The notes below the pieces were generated by a model, which worked only from the letters and a program-made list of their open reading frames with translations, did no database searches and was not told the origin of the DNA. A stretch of 64,000 nt of DNA from Vicinamibacteria bacterium (lineage in GTDB: Bacteria; Acidobacteriota; Vicinamibacteria; Marinacidobacterales; Marinacidobacteraceae), in the NCBI GenBank assembly GCA_963422395.1, contig OY729431.1, positions 928,001-992,000 on the forward strand. The letters are read 5' to 3'. Below, piece by piece: positions 1 through 64,000 of this stretch (positions within the stretch are counted from its first letter, which is position 1; each line of letters opens with the position of its first letter). Both the position numbers and the translations under genes were made by a program.

Positions 1-473
1 ACACACTCGCCGGTGAAATAGTGATGGGTGACGAACAACTCGAAGCGCTCCGGCGACAGTTCCTTCAACAGGATGCCCGCGGTGCGGAAGTTGCTGCTCT
101 CCTTGCCGGTGAAAGTCTCGTCCTGGACCCAGGCAGACACATTCATCGGAACTCGCTCCGCAAGAGGTTCCACGGCGCCTTCCGGCGTGATCAAGACCAG
201 GTTTCCCGCTCCCGAGACGACCAACAGGTCATCGCCCAGGTTTGCCATCGCTCCGCCGTTCGGCTGGCGTCTTCCAAGGGGGATCACGGTGCTTTCCAGG
301 GCGTACAGATGTGTCCGGATCTCGGATGTCTCGGAACTCCCGTTCTGTCCGTTTGGCGTCGAAGCGGCGAGATCCCGCCCCCAAGCGGCCAGAGACAGGG
401 CGGCGAGAGGAATCGCGGCGGCGGGGCCGATCGCCCTCGCCCGGCTGCCGGGGAATGCTCTCGCCGTCGTCAT
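1..473 (-). CDS. Secreted protein, partial (runs off the window), possibly glucose/sorbosone (PQQ-type) dehydrogenase-like beta-propeller
   Basis: Not in the ORF track. ATG at 473 overlaps the ddl stop (ATGA). Translates MTTARAFPGSRARAIGPAAAIPLAALSLAAWGR...GGAMANLGDDLLVVSGAGNLVLI...LFVTHHYF, with a hydrophobic signal-like N-terminus. Family call is tentative. Confidence 0.55.
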   Translation of the reverse strand, partial: MTTARAFPGSRARAIGPAAAIPLAALSLAAWGRDLAASTPNGQNGSSETSEIRTHLYALESTVIPLGRRQPNGGAMANLGDDLLVVSGAGNLVLITPEGAVEPLAERVPMNVSAWVQDETFTGKESSNFRTAGILLKELSPERFELFVTHHYFTGEC

Positions 474-1534
474 TTCTCATTCCTCTTCGCCGCGAGACGG
501 GCGATCCGGTCGCAGAGCTTTGGGAACGAGATCCCCAGAACCGCAGCCGATTGCGGTAGCAGACTGCGCGTGGTCATTCCCGGAAGGGTATTCGCTTCGA
601 GGACCGAAGGGCAGCCGCCGGCGTCCAGGCGGAAGTCCACCCGCGAGAAGTCGCGCAGGCCGAGCGCCCGATGGGTTTCGATCGCCAGTTCGCCGAGCCG
701 GCGCGCCAGCGTTTCGGGAATCTCAGCGGGGAAGATCTCCTCGGCCATCCCCGGGGTGTACTTCGCCTGGTAGTCGAAAAGGCCGGAGCGGGTGACGATC
801 TCGCCCACGCCGAGGGCCTCGGGCGTGCCGTCCGCGGCCGAGCCGATCACTCCGACAGTGAATTCGCGCCCCGGCAGGTTTTCTTCCACCAGAACCCAGC
901 GGTCGTGTAGCGCGGCTTCGGCGACCGCCTCCCGGATCGCCTCGAAACCGCCGGCCTGCCGCAGCCCCACCGAGGAGCCGACCCGTGACGGCTTGACGAT
1001 GACCGGGGAACCGAGGGCTTCGATCGCCGCGCGGCGGACGCTGGGGCCGAAGGACGAAAGGAGTGCGAAGCGGGGAGTCGGAATGCCGGCGCCGCGCAGG
1101 ACCCGCTTCGCTGCGGCCTTCTCCATGGCCAGCGCGCTGGCGAGCATTCCGCTTCCGGTGTAGGTCTTGCCCCCGAGTTCGAGGACCGCTTGGAGCCGTC
1201 CCCCTTCGCCATCGAGCCCGTGGAGCACCAGGAAGGCGAGTTCGGCTTCCCGGAGCGCCGGAAGGCGAAGGAGGCCCGGGACATCTTCGCGCTCGCGGCA
1301 GCGGGCCAGCACTTCGTCGTCGGGCGGCTCCCGGTCCACTCGCAGCGAAAGCAGCCGGCCTTCCTGTTCCGGGTCCAGCGCGCCGTGGACGGTGTCCACC
1401 ACGGTGACCTCGTGCCCGGCGATCCGCAGCGCCCGCAGCACTTCTCCGGCCCCGGCGAGCGCCACTTCCCGCTCCGGAGTGGAACCTCCGGTGATCAGCG
1501 CGATGCGAAGCGCCGGACCGTTCGCTCTCGTCAT
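470..1534 (-). CDS. ddl: D-alanine--D-alanine ligase
   Basis: Motifs GGSTPEREV, LHGLDGEGG, KPSRVGSSVG, FDYQAKY, RVDFR, LEANTLPGMT. Confidence 0.95.
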   Translation of the reverse strand: MTRANGPALRIALITGGSTPEREVALAGAGEVLRALRIAGHEVTVVDTVHGALDPEQEGRLLSLRVDREPPDDEVLARCREREDVPGLLRLPALREAELAFLVLHGLDGEGGRLQAVLELGGKTYTGSGMLASALAMEKAAAKRVLRGAGIPTPRFALLSSFGPSVRRAAIEALGSPVIVKPSRVGSSVGLRQAGGFEAIREAVAEAALHDRWVLVEENLPGREFTVGVIGSAADGTPEALGVGEIVTRSGLFDYQAKYTPGMAEEIFPAEIPETLARRLGELAIETHRALGLRDFSRVDFRLDAGGCPSVLEANTLPGMTTRSLLPQSAAVLGISFPKLCDRIARLAAKRNEK

Positions 1535-1586
1535 GTCTTCCCCGTGGACCGCACCGCAGGCGGCGGCTTTCGCGTCGGACGCCGGG

Positions 1587-3263
1587 TCACCGGTTCGGCG
1601 GCAGCAGTTCCGCCGCGATGCGGTCCAGCTTTTCGCACACTTCGGGATGGATCTCTGCCGGCGTCATCACCGCCGCCAGCCGGTGCAGATCCGTCTTCTT
1701 CTCCGGCCTGCCGACGCGCTCCAGCATCGGGAGGAGCAGTTCGTCGCTCGCCTTCACGCGCGAAAGCGCTGCGATGTCGCTGAACAGGTCGGCGTCCGGC
1801 GGTATCTGACGGCGGAAATCCCGGTCCACTTCCAGGAGTGTGGGCAGCGGCCCGCCGAGGTAGCGCTTGATCGCCTCCGGTTGCAGCAGGTAGTTCTCGA
1901 TTTCGTATCGAGTCCATCGGAGCACGACCAGACCCTGCTGCCGCGTCTCTTCCTCCGGTTCGTCGAGGTTGTCGCCGTCGAGGAGGCAGATGCCGGGAAG
2001 TTCCGGGAATTCGATGCGCAGAGCGTCGAAGTGGTGCCGCGCTTCCTTCAGGTTCCTGCCCCCGAGCCACTGGACATTCGCTCGACCGAAGAACTTCTTC
2101 GCCCGGTGGTCGAGGATTTCCGCCCACTGCCGCAGCAGCTCCTCATCGCTCCGACCTTCCAGATAGAGGATCGCGCCGCATTCCCGGGCTCGCAGGAGCT
2201 CGGTGGTAGTGAGGCGGCGCAGAGCTTCCCGAAGCCTGTTTCGATCCTGAGACGAGGCGAGCGCGCGCGGTCCGGCGCTGAAGAAGCCGATGACATCGCA
2301 AGGATCCGTGGCGTCGAGCAGGACTTCCGAATGCGTCGCGGCGATCAGCTGTCCTCGGCGCTCTTTCGCCGCGCCGCGGATGCGTTCGTACACCTGCTTT
2401 TGGAGCACCACATGCTGGTGCGCATCCGGCTCATCGAGCAGCAGGACCGAAGCGCGCCGGGCGTACAGGAAGGCCAGCAGCACGAGCACCTGCAAGGTCC
2501 CGCTTCCGGCATTCGAGAGATCGAGCGGCCGCCGGCGGCCGGGTTCGCTGTATTCGCAGACGATGTGGGGCTGTGCCGGCGAGTAGGACGGATGCCTGAT
2601 GTCGATGCCGAACATGCTGCGGACATGTCCGGTCAGTGACGACCAATCGTCCTCGCTCTCCCGGCTCGCGATTTCCCAGAGCAGGTTGCGCAGGATGTTC
2701 CCGGGCCGCCCCATCCCCACCAGGAGGTCCTGCATCCCCCGGTCGCGGCGAGGTTCGTCGCGCACGATTCCGGAGAGCGCGGGGACATGGATGACATCCA
2801 GGGCGCCGGCTGCTTCGGGAGGAAAGGAATCGAAAGCTTCTCGGGCCATGTTCTTCGCGCCCAGCGGCCTCACATACAGCAGCTCCGGATTCGCATACTG
2901 AAACTCCATTCCGCAGGACCACGGGTTGCTCGCCTCCCCGCCGTCGAGCTGGATCTCGATGCGGCGGGGAAGGCTGGTCCCCTCCTGGGTGACGCGGCGC
3001 TGCTCCCAGAGCAGGTTCATCTCCCGGAGCGGAACCGCAGTGAACCGGTCGCGGGTGACCGCGACTCCCGAGCGTTCCCGCGCCCTGCTGCCGCTGCTGC
3101 GCTGTTCGCGCCAGCGGTCGAGTCCGAATTTCCAGGTGGAAATCGCTTGCAGCAGTGTCGATTTGCCAGAGTTGTTGGCCCCGGCGAGCACGACCGAATC
3201 GCCGAGCTCGAAGACCTGCTCCTCGAACCGCTTGAAGCGGCGCAGCGTGACCCGGCGGATCAT
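1587..3263 (-). CDS. ABC/AAA_15-type ATPase fused to a TOPRIM domain (OLD-like ATP-dependent nuclease)
   Basis: N-terminal IRRVTLRRFKRF, Walker A GANNSGKST, Walker B LLLDEPDAH, H-loop ATHS, TOPRIM LYLEGRSDE and LLDGD, YEIENYLL. Confidence 0.85.
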   Translation of the reverse strand: MIRRVTLRRFKRFEEQVFELGDSVVLAGANNSGKSTLLQAISTWKFGLDRWREQRSSGSRARERSGVAVTRDRFTAVPLREMNLLWEQRRVTQEGTSLPRRIEIQLDGGEASNPWSCGMEFQYANPELLYVRPLGAKNMAREAFDSFPPEAAGALDVIHVPALSGIVRDEPRRDRGMQDLLVGMGRPGNILRNLLWEIASRESEDDWSSLTGHVRSMFGIDIRHPSYSPAQPHIVCEYSEPGRRRPLDLSNAGSGTLQVLVLLAFLYARRASVLLLDEPDAHQHVVLQKQVYERIRGAAKERRGQLIAATHSEVLLDATDPCDVIGFFSAGPRALASSQDRNRLREALRRLTTTELLRARECGAILYLEGRSDEELLRQWAEILDHRAKKFFGRANVQWLGGRNLKEARHHFDALRIEFPELPGICLLDGDNLDEPEEETRQQGLVVLRWTRYEIENYLLQPEAIKRYLGGPLPTLLEVDRDFRRQIPPDADLFSDIAALSRVKASDELLLPMLERVGRPEKKTDLHRLAAVMTPAEIHPEVCEKLDRIAAELLPPNR

Positions 3264-3411
3264 GGAGCCGGCCGATCGGTTCTCTCCGACGTTCCGTTCG
3301 CTTTGCGGTCCGGGAGGATCACCGGGGGAGCGTATCCGCGCGGCGGCGGCGCCCGCCCCATCCCTCTGCTAACCCGCCCCGGGCCCGCCCCGGGAGGGAG
3401 TGCGGCCGGTC

Positions 3412-4095
3412 TCAGCCCCGCGGGGCGGATCCGAACGATTTCCGCAGCCCGGGGGCGTTGACGATCAGTTCTCCGAGATCGGTCATGGAGTTCTCGATGG
3501 CGATCTCTGCTGCGGCGGAGAGGAGCTTCGCCCCGGCTCCGCAGCTCATGCCGCTCCCGGCCTGGACCGCATTTCCCATCACGACCTCGCGGAACAGGAG
3601 GCCGTCTTCGGTGAAGACCGACACGGCGAGAGAGAGTGCTGCCGCCGCCTCCATCCGGAAGAGCCCGCCTCCGGTGAGAGTCACATCGAAGACTTCCGCC
3701 CGCACCGCGATCACCGTGTCGATCCCCAGACGGTCCATGTCCTCGCGCGCTATCCGGGATTCGCTCAGCCGCACCTCCTCGATCAGGGGCTCGAGCGTGC
3801 CCAGAATGGATTGTTCGAGCGCATCCCGGGCGTCGATCGGGTAATTGGAGTCGGCGCAACGGTTGTCTCGGGCGATCATCCCGGCATTGCGCCACAGTTG
3901 GTCGCCGTCCACGAAGATGCCGGCGCGCGCCGGGAGCCGGTCCTCGAACGCATACGCCTGATGCGACGGGGCGGCGCGGACCGCCACCCGATAGGTGCAA
4001 GAAGCCGCGGTGAGCACGGCGAGGCCGAGCGCCAGCATTCCGCAGCGCTTCGCCAGCCGGGTGAGTCGGTCGGGACTGGGGCTGATCCTGTTCAT
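3412..4095 (-). CDS. Hypothetical lipoprotein
   Basis: C-terminal part of ORF 3412..5961. ATG at 4095 with purine-rich RBS (GAGGAAGAG). Signal peptide ends LAVLTAAS-C (lipobox-like). Confidence 0.7.
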   Translation of the reverse strand: MNRISPSPDRLTRLAKRCGMLALGLAVLTAASCTYRVAVRAAPSHQAYAFEDRLPARAGIFVDGDQLWRNAGMIARDNRCADSNYPIDARDALEQSILGTLEPLIEEVRLSESRIAREDMDRLGIDTVIAVRAEVFDVTLTGGGLFRMEAAAALSLAVSVFTEDGLLFREVVMGNAVQAGSGMSCGAGAKLLSAAAEIAIENSMTDLGELIVNAPGLRKSFGSAPRG

Positions 4096-4202
4096 CTCGA
4101 TCTCTTCCTCCCGCTGCTGCGGGGTCGGGTGATGCGGCGACCGCTGCCGACCGCCGGTGCGGAGATGCGCAACCGCCGTGCCCGAAGGCTGCTTCGAGAG
4201 CC

Positions 4203-5660
4203 TCACAGGGTCAGCACCAGGCGCACCGGTTCCGGCAGCGGCGCCGGCCGGGTGAGCAGGCTTGCTCCGGCGAGGACCGCGAATCCGGCCGCCATGGCCA
4301 CTGCGGCCGCCGGGGCTTCGAGGCCGGGAGCGAGGAGTTCGAGCCCGAGCAGCACGAGCGGGCCTGCCGCCATCGAGGCGGCCGCCGCCCGGGCGGTGAC
4401 CCGCTGCCAGGAGAGCCCGAGGAGAAGCGCGGGAGTGAGCGCCGCCGCGAACGCTCCGAAACCGAGGGTCCCCAGAAAGGCGATCAGGCCGCCTCCGGCC
4501 AGGTGGACGGCCGCCACCCCGAACGCCGCCAGACCGACGAGCAGCGATCCGGCGCGCGCCGTACCGAGGCCGGCGGACTCCAGCCTTCCCAGCGCCCGAG
4601 GCAGGTCTCGCGCCAGCACCGCCGCTCCGAGGTTCAGGAAGGCGTCGCTCGTGGACATGATGGCGGCGAGGACGGCCGCGGTGAGCAGGCCGGTGAGCAG
4701 GCCGGGGGTCCCCGGAAGCGCGAGCGCCGCCAGCGCGGCGTCGTCGGGGTGGCCGAGCGGGCCAAGACGCCCGTCGGCGGTGAAGACGAGCACCGCCGTT
4801 CCGAGGCCGATCCACACCAGCAGGCTCAGCCCCTGCGCCCCGCCGATGACCATCGGCAGGTAACGCAGCGCATCCGGGCTCCGGAGCATCAGGAACTTGT
4901 GGAGCAGATGAGGCTGGCCGAGCGTCCCGAGCGAGAACAGCAGCAGCAGGCCGAACCCCCGGGCGGGCGCCATCGAGCCGAGCGGGTGCAGCAGCTTCGC
5001 TCCGTCCGGGCCGGCAGCCGAAAGCGCCTCCGCTGCCCCCCAGGGTCCCGAGACCGCCGCCATCGCCCAGACGAAGACGACTGCCGCCGCCCCGGCCATC
5101 ACGATCCCCTGGAGCACATCGGTGTTCACCGACGCGGTCATCCCCCCGGCCAGCGAGTAGGCGAGCACGACCCCGGCCCCGAGCACCAGGGCGTGGAACA
5201 GTCCGATTCCGGGGAAGGCGAACTGTGCGGCGAGAGCGAGCGCCGCGAGCTGGACCCCGAGATAGATGATGCTGCCGATGAGGATCCCGCCGGCGGCCAG
5301 CCCGGCGGCGAGCCGCGCCCCCGGTTGCGCCCCGAAGCGGAAGGCGAGGACTTCCGGCAGGGTCAGCGCGCCGCTCGCCGCGGCCGTCAGCGCCAGCCGC
5401 CGCCCGACCGTGCGACAGAGCAGCGCTGCGGTGAAGCCGGCCGGGACGACGATGAACAGCGATCCGAGTCCGACCTGTCCCGTCAGGCCCGGACCGCCGA
5501 GGAACACGAAGCCGCTGAACGCCGATGCCGCCACCGCCAGCCCGGCGCGGAGAGCTCCGAGGCGGCGCCCGGCGGCGAAGAAGTCGGCGGCGTTCCCGGT
5601 GCGGCGGAGCGCGAGGAGCCCCACCGCGAGCGTCACCAGCAGGAGGATCGCCGGGATCAT
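4203..5660 (-). CDS. Sodium:solute symporter (SSS, PutP/PanF-like)
   Basis: DFFAAGRRLG, SAFSGFVFLGGPG, GGMTASVNTDVLQG, LAAIMSTSD, many TM helices. ATG at 5660 overlaps the upstream stop. Confidence 0.9.
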   Translation of the reverse strand: MIPAILLLVTLAVGLLALRRTGNAADFFAAGRRLGALRAGLAVAASAFSGFVFLGGPGLTGQVGLGSLFIVVPAGFTAALLCRTVGRRLALTAAASGALTLPEVLAFRFGAQPGARLAAGLAAGGILIGSIIYLGVQLAALALAAQFAFPGIGLFHALVLGAGVVLAYSLAGGMTASVNTDVLQGIVMAGAAAVVFVWAMAAVSGPWGAAEALSAAGPDGAKLLHPLGSMAPARGFGLLLLFSLGTLGQPHLLHKFLMLRSPDALRYLPMVIGGAQGLSLLVWIGLGTAVLVFTADGRLGPLGHPDDAALAALALPGTPGLLTGLLTAAVLAAIMSTSDAFLNLGAAVLARDLPRALGRLESAGLGTARAGSLLVGLAAFGVAAVHLAGGGLIAFLGTLGFGAFAAALTPALLLGLSWQRVTARAAAASMAAGPLVLLGLELLAPGLEAPAAAVAMAAGFAVLAGASLLTRPAPLPEPVRLVLTL

Positions 5661-6112
5661 CGCCGGGGGTTCCTTGCGGAGTTCCGGTTCCGCAGGCGGC
5701 GCAGCGCCTTCGGGTCCGGAGGCCGGAAGGACAGCGCGAACCCGGCGCCGGTGAGCACCAGCGGCACTCCGAAGACGCCGAGGAGCAGCCCCCAGAGCGC
5801 GAGCGGCAGGCCTGCCGGACCCGTTGCTGACGGCGAGGCTGCGAGCAGCGTTCCCGCCCCGAGCGAGAGCGCGAAGAGGGCGCCCGACCACGCCCCCCAG
5901 GAGCTCCGGCTATCCGAAGAGCCGCAGGCCCAGACCGCGGCGACCGCGGCGGCGACCGCAATTGCCATCGCCGCCGCCCCGCCGGCGAGCAGGGCGCCCC
6001 CGGCGAGGCCGATCAAGAGAGCGGCGGCCGGCGGGCGCCGGGAACCCCGGGGAGCGAGACCGGCGTTACCGGCGGCGCGGGGACTTCGCTCATGCGAGAA
6101 GCTCTCGTTCAT
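5657..6112 (-). CDS. Small multi-TM membrane protein translationally coupled to the SSS transporter
   Basis: Hydrophobic ORF whose TGA overlaps the SSS ATG. Start codon uncertain. Confidence 0.6.
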   Translation of the reverse strand: MNESFSHERSPRAAGNAGLAPRGSRRPPAAALLIGLAGGALLAGGAAAMAIAVAAAVAAVWACGSSDSRSSWGAWSGALFALSLGAGTLLAASPSATGPAGLPLALWGLLLGVFGVPLVLTGAGFALSFRPPDPKALRRLRNRNSARNPRR

Positions 6113-6126
6113 CGATATCACATATC

Positions 6127-6285
6127 GTGCGTACGATCATCGCTCTCCCGGACGAACAGGCGAAACGGCTGGCCGAAGTGTGCCGGAGACAGGAGATTTC
6201 CCGAGCCGAGGGGGTCCGGCGCGCGGTCGCGCGGTACCTCGACGAACACCGACTGTCCGGCTCGTGCCGTTGGACGAGGCGGTGA
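6127..6285 (+). pseudogene. CopG/RHH antitoxin (VapB-like), C-terminus lost
   Basis: GTG at 6127: MRTIIALPDEQAKRLAEVCRRQEISRAEGVRRAVARYL (RHH pattern), then runs out of frame into toxin sequence. Confidence 0.75.
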
Positions 6286-6433
6286 GCGAGCTGGCGGTCG
6301 TCATCCGGCGCAAGCATCGCATTCGCCTCCCCGACGCCATCGTCTGGGCCAGCGCCACCGCATCGAAGCCCTGCTCGTGACCCGGAACACTCGGGATTTC
6401 CCGGCGGACGATCCGGGCGTCCGGATGCCGACT
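6255..6433 (+). pseudogene. PIN-domain (VapC) toxin remnant, N-terminus missing and frameshifted
   Basis: VRLVPLDEAVSELAVVIRRKHRIRLPDAIVWASA, continuing in another frame as LLVTRNTRDFPADDPGVRMP. This is the typical VapC C-terminal half. Confidence 0.8.
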
Positions 6434-6461
6434 CGATCTGAAGTCGGTCTTCTCCCGCCTC

Positions 6462-6496
6462 CCGATTCATCTGGACACTGGACTGGGGAGACGGAC
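6462..6496 (-). repeat. About 35-bp dispersed repeat (copy 1), possible IS terminus
   Basis: Reverse complement GTCCGTCTCCCCAGTCCAGTGTCCAGATGAATCGG nearly matches 50521..50556. Confidence 0.75.
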
Positions 6497-7100
6497 CCGG
6501 GCGATCTCCACGAACCGGCAGAGGGCGTTCGCGAGGCGCATCTGCCACGGGGTGCGGCACTCGGGCGCCAGCAGGGCGGGGCTCGCGACGATGGCGGCGA
6601 CGCAGCGGGCACGGGAGGTGGCCACATTCAGCCGGTTCAGACCGTAGTGGAACTCCATCCCGCGAGGCGCGTCCTCGGCGGTCGAATCGTCCGAATGGCG
6701 GCGGAACATTCGCGGTTCCAGTTGCACAACCGGCAGTGGTCCACCGGCTCGGGACAGGTGTCCGGCGGGTCCTGGACCCGTTCGAGAAACTGCTGCTTCA
6801 CCGAGCGGAGGAAGGCGGCGTAGTGGTCGTAGCGGAAGGTTTCCTTTCTCGGGTTCCTCCCCTGAGCACGAGGAACATGACCTCGGGCGCGGCTCCTTGC
6901 ACCCCGGCGAGCAGTTCGGAATAGACGCTGAGCTGCAAGACGGCGCCGGCCGTCGCGGAGCGGGCCAGCTTGGCGTCCATCGCTGCGTATGACCAGGCCC
7001 CCAGCAGGCTCGGACGCGCCATGCGGAGCAGGAAGTCGGGGGACCCGTCCCAGGCGTCGGCTGCGAGGAATCCTGTCCCGCCGCCGCTCAGAGTGCTCTC
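6467..7100 (-). pseudogene. TM0106-family RecB-like nuclease/SF1 helicase remnant
   Basis: N-terminal nuclease piece (PDFLLRMARPSLLGAWSYAAMDAKLARSATAGAVLQLSVYSELL; after frameshift ETFRYDHYAAFLRSVKQQF...PEPVDHCRLCNW) joined directly to the extreme C-terminus (APRGMEFHYGLNRLNVATSRARC...QMRLANALCRFVE). Confidence 0.8.
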
Positions 7101-7511
7101 GCCGGCGGATGGTCGCCGGCGCGGCTCGGGATCTCGCCCTCTACCGGCACGAGGCGCTGGATTTCGGCGATCCGGTTCTGCGTGATGTTCACGGTGTCGA
7201 GATGATGGAGGAAAACCCATTGCTCCCGTGGGGATTCGAGGAAGTCATCACCGAAGAGTCGTTCCATCGGCTCGAATCGGCGTTTCTTCGTTTCATGAGA
7301 CCGATTGCAAGCGTTTCCTCATGATCCTGCGTATGGCTGGATTCCGTGGATGCGTCCAGGATTCGTTCACGGAATACCGTCGATTTCGGCGACATCCTCT
7401 ATCGGACCTTGGGCGCACAGCGCACGAATCCGGCGCACCGGCTGTATGGGGGGCGCTCCCAGCATTCCAGACTACTGGCGGAGGGATAGCATTCCTCCCG
7501 TGGGTTTTTCG

Positions 7512-8366
7512 ATGCCGGGCGGGCCTCGCACACTTCCCGTCTTTTCCGCTCTCGCCCTCGCGGTGCTCGCTTGCAGCGCTCCGCAGGCGCCGCCCGAGCC
7601 GGCACCCTCCCTCGGGCCCGAAACAGTGGCCGGCTGGCGGATGGTGGACCTGAGCCATCCCTACGGGGAAGACACGCTCTACTGGCCGACCGACGCCCGC
7701 GGCTTCGAGCTCGCTGCGCTGGCCGAAGGAAGGACGAAAGCGGGGTTCTTCTATGCCGCGAAGGAATTCGCCTCCGCCGAGCACGGGGGGACCCACCTGG
7801 ATGCGCCGTATCACTTCGACGAAGACGGCGCGTTCGTCGGGGAGATCCCGCTCCGCCGGCTGATCGCCCCCGGGGTGGTGATCGATGGAAGCGCTGAGGC
7901 CGAGGCCGATCCGGACTATCGGATGAGCGCCGAGGACATCCGCGCCTGGGAGGAAATCCACGGCGCGATTCCTGCCGGGGCTGCGGTGCTCTTCCGCACC
8001 GGCTGGGCGGACCGCTGGCCCGATCCGCTCGGCTATCTGGGCGGCGGCGAGCCGGGCAGTGCGGCGAACCTGCACTTCCCGGGGCTCGGCGAGGACGCGA
8101 TGCGCCTCCTGGCGGCGCGCGAAGTCGGCCTCGTCGGGATCGACACCGCGAGCGTGGATCACGGGCCCTCCACCGATTTCATCGTCCACCAGCTGGGCGG
8201 TGCCGCCGGAATTCCCAATCTGGAGAATGTCGGGGACCTCTCGGAGCTTCCGCCGACGGGTTTCCTGCTGATCGCCCTGCCGATGAAGATCGAGAAGGGC
8301 ACCGGCGCTCCGGTCCGGATCGTGGCGCTCATTCCGCCCGGCAGAGCCGGATCGGATTCGAACTGA
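7512..8366 (+). CDS. Cyclase family (kynurenine formamidase-like) metal hydrolase, lipoprotein
   Basis: EHGGTHLDAPYHF, VGIDTASVD, LPMKIEKGTGAPVRIVA. Lipobox AVLAC. Confidence 0.9.
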   Translation: MPGGPRTLPVFSALALAVLACSAPQAPPEPAPSLGPETVAGWRMVDLSHPYGEDTLYWPTDARGFELAALAEGRTKAGFFYAAKEFASAEHGGTHLDAPYHFDEDGAFVGEIPLRRLIAPGVVIDGSAEAEADPDYRMSAEDIRAWEEIHGAIPAGAAVLFRTGWADRWPDPLGYLGGGEPGSAANLHFPGLGEDAMRLLAAREVGLVGIDTASVDHGPSTDFIVHQLGGAAGIPNLENVGDLSELPPTGFLLIALPMKIEKGTGAPVRIVALIPPGRAGSDSN

Positions 8367-8475
8367 GCCGGATCGAACCCGGACAGAGCGCGCTGGGCGG
8401 TCCCCGCATTTCGCCGCTTCCTCCGCCGGGGTCTCTCAGCGGGCGGCGGTTTCCGAACCGCATCCCTCGACCCGG

Positions 8476-9876
8476 GTGACCGAAACTCCTCCGCCGAGAT
8501 CGGGTCGGTTCGCGCTTCTACTCGAAGCGCTGCGCGGCTCGAACCGGGACCTGACCTCGGGCCCGCTCGCCCCGGCGGTGTTCGTCCTCGCAGTGCCGAT
8601 GGCGCTCGAAATGGTGGGGGAGTCCATCTTCGCGGTCGTGGACGCTTTTTTCATTTCGCGGCTCGGAGCGCCCGCGCTCGCTTCGTCGGGACTCACCGAA
8701 ACCGCGCTCGATCTCGTGTACGCGGTGGCCATCGGTTTTTCGATCGCGGTCACCGCGGTGGTCTCCCGCCGCTGCGGCGAAGGAGACCGGCGGGGGGCGG
8801 CGCGCACCGGAGTCCAGGCGATCGGACTCGGGCTCGCAGCTTCGCTCGGGCTCGGGGCGCTCGGGGTGGTCTTCGCCCCCCAGGTGCTGATGCTCATGGG
8901 AGCCGACGCCGAGACGGTCGCGATCGGCGTTCCGCACGCCCGGATCATGTACGCCGGGATGGCGACGATCATCCTGCTCTTCCTCAACAACGCGATCCTG
9001 CGGGGAGCAGGCGATGCGCAGGCGGCGATGCGGGCGCTGTGGCTCTCGAACGCGATCAACATCGTGCTGGACCCCTGCCTGATCTTCGGGCTCGGGCCGT
9101 TCCCCGAACTGGGTCTTCCGGGTGCGGCAGTGGCGACCACCATCGGGCGCGGAACCGGAGTGATCTACCAGTTCTGGGTGCTCGCCCGCGGCTCGCGCCT
9201 CCGCATCCGCTCGGAAGACCTCCGGGTGCAGTGGGCGGTGCTGCGGAATCTCTGCCGGGTGTCGGTGGGCGGCGTCGGCCAGATGCTCGCCGACATGCTG
9301 CCCTGGATCCTGCTGATCCGGATCATCGCCAGCTTCGGCACCGTGGCGGTGGCGGGCTGGGTGATCGCCATCCGGGTGGCGCTCTTCGTGATCCTGCCCT
9401 GCTGGGGCCTCTCGAACGCCGCCTCGACCCTCGTCGGACAGAACCTCGGCGCCGGGAAACCGGAACGCGCCGAGCGCGCGGTGTGGATCACCGGGGGCTG
9501 GAACATGGCGTTCATGGGGGTGGTGACCGGCCTCTTCGTGGTTTTCGCGCCCGAGATCGCAGCGTTCTTCAGCGCCGACCCTGCGGTGCGGGCCATCGCC
9601 GCCACCGCGCTGCGGATAGTGAGCTACGGGTATGTCTTCTACGCTTGGGGGATGGTGACCCGGCAGGCGTTCAACGGGGCGGGGGACACCCGCACTCCGA
9701 CCGTGATCGACTTCGTCTGCTTCTGGCTCTTCGAAATCCCGCTCGCCTGGCTGCTCTCCCGCACCGCGCTCGGGGTCGATGGAATCTTCTGGGCGGTCGC
9801 CATCGCCTACTCGCTCTCTGCAGTGGTCAGCACCCTGTGGTTCCGCCGGGGCGGCTGGAAGACGCAGCAGGTCTGA
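8476..9876 (+). CDS. MATE family efflux transporter
   Basis: DLTSGPL, LRGAGD, NIVLDP, LVGQNLGAG, FNGAGDTRTP, about 12 TM helices. Confidence 0.93.
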   Translation: MTETPPPRSGRFALLLEALRGSNRDLTSGPLAPAVFVLAVPMALEMVGESIFAVVDAFFISRLGAPALASSGLTETALDLVYAVAIGFSIAVTAVVSRRCGEGDRRGAARTGVQAIGLGLAASLGLGALGVVFAPQVLMLMGADAETVAIGVPHARIMYAGMATIILLFLNNAILRGAGDAQAAMRALWLSNAINIVLDPCLIFGLGPFPELGLPGAAVATTIGRGTGVIYQFWVLARGSRLRIRSEDLRVQWAVLRNLCRVSVGGVGQMLADMLPWILLIRIIASFGTVAVAGWVIAIRVALFVILPCWGLSNAASTLVGQNLGAGKPERAERAVWITGGWNMAFMGVVTGLFVVFAPEIAAFFSADPAVRAIAATALRIVSYGYVFYAWGMVTRQAFNGAGDTRTPTVIDFVCFWLFEIPLAWLLSRTALGVDGIFWAVAIAYSLSAVVSTLWFRRGGWKTQQV

Positions 9877-10004
9877 TCCCCCTTCTGCGTACCGGACTCG
9901 CGCTCCCCGCCGGGCTCTGATCTGCCGTGCTCTGATCCGCTGCCCGAGTTCAGCGGACGGAGATTCGCTCGCCTCCGAAGCGAGCGCTTCCCTCGGGAGG
10001 CCTG

Positions 10005-12131
10005 CTATGGGCTTCCCGCCGTCGTTCGTTCGGCGAGGCCGAGCAGGAACGAGTAGATCTCGGCGATTTCCTCGAGGCCGCGGTAGCGGCCGGAGCGGCC
10101 GCCGTGACCGGCATCGAGATTCGTTCGCAGCACGATGACCGCGTCGGGGTTCGTATTCCGCTCCCGGAGCCTTTGGACCCACTTCGCGGGTTCCCAGAAC
10201 TGCACCTGCGAATCGTGGAGGCCGCTGGTCGCGAAGAGGTGCGGCAGGGCGGCCTGGGGGATGTTCTCCTGCGGGGCGTAGCCGGCGAGGAGCTCGAAGA
10301 ACTCCTTCCGGTTCGGATCGCCCCACTCGTCGTATTCGGCGGTGGTCAGCGGGAGGTCCGGGTCCAGCATCGTGTTCAGCACATCCACGAAGGGGACCAT
10401 CGCCACCAGACCGGCGAAGAGTGCCGGTTCCTCGTTCAGCACCGCGCCCATCAGCAGCCCGCCGGCGCTGCCGCCCATGGCGAACAGCCGCTCGGGGTCG
10501 CCGAGCCCGCGTTTTCGCAGGTGGCGGGCGCAGGCGATGAAGTCCTGGAAGGTGTTGCACTTCCGGTGTTGTCTGCCCGCCTCGTACCAGGCGCGCCCCA
10601 GCTCTTGCCCGCCGCGGACATGGGCGATGGCGAAGGTGAAACCGCGGTCGAGGAGGCTGAGCCTCGTGCGGGAGAAAGCGGGGTCCATGGGGATGCCGTA
10701 GGCCCCGTATCCGTAGAGGAGGAGCGGGGTCTCGCTCGCCGGCGGATGGTCCCGGTGATGGACGAGCGAGATCGGGATCCGCACGCCGTCCTCCGCGGGA
10801 GCGGACAGGAGGCGCACCCGGTAGCGGGCCGGATCGAAGTTCGGGACTTCCTCCCGCTTCAACACCCGGCGGCGACCCGTCGTCAACGAGACCGCGAGGG
10901 TGGTCGGCGGGGTTTTCGGGGTGCTCACCACCACCCGGACCGCCGCCGCGCCGGGCTCGGGATTCTCCTCCTCGTCGAGGGCCCGCACCGGTCCTGGAAG
11001 GCGGACTTCGCGGGATGCGCCGGTCCTCCAGTCCACGAGCCGCAGCGTCTGGCGCCCGCTCCGCCGCTCGAAGAGCGCGAGGTGGCTCTCGAATAGCGCG
11101 AAGCCCTCCAGCGGGACTCCCTCCCGCGCCGGGATCCGATCCGTCCAGGCCTCCGGGTTTCCCGGATCGGATTCGGGCGCCTCGACCAGGCGGAAGTCGG
11201 GTGCGTCCCGGTTGGTACGGATCCAGAAGCGGCTCCGGAAGTGGTCCAGCTCGAACTCGTGCGGGCCGCCGCGGGCGACGATCCGGCGTGGCGCGGCCTC
11301 GGGGTCGCTGCTCGGAATCCCCCAGGCTTCGGCGCGGTCGGTCTGCTCACAGTGGAGCAAGAGGAGTTCCCGAGAGCGGCTCTCCGAAACCATGACGGAA
11401 AAAGTCTCGTCGCTCTCTTCGTAGGCGATCTCGTCCTGCTCCGCCGGGGTGCCGAGCCGGTGGCGCATCACCCGGAACCAGCGCAGGGTTCCGGGGTCGA
11501 TGCTGGTGTAGAGCACCGTGGCGCCGTCGCGGGCCCAGACCAGGTTCGGCGCCGCCCCCGAAATCCGGTCTTCGAGCACCCGGCCGGTCCGGGTGTCGAG
11601 GAAGCGGAACTCGTAGCGGCGGCGGCCCACGGTGTCGGCGGCGTAGGCGAGGATCCGGTGATCCGGCGAGATTTCCAGCGCCCCCAGATCGAAGTAGCCG
11701 TCCGCCGACTCGCCGTGCGCCTCGCGCGCCAACCGGTTTCCGTCGAGCAGGAGCTGCTCCGGCCCGGCCCGGCCGCGTCCCCGGTTTTTCACTGTTGTTT
11801 TCGCCGGACGCCGGCAGAACACCGGGTATTCCTCGCCCCGCCGGTAGCGCGCGTAGTAGAGGAACGGACCGTGGCGGACGGGGGGGGAAGCGGAATCGGG
11901 AACGATGCGCGCCTTCATCTCGGCGAGGACCGCCTTCCGGATGCCGTCCCAGGGTGCGAGGCAGCGCTCGGTCCAGGCATTCTCCGCCTCCAGGTGGCGG
12001 AGCACTTCGGGGTCCTCCCGGTTTCGGATCCACGCCCAGGGATCGCTCCAGACCCTTCCGAACTTCTCCCGCCGGACCGGCCGCCGCGCGGCCACCGGAG
12101 GAGTGGGCGGAGGAGTCCCGGTCCCGGCCAT
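10005..12131 (-). CDS. ptrB: Oligopeptidase B (S9A)
   Basis: DPWAWIR, HLEAENAW, YGYGAYG, AHVRGGQELG, GGSAGG nucleophile, DSQVQFWEPAKW, AGHGG. Confidence 0.92.
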   Translation of the reverse strand: MAGTGTPPPTPPVAARRPVRREKFGRVWSDPWAWIRNREDPEVLRHLEAENAWTERCLAPWDGIRKAVLAEMKARIVPDSASPPVRHGPFLYYARYRRGEEYPVFCRRPAKTTVKNRGRGRAGPEQLLLDGNRLAREAHGESADGYFDLGALEISPDHRILAYAADTVGRRRYEFRFLDTRTGRVLEDRISGAAPNLVWARDGATVLYTSIDPGTLRWFRVMRHRLGTPAEQDEIAYEESDETFSVMVSESRSRELLLLHCEQTDRAEAWGIPSSDPEAAPRRIVARGGPHEFELDHFRSRFWIRTNRDAPDFRLVEAPESDPGNPEAWTDRIPAREGVPLEGFALFESHLALFERRSGRQTLRLVDWRTGASREVRLPGPVRALDEEENPEPGAAAVRVVVSTPKTPPTTLAVSLTTGRRRVLKREEVPNFDPARYRVRLLSAPAEDGVRIPISLVHHRDHPPASETPLLLYGYGAYGIPMDPAFSRTRLSLLDRGFTFAIAHVRGGQELGRAWYEAGRQHRKCNTFQDFIACARHLRKRGLGDPERLFAMGGSAGGLLMGAVLNEEPALFAGLVAMVPFVDVLNTMLDPDLPLTTAEYDEWGDPNRKEFFELLAGYAPQENIPQAALPHLFATSGLHDSQVQFWEPAKWVQRLRERNTNPDAVIVLRTNLDAGHGGRSGRYRGLEEIAEIYSFLLGLAERTTAGSP

Positions 12132-12233
12132 GAGCGCCGGAAGGGTAGCCGCGCTTTCCGGTGCCGCCGCCTTCCTCGTCCGGCTGGAAACTCCTTCCGG
12201 ACGAAACCTGCGTAAAGCCCTTCCCGGTGATGG

Positions 12234-14666
12234 CTATGCGGGGTCGAGCCGCAGGCGGTGTTCGGTAACCGATTCGACTTTGCCGCGGGTGTAGGCGAGC
12301 GGGAAGTACTGGTGGCGGACCCAGAGTTCGAACAGGTCGCGGTAGTGGGGGCTTTGCGGGTCGCCTGCCTGGCCGGGGGCGCTGGTGGCGACCGAGTTGT
12401 CCCAGTTCGAGGGGTCGAGGATCACCCGGAAACTGCCGCCCGAGCGCTGGTTGTCGCCGGCGCCGGTGTTGTTGACGGTGGATTCGTAACCGCCGCGCGG
12501 ATACGGGCCGACCTCCAGCAGCGCACGGGTCTCCTCGTTCACCGCCTCCGCGAGGTAGTGGGTGATGTGGACATGCTTCATGGCCTGCTGGCCGTAGCGC
12601 CAGTTCGCCCGGTCGTCGCCGAGCCGCTCGCGGACATCCTGGACCCCGTCGGCGAACGCTTCGAGCAGCAGCTCGTCCCGCGCCCCGGTCGGGTCGTTCC
12701 CGAAGCGGCCGTCGGGGGCCAGCAGGTGGTCGAGCATCCGCTTCTTGTTCATACCCCGGAGCAGGCCGCGCACCGTCTCGGGAAGGAAGAGATCGCGCAT
12801 CGCTGCCGAAACCCGGCGCTCGAAGTGCAGATAGAGGGTCGCCGCCACCGATTCCTCGTCCATCACGAAATCCCAGGCGGCGAGCGCGTCTCGCTCCGGG
12901 CTCGCTTCGGGCTCGGCGAGCAGGAGCAGCGGGACGAGGTTTCGCGCCACCACGCTCAGCTCGTCATGCTGATACGCCATCATGTCCTGGACGGTGTGGC
13001 GCCGGCCGTTGCGCATCAGCTCGTCCACCCGGAGTCCGCGCATTTCATCGCCCCAGGTGAAGTGGAGCGCCTCGGGATGGGGATAGTGCGATGCAACCGC
13101 CGGAGCCATCAGGTTGTTCGCGGTGCCCCAGAAGCCCTTCTCGGGGTTCTCGACCGAGGGGAGCGCCTTGATGGGGAGAAATCCCTGCCATTCGTAGCGC
13201 CCGTCGCCGGGTACCGGGACCAGTCCGCTCCAGTTCGCGTTCCGGATCGGAGAGATCCCCACTGCCTGGTAGCCGATGTTGCCGTCCACATCGCCCCAGA
13301 TCATGTTCTCGGCGGGAATGCCGCTGTAGTTGCATGCCTCGACGAACTCTTCCCAGGTCTGGGCCTGGTCCATCCGCAGGCTGGCCAGATAGGGGGCGTT
13401 CCCGATTTCCAGCCAGGCGGCGCGGAGCGCGTACGCCTTGTGATTCTCCGTGTCTTCGTACAGCACTGGCCCGTGCCGGGTGTATTTGAGCGTCGCCCGG
13501 TGGTCGTCCTGCCCCTCGACCGCGATCGTCTCGGTGCGCACGGTCATGGCTTCCCATTCTCCGAGGTATCGATACTGGTTCGGGTCGGCCGGGTTCGTGT
13601 CATAGACCATCAGGTCCTCGTTGTCCTGTCCGAACACCGTGAGACCCCAGCCGCCCTTCCGGTTGTGGCCGATGGAAAGGCCGGGGAGCACCGGTTCGCC
13701 CCCGCCGATGACATGCCATCCCGGCGCTTCGAGGTGCACGAAGTACCGCAGCGAGGGCGCCACGATGGAGCGGTGCGGGTCGTTCACGATGAGCGGCAGC
13801 CCGGTCCAGGTGCGTTCGCCGTGGACGACCCAGTTGTTCGAGCCGATGTGTTCGCCGCGCGCCGCCAGGTTCAGTTCGGAGGGGAACTCCTCGAGCAGCG
13901 CCTGCCGTTCCGCGCCGCGGTTCCGATACTCCTCGGCGACTTGGTCGGGTCGGAAGACGACCGGGCTGCGGAAGGCGCGGTAGATGTCCAGGATCTCCGG
14001 TTCGAGCAGCGAGCCGTCGATGGCGGGATCGAGTTCGAGCTGGGGCGTTCCCGGGCGGAACCACTCCATTTCGGCGAGTGCGTCGGCGCCGATCGCGGCT
14101 ACCGCCATTCCGTATCTCAGCTCCTGGTTCGCATTCGACAAGAGGCCCTGGTGGCGGGAGATCACCACTTCCTCGGTCCAGGGTTCGGGAAGGATGCCGA
14201 GCAGCCGGAACTCGAGCGGCAGCGAATCCGGTTCCTGCCGGGCCTGGGCGACGGCGGCGTTCACCCCCCGGACGAACGCGGGGATGATCCGGTCGCCGCG
14301 GGGGTGGTACCAGCGCATCTCCTCGCCCAGGTCCTTGCGGAACCGGTGGAGCCTGGTTCCGATGTCGCGCTCGATCTCCGATGGCCCGAGGATCTCCGCC
14401 ACCGTGCCGGTCGCCTGCCGGCGCCACATCTCGAACTGGAAGAGCCGGTTCTCCGCGGCGCGGTACCCTTGGGCGAAGAACAGGTCGTCCTCGTTCTCCG
14501 CGTAGATGTGGTCGATTCCCCAGCGGTCGGTCAGCACCTCGACGGAGGCGCCGAGCCCTTCGACCTCGCGGGTCTCCTCTTGGGCGGAACCAGCCGAGGC
14601 CAGAAGAGCACCGAGCGCGAAGAGTCCTCCGATGGGGAGCAGGGAATGTCGGGGGTGCGAATTCAT
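12234..14666 (-). CDS. Penicillin acylase family Ntn-hydrolase (S45), secreted
   Basis: ATG at 14666 with signal peptide. DRWGIDHIYA, FFAQGY, GSNNWVV beta-chain start, NDPHR, PGQAGDPQSPHY. Confidence 0.92.
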   Translation of the reverse strand: MNSHPRHSLLPIGGLFALGALLASAGSAQEETREVEGLGASVEVLTDRWGIDHIYAENEDDLFFAQGYRAAENRLFQFEMWRRQATGTVAEILGPSEIERDIGTRLHRFRKDLGEEMRWYHPRGDRIIPAFVRGVNAAVAQARQEPDSLPLEFRLLGILPEPWTEEVVISRHQGLLSNANQELRYGMAVAAIGADALAEMEWFRPGTPQLELDPAIDGSLLEPEILDIYRAFRSPVVFRPDQVAEEYRNRGAERQALLEEFPSELNLAARGEHIGSNNWVVHGERTWTGLPLIVNDPHRSIVAPSLRYFVHLEAPGWHVIGGGEPVLPGLSIGHNRKGGWGLTVFGQDNEDLMVYDTNPADPNQYRYLGEWEAMTVRTETIAVEGQDDHRATLKYTRHGPVLYEDTENHKAYALRAAWLEIGNAPYLASLRMDQAQTWEEFVEACNYSGIPAENMIWGDVDGNIGYQAVGISPIRNANWSGLVPVPGDGRYEWQGFLPIKALPSVENPEKGFWGTANNLMAPAVASHYPHPEALHFTWGDEMRGLRVDELMRNGRRHTVQDMMAYQHDELSVVARNLVPLLLLAEPEASPERDALAAWDFVMDEESVAATLYLHFERRVSAAMRDLFLPETVRGLLRGMNKKRMLDHLLAPDGRFGNDPTGARDELLLEAFADGVQDVRERLGDDRANWRYGQQAMKHVHITHYLAEAVNEETRALLEVGPYPRGGYESTVNNTGAGDNQRSGGSFRVILDPSNWDNSVATSAPGQAGDPQSPHYRDLFELWVRHQYFPLAYTRGKVESVTEHRLRLDPA

Positions 14667-14766
14667 GGTGTGACTCCTGGCAGCTCGGAGCTCGGCTGCG
14701 GGCCGGCGATGATACGGGTTCGCCGCCCGGATGCCGCCCCCCGCTGATACCGTCGCGCGCCGTTCG

Positions 14767-15981
14767 ATGGCCTCTCCTTTCCGGCGGCTGCCCTCGCTGG
14801 GCGCGCTGATGCTCCTCGGAATGGTCGCCGGGGCCATCGCCGGCGCCGTCTTGGGCGAGCGCGCCGCTTCCCTCGCCTTCCTCGGCGACATCTTCATCCG
14901 GCTGCTGACCCTGGTCGCCGTTCCGCTCGTCTTCTTCAACCTGGCAGCGGCGCTGGCGTCGTTCTCCGCTGCAGAGCGGATGGGCCGCCTCACCCTGCGG
15001 ATCGGGACTTTCTTCCTGCTGACCACGGCGGCGGCGCTTCTCGGGTCGCTTGCGGTGGTGGGGCTCCTCGCTCCCGGCGCCGAGCTCGTCCCGCCGGCTT
15101 CCGGCGGGTCCCCCGCGTCGGTCACGATTCCGCAGTTCGCCGACTTCCTCTTCGCGCTGGTGCCGGACAATGTGTTCGGGGTCTTCGTGGACGGCCGCAT
15201 CACCGCCGTCGTCGTCCTGGGGCTGATGGTGGGACTGGCGGCGCGTCGGCTGGAACGCGAGCAGCGCGGCGAGGTCGTGCGTTTCCTCTCGGGGACGACC
15301 GCGCTGCTTCGGCAACTGGTGGCCGGGGTCCTCTGGGTGGGGCCGATCGGGGTCGCGGCGCTCGCCGCGGGAAGCGTCGGCGAGCACGGAAGTGCGGTAT
15401 TCGGGCCGCTCGGCATCTATATTGCCGCTGTGTGGATCGCCGACGGGGCGATCTTCGTTCTCTATTTCGTCGTCCTGCGCTGGCGCGCCGGCATCTCCCC
15501 GCTGGTGTTCGTGCGGCGGACGGCGACCGTGTGGACGACTACCGTCTCCACCTGCAGCAGCCTCGCCAGCCTCGGTGCTTCGCTGGACGCCGCCGAGCGC
15601 ATGGGGCTGCCCCGCCGGATCTATGCCTTCACTCTTCCGCTCGGCGCCCAGTGCAACAAGGATGGGAGCGCAGTGCTGCTCGCGGGAATCGTCCTGTTCA
15701 CCGCGCAGGCGACGGGAGTGTCCCTCGGCTTTTCCGAGATCGCCGCGGTGGTGCTGCTCGGCGTGCTGCTTTCGGCCGCCGCTCCCGGAGTTCCGGGCGG
15801 CGGCCTCGTGAACCAGTTCCTCCTGCTCCGGGCTTTCGGCCTGCCCGTGGAGATCGGCGTGCTGGTGGCGGGGATCTATCGCCTCGTGGACATGCCGACC
15901 ACCACCGCCAACATCCTCGGCGATCTCGTCGGAACCCTGGTGGTGAGCGGCGGCGAGAGAAGGGAGTCCGAAAGTGCCTGA
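14767..15981 (+). CDS. Dicarboxylate/amino acid:cation symporter (DAACS)
   Basis: LGDIFIRLL, STCSSLASL, LPLGAQCNKDG, APGVPGGG, RLVDMPTTTAN. Confidence 0.9.
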   Translation: MASPFRRLPSLGALMLLGMVAGAIAGAVLGERAASLAFLGDIFIRLLTLVAVPLVFFNLAAALASFSAAERMGRLTLRIGTFFLLTTAAALLGSLAVVGLLAPGAELVPPASGGSPASVTIPQFADFLFALVPDNVFGVFVDGRITAVVVLGLMVGLAARRLEREQRGEVVRFLSGTTALLRQLVAGVLWVGPIGVAALAAGSVGEHGSAVFGPLGIYIAAVWIADGAIFVLYFVVLRWRAGISPLVFVRRTATVWTTTVSTCSSLASLGASLDAAERMGLPRRIYAFTLPLGAQCNKDGSAVLLAGIVLFTAQATGVSLGFSEIAAVVLLGVLLSAAAPGVPGGGLVNQFLLLRAFGLPVEIGVLVAGIYRLVDMPTTTANILGDLVGTLVVSGGERRESESA

Positions 15982-17179
15982 AAGCCGGGAGATCCGGACC
16001 GCCCGCGGCCTCTTTCCCGCTGCGGAACGCCGCCCATACCTGAATGTGGCGGTGCGGAGCCTGCTCGCCCGCCCGGTACGCGCCGCCTGCGACGAGTACC
16101 TCGACGGGGCGATGGAGGGAGGGCCGGACAAGGAAGGGCTGCTGCGAACGGTGGAGCTCGGCCGGTCGCGCTTCGCCCGCTGGATCGGCGCCGAGGCCGA
16201 CGAGGTGGCCTGGACCCGGAATGTGACCGATGGGCTGAACCTGTTTCTCAGCTCCCTCGACTGGCGGGGCGGCGACGAGGTCGTCTATTGCCCGGACCTG
16301 GAGCATCCGTCGAATGTCCTTCCCTGGCGGAACCTCGCGGTGCGCCGGGGGGTACGGCTCGTCGCCGTGCCGGCGGCCGGCGGCCGGCTGCCGTCGGTCC
16401 GGATGGCGGAAGCGGTCGGTCCGCGCACTCGGGTCATCACGGCGGCGACGGTGTCCTATTCCCCCGGGTTCATCGCCGATCTCGCCCCGCTGCGGGAGGC
16501 GCGGAATCGGCACGGCGCGCTTCTCGTGCTCGACGCCGCGCAGTCCGTGGGGGTGCTTCGCACCGATGTGAACCAGCTCGGCGCCGATGTCCTCGCGGTG
16601 GCCAACCAGAAAGCGCTCTCGGCCTTCTACGGGACGGGCTTCCTGTACTGCCGGCGCGGAGTCGCCGAAACTCTGGTTCCGGCTGCGCTCGGGCGCTACG
16701 GGGTGGACCTGAAGCAGGCTTCCGAAACCGCGCTGCCGGGGGCTGCGCTTCTCTACGCGCCGGGGGCGCGCCGTTTCGACCTCGGCAACTACAACTATCT
16801 CGGCGCGCTGGCCTCCGAGCGAGCGCTGGCCATGCTCTCCGAATTCGGGGCCCCGGAGATCGAAAAGCACACCCTCGGGCTGTCGGCGCGGCTGGCCTCC
16901 GGATTCGCCGCCCTGGGGCTGCCGCCGACCTCGCACGGATCCGGCGCCCGCATCTCCCACATCGTGACCGTCGGAGTCCTGGGCCGGCAGGGGGTGCGCA
17001 CCGCGAGCGACGCCGGGATGGCCGACCTCCATGTCCGGCTCCGGAACGCCGGCGTCGTCCATTCCATCCGCCGTGCCTTGCTTCGCTTTTCGTGCTTCAT
17101 CTACAACGACGAGGCCGATGTGGACCGGGTGCTCGAAATCGCCCGCGAGTGGCGGCGCGGGTTCCGCGGCGCCGCCTGA
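15974..17179 (+). CDS. Aminotransferase class V PLP enzyme
   Basis: YLNVA, LEHPSN, DAAQSVG, PLP lysine in ANQKAL, LRFSCFIYN. Overlaps the DAACS end. Confidence 0.88.
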   Translation: MPESREIRTARGLFPAAERRPYLNVAVRSLLARPVRAACDEYLDGAMEGGPDKEGLLRTVELGRSRFARWIGAEADEVAWTRNVTDGLNLFLSSLDWRGGDEVVYCPDLEHPSNVLPWRNLAVRRGVRLVAVPAAGGRLPSVRMAEAVGPRTRVITAATVSYSPGFIADLAPLREARNRHGALLVLDAAQSVGVLRTDVNQLGADVLAVANQKALSAFYGTGFLYCRRGVAETLVPAALGRYGVDLKQASETALPGAALLYAPGARRFDLGNYNYLGALASERALAMLSEFGAPEIEKHTLGLSARLASGFAALGLPPTSHGSGARISHIVTVGVLGRQGVRTASDAGMADLHVRLRNAGVVHSIRRALLRFSCFIYNDEADVDRVLEIAREWRRGFRGAA

Positions 17180-17273
17180 CCGCTCGGCTGCCTTCCTCCC
17201 CGTTCGATTCCCTGTCGATTCGAGGCATTGCGGGCAGTCTTGGAGCTGGTGTCCTGAAACTGGGGATGGGGCG

Positions 17274-17326
17274 CTAGTAGAAGTGGCGCGAGCCCCGAGA
17301 GCGGGGAGGCGCCCGGGTTCCAAGGC
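17274..17326 (+). repeat. Degenerate remnant of the MITE family
   Basis: CTAG-TA-GAAGTGGCGCGAGCCCCGAGAGCGGGGAGGCGCC...CAAGGC aligns with the start of the 62373 element (GAAGTGGCGCGAGTACCGAGACCGGGGAGGCGCC...CAAGGC). Confidence 0.65.
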
Positions 17327-17399
17327 TCCCGTAGAATGTCCGCCCCCGAATCGGGCGGCCGGCGGGCCGACCCCTGATCGAGTCCGAGGAGGACGCCCC

Positions 17400-17897
17400 A
17401 TGAAACGAACGCTTTCCATCGCCGGCGCCGCGCTGGCGGCCGCGGCGCTGGCAGCCGCGCACCCGCACTTCAACAAGACGGTGACGACCACCATCGGTGA
17501 GGTCGAGGTCTCGGTGTCCTACAACTCGACCGACGCCAACATGGAGCGGGTGTCCGCCGTCGAGGCGGGCGCCTTCGTGAGCCCTCGCGGCCCGCGCCTC
17601 CTGGTCGGCTCCGAAGTGACTGCGGGCGACGAGACGATCGCCGCCGGCGAGTACACCATCGGCGTGATGAAGGGAGACGACGGCTCCTGGACCATGGCGC
17701 TCCACGAGGGCCGGATCCCCCGCGGCGAGATGCCCGACATGGGCAAGGTGATGCGGCTGGACTCGCGTTATTCCGAGAGCATGGGCACTGCGGAGCACAT
17801 GCTGATCGACATCACTGCCGGCAGCGGCGACTTCGCCGGCCGCCCGGTGCTGACGATCCACTTCGGCAACATGCACCTCCAGGCCGCGATCGGATAG
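17400..17897 (+). CDS. Secreted protein, DUF2911-like
   Basis: RBS GAGGAGG, signal peptide MKRTLSIAGAALAAAALAA, VEVSVSY, IAAGEYTI, LTIHFGN. Confidence 0.7.
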   Translation: MKRTLSIAGAALAAAALAAAHPHFNKTVTTTIGEVEVSVSYNSTDANMERVSAVEAGAFVSPRGPRLLVGSEVTAGDETIAAGEYTIGVMKGDDGSWTMALHEGRIPRGEMPDMGKVMRLDSRYSESMGTAEHMLIDITAGSGDFAGRPVLTIHFGNMHLQAAIG

Positions 17898-18139
17898 CAC
17901 TGCTCGGCGGGCCGCCGGTGGAAGCGATCCGTGCCGTTCGCTCCCGGTCCGCCAGCCGGATTCTGCCCCGGGGGTTGGAGGGAACGGGGGAACCTCGCCG
18001 GCCGTAACCCGTGATACTCTTTGCCTTCTGATGCAGCTTGACGGCTCTGCCCAACCTCCCGAACCCGCCCGAGAAAAGCCCCGGGAAACGGTTCGGGGGA
18101 TTGCCGGCTCCGTCGGCGCGCGCTCCCCCGGTACCCGCC

Positions 18140-19498
18140 ATGCCCCTCACCAAGACTCCGTTGCTCGCGGAGACGGTGCGGAAGCTGGTGTCCCGGGGAG
18201 CGTTCGCTAACGCCCACCGCATCCTCGAAAAGCTCCACGCCGCGGATGTGGCGCAGGTTCTCGCCGACCTGCCCGAGGCGTACCGGTTGAAGACCTTCCG
18301 GGTCGTCTTCCAGCGGGATCTGGCGCTCGCCGCTGCCGCCCTGGGAGAACTCGGAACCGACCGGGCGGCCACCCTGGTTCCCCGGCTGGAGCCCGCGGAG
18401 ATCTCCCAGCTCCTCCAGGAGCTCGACCCCGATGACGCGGCGGGTTTCCTGAGCGAACTGCCCGAGGAGCTCCGCGAAGAGGTGCTTCGCGGGATGCGCA
18501 CCCGCGAAGCCTCCGATGTCGAGGATCTGCTCCAGTACCCCGAGGAGACCGCGGGTCGGATCATGAGCCCGAAGGTGTTTTCGATCTCCGAGGACGCCTC
18601 CATCGGCGAGGCGATGAAACGCCTGCAGGAATCGCCCGATGTGGAAATGGTCTTCTACATCTATGTGGTGGACGACCACGGGACCCTGGTGGGCGTACTC
18701 TCGCTGCGCCAGCTCCTGCAGCGGCGCCCGGACGCGCTGCTCTCGGAAGTCATGGTCACCGATGTCCTCCGGGTCCGCACCGAGATGGACCAGGAAGAGG
18801 TCGCCCAGCTGGTCGCCAGCTACAACATCCTGGCGGTGCCGGTGGTGAACCACCAGGGGAAGCTGGTGGGCGTCATCACCGTGGACGATGTGATCGATGT
18901 CCTGAAGGAGGAAGCCACCGAGGACATGTACCGGATGGCGGGGCTCGGCATGGCCGAGAGCGTCTTCACTCGCGCCCGGCGTTCGATCCGCATGCGGATT
19001 CCCTGGCTCACGGTGAACCTCGCCACCGCTTTCCTCGCCGCCTGGGTGGTCAGCCTCTTCGAGCAGGCCATCGCCCGATTCGCGGTGCTGGCGGTGTTCA
19101 TGCCGGTGGTTCCGCTGCTCGGGGGCAACGCGGGGAACCAGACCCTCACCGTGATGGTTCGGGGGATCGCGCTCGGCGAACTGAGCTGGAAGAACAGCCG
19201 GAAGGCTCTGCTCAAGGAGCTCGCGGTCGGGTCGGTGAACGGCCTGGTGATCGGGTTGCTGATCGCCGGGGTGGCCTGGCTCTGGAAGGGCGACCCTCGG
19301 ATCGGGCTCGCTCTCGCCCTCGCGATGCTCGGTACCATGGTGGTCGCCGCGGTCGTCGGCACCCTGATGCCGCTCACCTTGCGCTGGCTGCAGGTGGATC
19401 CTGCGCTCGCCTCCTCGGTGTTCGTCACCACCGCAACCGATGTGGCGGGGTTCGTGCTCTTTCTCGGCCTCGGCACGACGGTGCTGACCTACTTCTGA
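18140..19498 (+). CDS. mgtE: Magnesium transporter MgtE
   Basis: YPEETAGRIM, CBS pair, GVITVDDVIDV, GGNAGNQ, DPALASSVFVTTATD. Confidence 0.95.
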   Translation: MPLTKTPLLAETVRKLVSRGAFANAHRILEKLHAADVAQVLADLPEAYRLKTFRVVFQRDLALAAAALGELGTDRAATLVPRLEPAEISQLLQELDPDDAAGFLSELPEELREEVLRGMRTREASDVEDLLQYPEETAGRIMSPKVFSISEDASIGEAMKRLQESPDVEMVFYIYVVDDHGTLVGVLSLRQLLQRRPDALLSEVMVTDVLRVRTEMDQEEVAQLVASYNILAVPVVNHQGKLVGVITVDDVIDVLKEEATEDMYRMAGLGMAESVFTRARRSIRMRIPWLTVNLATAFLAAWVVSLFEQAIARFAVLAVFMPVVPLLGGNAGNQTLTVMVRGIALGELSWKNSRKALLKELAVGSVNGLVIGLLIAGVAWLWKGDPRIGLALALAMLGTMVVAAVVGTLMPLTLRWLQVDPALASSVFVTTATDVAGFVLFLGLGTTVLTYF

Positions 19499-19527
19499 GC
19501 TGCCGTCCGAAATCCGGGGCCGACCCG

Positions 19528-20301
19528 ATGCCTCTCCGACAGTCGCGATGTTTCGTATTGCGCACCTACCCGGTGCGGGAAGCCGACAAGATCGCCGTCC
19601 TCTTCAGCGGAGAGGAGGGCAAGGTGCGCGGCTGGGCCCGGGGTGCCCGCCGTCCGAAGTCCCGTTTCGGCAGTTCAATCGACACCGGGAACGAAGTGGA
19701 GGTGTCGTGGTTCGAGCGCGAGGGCAGGGAACTGGTGCAGGTGGACCGCTGCGATCTCGTCGCCTCGGCGCTGCCGCTCGTCCGCGATCCGGTCCGCGCC
19801 GCCGCCATCCGCTACCTGTCGGAACTCGTGGACTCCTTCGCGCCGGACCGGGAAGGGAACCCGAAGCTCTACCGCCTGATCGGTGCCAGCCGTGACGCAC
19901 TCCTCGGCGAGCGTCCGGCGGAGCTCGTGGTCGCCTATTTCGAAGCGTGGATCCTGCGCCTGTCGGGGCTCTATCCCCGGCCGGGCCGCTGCGGCTGCGG
20001 TGAGGGGTTCGAAAAGGCAGGAGCGAGCTTCTTCGCCGGCGGGCCGTCGTTCCGCTGCCCTGCCTGCACCGCCCGCCGGGGAGAGCCGACGATGCGGGTC
20101 TCGCCGGGCGCACTGGGCCTGCTGGCCGAATTCTGGGTGCACCCGCCCGCGGCGGTGACTGCCGAACCCCGGGCCGCCGAGGAGCTCTTCCGCTTCCACG
20201 GGCGGCTCGCCGCCGCCTCCGCCGAAAGGGCGCTTCCCGCGCGCGCCACGCTCGAAGAGAGGCTCCGCTCGGCCTCTGGGAGCGTCAGAATTCCGGCGTG
20301 A
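19528..20301 (+). CDS. recO: DNA repair protein RecO
   Basis: [24 protein letters not shown], Cys cluster, located upstream of glyQS. Confidence 0.9.
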
Positions 20302-21143
20302 TGACCTTCCAGGATCTGATCCGCACCCTCACCGCCTTCTGGGCGGAGCGGGGCGCCCTGGTCGCCCAGCCCTATGACCTGGAGATGGGCGCCGGCACGA
20401 TGCACCCCGAGACCTTTTTTCGGGTGCTCGGCCCTGCTCCCTGGAAGGTCGTGTATGTCCAGCCCTCCCGCCGCCCGGCAGACGGGCGCTACGGCGAAAA
20501 TCCGAACCGCCTCGGCAAGCACCACCAGCTCCAGCTGATCCTGAAGCCGGCTCCGCAGGACATCCAGGACCTCTATCTCGAAAGCCTCGCTTCCTGCGGA
20601 GTGGATGCCGCGGAGCACGATCTGCGTTTCGAGGAGGACAACTGGGCGGCGCCCACCCTCGGCGCCTGGGGTGTCGGCTGGCAGGTGGTGCTCGACGGTC
20701 TCGAAATCAGCCAGTTCACCTACTTCCAGCAGTCCGGCGGCGTCGAACTCGCCCCCGTCTCGGTGGAGATCACCTACGGCCTCGAGCGCCTCGCCATGTA
20801 CCTCCAGGATGTTGAGGATGTGTACGACCTCGCCTGGGCGCCCGGGGTGCGCTATCGGGAAGTGCGTCGGCGGGACGAGGTCGAGGGTTCGCGCTACGCC
20901 TTCGAAGAGGCGGACCTCGCGGTTCTCGCCCGGGGCTTCGCCGAGGCGGTCGCCGACGGCCGGCGGCTCCTCGAAAGTGGGCTCGTGATCCCGGGGTACG
21001 AGTGCTGCCTCCGGGCTTCGCACCTGTTCAACCTGCTCGATGCCCGCGGCGCGGTCTCGGTGAGCGACCGCCCGGCGCGCATCCTGGCGGTGCGCCGGCT
21101 GGCGCTGCGGGCGGCGGCTCGTTTCCTGGAAGACGCCGCATGA
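20298..21143 (+). CDS. glyQ: Glycine--tRNA ligase alpha subunit
   Basis: [40 protein letters not shown]. Confidence 0.97.
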
Positions 21144-23305
21144 GCGCCTCCGAGTCGGCCGAGCTGCTGCTCGAGATCGGCTGCGAGGAGATCCCCGCCG
21201 ACTGGCTGAGCCCTCTCGTCGAGGGGTTCGGCAAGGCGGTTGCGGACGGGCTGCACGGTGTCGGGCTGCATGGCGCCGCTGGGGAAGTCGAGGGCTGCGG
21301 AACCCCCCGGCGGCTGGTGGCTCGAGCCCGGTCGGCGGCTCTCCGGCAGCCGGACCGCCTGGAACGGATCACCGGCCCTCCCGCACGAGTGGGGCGAGAC
21401 GAAAACGGCTGGACCCGCGCGGCGGTCGGGTTCGCCCGGCGGCACGGAATCGAGAGTGCCGAACTCGACGCTCGAATGCAGCTGGTGTCCACTCCCCGCG
21501 GCGACTATCTCGGGATCGAGCGCCGCGTCCTCGGCCGCCCGGCGATGGAAGTCCTGCCGGGAGTGGTCGAGGGTGCGCTCCGGGCGCTCCCGTTTCGGAA
21601 GACGATGCACTGGGATGCCTCGATCTCCGGCGAGCCGTTCCCTTTCGGGCGGCCGATCCGCTGGATCGTGGCGCTCCTCGGCGGGCAGGTCATTCCGTTC
21701 CGCATCGAGGTCGCCGGGGGCGAACCGGTCGTCGCCGGCAACCGGAGTCGGGGGCACCGGTTCCGGTCGCGCATCGGGAAGCCCGGCGAGTCCTTCGAAG
21801 TGGATTCCTTCGCGTCGCTCCGGAAAGAGTTGCGGGAGCGCTTCGTCATCCTCGACCCGAAGGAGCGGCAGCAGAAGCTGTCGCGGGCTCTAGACGGCGC
21901 CGCCCGCGGAAGCGGCGGCCTTTTCGAAACCCCTTCGCAGCATCACCACCTCGTCGAATACCCGGGTGCGGTGCTCGGCCGCTACTCCGAGGATTTTCGT
22001 GCTCTGCCGATGGAAATCCGGCGCGCCGTGCTGGTGCATCACCAGAAATACCTGCCGGTCGAGGAGGAGTGCGCCTTCCTCGCCGTCGTGAACATGCCGG
22101 ACGATCCGCAAGGGCACATCCGGCGCGGCGTCGAACGGGTCGTGCGCGCTCGGCTCCGCGACGCCCGGTTCTTCTGGGACGGGGACCGGAAGACCCGGCT
22201 GGCGGAACGCCGCGCCGGGCTCGCGGAAGTCGTCTTCCACCAGCGCCTCGGCAGCCTCGGAGAGAAGGCCGACCGGATGGAGCGGCTCGCCCGCTGGATC
22301 GCTTCTCGGATCGGGGCCGCCCACGAGGCGGCGGCGGAGGCTGCCGGACTCGCCAAGTGCGATCTCACGAGCGGGCTAGTGGGCGAATTCGCCTCGCTCC
22401 AGGGGGTCGTCGGCGGGCTGCTGCTCCGCGAGGAGGGCGCGCCGAAGGAGATCTGGAGTGCGGTGTACGACCACTACCGGCCAGCGGGTCTCGACGGCGA
22501 ACTGCCGCGAACAGTGGAAGGCGCGGCCGTCTCGCTCGCCGACCGCGCGGACACCCTCGCGGGCTTCTTCCTCGCGGGAGAGGCTCCCTCCGGTTCGGGA
22601 GATCCCTACGGCCTCCGGCGAGCGGCCTTCTCGCTGCTCCGGACGCTGGCCGACGGTCCGGCGTTGCAAAGCATCGGAGATTGGCCGTCGCCCGCGGCCC
22701 TCCTCGACGAGGCGCTTTCCGGATACCCGAGTCTCGGGGAGGAATCGGCGCGGCGCGCCGCCCGCGCCGACCTGCACATCTTCCTCGAAGAGCGGCTCCA
22801 CCACGCCTTCGGGCGGGATTTCTCGAGAGGCGCCGTCCGCACCGTGCTCTCTCGACAACTCTCTCGACGAGGCGTCGAACTACGGGTGGACGACGCCCGG
22901 ATGCGGATCCATGCCCTCGAGGAAGCAAGCAGCTCCGGGGATCTTTCGGCCCTGTCGATCGCGGCCACCCGGGTGCGCCGTATCCTGCCGCCCGAGGCGC
23001 AGCAGGGCTCGGACCCGCGGCGGGATCTGCTCGCCGAGCCCGCCGAAGAGGCGCTGCTCCTCGGTCTCGAGGTGACCGAAGCGCGGGTGCGGGAGCGCTT
23101 CGGCCGGGACGACTACACCGGCGGTCTGTCCGAGCTGGCGGCGCTCCGGCCGCAGGTGGATCGGTTCTTCGACGAGGTGCTGGTGATGGTGGACGACCCC
23201 GAAGTCCGCGCCAACCGGCTCGCGCTGCTGGCCCGGCTAGACGCCCTCTTCTCCCAGGTGGGAGACTTGCGCGAGCTCGCCGCCACCGCCGCTGCGGAGC
23301 GCTGA
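21140..23305 (+). CDS. glyS: Glycine--tRNA ligase beta subunit
   Basis: [62 protein letters not shown] overlap with glyQ. Confidence 0.96.
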
Positions 23306-23341
23306 GCAGCTGCGCTCGGGACTCGCCTGCAGGTCGAGCTG

Positions 23342-25114
23342 ATGGCCCGAATCCACCGCCTTCCGCCCGCCGTCTCCAATCAGATCGCCGCCGGGGAGGT
23401 GGTCGAACGCCCCGCTGCGGTGGTGCGCGAACTCGTCGAGAATTCGATCGACGCCGGAGCTTCCGGAGTTTCGGTGCGGGTGCGCCGGGCAGGGAAGGCG
23501 GAGATCCGGGTGAGCGACGACGGCGTGGGGATGAGTCCGGAAGACGCCCGGCTCGCCCTCGAACGCCACGCCACCAGCAAGATCGAATCTGTGGACGATC
23601 TGGCCGCGATCGGCTCGCTCGGGTTCCGCGGCGAGGCGCTGCCTTCGATCGCCTCGGTGTCCCGCTTCCGTCTGCGGACCCGCGAACGGGAGGCAGACGC
23701 CGGCTGGGAGATCCGGATCGAGGGAGGCGGGGAGGGGGCCGGCCGAGAGGGGGTGCCGGCGGGCCTACCGACGGGGATGCCGCCGGGGACCGTGGTCGAA
23801 GTGCGCGATCTGTTCTTCAACACTCCGGCCCGGCGCAAGTTCCTGCGGGCGGAGAGCACCGAGTCGTCGCACATCGTCGCTGCGGTCAGCCATCTCGCGG
23901 TCGCCTGGCCCCAGGTGCGCTTCGACCTCGAAAGCGGCGGCCGGCGGGTACTCGCCCTCGATCCCGCCGGGGATACGGCGTCCCGACTCGCGCAGCTGGA
24001 ACCGCGCTTTTGTCGGGACGCCATCACGGTTGCGCCCCGAGCCGGCGATCCCGCCCTTCGGGCCTTCCTTTCTCCGCCGATGGCGGCGCGCGGCGCCGCC
24101 TCCCGCCTGCTCCTCTTCGTGAATGGCCGCCCGATCCGGGACCGCCGGCTCTACCACGCGGTCACCGAGGCCTACCGCCGGGTGTCGCGCCTCTCGGGAA
24201 CGCCCAAGGCGTATATGTTTCTCGAGATCGCCCCCGAACTCGTGGACTTCAATGTCCATCCGGCGAAGGCGGAGGTGCGGTTCTCCGAACCCGAGGCGGC
24301 CTACCGCGCGGTCTTCCGCGGGGTGCTGGAAGCGCTCGAGGGGTCGCCGAAGCAGGTGGACCTCGGCGCTGCGGCGGGGCCTCCGGGCGCCGGGGGCGCG
24401 GGCGGACGGGGGGACAGTAGGGCGCGCGAACCGGTCGCTTCGCTCGGCAAGGACGGCGGGAGGGACGGGCGGTCGATCGGCGAGCTGCTCTACGGCGCCG
24501 AGACGGGCGAACCCGCCGCTCCCGCGTATCTCGGCTTCGGCGACACCCCGCCGATCGTCCTCGGGCAGTTCCGCCGCACCTACATCCTGGCCGAGGGTGA
24601 CGATGAACTGCTGCTCATCGACCAGCACGCCGCCGAAGAACGGGTGCTCTTCAACGGGCTCATGGAGCGCTCACCAGCCGGCGGGACGCTCTCCCTGCTG
24701 CAGCCGGTTCCGCTGCAGCTCTCTCCGGTGGAGCGGGCGGCGCTCGCGGACGAACGGGAGCGGCTCGCCGCGGCCGGGTTCGAGATCGAGTCGTTCGGCG
24801 AAGATTCCTGGATCCTGCGGGGAGTTCCCGAAGTGCTCGGCGCCGGCCGCGGGGTCGAGGTCCTGATGCGCTCGCTCGCGGTCGAGGAAGGCGAGTGTCC
24901 CTTGAGTGCCGGCCACGACGCCAAGGCCCGGATCATGGCGCGGATCGCCTGCCACGCGGCGATCACCGCGAATGTCCGGCTCGGCGTCGAGCGCATGGAC
25001 GAGGTCCTGCGCTCGCTCTGGGCAGCATCGAACCCCTCCACCTGCCCCCACGGGCGCCCCACCGTCCTCCGCCTCGACCTGCAGTTCCTCGAACGCCGTT
25101 TCCGCCGCAGGTAA
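23342..25114 (+). CDS. mutL: DNA mismatch repair protein MutL
   Basis: NQIAAGEVVERP, GFRGEAL, DFNVHPAK, DQHAAEER, ACHAAI, CPHGRP. Confidence 0.97.
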   Translation: MARIHRLPPAVSNQIAAGEVVERPAAVVRELVENSIDAGASGVSVRVRRAGKAEIRVSDDGVGMSPEDARLALERHATSKIESVDDLAAIGSLGFRGEALPSIASVSRFRLRTREREADAGWEIRIEGGGEGAGREGVPAGLPTGMPPGTVVEVRDLFFNTPARRKFLRAESTESSHIVAAVSHLAVAWPQVRFDLESGGRRVLALDPAGDTASRLAQLEPRFCRDAITVAPRAGDPALRAFLSPPMAARGAASRLLLFVNGRPIRDRRLYHAVTEAYRRVSRLSGTPKAYMFLEIAPELVDFNVHPAKAEVRFSEPEAAYRAVFRGVLEALEGSPKQVDLGAAAGPPGAGGAGGRGDSRAREPVASLGKDGGRDGRSIGELLYGAETGEPAAPAYLGFGDTPPIVLGQFRRTYILAEGDDELLLIDQHAAEERVLFNGLMERSPAGGTLSLLQPVPLQLSPVERAALADERERLAAAGFEIESFGEDSWILRGVPEVLGAGRGVEVLMRSLAVEEGECPLSAGHDAKARIMARIACHAAITANVRLGVERMDEVLRSLWAASNPSTCPHGRPTVLRLDLQFLERRFRRR

Positions 25115-25131
25115 CGGCTGTCGAAACCCTG

Positions 25132-25395
25132 ATGGCCCGCCGCCAACGACTCCGGAAGCCGCGCGGTAGGCATTTCGGCAGGAAACCGCTCCCCTCCGCG
25201 GTCACTCTCGCCTGGGTCCGTTACTTCGCCGGGCGGACGCTCCAGCTGGCGGGGATGCTGCTCGTGACCGCAGCGGCGGCGCTCTTCTTCGGGGCCGATG
25301 CCGAACGGCGCATGCTGGCGGCTACCGGCGCCGGAGCGCTGGTCTTCGTCCTCGGCTGGTGGATGGCCAGGAAACGGCCGCCCGCCGCGCGCTGA
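25132..25395 (+). CDS. Small two-TM membrane protein
   Basis: YFAGRTLQLAGMLLV...GALVFVLGWWM, directly after mutL. Confidence 0.6.
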   Translation: MARRQRLRKPRGRHFGRKPLPSAVTLAWVRYFAGRTLQLAGMLLVTAAAALFFGADAERRMLAATGAGALVFVLGWWMARKRPPAAR

Positions 25396-25459
25396 CCGAG
25401 AAGACCGACCAGGAAGATCGAACGGGAAGACCGACGGAACGAAGGCTGACTGGAAGCGT

Positions 25460-25897
25460 TCAGCCGCCGATGCCGTCGGCGCTGAAGAAGCGGACTACCG
25501 CCTCGAGCTCTTCCTTTTCCTGGTCCAGCTTGTACTGCAGCACATTCCGCACGCTGGCGATGGCGAGCACTCGGTCTCCGTCCATGATCGGCAGATGGCG
25601 GAAGTGGTGGGTGACCATGATTTCGAGCGCCTTCTCGATGGAGGTCTCCTGCGTGATGGTCACCGGGTTCCGGGTCATCGCTTCCCCGACGGTCGTGGTT
25701 TCGGGGTCGAGATGCCGGGCGACCACGCGGGTCATCAAATCGCGTTCGCTGAACATGCCGGCGAGCGTGCCGTCCGGATGCACGACCACCGCGGCGCCCA
25801 CCCGGTCCCGGACCATCGCCTCGACAGCGCCGCAGACGGTTTCCTCGGGCGGAATCCGCGTCGCGGGCCGGTGAGCGATCTTGAGGAGTGGTTCCAT
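25460..25897 (-). CDS. CBS-domain protein
   Basis: ATG at 25897. VGAAVVV, GMFSERDL, MTRNPVTI, FRHLPI. Confidence 0.88.
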   Translation of the reverse strand: MEPLLKIAHRPATRIPPEETVCGAVEAMVRDRVGAAVVVHPDGTLAGMFSERDLMTRVVARHLDPETTTVGEAMTRNPVTITQETSIEKALEIMVTHHFRHLPIMDGDRVLAIASVRNVLQYKLDQEKEELEAVVRFFSADGIGG

Positions 25898-26106
25898 GGT
25901 CGTTCCTTCGGTATTTCCGGCGTGCTTTCCGAAAAGCAGCCGAAAAGAACAGCCGAGGAACAGCGGAATCGAGGGCCCGATCCCTCCGGCTCCGCTGCCT
26001 CCCGAATTCGGCAGGCACACCCGGCGGAACCGCCTCCCGGAAAGAACCGACTTCGCGAATCGGAGTTTCGCAGAAGCCGGAGGGGATCGCAATTGCCGCC
26101 TCCCGA

Positions 26107-26128
26107 CACTTCGTCCACAGGTTGCTAG
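26107..26128. repeat. Isolated terminus of the MITE/IS1182-like family
   Basis: CACTTCGTCCACAGGTTG|CTAG resembles the element end CACTTCATCCACAGGCTG|CTAA near 42237..42258. Confidence 0.65.
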
Positions 26129-26146
26129 GCTGACCGGCAGGACCTC

Positions 26147-27286
26147 ATGCGGCTGGCCATCGTCTGTCACCCGACCCACGGCGGCAGCGGTGCGGTGGCT
26201 TCCGAGCTCGCTATCGGACTCGCCGACGCCGGCCACGATGTCCATGTGGTGAGTTACGCGGTGCCGTTCCGCCTGCGTCGGTTCCACCCCGGGATTCGGC
26301 TCCACGAAGTGGAGATCGCGTCGTATCCCCTGTTCCGCTATCCGCCGTACACGCTGGGGCTGGCGACCAAGCTCGCCGAGGTCGCCGCCGAGAGCGGCCT
26401 CGATGTCATCCACGCCCACTACGCGGTCCCGAATGCGGTGAGCGCTTTCCTCGCCCGCGAGATCATTGGAAACGGCAGCACCCGGCTGGTGACCACCCTC
26501 CACGGCACCGATATCACTCTCGTCGGAGCCGACAAGTCCTTCGATCGGGTGATTCGCTTCGCCCTCGAAAATTCGGACGCGGTCACCGCGGTCTCCAACT
26601 ATCTCGCAGAACGGACCCGGCGCGATTTCTCTCCCCAGCTTCCGGTGGAGGTGATTCCGAACTTCGTTTCGACCGCGCTGCCGCCGGACGAATCGGATCC
26701 GTGCGTTCGGGAGGCTTGGGCCCCGAACGGCGAGCGCATCCTCATGCACGCCTCGAACTTCCGTCCGGTGAAGCGGGTCAGCGACGTGGTGCGCATCTTC
26801 GACGCGGTGCGGCGCCGTCTGCCGGCGAAGCTGGTGCTGATCGGCGAGGGGCCGGAACGGCTGTTCGCCCAGCAGCTGGTGCGGGAGCTGGAGCTGAGGG
26901 GTGATGTGATCTTCCTGGGGGAGCAGGACGACATCCAGGGACCCCTGGCCGCCGCCGATCTGCTGCTCCTGCCGAGCGAGCAGGAGAGTTTCGGGCTGAC
27001 CGCCTTGGAGGCGATGGTCTCCCGGGTTCCGGTGATCGCCACCACGATCGGCGGCCTTCCCGAAGTGGTCGCCGACGGCGAATGCGGGCGGCTCTTCCCG
27101 GTGGGAGAGGTGGCGGGCATGGCGGCAGAGGCCGTCCGGCTGCTTTCCGACGAGTCGGCGCGGAAGGCCATGGGCGAGGCGGGGCGGGAGCGGGCGATCC
27201 GCTGCTTCGCTCGGGAGATCGTCTTGCCGCGCTATGAGGACCTCTACCACCGGGTCCTCGCGGGCGAGCCGGCGGTGTCCAGCTGA
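26147..27286 (+). CDS. bshA: N-acetyl-alpha-D-glucosaminyl L-malate synthase (bacillithiol biosynthesis)
   Basis: CHPTHGGSG, YPLFRYPPY, HAHYAVP, TTLHGTDIT, SNFRPVKR, ESFGL. Confidence 0.93.
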   Translation: MRLAIVCHPTHGGSGAVASELAIGLADAGHDVHVVSYAVPFRLRRFHPGIRLHEVEIASYPLFRYPPYTLGLATKLAEVAAESGLDVIHAHYAVPNAVSAFLAREIIGNGSTRLVTTLHGTDITLVGADKSFDRVIRFALENSDAVTAVSNYLAERTRRDFSPQLPVEVIPNFVSTALPPDESDPCVREAWAPNGERILMHASNFRPVKRVSDVVRIFDAVRRRLPAKLVLIGEGPERLFAQQLVRELELRGDVIFLGEQDDIQGPLAAADLLLLPSEQESFGLTALEAMVSRVPVIATTIGGLPEVVADGECGRLFPVGEVAGMAAEAVRLLSDESARKAMGEAGRERAIRCFAREIVLPRYEDLYHRVLAGEPAVSS

Positions 27287-27338
27287 GCCGCCCCAGGCGG
27301 AGCGCGGTCCAGCCGGATGGGGGAGCCGGTGGAGGTCG

Positions 27339-28325
27339 TCAGGCCCGGTAGATGTCCTCCCGGTAGCGGAGGGTTTCCGGGCGGGCTTCCAGGTATGCCT
27401 GATCCGTGAGGCTCGATACCCGGAGCCGGTGGGCGTGACGCCCGAGGGTGCCCGCCGGAACCGCGAGGGGAACCTGTCGTTCCCGAAAGGCGGTGATCTC
27501 GATGTGGAGTGCCGCCCTCTCTTGGGGATCGAGCCGCCGCTTCAGGTGTCCCGCGAGATGGCGGAGGACATTCTCGTGGGTTCGGATCGAGGGAGGCTCG
27601 GCGAGCCCGGCGGCGAAACCTCTCCGATACGCAGCGAGTGCCGACCGAGCGTCTTCCGCAGCGGCGAGTCGGCGCCCCAGCCGGCGGGCGGCAGTTTCCG
27701 AATGGGCCATCGACACCATCTTCCAGCGGGCGTGGAAGTCGAACAGATCGGACATCGCGGTGTTCGCGGGGTCGAGATCCCGAAGTGCCGCGAAGCCGAA
27801 GACGCGGGTCAGCCAATGGTCGCGGCGCGCCGGATCGTCGAGGGCGGTTTCGGAGATCTGCGGCGGGCTCCAGAGCTCCCTGCCGATCTCCCGATGGAGA
27901 CCGCCGCGGAGAACCGCCGCGAACACTCCGTCTCCCCGCGTGGAAACGACGACTTCGTTCCGGTGCACCTTCGCGTCTCCGGTGCCGCAACTGGGCGAGC
28001 GCGATTTCAGCACGACGCCCGCGATCCGCTCCTGTTGGAACCGCCGCGCCGCCGCCGCGGCGTAGGCGCTCATGACCGGAGTCAGGTCCTCTCCTTCCGC
28101 TCCGACCAGACGGACGCCGTCCCCGGCTGCTTCGAGCCGGATCTTCGGGCGGGGCACCCCGAGGCCGATCCCGACTTCGGGACACTCGGGGACCAGCTGG
28201 AAAGCGCGGCCGAGCGCTTCCGCGGCATAGCGGCTCCGTCGGTGTCCGCCGTCGTAGCGAACCCGCTCCCCGAGGAGACACGCGGACACCGCGATCCGGA
28301 GTTTCGGCTCGGGGCGTTCCGACAT
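27339..28325 (-). CDS. DUF523 (2-thiouracil desulfurase-like) plus DUF1722 protein (YbgA-like)
   Basis: SACLLGERVRYDGGH, CPEVGIGLGVPR, KSRSPSCG, FHARWK, NVLRHLAGHLK. Confidence 0.88.
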   Translation of the reverse strand: MSERPEPKLRIAVSACLLGERVRYDGGHRRSRYAAEALGRAFQLVPECPEVGIGLGVPRPKIRLEAAGDGVRLVGAEGEDLTPVMSAYAAAAARRFQQERIAGVVLKSRSPSCGTGDAKVHRNEVVVSTRGDGVFAAVLRGGLHREIGRELWSPPQISETALDDPARRDHWLTRVFGFAALRDLDPANTAMSDLFDFHARWKMVSMAHSETAARRLGRRLAAAEDARSALAAYRRGFAAGLAEPPSIRTHENVLRHLAGHLKRRLDPQERAALHIEITAFRERQVPLAVPAGTLGRHAHRLRVSSLTDQAYLEARPETLRYREDIYRA

Positions 28326-28423
28326 CGTATGAATCGGGGGAATCCTCGGAGTGCGCATCGGACCGACCGGCGGCCCGGCGGCGGGCTGCGGCGGGAAGAG
28401 CCGCTGCCGGGAGGCGCCGGACA

Positions 28424-29134
28424 GTGAGACTAGCGGGTGATTTCGAGACGCGGGTGACTTCCTGCCGCTCCTGTCCGCGGCTCGCCGCACACCGCGAAGC
28501 GGTCGGCGCGGAACCGCCGCGCCGCCACTCGGGCGATTGCTATTGGGCGCGCCCCGTCCCTTCGCTCGGCGGCGAGGGGTTTCGGCTGCTGATCGTCGGC
28601 CTCGCCCCGGCGGCCCACGGTGCGAACCGGACGGGCCGGATGTTCACCGGGGACCGGTCCGGGGAGTGGCTCTTCGAAGCGCTCCACCGGTTCGGCTTCT
28701 CGAGTGCGCCCCATTCGCCGGACCCGGCGGACGGGCTCCGTCTCGAAGACGCGCGGATCACCGCTGCCGTCCACTGTGCGCCGCCCGGCAACCGGCCGAC
28801 CGCTCGGGAACTCGCTGCCTGCCAACCTTTCCTCGAGGAGGAGATCGCGGCGGCTTCGCGGCTCCGGGTGGCTGTCGCGCTCGGAGCCGTCGCCTTCCGC
28901 GCCTTCCTCCGTGCCTGGGCTGCTGCCTCGCAGCCCGTTCCGGTGCCGGCGCCCCGTTTCGGACACGGCGTCTCGACGGAGCTGGCCCGAGGAGTCCGCC
29001 TGCTGGCCAGCTACCACCCGAGCCAGCAGAACACCTTCACCGGGCGTCTCACCCGCCCGATGTTCCATGCGGTGTTCGCCGAAGCGCGGCGTCTTCTCGA
29101 GAAGCCGCAAGAATCCTCCGAGATTCAGCCCTGA
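28424..29134 (+). CDS. Uracil-DNA glycosylase family 5 (UdgB-like)
   Basis: CRSCPRL, GLAPAAHGANRTGRMFTGD, CAPPGNRP, YHPSQQN. Confidence 0.92.
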   Translation: MRLAGDFETRVTSCRSCPRLAAHREAVGAEPPRRHSGDCYWARPVPSLGGEGFRLLIVGLAPAAHGANRTGRMFTGDRSGEWLFEALHRFGFSSAPHSPDPADGLRLEDARITAAVHCAPPGNRPTARELAACQPFLEEEIAAASRLRVAVALGAVAFRAFLRAWAAASQPVPVPAPRFGHGVSTELARGVRLLASYHPSQQNTFTGRLTRPMFHAVFAEARRLLEKPQESSEIQP

Positions 29135-29162
29135 CCTGCCTGGGTGCGGTGAACCTCCCGAA

Positions 29163-30017
29163 ATGACGAACTGCCGAACCCGCACCGGTGTTTCGAGAGG
29201 TTCGGAGAGCTCCTTCCTCGAACCCGCGGCACCCGGGCAGGCGCGGCTCGCGTTCCGCTACACCCCGGGCGCGGAGGCGGCCTCCCCGGTCTGGATCTTC
29301 CTCCACGGCCTCGGCTCCGATCGGAACGCGGCGAAGGCCCGCCGCTTCGGCGCCTGGCTGTCGGAGCGGGGTCCGGGGTTCCTCGCCCTCGACTTCACCG
29401 GGCACGGCGCCTCGGGCGGCGACTGCCGCGGCCTCTCCCTCTCGCGGAACCTCGAGGACATCGGGCGGGCGGTTTCGTTCCTCGACCGGCAGGCCCCGGA
29501 CGCATCGAGGATTCTCGTCGGATCCTCGATGGGCGGCATCGCGGCGCTCTGGTTCGCGGCGCGCTGGCCGGATGCCGTCTCGCGGGTCTTTGCGATCGCC
29601 CCGGCGTTCCTGATGGCCGCCCGGCTCGCGGCGAGCCTCTCGGGGCCGGAGCGGGACGGCTGGGCGCAGCGCGGCTTCCTGTCGCTTCCATTGGGGGAAA
29701 GCCCTCTCGAGTTCGGCTGGGGCGCGGTTCCCGACGAGGAGAACTACCCGATGGAACGGCTCGCGGCGGAACTCGATACTCCGGCAGTGCTCGTCCACGG
29801 GACGGAGGACGCGGTCGTGCCGGTTGCGCTCTCGCGCGGCTTTGCCCGGGAGTGTGCCGCCGCCCGGCTGGTCGAGATCGAGGGCGGCGACCACCGGCTC
29901 AGCGAACGAGACCATGTGGACCTGGCGTTCGAGACCTTCTGGAACGCTTCCACCGGGTCCGCAGCCCCCCAGACGGCAGCCTTCTCCCCGGGCTCGCCGG
30001 ACACATCGCCTCGCTGA
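29163..30017 (+). CDS. Alpha/beta hydrolase
   Basis: FLHGLGS, DFTGHG, GSSMGG nucleophile elbow, HGTEDAVVP, GGDHRL. Confidence 0.85.
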   Translation: MTNCRTRTGVSRGSESSFLEPAAPGQARLAFRYTPGAEAASPVWIFLHGLGSDRNAAKARRFGAWLSERGPGFLALDFTGHGASGGDCRGLSLSRNLEDIGRAVSFLDRQAPDASRILVGSSMGGIAALWFAARWPDAVSRVFAIAPAFLMAARLAASLSGPERDGWAQRGFLSLPLGESPLEFGWGAVPDEENYPMERLAAELDTPAVLVHGTEDAVVPVALSRGFARECAAARLVEIEGGDHRLSERDHVDLAFETFWNASTGSAAPQTAAFSPGSPDTSPR

Positions 30018-30212
30018 TCGTCTCGCTGACGCCTCTCCCGGGTTTTCCCGGCGTCCGCGTTCGCCTCTGCCCCGCGTCGGCAGCGGCTTCTTCCGCTCGG
30101 GCTCTATTTCGGGCCAGTAGTTCTTCTCGATTCGGAGGGCCAGCCCAGCCCTCTCCGGTCTGATCTGACCTCGGAAGCCTCCTCCTCTCCAATCAGGCTG
30201 CGAACGGATCCC

Positions 30213-31424
30213 GTGGAGTATCGGAAAGAGAACGCGCCGGTTCATCGGGTACACTCGCTGCGGATGTCAGGCTCCGGCGAACGGCGCCGCTCCTCTTCAT
30301 CTCTCGGAGCTTCTCTCCCGAGATCCCCGAGGTCGAGGGTGCGCCGGCTCGTTCGGGGGGCGGCGTTCGTGATCACGGTCGGACTCGGGTCGGGCGGGAA
30401 TCCCGCGGGGGCATACCGGCTCTACGACAACGGCGCCCTCGATTACATCGTCGGCTCGGATCAGGCGATCCGTTGGTCCGCGGAAGCGTGGGGACCGGGA
30501 CAGACGCTCGTCTGGCAGGTCGAGGACGGGCCGGACTGGCCTCTCCTGTTCGATTCGACGCAGGACATCGTGCCGCTGGCCGAAAGAGCGCTCGCGGCAT
30601 GGTCGGAGGTCCCGACCGCCGACATCTCCTGGCGGATGGCCGGAGTCGTCGAGCCTGGAGAGGGGCCGCGCTTCGGCGATTCCGCGAATCGAGTGTTCTT
30701 CGATGGGGAATCCGGAATCGGCGGCGCCGTGATCTGGTGGGTCCGGAACCACGCGCTGGACTCATGGGAGATCATGGAATGCGATGTCGGAATTCCCGGA
30801 TATTGGGTGGATTGGGTGGATGAGGATGCCGACGCTGCGACGAGGAATGTGCCCCTTTTTCTGCTTAAGGAATTCGGCCATTGCTTCGGTCTCGGTCGTG
30901 CTGCCCTGCCCCCCGGGTCGATAGGGCTGCGAGCTTCCGCCGAAGACTCCTCCAGGCAGTACTTCACATCCTCAGCTGTGTGGCTGCCCTGGCCAGCCAT
31001 GTCCTGGTGGCGGCGGCCGGATTCTCTCTCACCTTCCTCGGACGATCGCGTCGGCGCATCGCTCCTGCGGCCCCGCACCGGTTGGCCGTCGAGCGTCGGT
31101 GCTCTCTCCGGCACGCTGGAGATGGAAGGGCAGCCGGTGCCGTATGCGCATGTCTATGCGCTTCGGCGCAGCGGGGGCGGGGAGATGCGGCACCCGGTGG
31201 GAGCGTTCGCGAACGCCGGCGGCGAGTTTCTGATCGAGGGTCTTCCGCCGGGTGACTACCTTCTCTGGGCGCACCCGATCCGCTTCTTCCATCAGCATTG
31301 GCCGCTGATCGAAGGAGGCGGGGCGACCGACATGAAAGACACCGTTCTCATGCATCCGGTTCGGGTGGAGGCGGGCGCGGTTACCGGCGGAATCGCGATC
31401 CCCATGCGGCGCGGCCGAAGATGA
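30213..31424 (+). CDS. Matrixin/metzincin-like secreted protein with degenerate zinc motif and carboxypeptidase-regulatory-like beta domain
   Basis: Paralog of 32027..33688. Motif reads KEFGHCFGLGR instead of HExxHxxGxxH. FLIEGLPPGDY present. Start uncertain (30213, 30264 or later). Confidence 0.75.
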   Translation: MEYRKENAPVHRVHSLRMSGSGERRRSSSSLGASLPRSPRSRVRRLVRGAAFVITVGLGSGGNPAGAYRLYDNGALDYIVGSDQAIRWSAEAWGPGQTLVWQVEDGPDWPLLFDSTQDIVPLAERALAAWSEVPTADISWRMAGVVEPGEGPRFGDSANRVFFDGESGIGGAVIWWVRNHALDSWEIMECDVGIPGYWVDWVDEDADAATRNVPLFLLKEFGHCFGLGRAALPPGSIGLRASAEDSSRQYFTSSAVWLPWPAMSWWRRPDSLSPSSDDRVGASLLRPRTGWPSSVGALSGTLEMEGQPVPYAHVYALRRSGGGEMRHPVGAFANAGGEFLIEGLPPGDYLLWAHPIRFFHQHWPLIEGGGATDMKDTVLMHPVRVEAGAVTGGIAIPMRRGRR

Positions 31425-31978
31425 CACCCTCCCCGAACCGCTCGGATCCGCTCCCGAAATGGGTGCGCTGCCCGATTTTCCGGCCGATATCGATTACCCG
31501 CGGATTCGTTCTGCCGTGGTTTTTCTGGAGCGTTCTGTCCTGCGGCGGGGGCACATCCACTGTGCCGAGCGGCCCCTCCTCTCCGGGTGTCCCGACTCCG
31601 GCGCCGGCACCGACTCCGGTGCCGCCGCCGATGATCGGAAGCCCGTGCGCCGGTGTGGTGGTGCGCGGCGAGCCGCCCCATCGAGGGTCGTCGGTTACGC
31701 GGGCGACCCTGGTCGTCGAATGGGAGATCGGGTCCGGCGGCGGTTTCGATTGGTCGGGCCCGTACTACGACGACGGCCGTAATGAGTCCCCGCTCCTCGA
31801 AGTCAATGTCGCGGACTGGCGGATCGAGACGACGGCGGCCGCGACCCGGCATATCTTCGAAATCGAATGGCCGCCCTTCCTGGATGCCGGCATGATCTTC
31901 CGCTCCGATGTGGGTGCCTGCGCCCTTCCGGCGCTCCTCTGCTCCAGCAGCGGTTGCGCGCTGCAGGCCTCGCCCTGA
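31421..31978 (+). CDS. Lipoprotein with Pro-rich linker and 4-Cys domain homologous to the C-terminus of 32027..33688
   Basis: ATGA overlap with the upstream gene. Lipobox VLS-C-GGG, PTPAPAPTPVPPP linker, FDWSG, RHIFEIEWP. Confidence 0.75.
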   Translation: MTPSPNRSDPLPKWVRCPIFRPISITRGFVLPWFFWSVLSCGGGTSTVPSGPSSPGVPTPAPAPTPVPPPMIGSPCAGVVVRGEPPHRGSSVTRATLVVEWEIGSGGGFDWSGPYYDDGRNESPLLEVNVADWRIETTAAATRHIFEIEWPPFLDAGMIFRSDVGACALPALLCSSSGCALQASP

Positions 31979-32026
31979 CTCGGCAGGAACTCGACCTGAC
32001 CGGAAGAACGAAGAAGAGAAGGAGAA

Positions 32027-33688
32027 ATGGCGCGCATGAAGGCGATTTCCGGTGGGCGGCCCCGCCGTAACTCGAACCGGCGCCTCCCGCTCCTCGCGAT
32101 CCTGTTCGGCTTTTCGGTGGTCCTCATCCTTTCAGGGTCGCTCGAAGCCTACCGGTTCTTCAGCGATGGACGAACGGATGCCCGGATCGTCGGAGCGGAG
32201 CATGCAATGCGCTGGCAGGCCGAAGTCTGGGGTCCGGGGGACACGCTGTCCTGGGAGATCGCCCCGGACCCGGACTTCGAGGTCTATTTCGACTCCCCGG
32301 AAGGAGTGATTCCGTATGCCGAGCGGGCCCTTGCGGCCTGGTCGGACATCCCGACGGCAGATGTTCGGTGGCAGGTGAACGGCATCGGCGAGGGAGACCA
32401 CGAAGATCTGCCGCAGGCGGAAGGACGCCACACGGTCTTCGTGGATGCGGGTGACGACAGTTGCGGCGGCTACGCCCGTATCTGGTCCGAGCGTCGTTCT
32501 TCAGGCAGATGGGAGATCGCAGAATGTGATGTCGCCTTCTGTGCCCAAATCACGGAGATTCCAGAATGGGTGGAACCGGATTCCCTCGACGAACATCGGA
32601 AACAGCATCGCGAAGGATCGGTCGGACTTCTCGTTCATGAATTCGGACACTGCCTCGGCCTCGCCCACGCCGGCGCGGTTTCCACGCAAGGTCGGTGGAC
32701 CCGGAAGGGCGATTGGGACTTCGTGCATCCTGGAGATCCCGCCATGTCCTACGGGGTGAATCTCGAGGAGCCCGAAGACCTGTCGGCGGACGATGCCCTC
32801 GGCGCCTCCCTGTTACGGCCCGCCCCCGGATGGCGGAGGAGGACGAGGACCGGCAGCATCGCCGGAGCTCTCGACCTGGCGGGAGAAGCGGTGCCGTACG
32901 CGCATGTATGGGCGCTTCCCGCGGGAGAGGCACCGCTCCGGGACCGGATCGGCGCTTTCAGCGACCGCGAGGGTGCGTTCCTGATCGAAGGACTGCCGCC
33001 CGGCGACTATGCCCTCTGGGCCCAGCCGATCAATCGATCGGGCGCGCACGGCGGCCTAGTTTCTGGCGGGGCGCCGATCGACCTGGACGACACGATTCCT
33101 GGCCGCATCGTTCGCGTCCAGGAGGGACAGGCGGCCGGAGGAGTGGAGATCCCCATGCGTCGAGGCCGAAGCGTCCGCCAGCCGCCTGATGTGTTCCTGG
33201 CAGGGCAGACAGCGGAGCCGCCCGTCCCGATCACGCGGGAGGGAGCCGCTCCCTGCCGGAGCGTCCGGATTCGGAGCGTCCCGCCGTATCTCGCAGGAGG
33301 CCCCCTGTGGTTCACGAGGCGCAACTCCTATCTCCGCGGGGATCGCTGGTTCGCAACGGAGCTGACCCTGGAATGGTCGCCGGGTTCGGAGAACACGGTC
33401 TTCGACTGGAGCGGTTCCTATCGAGACTGGTGGTGGGACGCCGAGGAGGACCAGCCGGTGGCGTTCCAGTCGGAAGGCATCGGCGCCAGTTCGGCTGTCC
33501 TCGATGTGAACATCTCCGACTACCGGATCGAGCGCGACGGTCCCCTGGTGCGCCACACCATGGAGATCGCTTGGCCGGAATCCACCGAGGCGAGCTTGCG
33601 GTTTCGTTCCGAAGACGATGCCTGCGAAGGCGAACCGATGGTAGTCTGCAGCCTCGACATCGCCGGCTGCGAGTTGCGGCGAAGATAG
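32027..33688 (+). CDS. Secreted matrixin/metzincin metalloprotease with beta domain and C-terminal 4-Cys domain
   Basis: RBS AGGAG, signal peptide, intact HEFGHCLGLAH, Met-turn DPAMSY, FLIEGLPPGDY. Confidence 0.85.
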   Translation: MARMKAISGGRPRRNSNRRLPLLAILFGFSVVLILSGSLEAYRFFSDGRTDARIVGAEHAMRWQAEVWGPGDTLSWEIAPDPDFEVYFDSPEGVIPYAERALAAWSDIPTADVRWQVNGIGEGDHEDLPQAEGRHTVFVDAGDDSCGGYARIWSERRSSGRWEIAECDVAFCAQITEIPEWVEPDSLDEHRKQHREGSVGLLVHEFGHCLGLAHAGAVSTQGRWTRKGDWDFVHPGDPAMSYGVNLEEPEDLSADDALGASLLRPAPGWRRRTRTGSIAGALDLAGEAVPYAHVWALPAGEAPLRDRIGAFSDREGAFLIEGLPPGDYALWAQPINRSGAHGGLVSGGAPIDLDDTIPGRIVRVQEGQAAGGVEIPMRRGRSVRQPPDVFLAGQTAEPPVPITREGAAPCRSVRIRSVPPYLAGGPLWFTRRNSYLRGDRWFATELTLEWSPGSENTVFDWSGSYRDWWWDAEEDQPVAFQSEGIGASSAVLDVNISDYRIERDGPLVRHTMEIAWPESTEASLRFRSEDDACEGEPMVVCSLDIAGCELRRR

Positions 33689-33912
33689 CCGCTGCAGCGA
33701 GCGCTACTCCCTCCAGATCGTCGTCAGTCTTCATTCGATCGCCGGGGCGATGCTTGGGGGACACCGGGGCGCCGTCTCGCGGGACTTCGCGGTCTCCCGG
33801 GGAGAAGCCGCGCTGAAGACGGATCGCAACCCTGGTTGATGTACCCTCGTCGGTTCGCTGCGCCGGGTGCGGGCCGGAGACGGTCCGCCGGGCGGCGGGG
33901 GAGGCGAGACCC

Positions 33913-36900
33913 ATGACGATTCCGGTTGCGCGGCTCTGGGAGGGCCGGATCGTCCGGCGCCCCGTCGGGTTTCGGATCGGGTTCGGAGTGGGGATTCGAT
34001 GCGCCGGACGGCAGCTCCTGCTGCTGACCGTCGTTCTGACCGTAGCAGCGGCCGCCGCCGCTCCGGCGGGCGCCCAGACACCGGAACAGGTGGATCAGAT
34101 CCTGAACCGCCTCCACTGGCGCAACATCGGTCCGGCGATCATGGGAGGCCGCATCGACGATGCGGCGGTGGTCGAGTCGGATCCGAAGGTGATGTGGGTG
34201 GCCACTGCCTCCGCCGGAGTCTGGAAGACGGAGAACCACGGAACCACCTGGATCCCGCAGTTCCAGAACGAGGCAGTGTCCTCGATCGGTTCGATCGCGG
34301 TGGCGCCTTCCGACCCCTCGGTGGTCTGGGTGGGCACCGGAGAGCCGGCGAACCGGCAGAGCAGTTCCTGGGGCAACGGGGTGTATGTCTCGACCGACGG
34401 CGGAACCACCTGGTCGCACCGGGGGCTCGAAGACACCCACCACATCGGCCGGGTGCTCGTCCATCCCACGGACCCCCGCACCGTCTATGTCGCGGCGCTC
34501 GGCCACCTCTGGGGGCCGAACGAGGAGCGCGGCGTCTATCGCACCCGGGACGGCGGCGAGACCTGGGACCGGGTGCTCTTCCATGACGAGGACACCGGTG
34601 CCGTCGAGCTGGCGATGGACCCCGCGAGCCCGGACACGCTCTATGCGGCGCTCTACCAGCGCCGCCGGCGGGCGTACGGCTTCGCCGGAGGCGGCCCGGG
34701 AAGCGGCATCCACCGGACGACCGACGGCGGAGAAACCTGGACGAAGCTCGGCGGGGGATTGCCCGCAGGGGACACCGGGCGGATCGGTCTCGCGGTCTAT
34801 CGCCGGGATCCGCGCATCGTCTATGCGATCGTCGAAAACCGGGAAGGAGGCGTCTTCCGCTCGGAGGACAAGGGGCTGCATTGGCAGCGGATGAGCGATG
34901 AAAACCCGCGCCCCATGTATTACAGCCAGATCCACATCGACCCGAACAACGACCAGCGGCTCTGGGTGCTCGGGGCGCGCATGCACAACTCCGAGGACGG
35001 CGGGCGCACCTTCGTCACCGATCGGGTGGAGAAGATCCACGGCGATCACCATGCGCTCTGGATCGATCCCGCGGATTCGAACCACATGTTCCTCGGCTCC
35101 GACGGCGGCATCCACTTCTCTTGGGACCGCGGCCGCAGCTGGAATTTCGTGAACACCATTCCGCTCGGCCAGTTCTACGAGATCGGCTACGACCTGAATA
35201 CGCCGTATCTGGTGTACGGCGGACTCCAGGACAACGGGAGCTGGGCCGGACCGTCGCGCACTCTCTTCCGGCAGGGAATCAGCAACGAGGACTGGTTCCG
35301 GATCGGCGGCGGGGACGGTTTCTATACCCAGGTGATCCCCGGCGATCCGGATACCGTCTATATCGAGTCCCAGAATGGAAACCTCCGCCGACTGAACCGG
35401 CGCACTTCGGAAACCAAACAGATCCGCCCGCAGCCGGAGGACGACGGCGAGCGCTACCGCTTCGACTGGAACAGCCCCATCGTCGTTTCGCCGCACGACC
35501 CCGATACGGTGTTCTACGGCGGCAACCGGCTCTTCCTCTCCTCGAACCGCGGCGACAGTTGGACGCGCACCGACGATCTGACGAAACGCATCGACCGCGG
35601 CGAGCTGCCCATCATGGGCTCGCCGGTGACCGACGACACCCTGTCGCGGCACGACGGCATCTCGAGTTTCGGGCAGATCGTCACCATCGCGGCCTCGCCC
35701 CTCGATGCGGGCCTCCTCTATGTGGGCGCCGACGACGGCAACCTGCAGCGGAGCCGCGACGGCGGTGCGAGTTGGGACGATCTGACCGAAAACCTCTCGG
35801 GCGTGCCCGAACAGACCTATGTGACCCGGGTGATCGCCTCCGCCCACTCCGCGGGAAGGCTCTATGTCACCCTGGACGGCCACCGGAACGACGACTACTC
35901 GACCTATGTCTTCGCGAGCGAGGACTACGGCGGCAGCTTCCGCTCGCTCGCTGCCGGGCTGCCGCCGGAAGCCGGGCTCAATGTGATCCGCGAGCACCAC
36001 GACAACGAGGACCTGCTGGTCGTCGGCGGCGAGTTCGGCGCCCACCTCTCGCTCGACCGGGGCGTCCGCTGGCACCGGATCGGCGGCCAGATCCCCACCG
36101 TGCCGGTGGACGACCTGGCGATCCATCCCCGGGAGAACGACCTGATCCTCGGAACCCACGGACGCAGCATCTGGATCGCCGACGACATCGCCCCCCTTTC
36201 CACCCTCGAAGCTTCCGTGTTCGATGCGGACCTCCATGTCTTCCCGGTGCGCGACGCGGTGGCTTGGCGGCTCGAAAATCACAAGGGCAATACCGGCCAC
36301 GAGTTCTTCGTCGCCGACAACCCGCCCGCAGGAGCGCTGCTCCACATCTACGCGAAAGAGGCGGGCGAGGCCGGAATCACGATCACCGCCGCTGACGGGT
36401 CCACGGTTCGTTCGCTGCAGGCCGATCTCGAAGCGGGGCTCAACCGCGCCAGTTGGGACCTCCGGCATGACTCCCCGGTTCCCGACTCCGGGGGAGGCTT
36501 CGGCGGCCCGCCTTCGGGTCCCCGGGTGCTCCCCGGCGCCTACACTGCGCGGGTGACGCGGGGCGAGGCGTCCGCCGAAGTCCCGGTTCAGGCCGCCGAC
36601 GATCCCAGGATCGGAATCTCCGCCGCCGACCGGCGTGCGAACCACGACGCGCTCGTCCGTCTTTCGGGGATGCTCCGGACGATGGTCCGCGCCCATGAGG
36701 ATGCCGAGGCCACCGCCGGGGAAGCGGCGGCGCTCGCAGCGGCGTTCGAGACCGAGCCGGACAGCGAGATGAAGACGCGGGTTTCGAGCTTGCTCGAAGC
36801 GGCGTCCGAAGCCGCCCGAAACCTCTCCCGAAACGAGGGGCGGCCGGGTTTCGGCGCCTGGCCGCGGCCGCTCTTCGCCCGGATCGGGGCGGTGGCGCGG

Positions 36901-37086
36901 AACCTCGATGCCTACACCGAGGCGCCGAATGCCGGGGTCCGGACCCGGATCGATGCTCTGGGCGCGGAGCTCGACGAGCGCCTCGCTGCCTGGGAAGCGG
37001 TGCGCGCCGACATTCCCGGGCTGAATCAGGCCCTCCGCGAGGGCGGTCCCCCGCGCCTCACCCCGCGCCCGAACGGCGGGAACTGA
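33913..37086 (+). CDS. VPS10/sortilin-like BNR-repeat glycosyl-hydrolase-like secreted protein
   Basis: WRNIGPAIMGGRI, repeated S/TxDGGxTW Asp-boxes, GGLQDNG, GGGDGF, GTHGRS. Confidence 0.88.
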   Translation: MTIPVARLWEGRIVRRPVGFRIGFGVGIRCAGRQLLLLTVVLTVAAAAAAPAGAQTPEQVDQILNRLHWRNIGPAIMGGRIDDAAVVESDPKVMWVATASAGVWKTENHGTTWIPQFQNEAVSSIGSIAVAPSDPSVVWVGTGEPANRQSSSWGNGVYVSTDGGTTWSHRGLEDTHHIGRVLVHPTDPRTVYVAALGHLWGPNEERGVYRTRDGGETWDRVLFHDEDTGAVELAMDPASPDTLYAALYQRRRRAYGFAGGGPGSGIHRTTDGGETWTKLGGGLPAGDTGRIGLAVYRRDPRIVYAIVENREGGVFRSEDKGLHWQRMSDENPRPMYYSQIHIDPNNDQRLWVLGARMHNSEDGGRTFVTDRVEKIHGDHHALWIDPADSNHMFLGSDGGIHFSWDRGRSWNFVNTIPLGQFYEIGYDLNTPYLVYGGLQDNGSWAGPSRTLFRQGISNEDWFRIGGGDGFYTQVIPGDPDTVYIESQNGNLRRLNRRTSETKQIRPQPEDDGERYRFDWNSPIVVSPHDPDTVFYGGNRLFLSSNRGDSWTRTDDLTKRIDRGELPIMGSPVTDDTLSRHDGISSFGQIVTIAASPLDAGLLYVGADDGNLQRSRDGGASWDDLTENLSGVPEQTYVTRVIASAHSAGRLYVTLDGHRNDDYSTYVFASEDYGGSFRSLAAGLPPEAGLNVIREHHDNEDLLVVGGEFGAHLSLDRGVRWHRIGGQIPTVPVDDLAIHPRENDLILGTHGRSIWIADDIAPLSTLEASVFDADLHVFPVRDAVAWRLENHKGNTGHEFFVADNPPAGALLHIYAKEAGEAGITITAADGSTVRSLQADLEAGLNRASWDLRHDSPVPDSGGGFGGPPSGPRVLPGAYTARVTRGEASAEVPVQAADDPRIGISAADRRANHDALVRLSGMLRTMVRAHEDAEATAGEAAALAAAFETEPDSEMKTRVSSLLEAASEAARNLSRNEGRPGFGAWPRPLFARIGAVARNLDAYTEAPNAGVRTRIDALGAELDERLAAWEAVRADIPGLNQALREGGPPRLTPRPNGGN

Positions 37087-37112
37087 CTTTCCGACACAGG
37101 AGGAACGAACCG

Positions 37113-38822
37113 ATGCCAGCTCTCACCCGAGCCGATTTTCTGAAGCTCTCCGGCGCCGCCGCCGCGGCCGGGCTCACCACCGCCGCCGGCTGCCGGCAGG
37201 CGGGATCGAGCCGTCCCGACCTCATCGTCAGAAACGCCCGGGTGTACACCTCCGAGTACGGCTCCGGCGGCGAGACGATGGACCGCGCCGAAGCGTTCGC
37301 GGTCCGGCACGGGAAGTTCACCGCCGTGGGCTCGAACGAGGAGATCCTGAACCTCGCCGGCCCCGGGGTCGAGGTCGTGGACGCCGGCGGCATGACGGTG
37401 GTTCCCGGCTTCATCGATGCCCACTGCCATCCGGGGGGGATGCGGGATCTGTTCGAGGTGAACCTCGATGTGCGCACCATCGACGACATCAAGCTGGCGA
37501 TCCGCGCCGCCGCCGCCGACACCGAGGCGGGGTACTGGGTGGACGGGTTCAAGTACGACGACACCAAGGTCACCGAGAACGGAGAGTACCGGCGCATCAC
37601 CCGGCAAGACCTCGATGAGGCGGCGGCGGACCATCCGGTGCGCGTTTCCCACCGGGGCGGTCACATCGCCTGGTACAACTCGAAGGCGTTCGAGATGGCC
37701 GGGGTGAACTCCTCGGTAGCCGATCCACCGGGAGGGCGCTTCGAAAAGGATGCAAGCGGAGAGCTGACCGGCCTCGTCGAGGAACGGGCACAGGATGTCT
37801 TTCGCGGCGTCGGGCAGCGCCGGGTGTACGGGCGGAAGGAGTTCCAGCAGGGCGTGGCCCACATGTCGAAGCTGATGACCGCTGCCGGAATCACCAGCGT
37901 CCACCAGACCGGCGGCGACGCCGACGGCCTCCGGGCGCTCGAGGACGCCTACGCCGCCGGCGAGCTGCGCTACCGCATGTACTACTTCGCCTCGGGAAAT
38001 TCGGACCTCTACCGCGGGCTGAAGACCGCCGGGATCCACCGGGGCTTCGGAAACGAATGGCTTCGCATCGGCGCGGTGAAGTACGGCGCCGACGGATCGG
38101 CGTCCGGCCGCACGATGTACATGAGCACTCCCTACGAGGGGACCGACGACCACGGCATCCTCACGATGACCCCCGAGGAGATCATGGAAGCGGTTGAGGA
38201 CGCCCACGCCCACGACTTCCACATCGGGATCCACGCGAACGGCGATCTCACGATCGGCTATGTGCTCGACGCCTACGAGAAGGTGCTCGCCGAGGCGCCC
38301 CGAGACGCCCGCCACCGCCTCGAACACTGCTCGCTGGTGAACCCCGAACTGCTCGCCCGCATCCGGGACACCGGCTCCATTCCCACTCCGTTCTGGACCT
38401 ATGTCCACTACCACGGGAACAAGTGGGTGGAGTACGGCGCCGAGAAGATGCAGTGGATGTTCGCCCACCGCTCCTTCCTCGACTACGACATCCCGGTCGC
38501 CGGTGCTTCCGACTATGTCCCGGGCCCCTACGAGCCGATGATGGCGCTGCAGGCCATGGTGACCCGCAAGGACACCGAGGACCGGGTCTGGGGCGAGAAC
38601 CAGCGAGTTTCGATGGACGAGGCGATCCGGATCGGGACCATCCACGGCGCCCGCGCCTCCTTCGAGGAGGGCATCAAGGGGAGCATCGCGGCCGGCAAGC
38701 TCGCCGACTTCGTGATGCTCGAAGAAGATCCCCACGAGGTGGCGGCGAGCGATCCCGACCGGATCAAGCACATCGCCGTCCAGCGCACCGTCGTCGGCGG
38801 CAAGACCATGCACCAGGCCTGA
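37113..38822 (+). CDS. Amidohydrolase_3 (YtcJ-like), probably Tat-exported
   Basis: RBS AGGAGG, TRADFLK Tat-like signal, PGFIDAHCH, HANGD, RLEHCS, ASDY, GKLADFV. Confidence 0.9.
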   Translation: MPALTRADFLKLSGAAAAAGLTTAAGCRQAGSSRPDLIVRNARVYTSEYGSGGETMDRAEAFAVRHGKFTAVGSNEEILNLAGPGVEVVDAGGMTVVPGFIDAHCHPGGMRDLFEVNLDVRTIDDIKLAIRAAAADTEAGYWVDGFKYDDTKVTENGEYRRITRQDLDEAAADHPVRVSHRGGHIAWYNSKAFEMAGVNSSVADPPGGRFEKDASGELTGLVEERAQDVFRGVGQRRVYGRKEFQQGVAHMSKLMTAAGITSVHQTGGDADGLRALEDAYAAGELRYRMYYFASGNSDLYRGLKTAGIHRGFGNEWLRIGAVKYGADGSASGRTMYMSTPYEGTDDHGILTMTPEEIMEAVEDAHAHDFHIGIHANGDLTIGYVLDAYEKVLAEAPRDARHRLEHCSLVNPELLARIRDTGSIPTPFWTYVHYHGNKWVEYGAEKMQWMFAHRSFLDYDIPVAGASDYVPGPYEPMMALQAMVTRKDTEDRVWGENQRVSMDEAIRIGTIHGARASFEEGIKGSIAAGKLADFVMLEEDPHEVAASDPDRIKHIAVQRTVVGGKTMHQA

Positions 38823-38948
38823 GGCCCGGCCCGGGGGCGGGTGCGGCGCCGGACGGTGCGCCTGTATGCCCGGGGCGGGGATGGCTTCAGCCCGACAGGG
38901 GGTGGCTGCATCGGGTGGCTGCATCCCCCGTCGGCGAAGGAGTTTTCG

Positions 38949-40364
38949 ATGTTTCGTTTCGTTCCCGCCGCTGCGCTCGTTCTCGCACTTCCGGCCCTGC
39001 CCGCCCTCGCCCAGCCCGGGCAGCAGGGACAGGTGGTGGACCGGCGTCCGTTCCTGAACGGGGTCGAGACCTCGGACGACCCGCGCCGCGTTCCCGCGCC
39101 TCCGGGGGAGCGCGGGCCGGAGGGGACGACGGTCCTCACCGGCGGCTTCGTTTTCGACGGAACGGGCACCGAGTCCCGGGTCGCCGCCCTGGTCCTCGAA
39201 CGGAACCGGATCGCCGCCGTCCTGCCGGAAGGAGCCGCCGGCTGGCCCGAAGGGGAGACCGGCTGGCCCGAGGGCTCTCGGGTGCTCGATGTTTCCGGCC
39301 ACACCGTCCTTCCCGGCCTCATCGACCTCCACACTCATCTCACCTACACCGAGCCGGGGGTGCCGCAGCCGCTCGCCATCGATCCGGCGCACCAGACGCT
39401 GAGGGCGCTCGAGCGCCTCCAGGTCTTCCTCGGTTCGGGAATCACCTCGATCCGCGACACCGGTTCGGCGGGTACGGTTCCCTTCCTCGTCAAGGACTGG
39501 GTGAACCAGAACCGGCTGCCCGGTCCCCGGGTTTTCGCCGCCGGCTCGCTGATCACCGGGACCGGCGGCCACGGGGCGGAGGGGCTCTCGATCCACCACC
39601 CGCTCTACGGCGGGATCGTCGAGGCGTCGGGTCCCGACGAGTTCCGCGACGCGGTGCGCGAGCAGTTCAAGCGCGGCGCCGACCTCATCAAGATCGCCAG
39701 CCACTTCAGCCAGGCGGAGATCGCGGCGGCGGTGGACGAGGCGCACTCGCTCGGTCTCCGGGTCACCGTGGATTCCGAGACCTTCTACACCGGCTGGGCG
39801 GTCGAGGCGGGCGCCGACACCATCGAGCATCCGCTGCCGCGCACCGAGGAAGTGGTAGCGATGATGGCCCGCCGGGGCACCGCCTCGGTGCCCACGATCA
39901 TCACCTACGACTACATCTTCAACGAGCGGGGCAGCTACCACGGCTCGACCTCCCGGCGCTTCGAACTCGACGGCGAGACCAGCCGGGCCATGCTGCGGCA
40001 GCTCCGGGAAGCGGGAGTGCTGATCGGGGTCGGGACCGACCTCATCCTCGAGAACTTCCGCGACCTCCCCCACGCCTACATCTGGGAACTGGAGGCATAT
40101 GTCGAGTGCGGCTTCACCCGCGCCGAGGCGTTGGTCGCCGCTACCCGCGACAGCGCGCGGATCCTCGGCATGGACGACAAGCTGGGCACCCTCGAAGCCG
40201 GCAAGCTGGCCGACATCCTGATCGTCGAAGGCGACCCGCTCGAAGGTCTCGGCGCTCTCGCCAATGTGGCGGAAGTGTTTCGGGACGGCTACTGGGTGGT
40301 CCGAAACGGCATCGTCCAGCACCCCCCGCCGAAGACCCGAACCCGCCCCGGCCCCGGCCGGTGA
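38949..40364 (+). CDS. Secreted amidohydrolase_1 family protein
   Basis: Signal peptide from ATG 38949. PGLIDLHTH, GADLIKI, TIEH, GTD, GKLADIL. Confidence 0.88.
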   Translation: MFRFVPAAALVLALPALPALAQPGQQGQVVDRRPFLNGVETSDDPRRVPAPPGERGPEGTTVLTGGFVFDGTGTESRVAALVLERNRIAAVLPEGAAGWPEGETGWPEGSRVLDVSGHTVLPGLIDLHTHLTYTEPGVPQPLAIDPAHQTLRALERLQVFLGSGITSIRDTGSAGTVPFLVKDWVNQNRLPGPRVFAAGSLITGTGGHGAEGLSIHHPLYGGIVEASGPDEFRDAVREQFKRGADLIKIASHFSQAEIAAAVDEAHSLGLRVTVDSETFYTGWAVEAGADTIEHPLPRTEEVVAMMARRGTASVPTIITYDYIFNERGSYHGSTSRRFELDGETSRAMLRQLREAGVLIGVGTDLILENFRDLPHAYIWELEAYVECGFTRAEALVAATRDSARILGMDDKLGTLEAGKLADILIVEGDPLEGLGALANVAEVFRDGYWVVRNGIVQHPPPKTRTRPGPGR

Positions 40365-40485
40365 ATCCCGGTCGATGAGTCCCGGCCGATGAGCCGGCCG
40401 GCAGCACCGGCGGTGCGGTCTCTGGAGAAACGCCAGCCGGAGCCGCCCGCGAGCGTCGGATGCGGAAAGTCCGCGCAGCTCGGGG

Positions 40486-40577
40486 TTGCGAATCGAATGT
40501 TGAATCGATTGCAAATGGAATTCTGATTCCATTGCGAAAGTCATGTTGATTTCGTTGCAAATCAGCTGTTCCGAATA
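40486..40577. promoter_or_regulatory. AT-rich array of four degenerate 23-bp direct repeats (operator/iteron-like)
   Basis: TTGCRAA(T/A) starts at 40486, 40509, 40532 and 40555 (exact 23-bp period), ending about 20 bp before the ATPase start. Confidence 0.75.
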
Positions 40578-40596
40578 GACTTCCTCTCCGCAACCA

Positions 40597-41859
40597 TTGT
40601 CCAGAGCCAGGGAGTACCTCCCCCGAGTCGCTGACCGGGAACTGAAGGAGCGCTTGTCCGCCGCCGGCGCGGTTCTGTTGGAAGGGCCGCGGGCTAGCGG
40701 CAAGACGGAAACCGGCCGGCGCGCCGCGGCGAGTGAGGTCCTGCTCGATGTGGATCAGACCGCCCGCGAGGCGATCGAAGTGGATCCGCGGCTCGTACTG
40801 GCGGGGGAGACGCCTCGGCTGCTCGACGAGTGGCAGGCCGCGCCCTCCCTCTGGAACCCCATGCGGCGGATGGTGGACGAGCGCCGCGCGCGGGGCCAGT
40901 TCATCCTGACCGGCTCCGCGATGCCGGCCGACGACATCACCCGGCACACCGGAGCGGGCCGAGTCAGCCGCCTTCGGCTGCGCCCGATGTCCCTCCTGGA
41001 ACTCGGGCGTTCCACCGGAGAGGTCTCCCTCCGGGCGCTGCTCGACGGACAGCCGGCGCCTGGGGTGAAGGCCGTGCTGTCCGTGCCCGAACTCGCCGAG
41101 CTGGTGTGCGTGGGCGGGTGGCCGGGATCTCTCGATTCACCCCCCGAGGGGGCGATGCTCGCGAATCGCGATTATCTCGAAGATATCTGCCGCGTGGACC
41201 TGGCGCGGGTGGACGGGGTCCGGCGAGACCCGGAGAGGGTGCGGCGTTTTCTTCGGTCGCTCGCCCGCCAGGTTGCGACCTGCGCCTCGCTCGCGACCAT
41301 CGCCCGCGATATCGCGGGCCCGGACGACACTTTGACCGCGTCCACCACTCGCGCCTACCTCGCGGCGCTCGAACGGGTCATGGTGGTGGAAGACCAGCCG
41401 CCGTGGGGACCCCGGCTGCGCTCTCGGTCGCGGCTGCGGACTTCGCCGAAGCGCCACTTCGTGGATCCCTCGCTCGCGGCGGCGGCGCTCGCTGCGGGCC
41501 CGGAACACCTGGTCGCCGACCTCGCCTGGTTCGGATTCCTCTTCGAGTCCCTGGTCGTCCGTGACCTGCGCGTCTATGCCCAGGCGATGGGCGGCAGTGT
41601 CTATCACTATCGGGACAACACCGGGCTCGAAGTGGACGCGATCGTGGACGCCGGCCCCGGCCGCTGGGGGGCGTTCGAGGTGAAGCTGAGCGCGGGGCGC
41701 GTGGACGAAGCAGCCGCCAACCTTCTCCGGTTCCGGGATCGGGTGGACGACCGCCTCGTCGGGGCGCCGTCCGTCCTCGGCGTGATCGTCGGAAGCGCCT
41801 ACGGGTACATGCGTACCGACGGGGTGGCGGTCATCCCCTGCCAGTCCCTCGGTTGCTAA
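40597..41859 (+). CDS. AAA_14 ATPase with DUF4143 (HTH plus PD-(D/E)xK-like C-terminus)
   Basis: YLPRVAD, GPRASGKT, LLDEWQ, FILTGS, GGWPG, PKRHFVDPSL, GFLFESLV, EVDAIV...AFEVKL. TTG start. Confidence 0.9.
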   Translation: MSRAREYLPRVADRELKERLSAAGAVLLEGPRASGKTETGRRAAASEVLLDVDQTAREAIEVDPRLVLAGETPRLLDEWQAAPSLWNPMRRMVDERRARGQFILTGSAMPADDITRHTGAGRVSRLRLRPMSLLELGRSTGEVSLRALLDGQPAPGVKAVLSVPELAELVCVGGWPGSLDSPPEGAMLANRDYLEDICRVDLARVDGVRRDPERVRRFLRSLARQVATCASLATIARDIAGPDDTLTASTTRAYLAALERVMVVEDQPPWGPRLRSRSRLRTSPKRHFVDPSLAAAALAAGPEHLVADLAWFGFLFESLVVRDLRVYAQAMGGSVYHYRDNTGLEVDAIVDAGPGRWGAFEVKLSAGRVDEAAANLLRFRDRVDDRLVGAPSVLGVIVGSAYGYMRTDGVAVIPCQSLGC

Positions 41860-42254
41860 CTGTGACCTTGCGGTAGGTTGTTCACGCGAGCCCGACCCGG
41901 GGATCGCGACTCCGCCGCGGTCCACCTCGATGCGCCGTTCGGGGAGTGAAGAGAATCGCCCGTCCCCACGATCTCCATCCGACGGCTGGGGCTCGACCGC
42001 GCGCAATTCTCCAAGCGCGGGGAGGGGCGGGGGCCTCTAGCAGCCTGTGGACAAAGTCACACGGCGTCGAGCGGCGATGCCCAGTTCTCCCGGTGGGGGC
42101 CCCGGCTGAACCGCGCCGTTTCACGGCGCTCATCGTTGCGTTTCGGTCGAAATACTCCCGGTATTCCTCCCTCACGCGCCTTGCCAGCCGGGCGCCGCCC
42201 CCACCGGGAGAACTGGACCGCTCTTTGGGCTTGCGCCACTTCATCCACAGGCTG
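41860..42254. mobile_element. Non-autonomous IS1182-related composite element flanked by a CTAA duplication
   Basis: First 26 bp CTGTGACCTTGCGGTAGGTTGTTCAC are identical to 63688..63713. Right end is CCACAGGCTG. CTAA occurs at 41856..41859 and 42255..42258. Confidence 0.7.
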
Positions 42255-42257
42255 CTA
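42038..42257. mobile_element. MITE copy 1 (220 bp)
   Basis: Perfect 14-bp terminal IR TAGCAGCCTGTGGA / TCCACAGGCTGCTA and a perfect 20-bp internal IR (42081..42100 / 42197..42216). Homologous to 62373..62641. Confidence 0.85.
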
Positions 42258-44207
42258 ATCGGCGGCGAGCACTTCTTGCACCGCGCGATGGGCCTCGCGG
42301 ATCGCGGCGTCGGTGTGGGGGCTGCCCGCGGAGTCCGCATTCGCGATCGCGATCCGCCCGAAGGGGCGGCGGGCGGTGACCACCGGGCGCTCGCCGCCCG
42401 CCTCGAAGGCCCATTCGGGTGGGTCGAAGAGCGGGTTGTAAGAGTAGGTGTACCCGTGGGGCCAGCGGTTCACGGTGATCGCGGCGATGTCGCGGCCGGC
42501 GTCGAAGCCGGCGCTCCCCAACATCCGGTCGAGCTGATCGCGGATCCGCTCTTCCACCGCCTCGAAGGTGGTGTGGAGCAGTTCCATCCGGCCGATCCGG
42601 TGCTGTTCGCGCCGGGAGAGTCCGGCTTCGCCGGGGTAGCGATTCATCCGGAGCACGAGCGGCTCGTCCGGCGAGATGGAGGTGCGGTACTCCCCGAGAG
42701 CGAGCTGCGGCGCGAGGGATACGGCGCTGTGGTAGCCCCCCGGGGCGGCGATCGCGGAGACGCCGGCTTCCGGGAAGGCCCGCCAGTTGCGGAGCAGCAC
42801 GCTCGTGTACTGGAGCGGAGACTTCTCGGCCCAGGCGAGCGCGTCTTTCTGCGCCTGCGGCAGTTCGGGGATGAGGAAGGGAACGATGTTGTGCCAGCAG
42901 GCGAGGATCACCCGCTCGGTGCGGACCGCCGATGCCGCTTCGCCGCTCACGAAGTGCACGCGCGCGGGGCCGCCGTTTCCGCCCCCGCCCCGGGGTTCGA
43001 CCCGGATCACCGTCGAGGAGAGCCGGATCCGCACCGGGGCGTCGGGGCGGTCCAGCTTCCGGTAGTCCACCGGGGCCATCACCACATCCTCCATGCTGCT
43101 TCCCGGCACGGCGTCGGGAACGAGCCGTCTCACCAGGAGGCGGGTGATCGTGGCGTTGCCGTCGGGGAAGTAGAGGTCGGGGTCTCCGGCATCCGCCCGC
43201 GTCTGGTTCTCGCGCCCGTGCTGGCCGCCGGGCTCGTCCGAGAGCGCGTCCGGCGGCGTCTCGGGGATCTCCATCCCCGAAAATCCCGGCCAGCCCTCTT
43301 CCCAGGCATAGCGGGCGGGGTAGGCGTCGATGCCGGTGCAGAAGGTGCTCCGGGGCCGGTGGTCGAAGAACCAGACCACTCCGGGGCCGCACTGCACATG
43401 ACGGAGCAGGAAGTCCCGGTAGCTGATGGTGGCGAGGAATGCTTTCTTCTCGGCCGGGGAGAGGTCGGGCAGGTAGTCCGGCTGGTCCTCGGCGTGGAGT
43501 CGGATCAGGTCGCGGCGGACGGCTTCCGGCATCGGCGAATCGGCGAGGAACTCGTGGAGTGGGCGGCTCCCGAGCCCGGCGACCAGGCGGTCCTCGCCGA
43601 AGGTCTCGCGGTCGAAGAACATGCCCCGCCGGAGGCCCAGGTCCCGGTAGGTTCCCGCGACCGGGCGCACGCTCTCGTAGTAGCGCTTCCGATCGATGCC
43701 GAGCTCGCGCAGCAGCCCGCCGGCGATTGCGCCGTACTGCGACGGGGCTTCCACATTCAGGGTTCCGCCGTTCATCAGGTAGGTCCGGCCGTCGAGATGG
43801 AATTCGTTGCGCTTCGCGTGTCCGCCGAAGTCGTCGTGGTTGTCCAGCAGCAGGATGCGGGCGCCGGGGCCGGCCTCCTGCCGGAAGAAGTGGGCGGCGG
43901 CCAGCCCGGAGATCCCGGCGCCCACGACCACGAGGTCGTAGGACTCGCCGGTGTCGGCCGCGGTCCAGGTCCGGCCTTCGCGCGCGAGGGCGTGCGCCGC
44001 CTCGAAGGAGCCCGGGTGCGCCCCGCGCATCCCGGTGCGGAGCGGGGGATAGGGAAGCGCTCCTTCCTTTGCGATCGCCGCGCGGAACTCCGGAACCTCC
44101 TGGCAGCCGAGTGCTGCTCCGGTGAGCGCGATGGAAACGCCGGAAAGGAAATCGCGGCGGCTCACGCCGTCCGCCGGGGCGTCGTGTTTCGGATGGATCG
44201 GGGCCAT
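42255..44207 (-). CDS. Tat-exported FAD-dependent oxidoreductase, spermidine dehydrogenase (SpdH)-like
   Basis: SRRDFL Tat motif, YPPLRTGMRGAHPGSFEAAH, GAGISG, DNHDDFGGHAKRNEF, ITVNRWPHGY. Confidence 0.85.
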   Translation of the reverse strand: MAPIHPKHDAPADGVSRRDFLSGVSIALTGAALGCQEVPEFRAAIAKEGALPYPPLRTGMRGAHPGSFEAAHALAREGRTWTAADTGESYDLVVVGAGISGLAAAHFFRQEAGPGARILLLDNHDDFGGHAKRNEFHLDGRTYLMNGGTLNVEAPSQYGAIAGGLLRELGIDRKRYYESVRPVAGTYRDLGLRRGMFFDRETFGEDRLVAGLGSRPLHEFLADSPMPEAVRRDLIRLHAEDQPDYLPDLSPAEKKAFLATISYRDFLLRHVQCGPGVVWFFDHRPRSTFCTGIDAYPARYAWEEGWPGFSGMEIPETPPDALSDEPGGQHGRENQTRADAGDPDLYFPDGNATITRLLVRRLVPDAVPGSSMEDVVMAPVDYRKLDRPDAPVRIRLSSTVIRVEPRGGGGNGGPARVHFVSGEAASAVRTERVILACWHNIVPFLIPELPQAQKDALAWAEKSPLQYTSVLLRNWRAFPEAGVSAIAAPGGYHSAVSLAPQLALGEYRTSISPDEPLVLRMNRYPGEAGLSRREQHRIGRMELLHTTFEAVEERIRDQLDRMLGSAGFDAGRDIAAITVNRWPHGYTYSYNPLFDPPEWAFEAGGERPVVTARRPFGRIAIANADSAGSPHTDAAIREAHRAVQEVLAAD

Positions 44208-44276
44208 GGCGCAGACTCCTGGGGTGTGGCGGACGGCGGTCGCTTGTACCACACTCCCGCTGGGGTAGACGGCTCG

Positions 44277-44678
44277 ATGGGGAAGGACGGCTCGACAGAG
44301 AAGGACGACTTCGCCGGGGCCACCGGCAAGTTCGCCCGGGTCCAGGCGCTGGTCTGCAGGATTCCGCCCGGCCGGGTGAGCACCTACGGCCGGCTCGCGC
44401 GCGCGGTCACCGCCGCCGGCTATCCGCTCTCGGCGCGCGCGGCGGGCTGGGCGCTTCGGCATTGTTCGCCCGAGGTTCCCTGGCACCGGGTGGTGAACGC
44501 CGCGGGAGAGCTCTCGGCGGAAATCCGGGGGAGCTGTCCGCTCGGGTGGCAGCGGGCGCTGCTCGAACGCGAGGGAGCGCCGTTCGACGCCGCCGGCCGC
44601 GTGCAGCTCGACCGCTGTCTGTGGGAGCCTTCGGAAACCGACGCCTTCCTCTTTCCGCAGGCGGCGGAGAATCCGTGA
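44277..44678 (+). CDS. Alkyltransferase-like protein (ATL/YbaZ-type, MGMT family)
   Basis: IPPGRVSTYG, PWHRVVN (Trp in place of the catalytic Cys), QRALLEREG. Confidence 0.85.
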   Translation: MGKDGSTEKDDFAGATGKFARVQALVCRIPPGRVSTYGRLARAVTAAGYPLSARAAGWALRHCSPEVPWHRVVNAAGELSAEIRGSCPLGWQRALLEREGAPFDAAGRVQLDRCLWEPSETDAFLFPQAAENP

Positions 44679-45442
44679 TGTACCGGGGTTCGAGGGTCGG
44701 CGTCGTCGTCCCGGCGCGGGACGAAGAGCCGAACATCGGTGCGGTGGTGGAGGAGCTGCTCCAGCTCCGGGGTGACGGCGGCGGGCGGCTGGTGGACGAT
44801 TTCGTGGTGTGCGACAACGGATCTCGCGACGGCACCGGGGACCGGGCAGAGAAGGCGGGGGCGCGCGTGGTGTTCGAGTCGGAACCCGGCTACGGCGCCG
44901 CCTGTCTGAAGGCGGTCTCGGCGCTCGCGCCGGTGGATGTGGTGCTCTTCACCGACGGCGATGGATCGTTCCGGGCCGCGCAATCCATCCGTCTGTTCGA
45001 CGCGATCGCCGCCGGAGCAGATCTCGCCGTGGGGTCCCGTGCGCTGGGGACCTCCGAGCCGGGGGCGCTCTCCTGGCCGCAGCGGGCCGGAAACCGAGTG
45101 GCCGCCCTGCTGATTCGAGGCCTCTGGCGGCGAGTCGTGACCGATCTCGGCCCCTACCGCGCCATCCGCTCCGACGCGCTGCAACGCCTCGGAATGCGCA
45201 ACCGGGCCTACGGATGGACCGTCGAGATGCAGATCCTGGCGATCCGGCACCGCCTTCGGCTGGTAGAGGCGCCGGTGGACACCCGCAGGCGCCGCCGCGG
45301 CCGGTCGAAAGTGGGAGGAACGGTTCGCGGCGTGATCGGCGCGAGTCTCGGGATCCTGGGTACCATCGCCCGGCTTCGGATTCGGAAAAGCTGCCCTGGA
45401 CTCGGGCGTGCTGGTCGGGAGCGAGGAGGCGGCGAACGATGA
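44678..45442 (+). CDS. Glycosyltransferase family 2
   Basis: VVVPARDEE, DNGSRDGT, GYGAAC, FTDGDGS, TDLGPYRAIR, GWTVEMQ. TGATG overlap with the ATL gene. Confidence 0.9.
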   Translation: MYRGSRVGVVVPARDEEPNIGAVVEELLQLRGDGGGRLVDDFVVCDNGSRDGTGDRAEKAGARVVFESEPGYGAACLKAVSALAPVDVVLFTDGDGSFRAAQSIRLFDAIAAGADLAVGSRALGTSEPGALSWPQRAGNRVAALLIRGLWRRVVTDLGPYRAIRSDALQRLGMRNRAYGWTVEMQILAIRHRLRLVEAPVDTRRRRRGRSKVGGTVRGVIGASLGILGTIARLRIRKSCPGLGRAGRERGGGER

Positions 45443-46275
45443 CCGGCAACCCGTCCCTCCGGTGCGCCGTCTTCTGGTTCTGGGCGCTCGCCGGGATCTC
45501 CTGCGTTGCACCGCGGCCGGCCGCGGATCTTTTCTGGGCGGCGTACGACGAGGGAAATCCGGATTCGATGGACCACGCCGCCTGGCAGGCGATCCTCGAC
45601 GGCTACTTGCGCACCGAAGACCCCTCCGGCATCCACCGGTTCGACTACGCGGCGCTCCTGGCGAACGCCGCGGACCGCGAGCGGCTGGTGTCGTATCTGG
45701 CCTACCTCCAGGAACGAGATCCCCGACGCTACTCCCGGGGCGAACAGATGGCGTACTGGATCAACCTCTACAACGCCCTCACGATCGAGATCGTGCTCGG
45801 CAGCTACCCGGTGGAGTCCATCCGGCACATCCACGAGGGCATCGTGCCCCTCGCGGGTCCCTGGGACGATGTCCACGCGCGGGTGGCGGGGCAGGAGCTG
45901 ACGCTGAACGACATCGAGCACGGCGTCCTGCGCGCTCTCTGGCGGGACCCCCGCATCCACTACGCGGTGAATTGTGCAAGCCTCGGCTGCCCCAACCTGG
46001 CCTCCCGGGCTTTCACGGCGGAAAACCTCGAAGCGCTGCTCGAAGCGGGGGCGAGGATGTACATCAACCATCCCCGCGGGGTGGAAGTGCGGGACGAGTC
46101 CGATGCGGTGGTTTCGAGCCTCTACGACTGGTTCCGCGAGGATTTCGGCGAGACCGAGGCCGACGTGGTAGCCCACTTGCTCCGCTATGCGGAACCGGAA
46201 CTCGCGGTGGAACTCGAAGGCTTCGACGGCGAATTGAGTTATGCGTACGACTGGCGCCTCAACGCTCCCCGGTAA
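45439..46275 (+). CDS. DUF547 lipoprotein
   Basis: AYWINLYNALT, LNDIEH, DPRIHYAVNCASLGCP, YDWRLN. Lipobox GISC. Confidence 0.9.
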   Translation: MTGNPSLRCAVFWFWALAGISCVAPRPAADLFWAAYDEGNPDSMDHAAWQAILDGYLRTEDPSGIHRFDYAALLANAADRERLVSYLAYLQERDPRRYSRGEQMAYWINLYNALTIEIVLGSYPVESIRHIHEGIVPLAGPWDDVHARVAGQELTLNDIEHGVLRALWRDPRIHYAVNCASLGCPNLASRAFTAENLEALLEAGARMYINHPRGVEVRDESDAVVSSLYDWFREDFGETEADVVAHLLRYAEPELAVELEGFDGELSYAYDWRLNAPR

Positions 46276-46357
46276 CGGCGCGGACGCGCCTCGCCCCCGG
46301 GGGGAATCTCCGGCCGAACCTCGAAATCGGGTTTTCCCGGGGAATCGGGATTCTCCG

Positions 46358-47017
46358 GTGCATCGCTGGGATGTTTCTCCGGGGGAAGCGGCCGCCATCC
46401 AGCGCGAGCTCGCCGGACGGGTCTCCTCGAGCGCGCCCGCCGGGTTCGATCCCGCGGTGGTCGTCGGGCTCGATGCCGCTTTCCCGCGGGGCGGCCGGGA
46501 TTGCGTCGCCGCCGCTGTCGCCTGGAATGTCGGGGAGCGCCGGGTGCTCGAGGAGCGCGTGGTCCGCCGGCCGCTCTCCTTCCCCTATGTTCCCGGACTC
46601 CTCTCCTTTCGAGAGGCACCGGCGGTGCTGGCCGCTTTTTTCGAGCTGACCACGAGAGTCGAAGCACTCCTCTGCGACGGACACGGGCTCGCCCACCCGC
46701 GCCGCTTCGGCCTGGCCTGCCACCTCGGGGTACTCACCGGGATCCCGGCGGTGGGATGCGCCAAGAGTGTTCTGGTGGGGGAGTACGACGAGCCGGGTCC
46801 CGCGCACGGTGCCAGAACGGCCCTCACGCACCGCGGCGAGCGGGTCGGCACGGCGCTCCGCACCCGCGACCGAGTGCGGCCGGTGTTCGTCAGCGTCGGC
46901 CATCTCCTGGACCTCACGGCCGCCGAGCGCCTCGTGCTCGGCTGCGCCATCGGTTTTCGTCTTCCGGAACCCGTCCGCCGCGCCGACGCGCTCGTGAGCC
47001 GGGCCCGGCAATTCTGA
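46358..47017 (+). CDS. nfi: Endonuclease V
   Basis: HRWDVSP, FPYVPGLLSFRE, DGHGLAHPRRFGLACH, GCAKS, PVFVSVGH, RLPEP. Start uncertain. Confidence 0.93.
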   Translation: MHRWDVSPGEAAAIQRELAGRVSSSAPAGFDPAVVVGLDAAFPRGGRDCVAAAVAWNVGERRVLEERVVRRPLSFPYVPGLLSFREAPAVLAAFFELTTRVEALLCDGHGLAHPRRFGLACHLGVLTGIPAVGCAKSVLVGEYDEPGPAHGARTALTHRGERVGTALRTRDRVRPVFVSVGHLLDLTAAERLVLGCAIGFRLPEPVRRADALVSRARQF

Positions 47018-47054
47018 TCTCCGCTCGTCCGTCCCCTTCCGGGGGCGCGGCGAA

Positions 47055-48218
47055 TCAGGAGTAGAGCAGCGAGGACGCCCGCAGCCGGTCGAAACCGCCC
47101 CGCGCCGCCTCGCCGGCGTCGGCGAGGTCCGCGGCGGTGCGGCCCGCCTCGATGCCCTCGCGTAGCTCGGGGCTCCCGGCGAGGATGTCGATCGGGAGCC
47201 GTTCTCTCTCGTATTCGTAGGGCGGGGGCCGCCAGCGGAATTCGTCGGGCCAAAGACGGTGCAAGTGGTGCAGGATCGCGATTCCCGTCCGCCAGGGCAG
47301 GTAGGCGCGGCGGTCCGTCACATGCTGCATGACCCCGCCGCATTCCTCGCCGGCGAACTTGTGGAAGGTGGGCCGGAACCGTACCGGACGGAAGCGGACT
47401 CCGGGGAGCTCCTCCTCTCGGAGCGCGGCAGCGAGGCGGCTTCCCCCGACCCAGGGGGCGCCGCAGAGCTCGAAAGGGCGCGTGGTGCCCCTCCCTTCGG
47501 AGAGGTTCGTCCCTTCGAGGAGACAGGCGCCCGGATAGACGGCGGCGGTGTCCAGGGTCGGCATGTTCGGGGACGGCGGCACGAAAGCCAGCCCGGTCTC
47601 GTCGAGCCACTGCTCCCGCCGCCAGCCCTGGCAGCCGAGGATCACCAGGTCGGCACCGATCCGGTGGCGGCGGTTCAGGAAACCGGCGATCTCGCCGGCG
47701 GTCATTCCGTGCCGATTCGGCAGCGGATAGAGGCCCACGAAGGAGCGGTGGTCGTCCCGGATCAGGTTGCCCTCGACGGCGCCGCCGATCGGGTTGGGGC
47801 GGTCGAGCACCACGATGCGCTTCCCGTGCTCGGCGGCCGCCTCCATCGCATGGGCCATCGTCCAGACATAGGTGTAGTAGCGCGCCCCGATGTCCTGGAT
47901 GTCGAAGACGAGCGCATCCAGCCCTTCGAGCATCGCCGCCGTCGGGCGCCGGACGGGGCCGTAGAGGCTGAACCGGGGGACTTCGTCCGCCCCGTCGGGA
48001 ATCTCCACCAGGTCCTGCTCCACCGCGTCGAAGCCGTGCTCGGGTGCGAAGAGCGCCGCCAGCCGAACCCCGGGAAGGCCGGCGACGACCTCCCGCGCGT
48101 GGCGAAAGCCGGTGTCCACCGAGGAGGGGTTCGCGATCAGCCCGACCCGAAGCCCCGAAAGCAGCTCTCCGGCCTCCGGCAGCCGATCGAGCCCAGTGCG
48201 CACTCGCTGTCTGCTCAT
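47055..48218 (-). CDS. DUF1343 exo-beta-N-acetylmuramidase (NamZ-like)
   Basis: LFAPEHG, FDIQDIGARYYTY, LDRPNP, RHGMTAGE, PSPNMP, SEGRGTTRPF. Confidence 0.9.
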   Translation of the reverse strand: MSRQRVRTGLDRLPEAGELLSGLRVGLIANPSSVDTGFRHAREVVAGLPGVRLAALFAPEHGFDAVEQDLVEIPDGADEVPRFSLYGPVRRPTAAMLEGLDALVFDIQDIGARYYTYVWTMAHAMEAAAEHGKRIVVLDRPNPIGGAVEGNLIRDDHRSFVGLYPLPNRHGMTAGEIAGFLNRRHRIGADLVILGCQGWRREQWLDETGLAFVPPSPNMPTLDTAAVYPGACLLEGTNLSEGRGTTRPFELCGAPWVGGSRLAAALREEELPGVRFRPVRFRPTFHKFAGEECGGVMQHVTDRRAYLPWRTGIAILHHLHRLWPDEFRWRPPPYEYERERLPIDILAGSPELREGIEAGRTAADLADAGEAARGGFDRLRASSLLYS

Positions 48219-48348
48219 GGCGGAAAGACTACGGATTCGGACCGCTCCCGGTTCGGGGCCATCCGGTCGGCCGGCTTCTCCGCCGATGGGATACTTCGGC
48301 GTCTGGCGGCGCTGTCGCCGAGCCCGCCTGCCAGGGAGGTCTGCCCCG

Positions 48349-50421
48349 ATGATCCGTTTCCTCTTCTCGTTCGCTGTTTCCATCGTTTTCGCCGCACCGG
48401 CGGCCTGGTCCACCGCGGCCCGCGGGGGGGGCCGCGAAGAGACTCGCTGGACGCCTGCGCTCTCCATGGAATACCACCGGGTGTCCTCGGTGGCGATCTC
48501 GCCGGACGGCGAGCTCGTCGCCTTCGGGCGAACCGTTCCGCTGATGGAAGGCGAGCAGTCCGAGTACCGGACCCAGATCCAGGTGGTCCCGGCGGCGGGC
48601 GGCGAGACGGTCGCCTACACCACGGGAGAGGAATCGGCGACGGCGCCGGCCTTTTCGCCGGACGGCCGCTATCTCGGCTTCCTGCGGGCGGGGCCGGAGA
48701 AGCCCCAGGTGTGGCTCTTGCCGCTCGGCGGGGGTGAGGCGTTCCCGATCACCCACGCCGAGGACGGAGCGCGTTCCTTCGGTTTCTCGCCCGACGGGCG
48801 GAGCGTGGCGTATCTGACGAACGATCCCGAGACCGAGGAAGAGAAGCAGCGGAAGAAGGAGAAGCGGGATGTCGAGCTCGTGGATCGGAATTTCCACTAC
48901 ACCCATCTGCATGTCGCGCTCGTGACCGACCGCCCCGACCCGGACGGCGAAGACCGGCGGCTCACCCGAGGGGACTTCCAGGTGACCGGCTGGGACTGGT
49001 CGAGCAGCGACCGGATCGTCTTCGCCCATCAGGAAGATCCCCGTATCAACACGAGCCGCCGCTCCGGCGACCTCTCGGTGGTCCATCTCGCCGACGGTGC
49101 GGTCCGACTGCTCCACGGGGGCGCCGGGGTCGAAAGCCAGCCCCGCGTCTCTCCGGACGGTCAGACGGTGGCGTTTCGCTCCACGGGCGACCGGCCGGAG
49201 CCGATCGGGCTCGGCGATGTCTATCTCATCCCGGTGATGGGCGGCGAACGGGTGCGTCTCGCGGAAACGCCGGACCGAAACCCGGCGATCCTCGGCTGGT
49301 CGCGCGACGGGTCGCTGGTCTATGCGGCGGAAGCCGAGCGCACTACGCGGCGGCTGTTCGCGCTCCCCCGGGGCGGCGGGGCTCCCTTCGCGCTGACTCC
49401 GGGCGAGGGGGTGTTCCGCTCTCCGGCGGTCGCCGCCGCCGCGGATGTCATGGCGTTCGTCCACGAAACGCCGGAGACCCCCTGGGAAGTGTTCGCTGCC
49501 GGCCTCGGCGAAGGCGGCGGGATGCTCGACTCCTTCGAGCCGCGCCGGCTCACCGACCTCCACGCAGGGGTCGCCCGACCGGAGCTGGGCAGGACCAGCG
49601 TGCTCTCCTGGAGATCGCCCGACGGAACTCCGGTGGAAGGGCTGCTCACCCTCCCGGTCGGCTACCGGGAAGGCCGCCGCTACCCGCTCATCCTGAACAT
49701 CCACGGCGGCCCCGCCGGGGTGTATTCGGAGACCTTCACCGGGGGACCGGGTATCTACCTGCTGCAGTATTTCGCCCAGGAGGGATTCGCCGTCCTGCGG
49801 GGGAATCCGCGGGGTTCCACCGGCTACGGCAAGGAGTTCCGCTACGCCAACTTCCAGGATTGGGGTTTCGGCGATTTCGACGACCTCCTGGCCGGAGTGG
49901 ATCGGGTCATCGAGCAGGGGGTGGCCGATCCCGCCCGGCTCTTCATCATGGGCTGGAGCTACGGCGGCTACCTGACCTCCTTCGCGGTCACCCGGACCGA
50001 CCGTTTCGCGGCCGCCAGCATGGGCGCCGGGCTCCCGAATCTCATCAGCATGGTGACCACCACCGACATCCAGGACTACCTCGCGGGCCACATGGGGGGT
50101 GACTTCTGGGAGGACTACGAGGTGTACGAGGCGCATTCGGCGATCTACCGGATCGCCGAAGTCTCGACCCCGACGCAGGTGATCCACGGCGCCGAGGATC
50201 TGCGGGTGCCTCTCACCCAGGGGCAGGAGTTCTACCGGGCGCTCGACCGGCGCGGAGTGCCGACGGAGATGATCGTGTATCCCCGGACGCCGCACGGACC
50301 GCGGGAGCCCAAGTTCCTGATGGATGTCTCCGACCGGATCCTGACCTGGTTCCGCCGGCATCAGCCCGACGGCGCGCCCGCCGCGCCGGAAAATGGCCCC
50401 ATTCGGGGCCGCCGCCGATAG
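48349..50421 (+). CDS. Secreted S9 family peptidase (acylaminoacyl peptidase-like)
   Basis: Signal peptide, PD40-like SPDG repeats, IHGGP, NPRGSTGYG, GWSYGG, HGAEDLRVP. Confidence 0.92.
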   Translation: MIRFLFSFAVSIVFAAPAAWSTAARGGGREETRWTPALSMEYHRVSSVAISPDGELVAFGRTVPLMEGEQSEYRTQIQVVPAAGGETVAYTTGEESATAPAFSPDGRYLGFLRAGPEKPQVWLLPLGGGEAFPITHAEDGARSFGFSPDGRSVAYLTNDPETEEEKQRKKEKRDVELVDRNFHYTHLHVALVTDRPDPDGEDRRLTRGDFQVTGWDWSSSDRIVFAHQEDPRINTSRRSGDLSVVHLADGAVRLLHGGAGVESQPRVSPDGQTVAFRSTGDRPEPIGLGDVYLIPVMGGERVRLAETPDRNPAILGWSRDGSLVYAAEAERTTRRLFALPRGGGAPFALTPGEGVFRSPAVAAAADVMAFVHETPETPWEVFAAGLGEGGGMLDSFEPRRLTDLHAGVARPELGRTSVLSWRSPDGTPVEGLLTLPVGYREGRRYPLILNIHGGPAGVYSETFTGGPGIYLLQYFAQEGFAVLRGNPRGSTGYGKEFRYANFQDWGFGDFDDLLAGVDRVIEQGVADPARLFIMGWSYGGYLTSFAVTRTDRFAAASMGAGLPNLISMVTTTDIQDYLAGHMGGDFWEDYEVYEAHSAIYRIAEVSTPTQVIHGAEDLRVPLTQGQEFYRALDRRGVPTEMIVYPRTPHGPREPKFLMDVSDRILTWFRRHQPDGAPAAPENGPIRGRRR

Positions 50422-50520
50422 CACAGCAGCCTGTGGAACCCGAGCCGAGATCCTGAAGGAATCCTTCAGGGAGCAAGAGAGGCCGCGCGGGTGCCTCTCC
50501 CTGAACGCCTCATCGCAGGA

Positions 50521-50556
50521 GTCCGTCTCCCCCAGTCCAGTGTCCAGATAGATCGG
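50521..50556 (+). repeat. About 35-bp dispersed repeat (copy 2)
   Basis: GTCCGTCTCCCCCAGTCCAGTGTCCAGATAGATCGG nearly matches the reverse complement of 6462..6496. Confidence 0.75.
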
Positions 50557-50662
50557 AGAGCGAGAGAGTCGCTGCCTCGTGAAGGGGATCCCCCTTCCCC
50601 GGCAGCGGTTTGCGAACCTGGAGCGCGGTAGATTCCCCCGCACGCAAGGGACGGACTCCAAG

Positions 50663-52720
50663 GTGAGCGAGAGCGGGGCGGGGCTTCTCTCCGGGCGCCC
50701 GGGGAGCCGGCTCTGGGTGTTCGGCCCCGTAAACGATCTGCTGCTGCTGATCGCGACTCCGGCGCTCATCCTGCCGGTGGCGTTCCTGGTTCAGGGCCGG
50801 GAGGCCGCTGCCGCCGTGGGTCTGCTGGTGGCCGGTTTCGGCGCCCTCGGCCACCACCTGCCGGGGATGATGCGCGCCTACGGGGACCGGGCGCTCTTTT
50901 CGAGGTTCCGCGCGCGATTCCTGTTCGCGCCGCTCGCCTTCCTCGCTGCCGCGCTCGGCTTCGCGCTGCACGGGTTGAACGGGGTGTCGCTCCTGGTGCT
51001 GGTCTGGGGGGTCTGGCACGGAGCGCTGCAGGTGTACGGCTTCCTCAGGATCTACGACGCCCGAGCGGGCGCCTTCGGCCGTTGGAACTCGCGCCTCGAC
51101 TTCGCGATGTGTCTCGGGTGGTTCGGCTTCGGCGTCCTCCATTCCCCGGGCCGCCTCGGTGAGCTGCTGGAGCTGTGGTACGCCCTCGGCGCGCCCCTGG
51201 TTTCCCCGGAGTGGTTCTTCGGATTTCGCGGGGGTTTCGATCTGGCCCTCGCCGGGCTCACCGCGCTGTTCGTCTTCCGCGCCGCGCGGGACCTGCTCGC
51301 CGGACGCGGACAGCACCCGGTGAAACTGCTGGCCGCCGCGATGTCCTTCGGGTTCTGGTGGTGGTGTTCGGTTGCGGTCCCTCACGCGGTTCTCGGCGTC
51401 GCGCTCTTCGAGGTCTTCCACGATGTGCAGTACCTGGCCATCGTCTGGGCGTTCAACCAGCGCCGCGCCCGCGAAGGCGGCGCCGGACGTTTCACCCGCG
51501 TTCTCTTCGGCGGGGGGAGAGCGATGATCTTCCTCTATGTCGGCCTCGTCCTCGGGTACGGGCTCCTGCGCTTCGTTCCCGAGGTGGTATCCGCGCCCGC
51601 AGTGGGGCGGTTCGTCTTCGCGGTCGTGGCAGCCTCGACGATGCTCCATTTCTACTTCGATGGCTTCCTCTGGAAGATCCGGGAGGCCGACACCGGGCGA
51701 GCGCTCGGCATCCATCGGGCTCCGAGGGCGGTTCCCGCCGCCGCCGTCCGGAGCGCGATCCTCACCCCCCACGCGGCGAAGTGGGCCGGGCTCTTCGCCC
51801 TGCCGCTCGTCCTGCTGTTCGGGCTCGAAACCCGTGCCGCGGCAGAGCCGCTCGGGAAGCGGTACGAGAACCTGACCGCCATCGTTCCCGACAGCGCCGA
51901 ATTCCAGCACAACCTGGGATTCGCCTACCGGGAGGCGGGGCAGCTCGAAGCGGCGGAAGCTCGCTACCGCCGGGCCCTCTCGATCGACCCCGGCTATCCG
52001 CGCGCTCACGCCAACCTGGGAGTCGCGCTGCTGTCGCGAGGAGCGTGGGAGGAGGCGGAGACCTCGCTTCGGCGGGCGCTGGAACTCGACGAAGGCTATG
52101 CCGCCGCGCACCATAACCTGGGCTTCATCCAGGAACGGGTCGGCGCCCGGCTCGCCGCGGAACGCCACTACCGCCGGGCGGTCGAGCTGGACTCCGAACT
52201 CGTCGAGCCGCGGCTGGGGCTCGCCCGGATGCTGCTCGCCGCCGACGATGTTTCCGGTGCCGAGCCCGTGCTCGAAGCGGCGCTGCGGGTGGATCCCGGC
52301 GCCTTCGAGGCCCACCGGAATCTCGGCCTGATCCGGGCACGGCGCGGCGATCACCCCGCGGCGCTCGCCCATCTCGAAGCATCGCTGGCCGCGGCGCCGG
52401 ACGATCCGGCGGCGCTCGAGACCGCCGCCTGGATCCTCTCGGTCACTCCGGAATACCGCGATCCGGAGCGCGCGGTCCGCTACGCGCGGCGCGCCTCCGA
52501 ACTGGCCCGCCATCTCGACCCTTCGGCTGCGGACACCCTGGGCGCGGCACTCGCCGCCGCTGGAGATTTCGAGGGGGCGCTCGTCGCCGCGAGGACTGCC
52601 GCGGCACTGGCCCTCGATGCCGGAGACCGCGGCCTCGCCGGGGAGATCGCGGCGCGGATCGCACTCTACGAAAGGGGGCGGCCGGTGACCCTTTCTCCTC
52701 GCGGGGGAGCCACCCGGTGA
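50663..52720 (+). CDS. Multi-TM membrane protein with His motifs fused to C-terminal TPR repeats
   Basis: TM region with GHHLPG, WHGALQ, FHDVQY and LHFYFDGFLWK, followed by several TPRs (HNLG...A...YRRAL..DP). Start uncertain (50579 or 50663). Confidence 0.8.
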   Translation: MSESGAGLLSGRPGSRLWVFGPVNDLLLLIATPALILPVAFLVQGREAAAAVGLLVAGFGALGHHLPGMMRAYGDRALFSRFRARFLFAPLAFLAAALGFALHGLNGVSLLVLVWGVWHGALQVYGFLRIYDARAGAFGRWNSRLDFAMCLGWFGFGVLHSPGRLGELLELWYALGAPLVSPEWFFGFRGGFDLALAGLTALFVFRAARDLLAGRGQHPVKLLAAAMSFGFWWWCSVAVPHAVLGVALFEVFHDVQYLAIVWAFNQRRAREGGAGRFTRVLFGGGRAMIFLYVGLVLGYGLLRFVPEVVSAPAVGRFVFAVVAASTMLHFYFDGFLWKIREADTGRALGIHRAPRAVPAAAVRSAILTPHAAKWAGLFALPLVLLFGLETRAAAEPLGKRYENLTAIVPDSAEFQHNLGFAYREAGQLEAAEARYRRALSIDPGYPRAHANLGVALLSRGAWEEAETSLRRALELDEGYAAAHHNLGFIQERVGARLAAERHYRRAVELDSELVEPRLGLARMLLAADDVSGAEPVLEAALRVDPGAFEAHRNLGLIRARRGDHPAALAHLEASLAAAPDDPAALETAAWILSVTPEYRDPERAVRYARRASELARHLDPSAADTLGAALAAAGDFEGALVAARTAAALALDAGDRGLAGEIAARIALYERGRPVTLSPRGGATR

Positions 52721-54873
52721 AGAACACGACGAAGGTCGGCCTTCTCTTCTCTCGACTGCGCCCCCTGGCGCCCGCGGCGGTACTGGCCGGCGGCCTCTTC
52801 CCCGCTTCCGCGGGGAGTGCGCAGCAGGAAGAGATGGCCCCGCGCCACCGCGCCTTCCTCGAAGAGGAGGCCGCCTATATCGCTTCCGAAATCGAACGCG
52901 AGGCATTCGCCGCCCTATCGGGCGAGGACACCCGCGATGGCTTCATCGAAGCGTTCTGGCAGCGGCGCGATCCGAACCCCACCACCCCGGAGAACGAGTT
53001 CCGGGAGGAGCACTTCGCCAGGATCGCCTACGCGAACGAGTTCTACGGAAGGGATACCGGGCGTTCCGGCTGGCGCACCGACCGCGGCCGGTTCCACATC
53101 CTCCTGGGGCCACCGCGCATCACGGAGGACTTCTCCTACTCGAACTTCCTCTACCCGGCGGAGCTTTGGTTCTACAACGACTCGGCGCTCCGGGAGCGCG
53201 GTGTTCCGGCGTTCTTCTATCTGCTCTTCTTCCGGCCCTTCGGGGCTGGGGAGATGCGCCTCTACAGCCCGGTCGAAGACGGCCCGCAGGCGCTGCTCGT
53301 CGCCCCCGAGCCGTTCCATCGGGGAGACTTCCGGCAGAACATCCAAGCGGCCTACGACCAGCTCCACGAGATCAGCCCCGAACTCGCCTCGGCCGCGCTC
53401 TCCTTCCGGACCGACGAAGGTACGAACTTCGGTGACCTCCGCTCCTTCGGCACGGTGGCGCTCCTCGACGAGATCTACCGGTCGCCGACCTTCGGCATCG
53501 ACACCAGCTATGCCTCGCGCTTCGATCTCGGCAGCGTCGAAAGCGACTACCTCTTCCACCATGTTCCGAGCGCCGGGTTCCACCAGGTGCTGCCGGGGCC
53601 GGGCGGCTACTACCTGCACTGGGCCATCGAGATTCCGCCGGAATCGGTGATCGTGGTGCGGGATCCGGACATCGGTCGCTATGGCGCGGTGTTCCTCGCC
53701 TCGATCGAGATCTCCTCCCGCGAGGACCCGGAAAGAGTGCTCTATTCCGATCGGGCGGAGGCATTCTTCGCGGTGTCCGAGGAAGAAGCGGCGGCGCTCA
53801 CCCGCCCGTACCTGTTTCGCGGCACCGTGCCGGTGATTCCGGGGTCGCATGACTTGCGGGTCATCGTGCGGAACCGTGCCTGTCCGAGCCGCCGCGAAGA
53901 GGATTGCCGGCGCGCCTATACGCTGCTCGACGGGGCTTTCGAGGTCCCCGAGCTGCAGTTCGATACTCCGGACCTGACGGCTCCGGTACTCGCCTGGTCC
54001 AGCGAGCTGCTCGGCGGCGAGCCTCTCTACCGGGCCTATCGATTCGGACGCCGGATCCTTTCCCCGAATCCGGCGGGCATCTTCGCTTCCGGAGAGACCC
54101 TCTATCTGCTCGCCGAGCCGCTCAATGCGCCGGAAGGCGCGCGGGTCGCGTGGAGTGTGGTTCCAGATCCCGACGGGTTGGCTTCGGAGGAGCTGCTGCC
54201 GCCGCTGCCGCGCGAAGGCGCTGTTCCCGCACATGCCGAACGCGAGGGGCCGCTGGTGTTGAGGCAGCCGCTCGAAGGGTTGGTCGGCGGGCGCTACCTG
54301 GCGGTGATCCGACTCCTCAGCGCGTCCGACGCGGAGCTCGCGCGCCGGGAGGTCCGGTTCCAGATCACTCCGCGCGCAGTGGTGGCCCGGCCTGCGGTGG
54401 ACGGCGGCCTCGGGGAGAGCCGCCCCGAGCTGGCCGGAGCGCCCGAACTCGCGCGGGCACGGCAATGGGAGGCTGCCGGGGACCCCGCGATGGCCCGCGC
54501 CTTCGCCGAGGCGGCGGTGCGGGTGGGGCCCAACCTGGCGGCGGCGCGCGAACTGCTCGCCGCGCATCGGCTGCGGGAGGACGATCCGGCCGGTGCCGCG
54601 GCGTTGCTCGGCCCGGTGTTCGAGGCCCATCCGGACCGCTATGACGCCGCCCGCCGCCTTGGCGAGGCCCGGGTTCGAAGCGGTGCATTCGAGGCGGCGT
54701 TAGCTCCCCTCAACCGGGCGCTATCGCTGCGCGCGCCGGACGCTGACCTGCTGGTGCTGTTGGCCACCGCCCATCTCGTCCTCGGCGACGAGGAACGCGC
54801 CGGCGAATTCCTCGATCGGGCGCAGGCCCTCGATCCCGAAAACGAGCGCGTCTTGGCGCTCCGCCGCCGCTGA
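52717..54873 (+). CDS. GWxTD-domain protein with TPR
   Basis: FIEAFWQRRDPNPTTPENEFREEH, GWRTDRG, C-terminal TPRs. GTGA overlap with the upstream gene. Confidence 0.88.
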   Translation: MKNTTKVGLLFSRLRPLAPAAVLAGGLFPASAGSAQQEEMAPRHRAFLEEEAAYIASEIEREAFAALSGEDTRDGFIEAFWQRRDPNPTTPENEFREEHFARIAYANEFYGRDTGRSGWRTDRGRFHILLGPPRITEDFSYSNFLYPAELWFYNDSALRERGVPAFFYLLFFRPFGAGEMRLYSPVEDGPQALLVAPEPFHRGDFRQNIQAAYDQLHEISPELASAALSFRTDEGTNFGDLRSFGTVALLDEIYRSPTFGIDTSYASRFDLGSVESDYLFHHVPSAGFHQVLPGPGGYYLHWAIEIPPESVIVVRDPDIGRYGAVFLASIEISSREDPERVLYSDRAEAFFAVSEEEAAALTRPYLFRGTVPVIPGSHDLRVIVRNRACPSRREEDCRRAYTLLDGAFEVPELQFDTPDLTAPVLAWSSELLGGEPLYRAYRFGRRILSPNPAGIFASGETLYLLAEPLNAPEGARVAWSVVPDPDGLASEELLPPLPREGAVPAHAEREGPLVLRQPLEGLVGGRYLAVIRLLSASDAELARREVRFQITPRAVVARPAVDGGLGESRPELAGAPELARARQWEAAGDPAMARAFAEAAVRVGPNLAAARELLAAHRLREDDPAGAAALLGPVFEAHPDRYDAARRLGEARVRSGAFEAALAPLNRALSLRAPDADLLVLLATAHLVLGDEERAGEFLDRAQALDPENERVLALRRR

Positions 54874-54890
54874 CCCCCGCGGGGGAGTGA

Positions 54891-54919
54891 GGCGGCGGGA
54901 CGGCTCCGGCCCCGCCGCC
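54891..54919. terminator. GC-rich hairpin between convergent genes
   Basis: GGCGGCGGG / CCCGCCGCC stem. No clear U-tract. Confidence 0.45.
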
Positions 54920-54949
54920 GAGCCGGGGAGGGTTGGCCCCCGGCTAGAA

Positions 54950-57835
54950 CTAGAACTGGTAGCGGACGCCCAGTTTGAAACTGCGAGGCTCGAGGAAGCC
55001 GATGACCTTGCCGTACGCGGAACCAGCGCGGATCACCTGATTCAACACCGGATTGGCGTTCGTCATGTTGTAGGCGTCGAAGAACAACGACAGGCGGTCC
55101 CGTTCCCAGAACGACAGGTCCTTCTCGAACCGCAGGTCGAGGATCAAGACATTGTCGGAACGCTCGGTCATGTCGGAGAGCGGCACCTGGTTCGTTCCCG
55201 CCCCGCCGGGAATGCTGATCGGCTGGATCGGCGCGTAAGCCCAGCCGCTCTGCGCCCGGTACTGGAAGGAGATCGCCGCCCCGATGTTCGGGATCTGGTA
55301 GCGGCCGATCGCTTTGAGGTTCCAGTTGGAGTGCTTCTGCTTCGTGCTCACCGCCGAATTCCAGTTCAGCCCGCTGCCCTGGATCCCGAGCGTCCAGGGG
55401 TCGGCCTGGGTGTCGGCGCTCGACGAACTGCCGCAGCAGACGAGCTCGTTTCGCCACTGGTAGTGGAAACTGCCCTGCAGGAAGAGGCCGCTGCGGAACC
55501 GCCGCCCGAGACCGACCTCGATGTTGTCGTATTCGTTCGAATCGAGTCCGGGAGGCCCGGTATCCACCGCGTTGGCCGTTCCCGTTCCCTCGGGCGGCCG
55601 CGTCATCGAGGTGATGGGCTGGCCGGTGTTCGCGTTCATGGGGCAGGGGAAGACCGCGTCGCCGCAGAGGATCGCGCTGTTCAGGAGTGCGTCGAGGAGA
55701 TCCGCCCGGTAGGTGTCGAAGACATTCCGGTCCATCTTGCGGACATAGGAAATCCGCAGGTTCGTCTCCGGCATCACCTCGCTCTCGAGAGAGGCGGTGA
55801 TCTCGTCGTAGTAGCGCTTCTGGCTGAGGTCCACCGGCACCCCGCCCTCGACTCGGCCCACCGGCAGGCCGGTGCCCGACGACTGGCTCAACAGGTCACC
55901 CAGCTCGTTCTGCCCGTCGTAGGTTCCGTTTCCGTTGGGATCGAGGAACTGGAAGATGACCTGTTGGCGGGAGGCGGGGTTGGCGCTCTGGAAGCCGTCG
56001 GGCCCCACATTGTGGGTGTAACGGCTGGCCGACGCCTTGACGACGGTCCGGCCCTCGCCAGTCAGGTCGTAGGTAACGGCGAAGCGGGGGTAGAAGTCGT
56101 TCCAGGTGAAGATGTCCTTCTCCGAAATGGAGACGCCGCTCAGGAAGAACTCGCTGTACGCCGGCGCCAGTTCGGCGGAGTTGTAGTAGCCGTGCTGGTT
56201 GGCCACCCGGATGCCCGCGGTGATCGTCAGACGCGGATTCACCTGCCAGGTGTCCTGGGCGAAGAAGTGCAGGTTCGCGTCCCTGGTATCGGATACCGCT
56301 GTCGGGGTGTTCACGAAGAGGATCTCGGAGGTCCCCGTCGGATTCGTCGGGCTGACGAGGCTCGACCGGTCGCGGTACTGGATGGACCCCGAGGCGTCGT
56401 TCGAAAAGAAGAGCCGGGCGTCTTCCATGTAGTCCACGCCGAACTTCAGGTCGTGGCTTCCGGCCGCGTCGGGGATGTAGTAGTTCAGGATGCCGACGAA
56501 CTGCGGCCGTTCCTTGTCGTAGGTGAACGGCCAGACGCCGGAGCCGGTGCGGCGCGTGGTATCGAGATCGATGCGGGGGGGATTCGTGTCAGGAGACACT
56601 GCCGGCACCATGGGCCAAGTGACGCCGTAGTACATCGCCTTCACATTCGAGAAGGCACGGTCGGACCAGACCCGCTGCCATTCGGCCTTGTGCACCCAGG
56701 TCCAGGAATCCTGGGCGAGGCGCACATCGGGCGAGTTCAGCGCATTGATTCCCCGATTCGGGCGGTACTTGAGACCCCACTGGCTGTAGCCGATCAGTTC
56801 GTCCTTTTCGGAGAGGGAGAAGTTGACCTTGGCGTAGTAGTTCCGCAGGACCGCCTCTTCCTTGATCGTTTCCGGGTCGAGGCCGGAAATGGTCCGGTGG
56901 GTGAGGTTGTTGTTGTAGGCGAGGAAGAACCAGGCCTTGTCCCGCCAGAGGGGTCCGCCCACATCGGCGTGCCCCTCCCAGTAGGTGAGCATGTGGTTCG
57001 TCCCTGCTCCGCGGCTTTCGAGCTCGGAGGTGAGGTTGTCGCCCACGAAGCTCTCGCCGAGGTAGTCGGCGTAGAGGAGCGCCGAGAGATCGTTTCCTCC
57101 GGTCTTGATATCCATCACGATCGTGTTCCCGGCCCAGGCGTTTTCCACATCGGCGCCGGCATTCGAGATGTTGAACTGATTGACGGTCAGGCTGTCCATG
57201 TAGAAACCGAAACCGCCGGTACTGAAATTGGAGTCCACTCCGTCGATGACGATCCGATTCTGATCGCGGAGTCCGAAGGCGTCGAAACCGGACTGCTGGG
57301 CCTTGTGCGAGCCCGCCACATCGAAGCCGCGCATCCGGATGCCCGGAGTGAGCGCGAGCATGGCGTGAGGATCGGTGGAGTTCGGCACCTCGAGGATGGC
57401 GGTCTCGTCGAAGGTCCCGCCGAAGCGGCTGGACTTCACATCCACCACCGGCGACTCCCCGGTGACGGTCACCGTCTCGGCGACCGCGGCCACCGAGAGG
57501 GTCTGGTTCACCGTGAAGGTCTGCCCGGTGACGACGGTCACCTCTTCCCGGACCACGGTGCCGAAGCCGGAGAGATCGAAGGTCATGGTGTAGCTGCCGG
57601 CGGGCAGGCCCTGGAAGCGGAATGAGCCGTCCACATCCGTGACCGCGACCCGGCTCCCGAGGAGAGCCGGAGAGGCGAGCGTTACCCGCACTCCCGGAAG
57701 CACGAGGCCCTGTTCGTCTTGCGCCACTCCGTCGAGGCGCCCGGCGGTGATCTGCGCGAACAGGGACACCGGGAGCAGCACTGCCGCGAAGATCGTCGCG
57801 AACTTCCACAGCTTTCGTTTCAGTGTCTTCGTCAT
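54950..57835 (-). CDS. TonB-dependent receptor (Oar-like, carboxypeptidase-regulatory N-domain)
   Basis: Signal peptide, LPGVRVTL, AETVTVTGESPVVD, GGPLWRDKAWFF, FFAQDTW, C-terminal PRSFKLGVRYQF. Confidence 0.92.
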   Translation of the reverse strand: MTKTLKRKLWKFATIFAAVLLPVSLFAQITAGRLDGVAQDEQGLVLPGVRVTLASPALLGSRVAVTDVDGSFRFQGLPAGSYTMTFDLSGFGTVVREEVTVVTGQTFTVNQTLSVAAVAETVTVTGESPVVDVKSSRFGGTFDETAILEVPNSTDPHAMLALTPGIRMRGFDVAGSHKAQQSGFDAFGLRDQNRIVIDGVDSNFSTGGFGFYMDSLTVNQFNISNAGADVENAWAGNTIVMDIKTGGNDLSALLYADYLGESFVGDNLTSELESRGAGTNHMLTYWEGHADVGGPLWRDKAWFFLAYNNNLTHRTISGLDPETIKEEAVLRNYYAKVNFSLSEKDELIGYSQWGLKYRPNRGINALNSPDVRLAQDSWTWVHKAEWQRVWSDRAFSNVKAMYYGVTWPMVPAVSPDTNPPRIDLDTTRRTGSGVWPFTYDKERPQFVGILNYYIPDAAGSHDLKFGVDYMEDARLFFSNDASGSIQYRDRSSLVSPTNPTGTSEILFVNTPTAVSDTRDANLHFFAQDTWQVNPRLTITAGIRVANQHGYYNSAELAPAYSEFFLSGVSISEKDIFTWNDFYPRFAVTYDLTGEGRTVVKASASRYTHNVGPDGFQSANPASRQQVIFQFLDPNGNGTYDGQNELGDLLSQSSGTGLPVGRVEGGVPVDLSQKRYYDEITASLESEVMPETNLRISYVRKMDRNVFDTYRADLLDALLNSAILCGDAVFPCPMNANTGQPITSMTRPPEGTGTANAVDTGPPGLDSNEYDNIEVGLGRRFRSGLFLQGSFHYQWRNELVCCGSSSSADTQADPWTLGIQGSGLNWNSAVSTKQKHSNWNLKAIGRYQIPNIGAAISFQYRAQSGWAYAPIQPISIPGGAGTNQVPLSDMTERSDNVLILDLRFEKDLSFWERDRLSLFFDAYNMTNANPVLNQVIRAGSAYGKVIGFLEPRSFKLGVRYQF

Positions 57836-58073
57836 CGGGACGAGCCCTCCTCATCGAGAGAAGTCAGAAAAATCATGCCGGGGGCGCGCAAAGCCCCTCG
57901 GGGGCCGAGCAGCAAGAGCCGAACCATCCGAGGGGTGCTCGCTACTTCTACATAACCCCTTGACTCATGGTGATTCGATGGGTCGCTGCGGCGCTTCTGC
58001 CAGCTGAAGTTCCAAGAAATCGTACTCGACTTCGGATTTCTGGCGCGGGTTGTCCGGGGCATAATCTCGGGGG

Positions 58074-58928
58074 GTGAAGACCCGTACGGCGGCGCGCGCG
58101 AGAGAGCGGCTTGCGGTGTGCGCTCGGATCGAGCCCGAGGCCGAAGTCCGGCGGCGGGTGGGTTTCCTGAAGGAATATCTCGAGGCGAGCGGACAGCGCG
58201 CGCTGTGGCTGGCGGTTTCCGGCGGGGTGGATTCGGCGCTCTGCGGCCGTCTCTGTTCGCTTGCGGTCTCCGAACGCAAGCGCGAACGCGGCGGAGATCT
58301 CCGCTTCGTCGCGGTGAGGCTTCCCTACGGGGAGCAGCGCGATGCCGCCGACGCGGAGCGGGTGCTCGAATGGATCGGGCCCGACGAAATCGTGTCGGTG
58401 GAAATCGAAGCAGCCGTCCAGGCTCTCGAGGATGCACTGCCGAGGGACCGGCTCACGGAGTGCTCCGAATCAGGCCGCGACTTCGCCCGAGGGAACACGA
58501 AGGCGCGAATGCGGATGGCGGTCCAGTACCACCTCGCGAACCTCGGGGGCGGGCTGGTGGTAGGGACCGATCACGCTTCGGAGGCGCTCGTCGGTTTCTT
58601 CACCAAGTTCGGCGACGGGGCCGCCGATGTGATGCCGCTGTTCGGTCTCACGAAGGGACAGGTACGGCGGCTCGCGGCCCATCTGGGTGCTCCCCCGGAC
58701 ATCGTGAGCAAGGAAGCCACCGCCGACCTGGAAGATCTGCGGCCGCAGATTCCGGACGAAGAGGTGCTCGCACTGCGGTACGAGGAGATGGACGCCTATC
58801 TCGAAGGCCGTCCCGCGCCGGCTGCGGCCGCGGCCCGGATCGAGGCGCTCCACCGGCAGACCGAACACAAGCGCCGGGGGCCGGTCACCCCTCAGGACAC
58901 CTGGTGGCGCCAGAGCGGCGCGGAGTGA
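58074..58928 (+). CDS. nadE: NH3-dependent NAD+ synthetase
   Basis: SGGVDS, VRLPYGEQ, GNTKARMRM, GTDHASE, GFFTKFGDG, TADLED, HKR. Confidence 0.95.
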   Translation: MKTRTAARARERLAVCARIEPEAEVRRRVGFLKEYLEASGQRALWLAVSGGVDSALCGRLCSLAVSERKRERGGDLRFVAVRLPYGEQRDAADAERVLEWIGPDEIVSVEIEAAVQALEDALPRDRLTECSESGRDFARGNTKARMRMAVQYHLANLGGGLVVGTDHASEALVGFFTKFGDGAADVMPLFGLTKGQVRRLAAHLGAPPDIVSKEATADLEDLRPQIPDEEVLALRYEEMDAYLEGRPAPAAAAARIEALHRQTEHKRRGPVTPQDTWWRQSGAE

Positions 58929-58955
58929 GGGGAGGTTCTCGACGATTCCGGCAGG

Positions 58956-59345
58956 ACCCCCGTTCACAGCATGGTGATTTGAATCGGACTCGCTGCCGCC
59001 CCACTGCGGCTGATCGGGAACCGGGTTCGAGGAACGGAAGGAGCGGCAGGAGTGCGATTCCCGGCGCGGAGCGTCGGGCGTTTCGGGGCGGGGCGGCAGC
59101 TCCCGGGAGGAGTGTGCTTCCTGCCCGTGGCCGGAAAACACCTGTTGCGCCCGAAGCGGAGCTTCGGGAGCGTCGCAGCGGGGGAAAGTGTGAAAGGGGG
59201 TTCACCCCCGTTCACAGGATGGTGATTTCGAATCGGACTCGCTGCCGCCCCACTGCGGCTGATCGGGAACCGGGTTCGAGGAACGGAAGGAGCGGCAGGA
59301 GTGCGATTCCCGGCGCGGAGCGTCGGGCGTTTCGGGGCGGGGCGG
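58956..59345. repeat. About 141-bp near-identical direct repeat (58956..59096 and 59204..59345) around a 107-bp spacer
   Basis: Both copies read ACCCCCGTTCACAG...TTTCGGGGCGGGGCGG, differing by one substitution and one indel near the start. Confidence 0.9.
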
Positions 59346-59374
59346 GGCGGAAGCCTCGCCCCGCCCCGAAACGC
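59327..59374. terminator. 22-bp stem with GGAA loop abutting the thioesterase stop
   Basis: GCGTTTCGGGGCGGGGCGGGGC-GGAA-GCCTCGCCCCGCCCCGAAACGC between convergent nadE and the thioesterase gene. Confidence 0.65.
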
Positions 59375-60007
59375 TCAGGCCTGCTGGAGGAGGTAGGTCG
59401 CGAGCCCCACGGCAACGACGCGGTCGTTGTCCTCGACCACTTCGATCCGGGACACCACCAGCGTGCGCCCCTTGCGTACGACTTCGCCGATGGCGAGCAG
59501 GTCCCCCTGAACGATCCCCAGGATGCTCAATTTGTACTCCACCAGGCGGATGCTCACTCCGGGCGCGATCGAGGCGGCGGCCAGGTGCCCGGCGGCCACG
59601 CACATCGACCCGAGGACACCTCCTTCGAGCGGGCCCGGCTCGGTGTTTCCTGCTCTAGCCGGAAGGCGGACCCGCGAGACTCCGTTGTCGGCGTAGTCGA
59701 GGCGGAGCCCGAGGCCTCGCGCGAGCGGCGTCGCCTCGAGGTCCTTCTGCAGCCGTTTCCGCTGGACGGAGCGCTCGCGACTCTCTCCCTCCGGCGCCGG
59801 CTTGGCATCTTCGTCGAGGTCCACCGTTTCGAACTCCAGGACGGGTTCGGGAGCCTCCCCTTCGGAAACCGGAGCAGTAGCGCCGCGCCGGCGGGCGAAG
59901 AACGATTCGGGCGCACCGCGCGAGCGGCGCGGCACTGTCCTCCCCGGGGTTTTCCCGGACTGCTTCTTCGGTGTGTTCTCGTTGCCTGGGGGCTCGGACC
60001 TGCTCAT
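59375..60007 (-). CDS. PaaI-like hotdog thioesterase with disordered N-terminus
   Basis: TPLARGLGLRL, LEGGVLGS, VEYKLSIL, GEVVRKGRTLVV, VAVGLATY. Confidence 0.8.
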   Translation of the reverse strand: MSRSEPPGNENTPKKQSGKTPGRTVPRRSRGAPESFFARRRGATAPVSEGEAPEPVLEFETVDLDEDAKPAPEGESRERSVQRKRLQKDLEATPLARGLGLRLDYADNGVSRVRLPARAGNTEPGPLEGGVLGSMCVAAGHLAAASIAPGVSIRLVEYKLSILGIVQGDLLAIGEVVRKGRTLVVSRIEVVEDNDRVVAVGLATYLLQQA

Positions 60008-60199
60008 GCCCGCATCTCCATCTTCGCCTATCGGCTCCGGAGGCCTCGATCCGTCTGCAGCCGGAGCCCGGATTCTGGAAGACAGCAGGAATCCGATGCC
60101 CTCCGAGAGATGACCGAAAGCACGGTGCAGCAGATCGTATCACCCGAAAGGCGATTTCTCGGGGCATAACATTCTGCCTCTGGGATTGCCGGAGGAGCG

Positions 60200-61630
60200 A
60201 TGAGCCAAACGAGCGAGGCCGCGTTCGAGGTGGTGATCCTCGGGAGTGGTCCGGGGGGCTATGTGGCTGCTCTGCAGGCGGCCGCCGCCGGCCTTCGGAC
60301 TGCGGTAGTCGAGAAGGACGAGAAATTCGGCGGCACCTGCCTCCATGTCGGTTGTATTCCGAGCAAGGTGTTTCTCCATACTGCCTCGCTGCTCGACGAA
60401 ATCCGGACCGCGAAGACTTTCGGAGTCACGGTTTCCGAGCCGAACCTCGACTGGGGCGGCTTGCAGCGCCGGAACCGCAGGGTCATCGGCAAGCTGGCGG
60501 GCGGAGTGGCGCTGTTGTTGCGGCGCGCTGGAGTCGCATGCTTTCGGGGTACCGGCCGACTTGCGGGTCCGGGCCGGGTCGAGGTGCAGCCTCCCGAAAC
60601 GGCCAGACCGCCGGAGGCGGCCGTCCGGGTGCTCACCGCGCCCAACATCATCATCGCCACCGGCTCCGAAGCGCGCACGCTTCCCTTCCTGAACCTGGAT
60701 GGGGACCGGATCGTGACGAACGCCGAAATGTTCGATCTGCCGGAGTGTCCGGCCCGGCTCGGGATCATCGGCGCGGGCGCCGTCGGCGCCGAGTTCGCCT
60801 CGATGTTCCGCGCTTTCGGGACCCAGGTGGATCTCTTCGAGGCGCTGCCGCGGGTTCTGCCGCTCGAGGACGCCGAGGTCTCCGAAGTCGTCGAAAAGGC
60901 GTTCCGCCGCCGCCGAATCGGGGTGAAGACCGGCGTCGCCGTCGAAGGGGCCGAGCCCTCCGGATCCGGGGTCGCGGTTCGCTACCTTGCGGGCGGCCGA
61001 GTGGAATGCGCGGAGTACGACCGGCTGCTGGTGGCGGTGGGCAGGGCACCTCGCACCGCCGGGATCGGTCTCGAAACCGTCGGACTCGAGCCCGACAGCG
61101 GCGGGGTGCTCGCGGTGGACGACAGCTGTCGGACCCAGGCCGCCGGCGTTTTCGCGATCGGAGATGTGGTGGGAAGCGCACAGCTCGCCCATGTGGCTTC
61201 CGCCGAGGCCGAAGCGGCCGTGGCGGCTATTTCCGGAGACGAGCCGCGGCCGCTCCGCCGGGACCGGATGCCCGCCGCCACCTATTGCGTGCCCGAAGTG
61301 GGTTCCGTCGGGCTGACCGAGGCGGCGGCGCTCGCCGAGAGCCGCGAGCTGCGGGTGGGCCGGTTTCCCTTCGCCGCCAACAGCAAGGCGAACATCCTGG
61401 GCGATCTCACCGGGTTCGTGAAGGTGGTGGCCGACGCCCGCTATGGCGAGGTGATCGGAGTGCATATCGTGGGTCCTCACGCCACCGATCTGATCGCCGA
61501 GGCGGTGGTGGCGATGGAGCATGAAGCCACGCTGGAATCTTTCGCCCGGAGCGTCCATCCGCATCCCACGCTGTCCGAAGCGGTGGCGGAAGGGGCGCTC
61601 GCCGCTCTCGGGTCGCCGCTCCACGCCTGA
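60200..61630 (+). CDS. lpdA: Dihydrolipoamide dehydrogenase (E3)
   Basis: GSGPGGY, GGTCLHVGCIPSK, GAGAVGAEFA, LAHVAS, HPHPTLSE. Confidence 0.96.
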   Translation: MSQTSEAAFEVVILGSGPGGYVAALQAAAAGLRTAVVEKDEKFGGTCLHVGCIPSKVFLHTASLLDEIRTAKTFGVTVSEPNLDWGGLQRRNRRVIGKLAGGVALLLRRAGVACFRGTGRLAGPGRVEVQPPETARPPEAAVRVLTAPNIIIATGSEARTLPFLNLDGDRIVTNAEMFDLPECPARLGIIGAGAVGAEFASMFRAFGTQVDLFEALPRVLPLEDAEVSEVVEKAFRRRRIGVKTGVAVEGAEPSGSGVAVRYLAGGRVECAEYDRLLVAVGRAPRTAGIGLETVGLEPDSGGVLAVDDSCRTQAAGVFAIGDVVGSAQLAHVASAEAEAAVAAISGDEPRPLRRDRMPAATYCVPEVGSVGLTEAAALAESRELRVGRFPFAANSKANILGDLTGFVKVVADARYGEVIGVHIVGPHATDLIAEAVVAMEHEATLESFARSVHPHPTLSEAVAEGALAALGSPLHA

Positions 61631-61640
61631 CACACAGCCC

Positions 61641-62375
61641 GTGGACCAAGCCCCCTGGCCGCCGGTCTGGCGGCTTTCCCTGCCGAGGCTCGAGTACCGC
61701 GCGGCTTGGGCGTTGCAGCGAGAGCTCGTGGAGCGCCGCCGGCGCGGTGCGATCCCGGATGTTCTCTTGGTCACCGAGCATCCGCCGGTTTTCACCCTCG
61801 GCCGGACCGCCCTTGCCGAACATCTGCTCATGGCGCCGGCACGGCTCGTCGAGAGCGGCGCCGAAGTCGTCGAGACCGACCGCGGAGGCGATGTGACCTT
61901 CCACGGCCCCGGCCAGCTGGTCGCATACCCGATCTTCGATCTCGCGGGCTGGAGAAAGGATCTCCACGCCTATCTCCGGGCGCTCGAGCAGGTGGTCCTG
62001 GATACGGCGGCGGGTTTCGGGGTGCCGGGGTGCCGGCGCGAGGGTTTCACCGGGGTCTGGTGCGGGGGGGAGAAGCCGCCCGCGAGCGAACCGCGCAAGC
62101 TGGCTTCGATCGGGGTTCGCGTTTCGCGCTGGATCGCGTCGCACGGATTCGCGCTCGATGTGGCCACCGATCTCGAGTGGTTCTCCCACATCGTGCCCTG
62201 TGGGATCCGAGGCTGCCGGGCGACCACGTTGGAAGCGGAGGCCGGGCGGCGGCTTTCTCTCGCCGAGGTCACGGACGGGCTCGTGGAGGCGTTCGGAGCT
62301 GTGTTCCGGCGTCGGGTCGAACCGGCGCCCTCCCGGTTCGCCGCGGCGCTCGCCGGACGCGGGAACGCGGCGTAA
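61641..62375 (+). CDS. lipB: Lipoyl(octanoyl) transferase
   Basis: EHPPVFTLG, DRGGDVTFHGPGQLVAYP, KLASIG, SHGFAL, IVPCGI. GTG start assumed. Confidence 0.93.
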   Translation: MDQAPWPPVWRLSLPRLEYRAAWALQRELVERRRRGAIPDVLLVTEHPPVFTLGRTALAEHLLMAPARLVESGAEVVETDRGGDVTFHGPGQLVAYPIFDLAGWRKDLHAYLRALEQVVLDTAAGFGVPGCRREGFTGVWCGGEKPPASEPRKLASIGVRVSRWIASHGFALDVATDLEWFSHIVPCGIRGCRATTLEAEAGRRLSLAEVTDGLVEAFGAVFRRRVEPAPSRFAAALAGRGNAA

Positions 62376-62641
62376 CAGGCCGTGGATGAAGTGGCGCGAG
62401 TACCGAGACCGGGGAGGCGCCTGGCGGACAAGGCGCGAATCGGGAGGCATACCGGGCGTATTCCGACTGATTTGCAACGAAGAGCGAAGCGGTTCAGCCA
62501 TGATGCATCTCCGGTCGCTCCGAGCGGGGCCGAATATGGCCCCGCGAGCACGCCGGAGAGTGAGGGCTCCCGGTCGGGGATCCTCGACCGGGAGCCCCTC
62601 GCTACTCGGCAATGCCGTGTGACTTTGTCCACGGGCTGTTA
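62373..62641. mobile_element. MITE copy 2 (269 bp)
   Basis: Terminal IR TAACAGGCCGTGGA / TCCACGGGCTGTTA (13/14). Both ends and a core of about 70 bp match 42038..42257 in reverse orientation. Confidence 0.85.
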
Positions 62642-62694
62642 ACAGCCGCTGCGGGGGGCGCAGGCGGTCAGGCAGCCGACCGGCCGATCCGACT

Positions 62695-63675
62695 TTGCCG
62701 ATCACGTACCTGGAGGCGATCCGACGGGCGCTCCGCTCCGAAATGGAGCGCGACCGAAGCGTCATCCTGCTCGGGGAGGACATCGGGTGCTACGGCGGCG
62801 CCTTCCGGCTCACCGAAGGGTTCCTCGAGACCTTCGGCCCCGGACGAGTCTTCGATACCCCGATCAGCGAGGAGGGATTTACCGGGGTCGCGGTGGGGGC
62901 GGCGCTTCAGGGCTTTCGACCGATCGTCGAGTTCCAGTTCCTGGACTTCATCGCCAGCGCGTTCAACATGGTGACGAATTTCGCCGCGAAGAGCCGCTAT
63001 CGCACGGGCCTCGCGGTTCCGCTGGTGCTGCGCGGGCCGGCGGGCGCGGGAGTCCGCGCGGGACCGTTCCATTCGCAGAGTCCCGAAGCCCACTTCACCC
63101 ACACCCCGGGCGTCAAGGTGGCGGCGCCGGCCAGCGTGGCCGACGCGGCGGGGCTGCTGCGCGCTGCCATCCGGGACGACGATCCGGTTCTCTTCATCGA
63201 GCACAAGCGCCTCTACCGGAGCCTCCGGATCCCGGAGGCGGAGTTCCGGAGAGCGCCCGAGGTGGTTCCCCTCGGCCGGGCGGCGCTTCGTCGTCGAGGA
63301 AGCGATCTCACGATCGCCGCGTACGGAGGCGCCGTCGGATTGGCGGCAGAGGCGGCCGATCAGCTGGCCGGCGAGCGGATCGAGGCCGAAGTCCTCGACC
63401 TGCGCTGCCTCGTTCCGCTGGATCGCGAGGCGCTCTTCGAATCCGTCCGGCGCACCAGCCGGCTGGTGGTGGTGCATGAGGACAACCTCACCGGCGGCTT
63501 CGGAGCCGAGATCGCGGCGCTCGCTGCGGAGTACCTCTTCGCCGATCTCGACGCCCCGATCGTGAGGATCGCGGCCGCCGACGCTCCCGTTCCCTATGCG
63601 CCCGCACTCGAGGATGCAGTGCTGCCGACGGCCGCCCGGGTCGTCGAGGCGGCGCAGCGCCTGATGCGTTACTGA
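62695..63675 (+). CDS. 2-oxoacid dehydrogenase E1 beta subunit (PdhB/BkdA2-type)
   Basis: ITYLEAI, GEDIG, DTPISEEG, EFQFLDF, GPFHSQ, FIEHKRLY, LDAPIVRI. TTG start. Confidence 0.93.
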   Translation: MPITYLEAIRRALRSEMERDRSVILLGEDIGCYGGAFRLTEGFLETFGPGRVFDTPISEEGFTGVAVGAALQGFRPIVEFQFLDFIASAFNMVTNFAAKSRYRTGLAVPLVLRGPAGAGVRAGPFHSQSPEAHFTHTPGVKVAAPASVADAAGLLRAAIRDDDPVLFIEHKRLYRSLRIPEAEFRRAPEVVPLGRAALRRRGSDLTIAAYGGAVGLAAEAADQLAGERIEAEVLDLRCLVPLDREALFESVRRTSRLVVVHEDNLTGGFGAEIAALAAEYLFADLDAPIVRIAAADAPVPYAPALEDAVLPTAARVVEAAQRLMRY

Positions 63676-63687
63676 GCCGGGAGCTAG

Positions 63688-64000
63688 CTGTGACCTTGCG
63701 GTAGGTTGTTCACACGAACCCGATGCCCGGAACTTGTTGACGGATCGGTGTCCGAAGCATTCGACGCTGTCGAAGACGCGGCGCCGGATTGCGACGGAGG
63801 CACACGCGGAGGTTTCGTTTGGGTTCTGCGGCGGCTGGAAGAGGCGGGATTGCTACGGGGTCGGAGGGTAGGAGTCGATGGAACGACGCTGCTGGCGAAC
63901 GCCTCGATGCGAGGGATCGTCCGGCGGGATACCGGGGAGGGGTACCAGGAGTTCCTGCGCCGTCTGGCGGAGGAATCGGGGATCGAGACGCCGAGTCGGG
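63688..64000 (+). mobile_element. IS1182-family transposase remnant (5'-deleted, frameshifted, runs off the window)
   Basis: CTAG then IS end CTGTGACCTTGCGGTAGG. PKHSTLSKTRRRIATEAHAEV, frameshift near 63813, then VWVLRRLEEAGLL...VDGTTLLANASMRGIVRRDTGEGYQEFL. Confidence 0.85.

Follow-up and report, generated by a model that had tools for sequence, protein, structure and literature searches.

Why should a single short palindrome be nearly missing from a stretch of bacterial DNA? The question was raised by an earlier note on the 64,000-nucleotide stretch analysed here (the window), in which the scarcity of ACGT and an accompanying codon switch were provisionally ascribed to an ACGT methyltransferase or restriction system. 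Five sites had been listed by eye. In a direct count all five proved real and one more, at 51487, had been missed, giving a total of six (Table 1). Base composition (68.9% GC) predicts 182.6 sites, near the figure of about 175 estimated earlier for about 70% GC, while a second-order Markov model predicts 86.1; the depletion in the window is about 30-fold. The comparison words TCGA, GTAC and CATG are indeed common, with 574, 107 and 157 occurrences, respectively.

The switch from NAC to NAT codons before Val was also confirmed. The stretches quoted for it were found in mgtE (GTG GAC GAT GTG ATC GAT GTC within 18875-18905 and TAC ATC TAT GTG within 18650-18670) and in bshA (CAC GAT GTC CAT GTG within 26228-26250). 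Over 28 crudely called genes of the window, NAC-GTN occurs once vs 85 NAT-GTN (hyphens mark codon boundaries), while in other contexts 1335 NAC stand against 360 NAT codons. The sole NAC-GTN among these 86 dipeptide positions is the residual site of bshA. The frame of the site at 51487 is uncertain because the opposite strand carries a longer ORF. Family searches gave no DNA-methyltransferase match within the 64 kb, as expected from the earlier view that the responsible gene lies elsewhere.

Table 1. Positions of the features discussed; window coordinates unless marked as genome coordinates.
Feature	Position	Strand	Remarks
ACGT-depleted DNA, entire window	1..64000	.	6 sites vs 183 (composition) / 86 (Markov) expected
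mgtE	18038..19498	+	TIGR00400, 9.7e-102; NAT before Val: GAT GTG, GAT GTC at 18884-18901; TAT GTG at ~18662
bshA	26147..27286	+	TIGR03999, 5.4e-145; GAT GTC CAT GTG at 26237-26248
Residual ACGT	3289..3292	.	outside crude gene set
Residual ACGT within bshA	26784..26787	+	nAC-GTn frame, GAC GTG
Residual ACGT	46163..46166	.	outside crude gene set
Residual ACGT	51487..51490	.	nnA-CGT frame of crude ORF 50579-52717 (+)
Residual ACGT	62226..62229	+	ACG-T frame of crude ORF 61521-62372
Residual ACGT	62704..62707	+	ACG-T frame of crude ORF 62695-63672
Two-gene operon, Dam-family methyltransferase then endonuclease	genome 2,016,689-2,018,991	+	1.09 Mb beyond window
Sole C5 methyltransferase of the genome	genome 676,652-678,139	.	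Vsr repair nuclease adjoining; Hma-type defence locus

What the window shows is part of an avoidance of ACGT that spans the genome and is specific to the lineage. The 2.9-Mb genome holds 561 sites vs 8484 expected from composition and 4130 from the Markov model, a depletion of about 15-fold. The Markov-normalised ratio, by which the claim of depletion was to be judged, is 0.136 rather than near 1 and is the lowest among all 256 tetranucleotides; the interaction odds ratio is 0.11. All 16 NACGTN hexamers are low, and intergenic spacers contain 10 sites vs 176 expected (odds ratio 0.10). The observation is real and strong, a short palindrome being under-represented far beyond Markov expectation across the genome. 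Residual sites are clustered, with 28% of them in 6% of the genome, and recently acquired DNA can be told by its ACGT density in these genomes, a help in annotation.

The codon consequences are equally broad. Overall, 71-81% of Asn, Asp, His and Tyr codons have C as the third base vs 5-9% before Val; the genome has 3056 NAT-GTN vs 189 NAC-GTN, while elsewhere NAC is favoured 3.3 to 1. At thousands of positions, a defence-related constraint of four bases outweighs a 3-to-1 preference in codon choice, and it alters the usage of amino-acid pairs; the predicted change of Val to Ile after Asn, Asp, His and Tyr was found. The three codon frames are affected unequally. After baseline correction, the odds ratios in the genome under study (G000) are 0.023 for nAC-GTn, 0.096 for ACG-T and 0.229 for nnA-CGT, and the corresponding values for two relatives of the same family, G003 and G008, taken together are 0.008, 0.055 and 0.235. 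The CpG transition is silent in the nAC-GTn and ACG-T frames, while both transitions change the amino acid in nnA-CGT. Depletion is 4-fold even in this last frame (odds ratio 0.252 in G000 vs 1.099 in 10 non-depleted relatives) and another 2- to 30-fold stronger in the frames where C>T or G>A is silent.

The products of transition were inspected as well. In G000, neither the Cys nor the His product of the nnA-CGT frame is enriched (odds ratios of 0.97 for nnA-TGT and 0.87 for nnA-CAT), ACA-T does not exceed its baseline (1.39 vs 1.73), Met-T is not enriched (ratio 1.009) and spacer ATGT shows no clear enrichment. An excess of ATGT and ACAT, proposed earlier as a sign of deamination, does exist genome-wide (Markov ratio 1.585 for each), but it is not diagnostic because NAT-GTN is the sole synonymous exit from NAC-GTN. 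Pure deamination is disfavoured by the 4-fold depletion of nnA-CGT together with the lack of enrichment of the Cys and His products. Pure equilibrium selection, which predicts equal values in all frames, is disfavoured by the stronger depletion of the silent ones. Compositional heterogeneity was rejected as the source of the weaker nnA-CGT depletion, which is no stronger in the genes of highest GC3 or away from dense bins, and so was flank preference, as AAC-GT (C-ending fraction 0.089) and GAA-CGT have the same flank and differ about 12-fold. We read the frame pattern as selection against the site combined with a putative transition-biased route of loss. A restriction or methylation footprint was the right kind of explanation, while the choice posed with it, m5C deamination or avoidance, is settled for neither.

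The depletion is lineage-specific. Within the family, G003, G006 and G008 are strongly depleted, up to 40-fold in G003, and G009 mildly (148/222), while 16 other family members and 17 relatives from the order or class are non-depleted. This one family of uncultured Acidobacteriota, with strongly, mildly and non-depleted members, is a natural series for studying the rate at which avoidance builds up. G003 and G008 also lack AGCT.

The strongest candidate for the agent is a two-gene operon placed between housekeeping genes, its genes overlapping by 4 nt. The first product matches PADLOC MTase_II (PDLC03341, 1.7e-76) and Pfam PF02086 (4.1e-33), scores 108.5 bits against TIGR00571, slightly below the cut-off of 114.85, and carries a DPPY motif IV at residue 192; its closest solved structures are Dam-type enzymes. 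By these features it is classed as a Dam-family, D12 class N6-adenine DNA methyltransferase. The second product, of 242 residues, matches REase_II (PDLC03566, 9.7e-52), and its D128-H129, N156 and four Cys in CxxC pairs are invariant in 20 homologues; one homologue is labelled HNH endonuclease by its source. Pfam gave no HNH match, a PDB sequence search gave no match, and the structure model (pLDDT 50) is too poor for use. The endonuclease is a candidate for a winged-helix N-terminus joined to a putative HNH-type core. With separate, adjacent methyltransferase and endonuclease genes, the operon encodes an orthodox Type II pair. ACGT is absent inside the operon, and NCBIfam, Pfam and PDB searches with its proteins indicated no specificity.

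Within the family, the methyltransferase follows the depletion. Its homologues are 57-59% identical in G003, G006 and G008 and 44% in G009, and all four relatives with at least 44% identity are depleted (G009 mildly). The 23 other family genomes searched have either only paralogues of 27-34% identity (5) or none (18), and 16 of 16 sampled from them are non-depleted. G000 and G006 share the syntenic gene order radical-SAM, methyltransferase, endonuclease and DUF885, and their endonucleases are sisters in the tree. The radical-SAM protein of G000 is 79-82% identical to that of a non-depleted genus (g2), 80% to that of G006 and 75-77% to those of G003 and G008, which points to gain or loss on more than one occasion, in step with the depletion. 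In the two genomes of greatest depletion, G003 and G008, the methyltransferase lies at a different locus, adjoining a Vsr gene and flanked by unannotated conserved ORFs, and no endonuclease homologue was detectable. The G000 enzyme is 59% identical to their copies vs 60% to some metagenome copies.

Outside the family, endonuclease homologues (42-61% identity) were found in six other Acidobacteriota genomes, all of them non-depleted (interaction odds ratio 0.80-1.10), which weakens the link between operon and depletion. Among metagenome loci with endonuclease homologues, 74 of 78 have a methyltransferase alongside, and these loci lean to ACGT depletion (interaction odds ratio 0.86 vs 0.96-1.15 in four control sets), but the comparison is weak there as the GATC shift equals the ACGT shift. 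When 4-mer and 6-mer statistics were pooled for 93 Dam/HNH loci, no one palindrome was prominent, and the endonuclease tree showed no clade structure in the ACGT odds ratio save for G000 with G006.

The reading we prefer, at a probability of roughly 0.45, is that a Type II restriction-modification system, ACGT-specific and long resident, gave rise to the avoidance, with the Dam/HNH operon as the candidate. The link of this operon to the depletion is unproven, and we infer its recognition of ACGT. Under such a system, unmethylated or newly arising ACGT sites would be a liability and lineages losing them would be favoured. Within genes, the losses are seen as NAC>NAT before Val, ACG>ACC or ACT before codons starting with T, and CGT>CGC or CGG after codons ending in A, with partial replacement of Val by Ile following Asn, Asp, His or Tyr. 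The extra depletion at silent CpG transitions would then reflect a transition-biased exit route. That an adenine methyltransferase does not account for the frame asymmetry counts against the operon, and the ACGT methyltransferases named in the available parts of PMC10423294 and PMC10113651 are m5C enzymes. The operon may encode a new enzyme pair specific for ACGT, a proposal open to testing. It is very doubtful that the operon goes further and represents an ACGT restriction system of a new, adenine-methylating type, in an uncharacterised family of very large size (6426 relatives), with the 10- to 30-fold extra loss by CpG transition arising through an undescribed route in place of m5C; if this were true, its pressure would reshape dipeptide usage across the whole proteome.

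The genome and its few close relatives are an extreme example of a known restriction-modification footprint. As excerpted, Rusinov et al. (2015, PMC4687349) report that avoidance is caused by orthodox Type II systems alone and is stronger with longer residence. Like the cases in that excerpt, the present one has a short palindrome strongly under-represented beyond Markov expectation, a trait common to relatives and missing in others, an encoded orthodox methyltransferase and endonuclease pair, and recently acquired islands that retain the site. Unlike them, it has an extreme magnitude (15-fold in the genome, 30-fold in the window, up to 40-fold in G003), its avoided site is linked to a system as a candidate only, and the avoidance extends to protein. 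In Helicobacter pylori, the decay of ACGT with a frame bias has already been published: the available part of PMC10423294 describes ACGT as under-represented and unstable, with transitions skewed to ATGT and ACAT, under M.Hpy99XI, an m5C enzyme, at densities of 53-295 per Mb across populations. The tetranucleotide, the losses to ATGT/ACAT and the silent nAC-GTn frame are the same as here; unlike that known m5C case, the present candidate is adenine-specific, no ACGT-specific C5 enzyme was identified, and the non-silent frame shows a contribution of selection. Pandoraviruses, in the accessible part of bioRxiv 10.1101/712018, likewise have a single 4-mer palindrome, AGCT, nearly missing from a large genome, but they are eukaryotic viruses for which that part proposes no agent, whereas a bacterial lineage with candidate restriction-modification genes is concerned here. 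The candidate is likened to MaeII, HpyCH4IV and TaiI-type enzymes, which recognise ACGT, by its proposed recognition site and not by sequence. TaiI and Tsp49I cleave at ACGT^, in the manner of NlaIII-type HNH enzymes. MaeII cuts A^CGT, and M.MaeII is an m5C enzyme (PMC10113651, as excerpted).

An ACGT-specific C5 methyltransferase, with or without a nuclease, would convert ACGT into ATGT and ACAT by m5C deamination and leave the Dam/HNH operon a bystander. The strongest depletion where C>T or G>A is silent, the raised ATGT/ACAT ratio and the accounts of unstable ACGT in H. pylori (PMC10423294, in part) and of M.MaeII (PMC10113651, in part) argue for it, and a C5 methyltransferase is encoded (Table 1). 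This only C5 enzyme, however, adjoins Vsr in an Hma-type locus and does not track the depletion. It was rejected as the agent, as 50 of 51 loci with its homologues (45-61% identity, other phyla) are non-depleted and the single depleted one belongs to a close relative. The homologue in G008 has only 45% identity and its target-recognition region is divergent, no C5 methyltransferase was found in G006 (assembly 86% complete), and C5 methyltransferases and Vsr are common among non-depleted family members; literature on Hma/DUF499 and MANTIS held no relevant recognition site. With the 4-fold depletion of the non-synonymous frame and the unenriched Cys (TGT), His (CAT) and ACA-T products also against it, deamination by such an enzyme is unlikely, though it keeps real weight. 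It is rather unlikely that another ACGT-specific restriction system, unrecognised or since lost, left the avoidance as its trace. Avoidance lacking a cognate system is common and taken as the trace of lost systems (PMC4687349, as excerpted), and the missing endonuclease of G003 and G008, the conserved ORFs beside their methyltransferase and the many further methyltransferase genes of G000, including a frameshifted β-class one (497,366-498,105), fit this possibility. Against it, the excess of NAT-GTN over NAC-GTN despite the opposite codon preference places the genome far from the unconstrained state, so that the pressure should be current or very recent, and none of the other methyltransferases tested varies with the depletion, save in part a γ-class gene.

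Systematic errors of base calling or polishing, made where a motif is methylated, have next to no probability as the source of ATGT/ACAT in place of ACGT in the assemblies. In some long-read data, methylated motifs are known to cause consensus errors, and some relatives are single-contig assemblies of long-read type. Such errors should affect the frames equally and yield Arg>Cys/His and Thr>Met, whereas the frames differ 10-fold, the corresponding products are not enriched, and the pattern recurs in four separately assembled genomes, one with 410 contigs. Selection at the RNA level, such as by an ACGU-cutting mRNA interferase, was raised owing to the strong codon-frame effects and has nothing specific in its favour; with spacers depleted like genes, it is barely credible.

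Among the further methyltransferase genes, the β-class ones at 1,690,060, 610,471 and 1,385,516 were rejected as their orthologues are widespread in non-depleted genomes, and neither the frameshifted β-class gene nor the gene at 839,945 tracks the depletion. An orphan γ-class gene of 541 residues (5,021-6,643), lying between housekeeping genes with no adjoining nuclease, is present in G003 and G008 and was not found in G006; it is a minor possibility as the agent.

ACGT is almost missing from the window: at a GC content of 68.9%, six sites (3289, 26784, 46163, 51487, 62226 and 62704) stand against expectations of 182.6 (base composition) and 86.1 (second-order Markov model). The earlier note had found five of them by eye and missed the one at 51487, whose frame is uncertain as the crude gene caller picked the plus-strand ORF of an overlapping pair. 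TCGA, CATG and GTAC are common, as had been said, with 574, 157 and 107 copies. Over the whole contig, 561 ACGT sites (558 without a terminal overlap) were counted against 8484 expected from composition and 4130 from the Markov model. None of the 256 4-mers has a lower Markov ratio than ACGT (0.136; CTAG 0.279), and the depletion, far beyond chance, is thus confirmed by the genome-wide calculation that the note had proposed. All 16 NACGTN hexamers are low, which means that the avoided unit is the 4-base core, and short intergenic spacers (10 sites, 176 expected) are depleted equally to genes. The sites that remain lie in clusters: 17 of the 288 10-kb bins, many of them lower in GC, contain 159 of the 558, which fits recent arrivals whose purging is still incomplete.

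Features referred to in the text (contig C1 of the source genome G000 unless stated)
Feature	Coordinates	Remarks
Window	928001-992000	within a single contig of 2,908,270 bases
Overlapping ORFs	50510-52906 (window)	two long ORFs on opposite strands, 798 aa (minus) and 713 aa (plus)
β-class Type II methyltransferase gene	497,366-498,105	frameshift-split, pieces matching consecutive halves of one PADLOC model; probably a pseudogene
C5 methyltransferase	676,652-678,139	followed by a Vsr gene; adjoins DUF499/HmaC ATPase
Locus L019	676,095-686,000	two unannotated ORFs between Dcm-type C5 methyltransferase + Vsr and HmaC/DUF499 ATPase
Further methyltransferase	839,945	
Dam-family methyltransferase	~2,017,340-2,018,266	overlaps endonuclease by 4 nt
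Putative HNH-type endonuclease	2,018,266-2,018,991	242 residues
ACGT-dense bin	900,001-910,000	directly precedes the window
ACGT-dense bin	1,780,001-1,790,000	contains Type I hsdM-like gene
ACGT-dense bins	2,170,001-2,190,000	
ACGT-dense bin	2,720,001-2,730,000	
Terminal repeat	1-36000 and 2,872,301-2,908,270	contig start recurs at 2,872,301
Exact duplicate	2,815-7,527 and 2,875,114-2,879,826	

The ACGT-dense bins have 11-18 sites in 10 kb, where the median is 1; their GC is mostly lower, and they are likely recent acquisitions. The recurrence of the contig start implies a terminal overlap of ~36 kb and a true genome size of ~2.872 Mb.

The codon strings quoted earlier from mgtE and bshA occur in the window, and both gene identities were upheld. 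In 28 crudely called window genes, NAC was found once and NAT 85 times before GTN, against 1335 NAC and 360 NAT elsewhere. For the genome, a crude but frame-safe set of 1270 ORFs covering 62% of the sequence was used (at least 120 codons, GC3 >0.8, GC3>GC1>GC2). Here the C-ending fraction is 0.81, 0.71, 0.75 and 0.75 for Asn, Asp, His and Tyr overall and only 0.089, 0.046, 0.045 and 0.054 before Val, which bears out the suspected switch to NAT. Use of Thr ACG drops to 1.7% ahead of T-starting codons, from 22-54% otherwise, and that of Arg CGT to 1.6% after A-ending codons, from 6-7%. Compared with positions after other residues, those after Asn, Asp, His or Tyr have Ile-to-Val odds of 1.57 in G000, 2.00 in the relatives G003 and G008 taken together and 1.12 in ten non-depleted relatives; the predicted Val>Ile shift is therefore real.

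Interaction odds ratios by reading frame (codon choice in ACGT-forming versus other contexts; hyphen, codon boundary; baseline, value from 52 loci in ten relatives without depletion; corrected, raw divided by baseline)
Frame	G000 raw	Baseline	G000 corrected	G003+G008 raw	G003+G008 corrected
ACG-T	0.047	0.491	0.096	0.027	0.055
nAC-GT	0.019	0.840	0.023	0.007	0.008
nnA-CGT	0.252	1.099	0.229	0.258	0.235

From the standard result for additive log-fitness, we infer that a mutation-selection equilibrium against the site would give equal values in the three frames; the values differ ~10-fold in G000 and ~30-fold in G003+G008. Low-GC3 or island genes, flanking bases and wrong frames were ruled out as the cause, the last because antisense ORFs fail the GC1>GC2 filter. 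Pure CpG hypermutation should leave nnA-CGT untouched or convert it to Cys TGT and His CAT. Instead, this frame is 4-fold depleted, and in G000 neither product is enriched (odds ratio 0.97 for nnA-TGT, 0.87 for nnA-CAT), while nnA-TGT is enriched in G003+G008 (3.10, from 13 sites only). ACA-T is not raised over its baseline, and spacer ATGT stands at 0.95 versus a poorly known baseline of 0.61. In our reading the values combine a factor of ~0.23, present in all frames, equal in both lineages and resembling selection on the site, with a further factor, linked to the C>T / G>A exchange, of ~10 in G000 and ~30 in G003+G008. Deamination of m5C is the textbook candidate for the latter; a non-equilibrium history is an alternative source. 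The frame dependence, the recurrence in four assemblies and the missing Arg>Cys/His and Thr>Met changes exclude errors of assembly at a methylated motif. The interpretation given earlier, m5C deamination or avoidance, was right in kind; in place of its either/or, the data point to both a selective and a transition-biased component.

Among relatives in the same family (Marinacidobacteraceae), ACGT was counted in fetched 20-kb stretches. The sites observed and expected were 17 and 669 in G003, 66 and 657 in G008 (both genus g4) and 32 and 239 in G006 (genus g7), with a mild deficit in G009 (genus g5; 148 and 222). Of the 23 other members, 16 were sampled, leaving seven outside the count; their interaction odds ratios were 0.86-1.44, with 0.63 and 1.73 from two samples of just 3-4 kb. 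The depletion is absent in 17 genomes of the order and class that lie outside the family. Our literature search returned no account of such avoidance for Acidobacteriota or for sponge symbionts. The depletion adds a new case, extreme and sharply delimited among relatives, to a known kind, the restriction/methylation footprint. It is established (PMC4687349) that sites recognised by orthodox Type II systems are avoided, the more so the longer the system has been resident, and that lost systems leave traces.

The earlier note had placed the responsible gene outside the window, in accord with the lack of matches there to PF00145, PF01555, PF02384, PF07669 and PF02086. We tentatively favor, at a probability of about 0.45, the Dam/HNH operon at 2.017 Mb (2,016,689-2,018,991, plus strand), flanked by a radical-SAM gene and a DUF885 gene, as the agent. 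Its Dam-family methyltransferase does track the depletion within the family: homologues of 57-59% identity occur in exactly G003, G006 and G008, with one of 44% in G009, while five non-depleted genomes hold only 27-34% paralogues and 18 hold none. The whole operon is found at the matching locus in G006, and both genes are present, convergent, in G009. In G003 and G008 the methyltransferase lies at a different locus from G000, where its neighbours are a Vsr gene and an ORF of 268 residues without annotation, and a C5 methyltransferase is 5-7 kb away; no homologue of the endonuclease was found in these two in a search of 61 genomes. One of the 61, the unpublished G036, underlies none of the claims made here. 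The methyltransferase gene is inverted between them (L138 versus L139), with both flanks conserved at 70-76% DNA identity, as if this one gene had been flipped within a fixed locus. The radical-SAM protein of G000 is as near to that of the non-depleted genus g2 (79-82% identity) as to that of G006 (80%), with 75-77% for G003/G008; on this one protein, trait and methyltransferase probably changed together more than once. Against the operon, ACGT is not depleted in six further Acidobacteriota genomes whose endonucleases are 42-61% identical. The endonuclease belongs to a very large family, with 6426 relatives at E <=1e-5, and is almost always paired with this methyltransferase (74 of 78 metagenome loci). 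Contigs carrying it tend only slightly to ACGT loss, with a pooled odds ratio of 0.86 versus 0.96-1.15 in control sets, and 5 of 24 long loci fell below 0.6 versus none of 47 controls, the controls being unmatched for taxon or GC and the GATC shift being as large as that of ACGT. These results could be reconciled if the system had been resident only briefly in the non-depleted genomes, or if its specificity varied across the family. From its DPPY motif the methyltransferase is predicted to methylate adenine, which gives no reason for a CpG-transition bias.

An m5C enzyme could account for that bias. Passages of PMC10423294 report that ACGT in H. pylori is under-represented and unstable, with losses to ATGT/ACAT biased to the second frame and ascribed to m5C deamination via M.Hpy99XI, and a passage of PMC10113651 describes M.MaeII as an m5C methyltransferase. 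The proposed genome search for C5 methyltransferases and Vsr returned one C5 gene, the sole one, with Vsr beside it. This enzyme does not track the trait: its orthologue in G003 is 68-70% identical, G008 has only a 45% homologue, none was found in G006, and of 51 homologue loci in other phyla one, that of G003, is ACGT-depleted. We consider an m5C enzyme unlikely as the agent, and an unrecognised or lost system slightly less likely still. Three β-class methyltransferases, the further one and the frameshifted β-class gene also fail to track the depletion. Many record titles among the C5 homologue matches suggest sponge-associated bacteria.

Other palindromes are avoided as well. AGCT is nearly missing in G003 (20 of 669 expected) and G008 (43 of 657), and CAGCTG and GAGCTC go with its loss (L022, L108, L109, L240, L241, L295-L314); it is normal in G000 and G006. 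CAGCTG is low in G009 and in non-depleted relatives (20/81), not in G000. Several independent palindrome-avoidance footprints coexist within the family. GTAC is absent or nearly so on metagenome contigs L179, L187 and L188 (also L172 and L189), which carry Dam/HNH homologues, either as a second avoided palindrome or as a hint of varying family specificity. GTCGAC is under-represented in all sampled family members, ACGT-depleted or not (239 in G000 versus 1088 from the Markov model).
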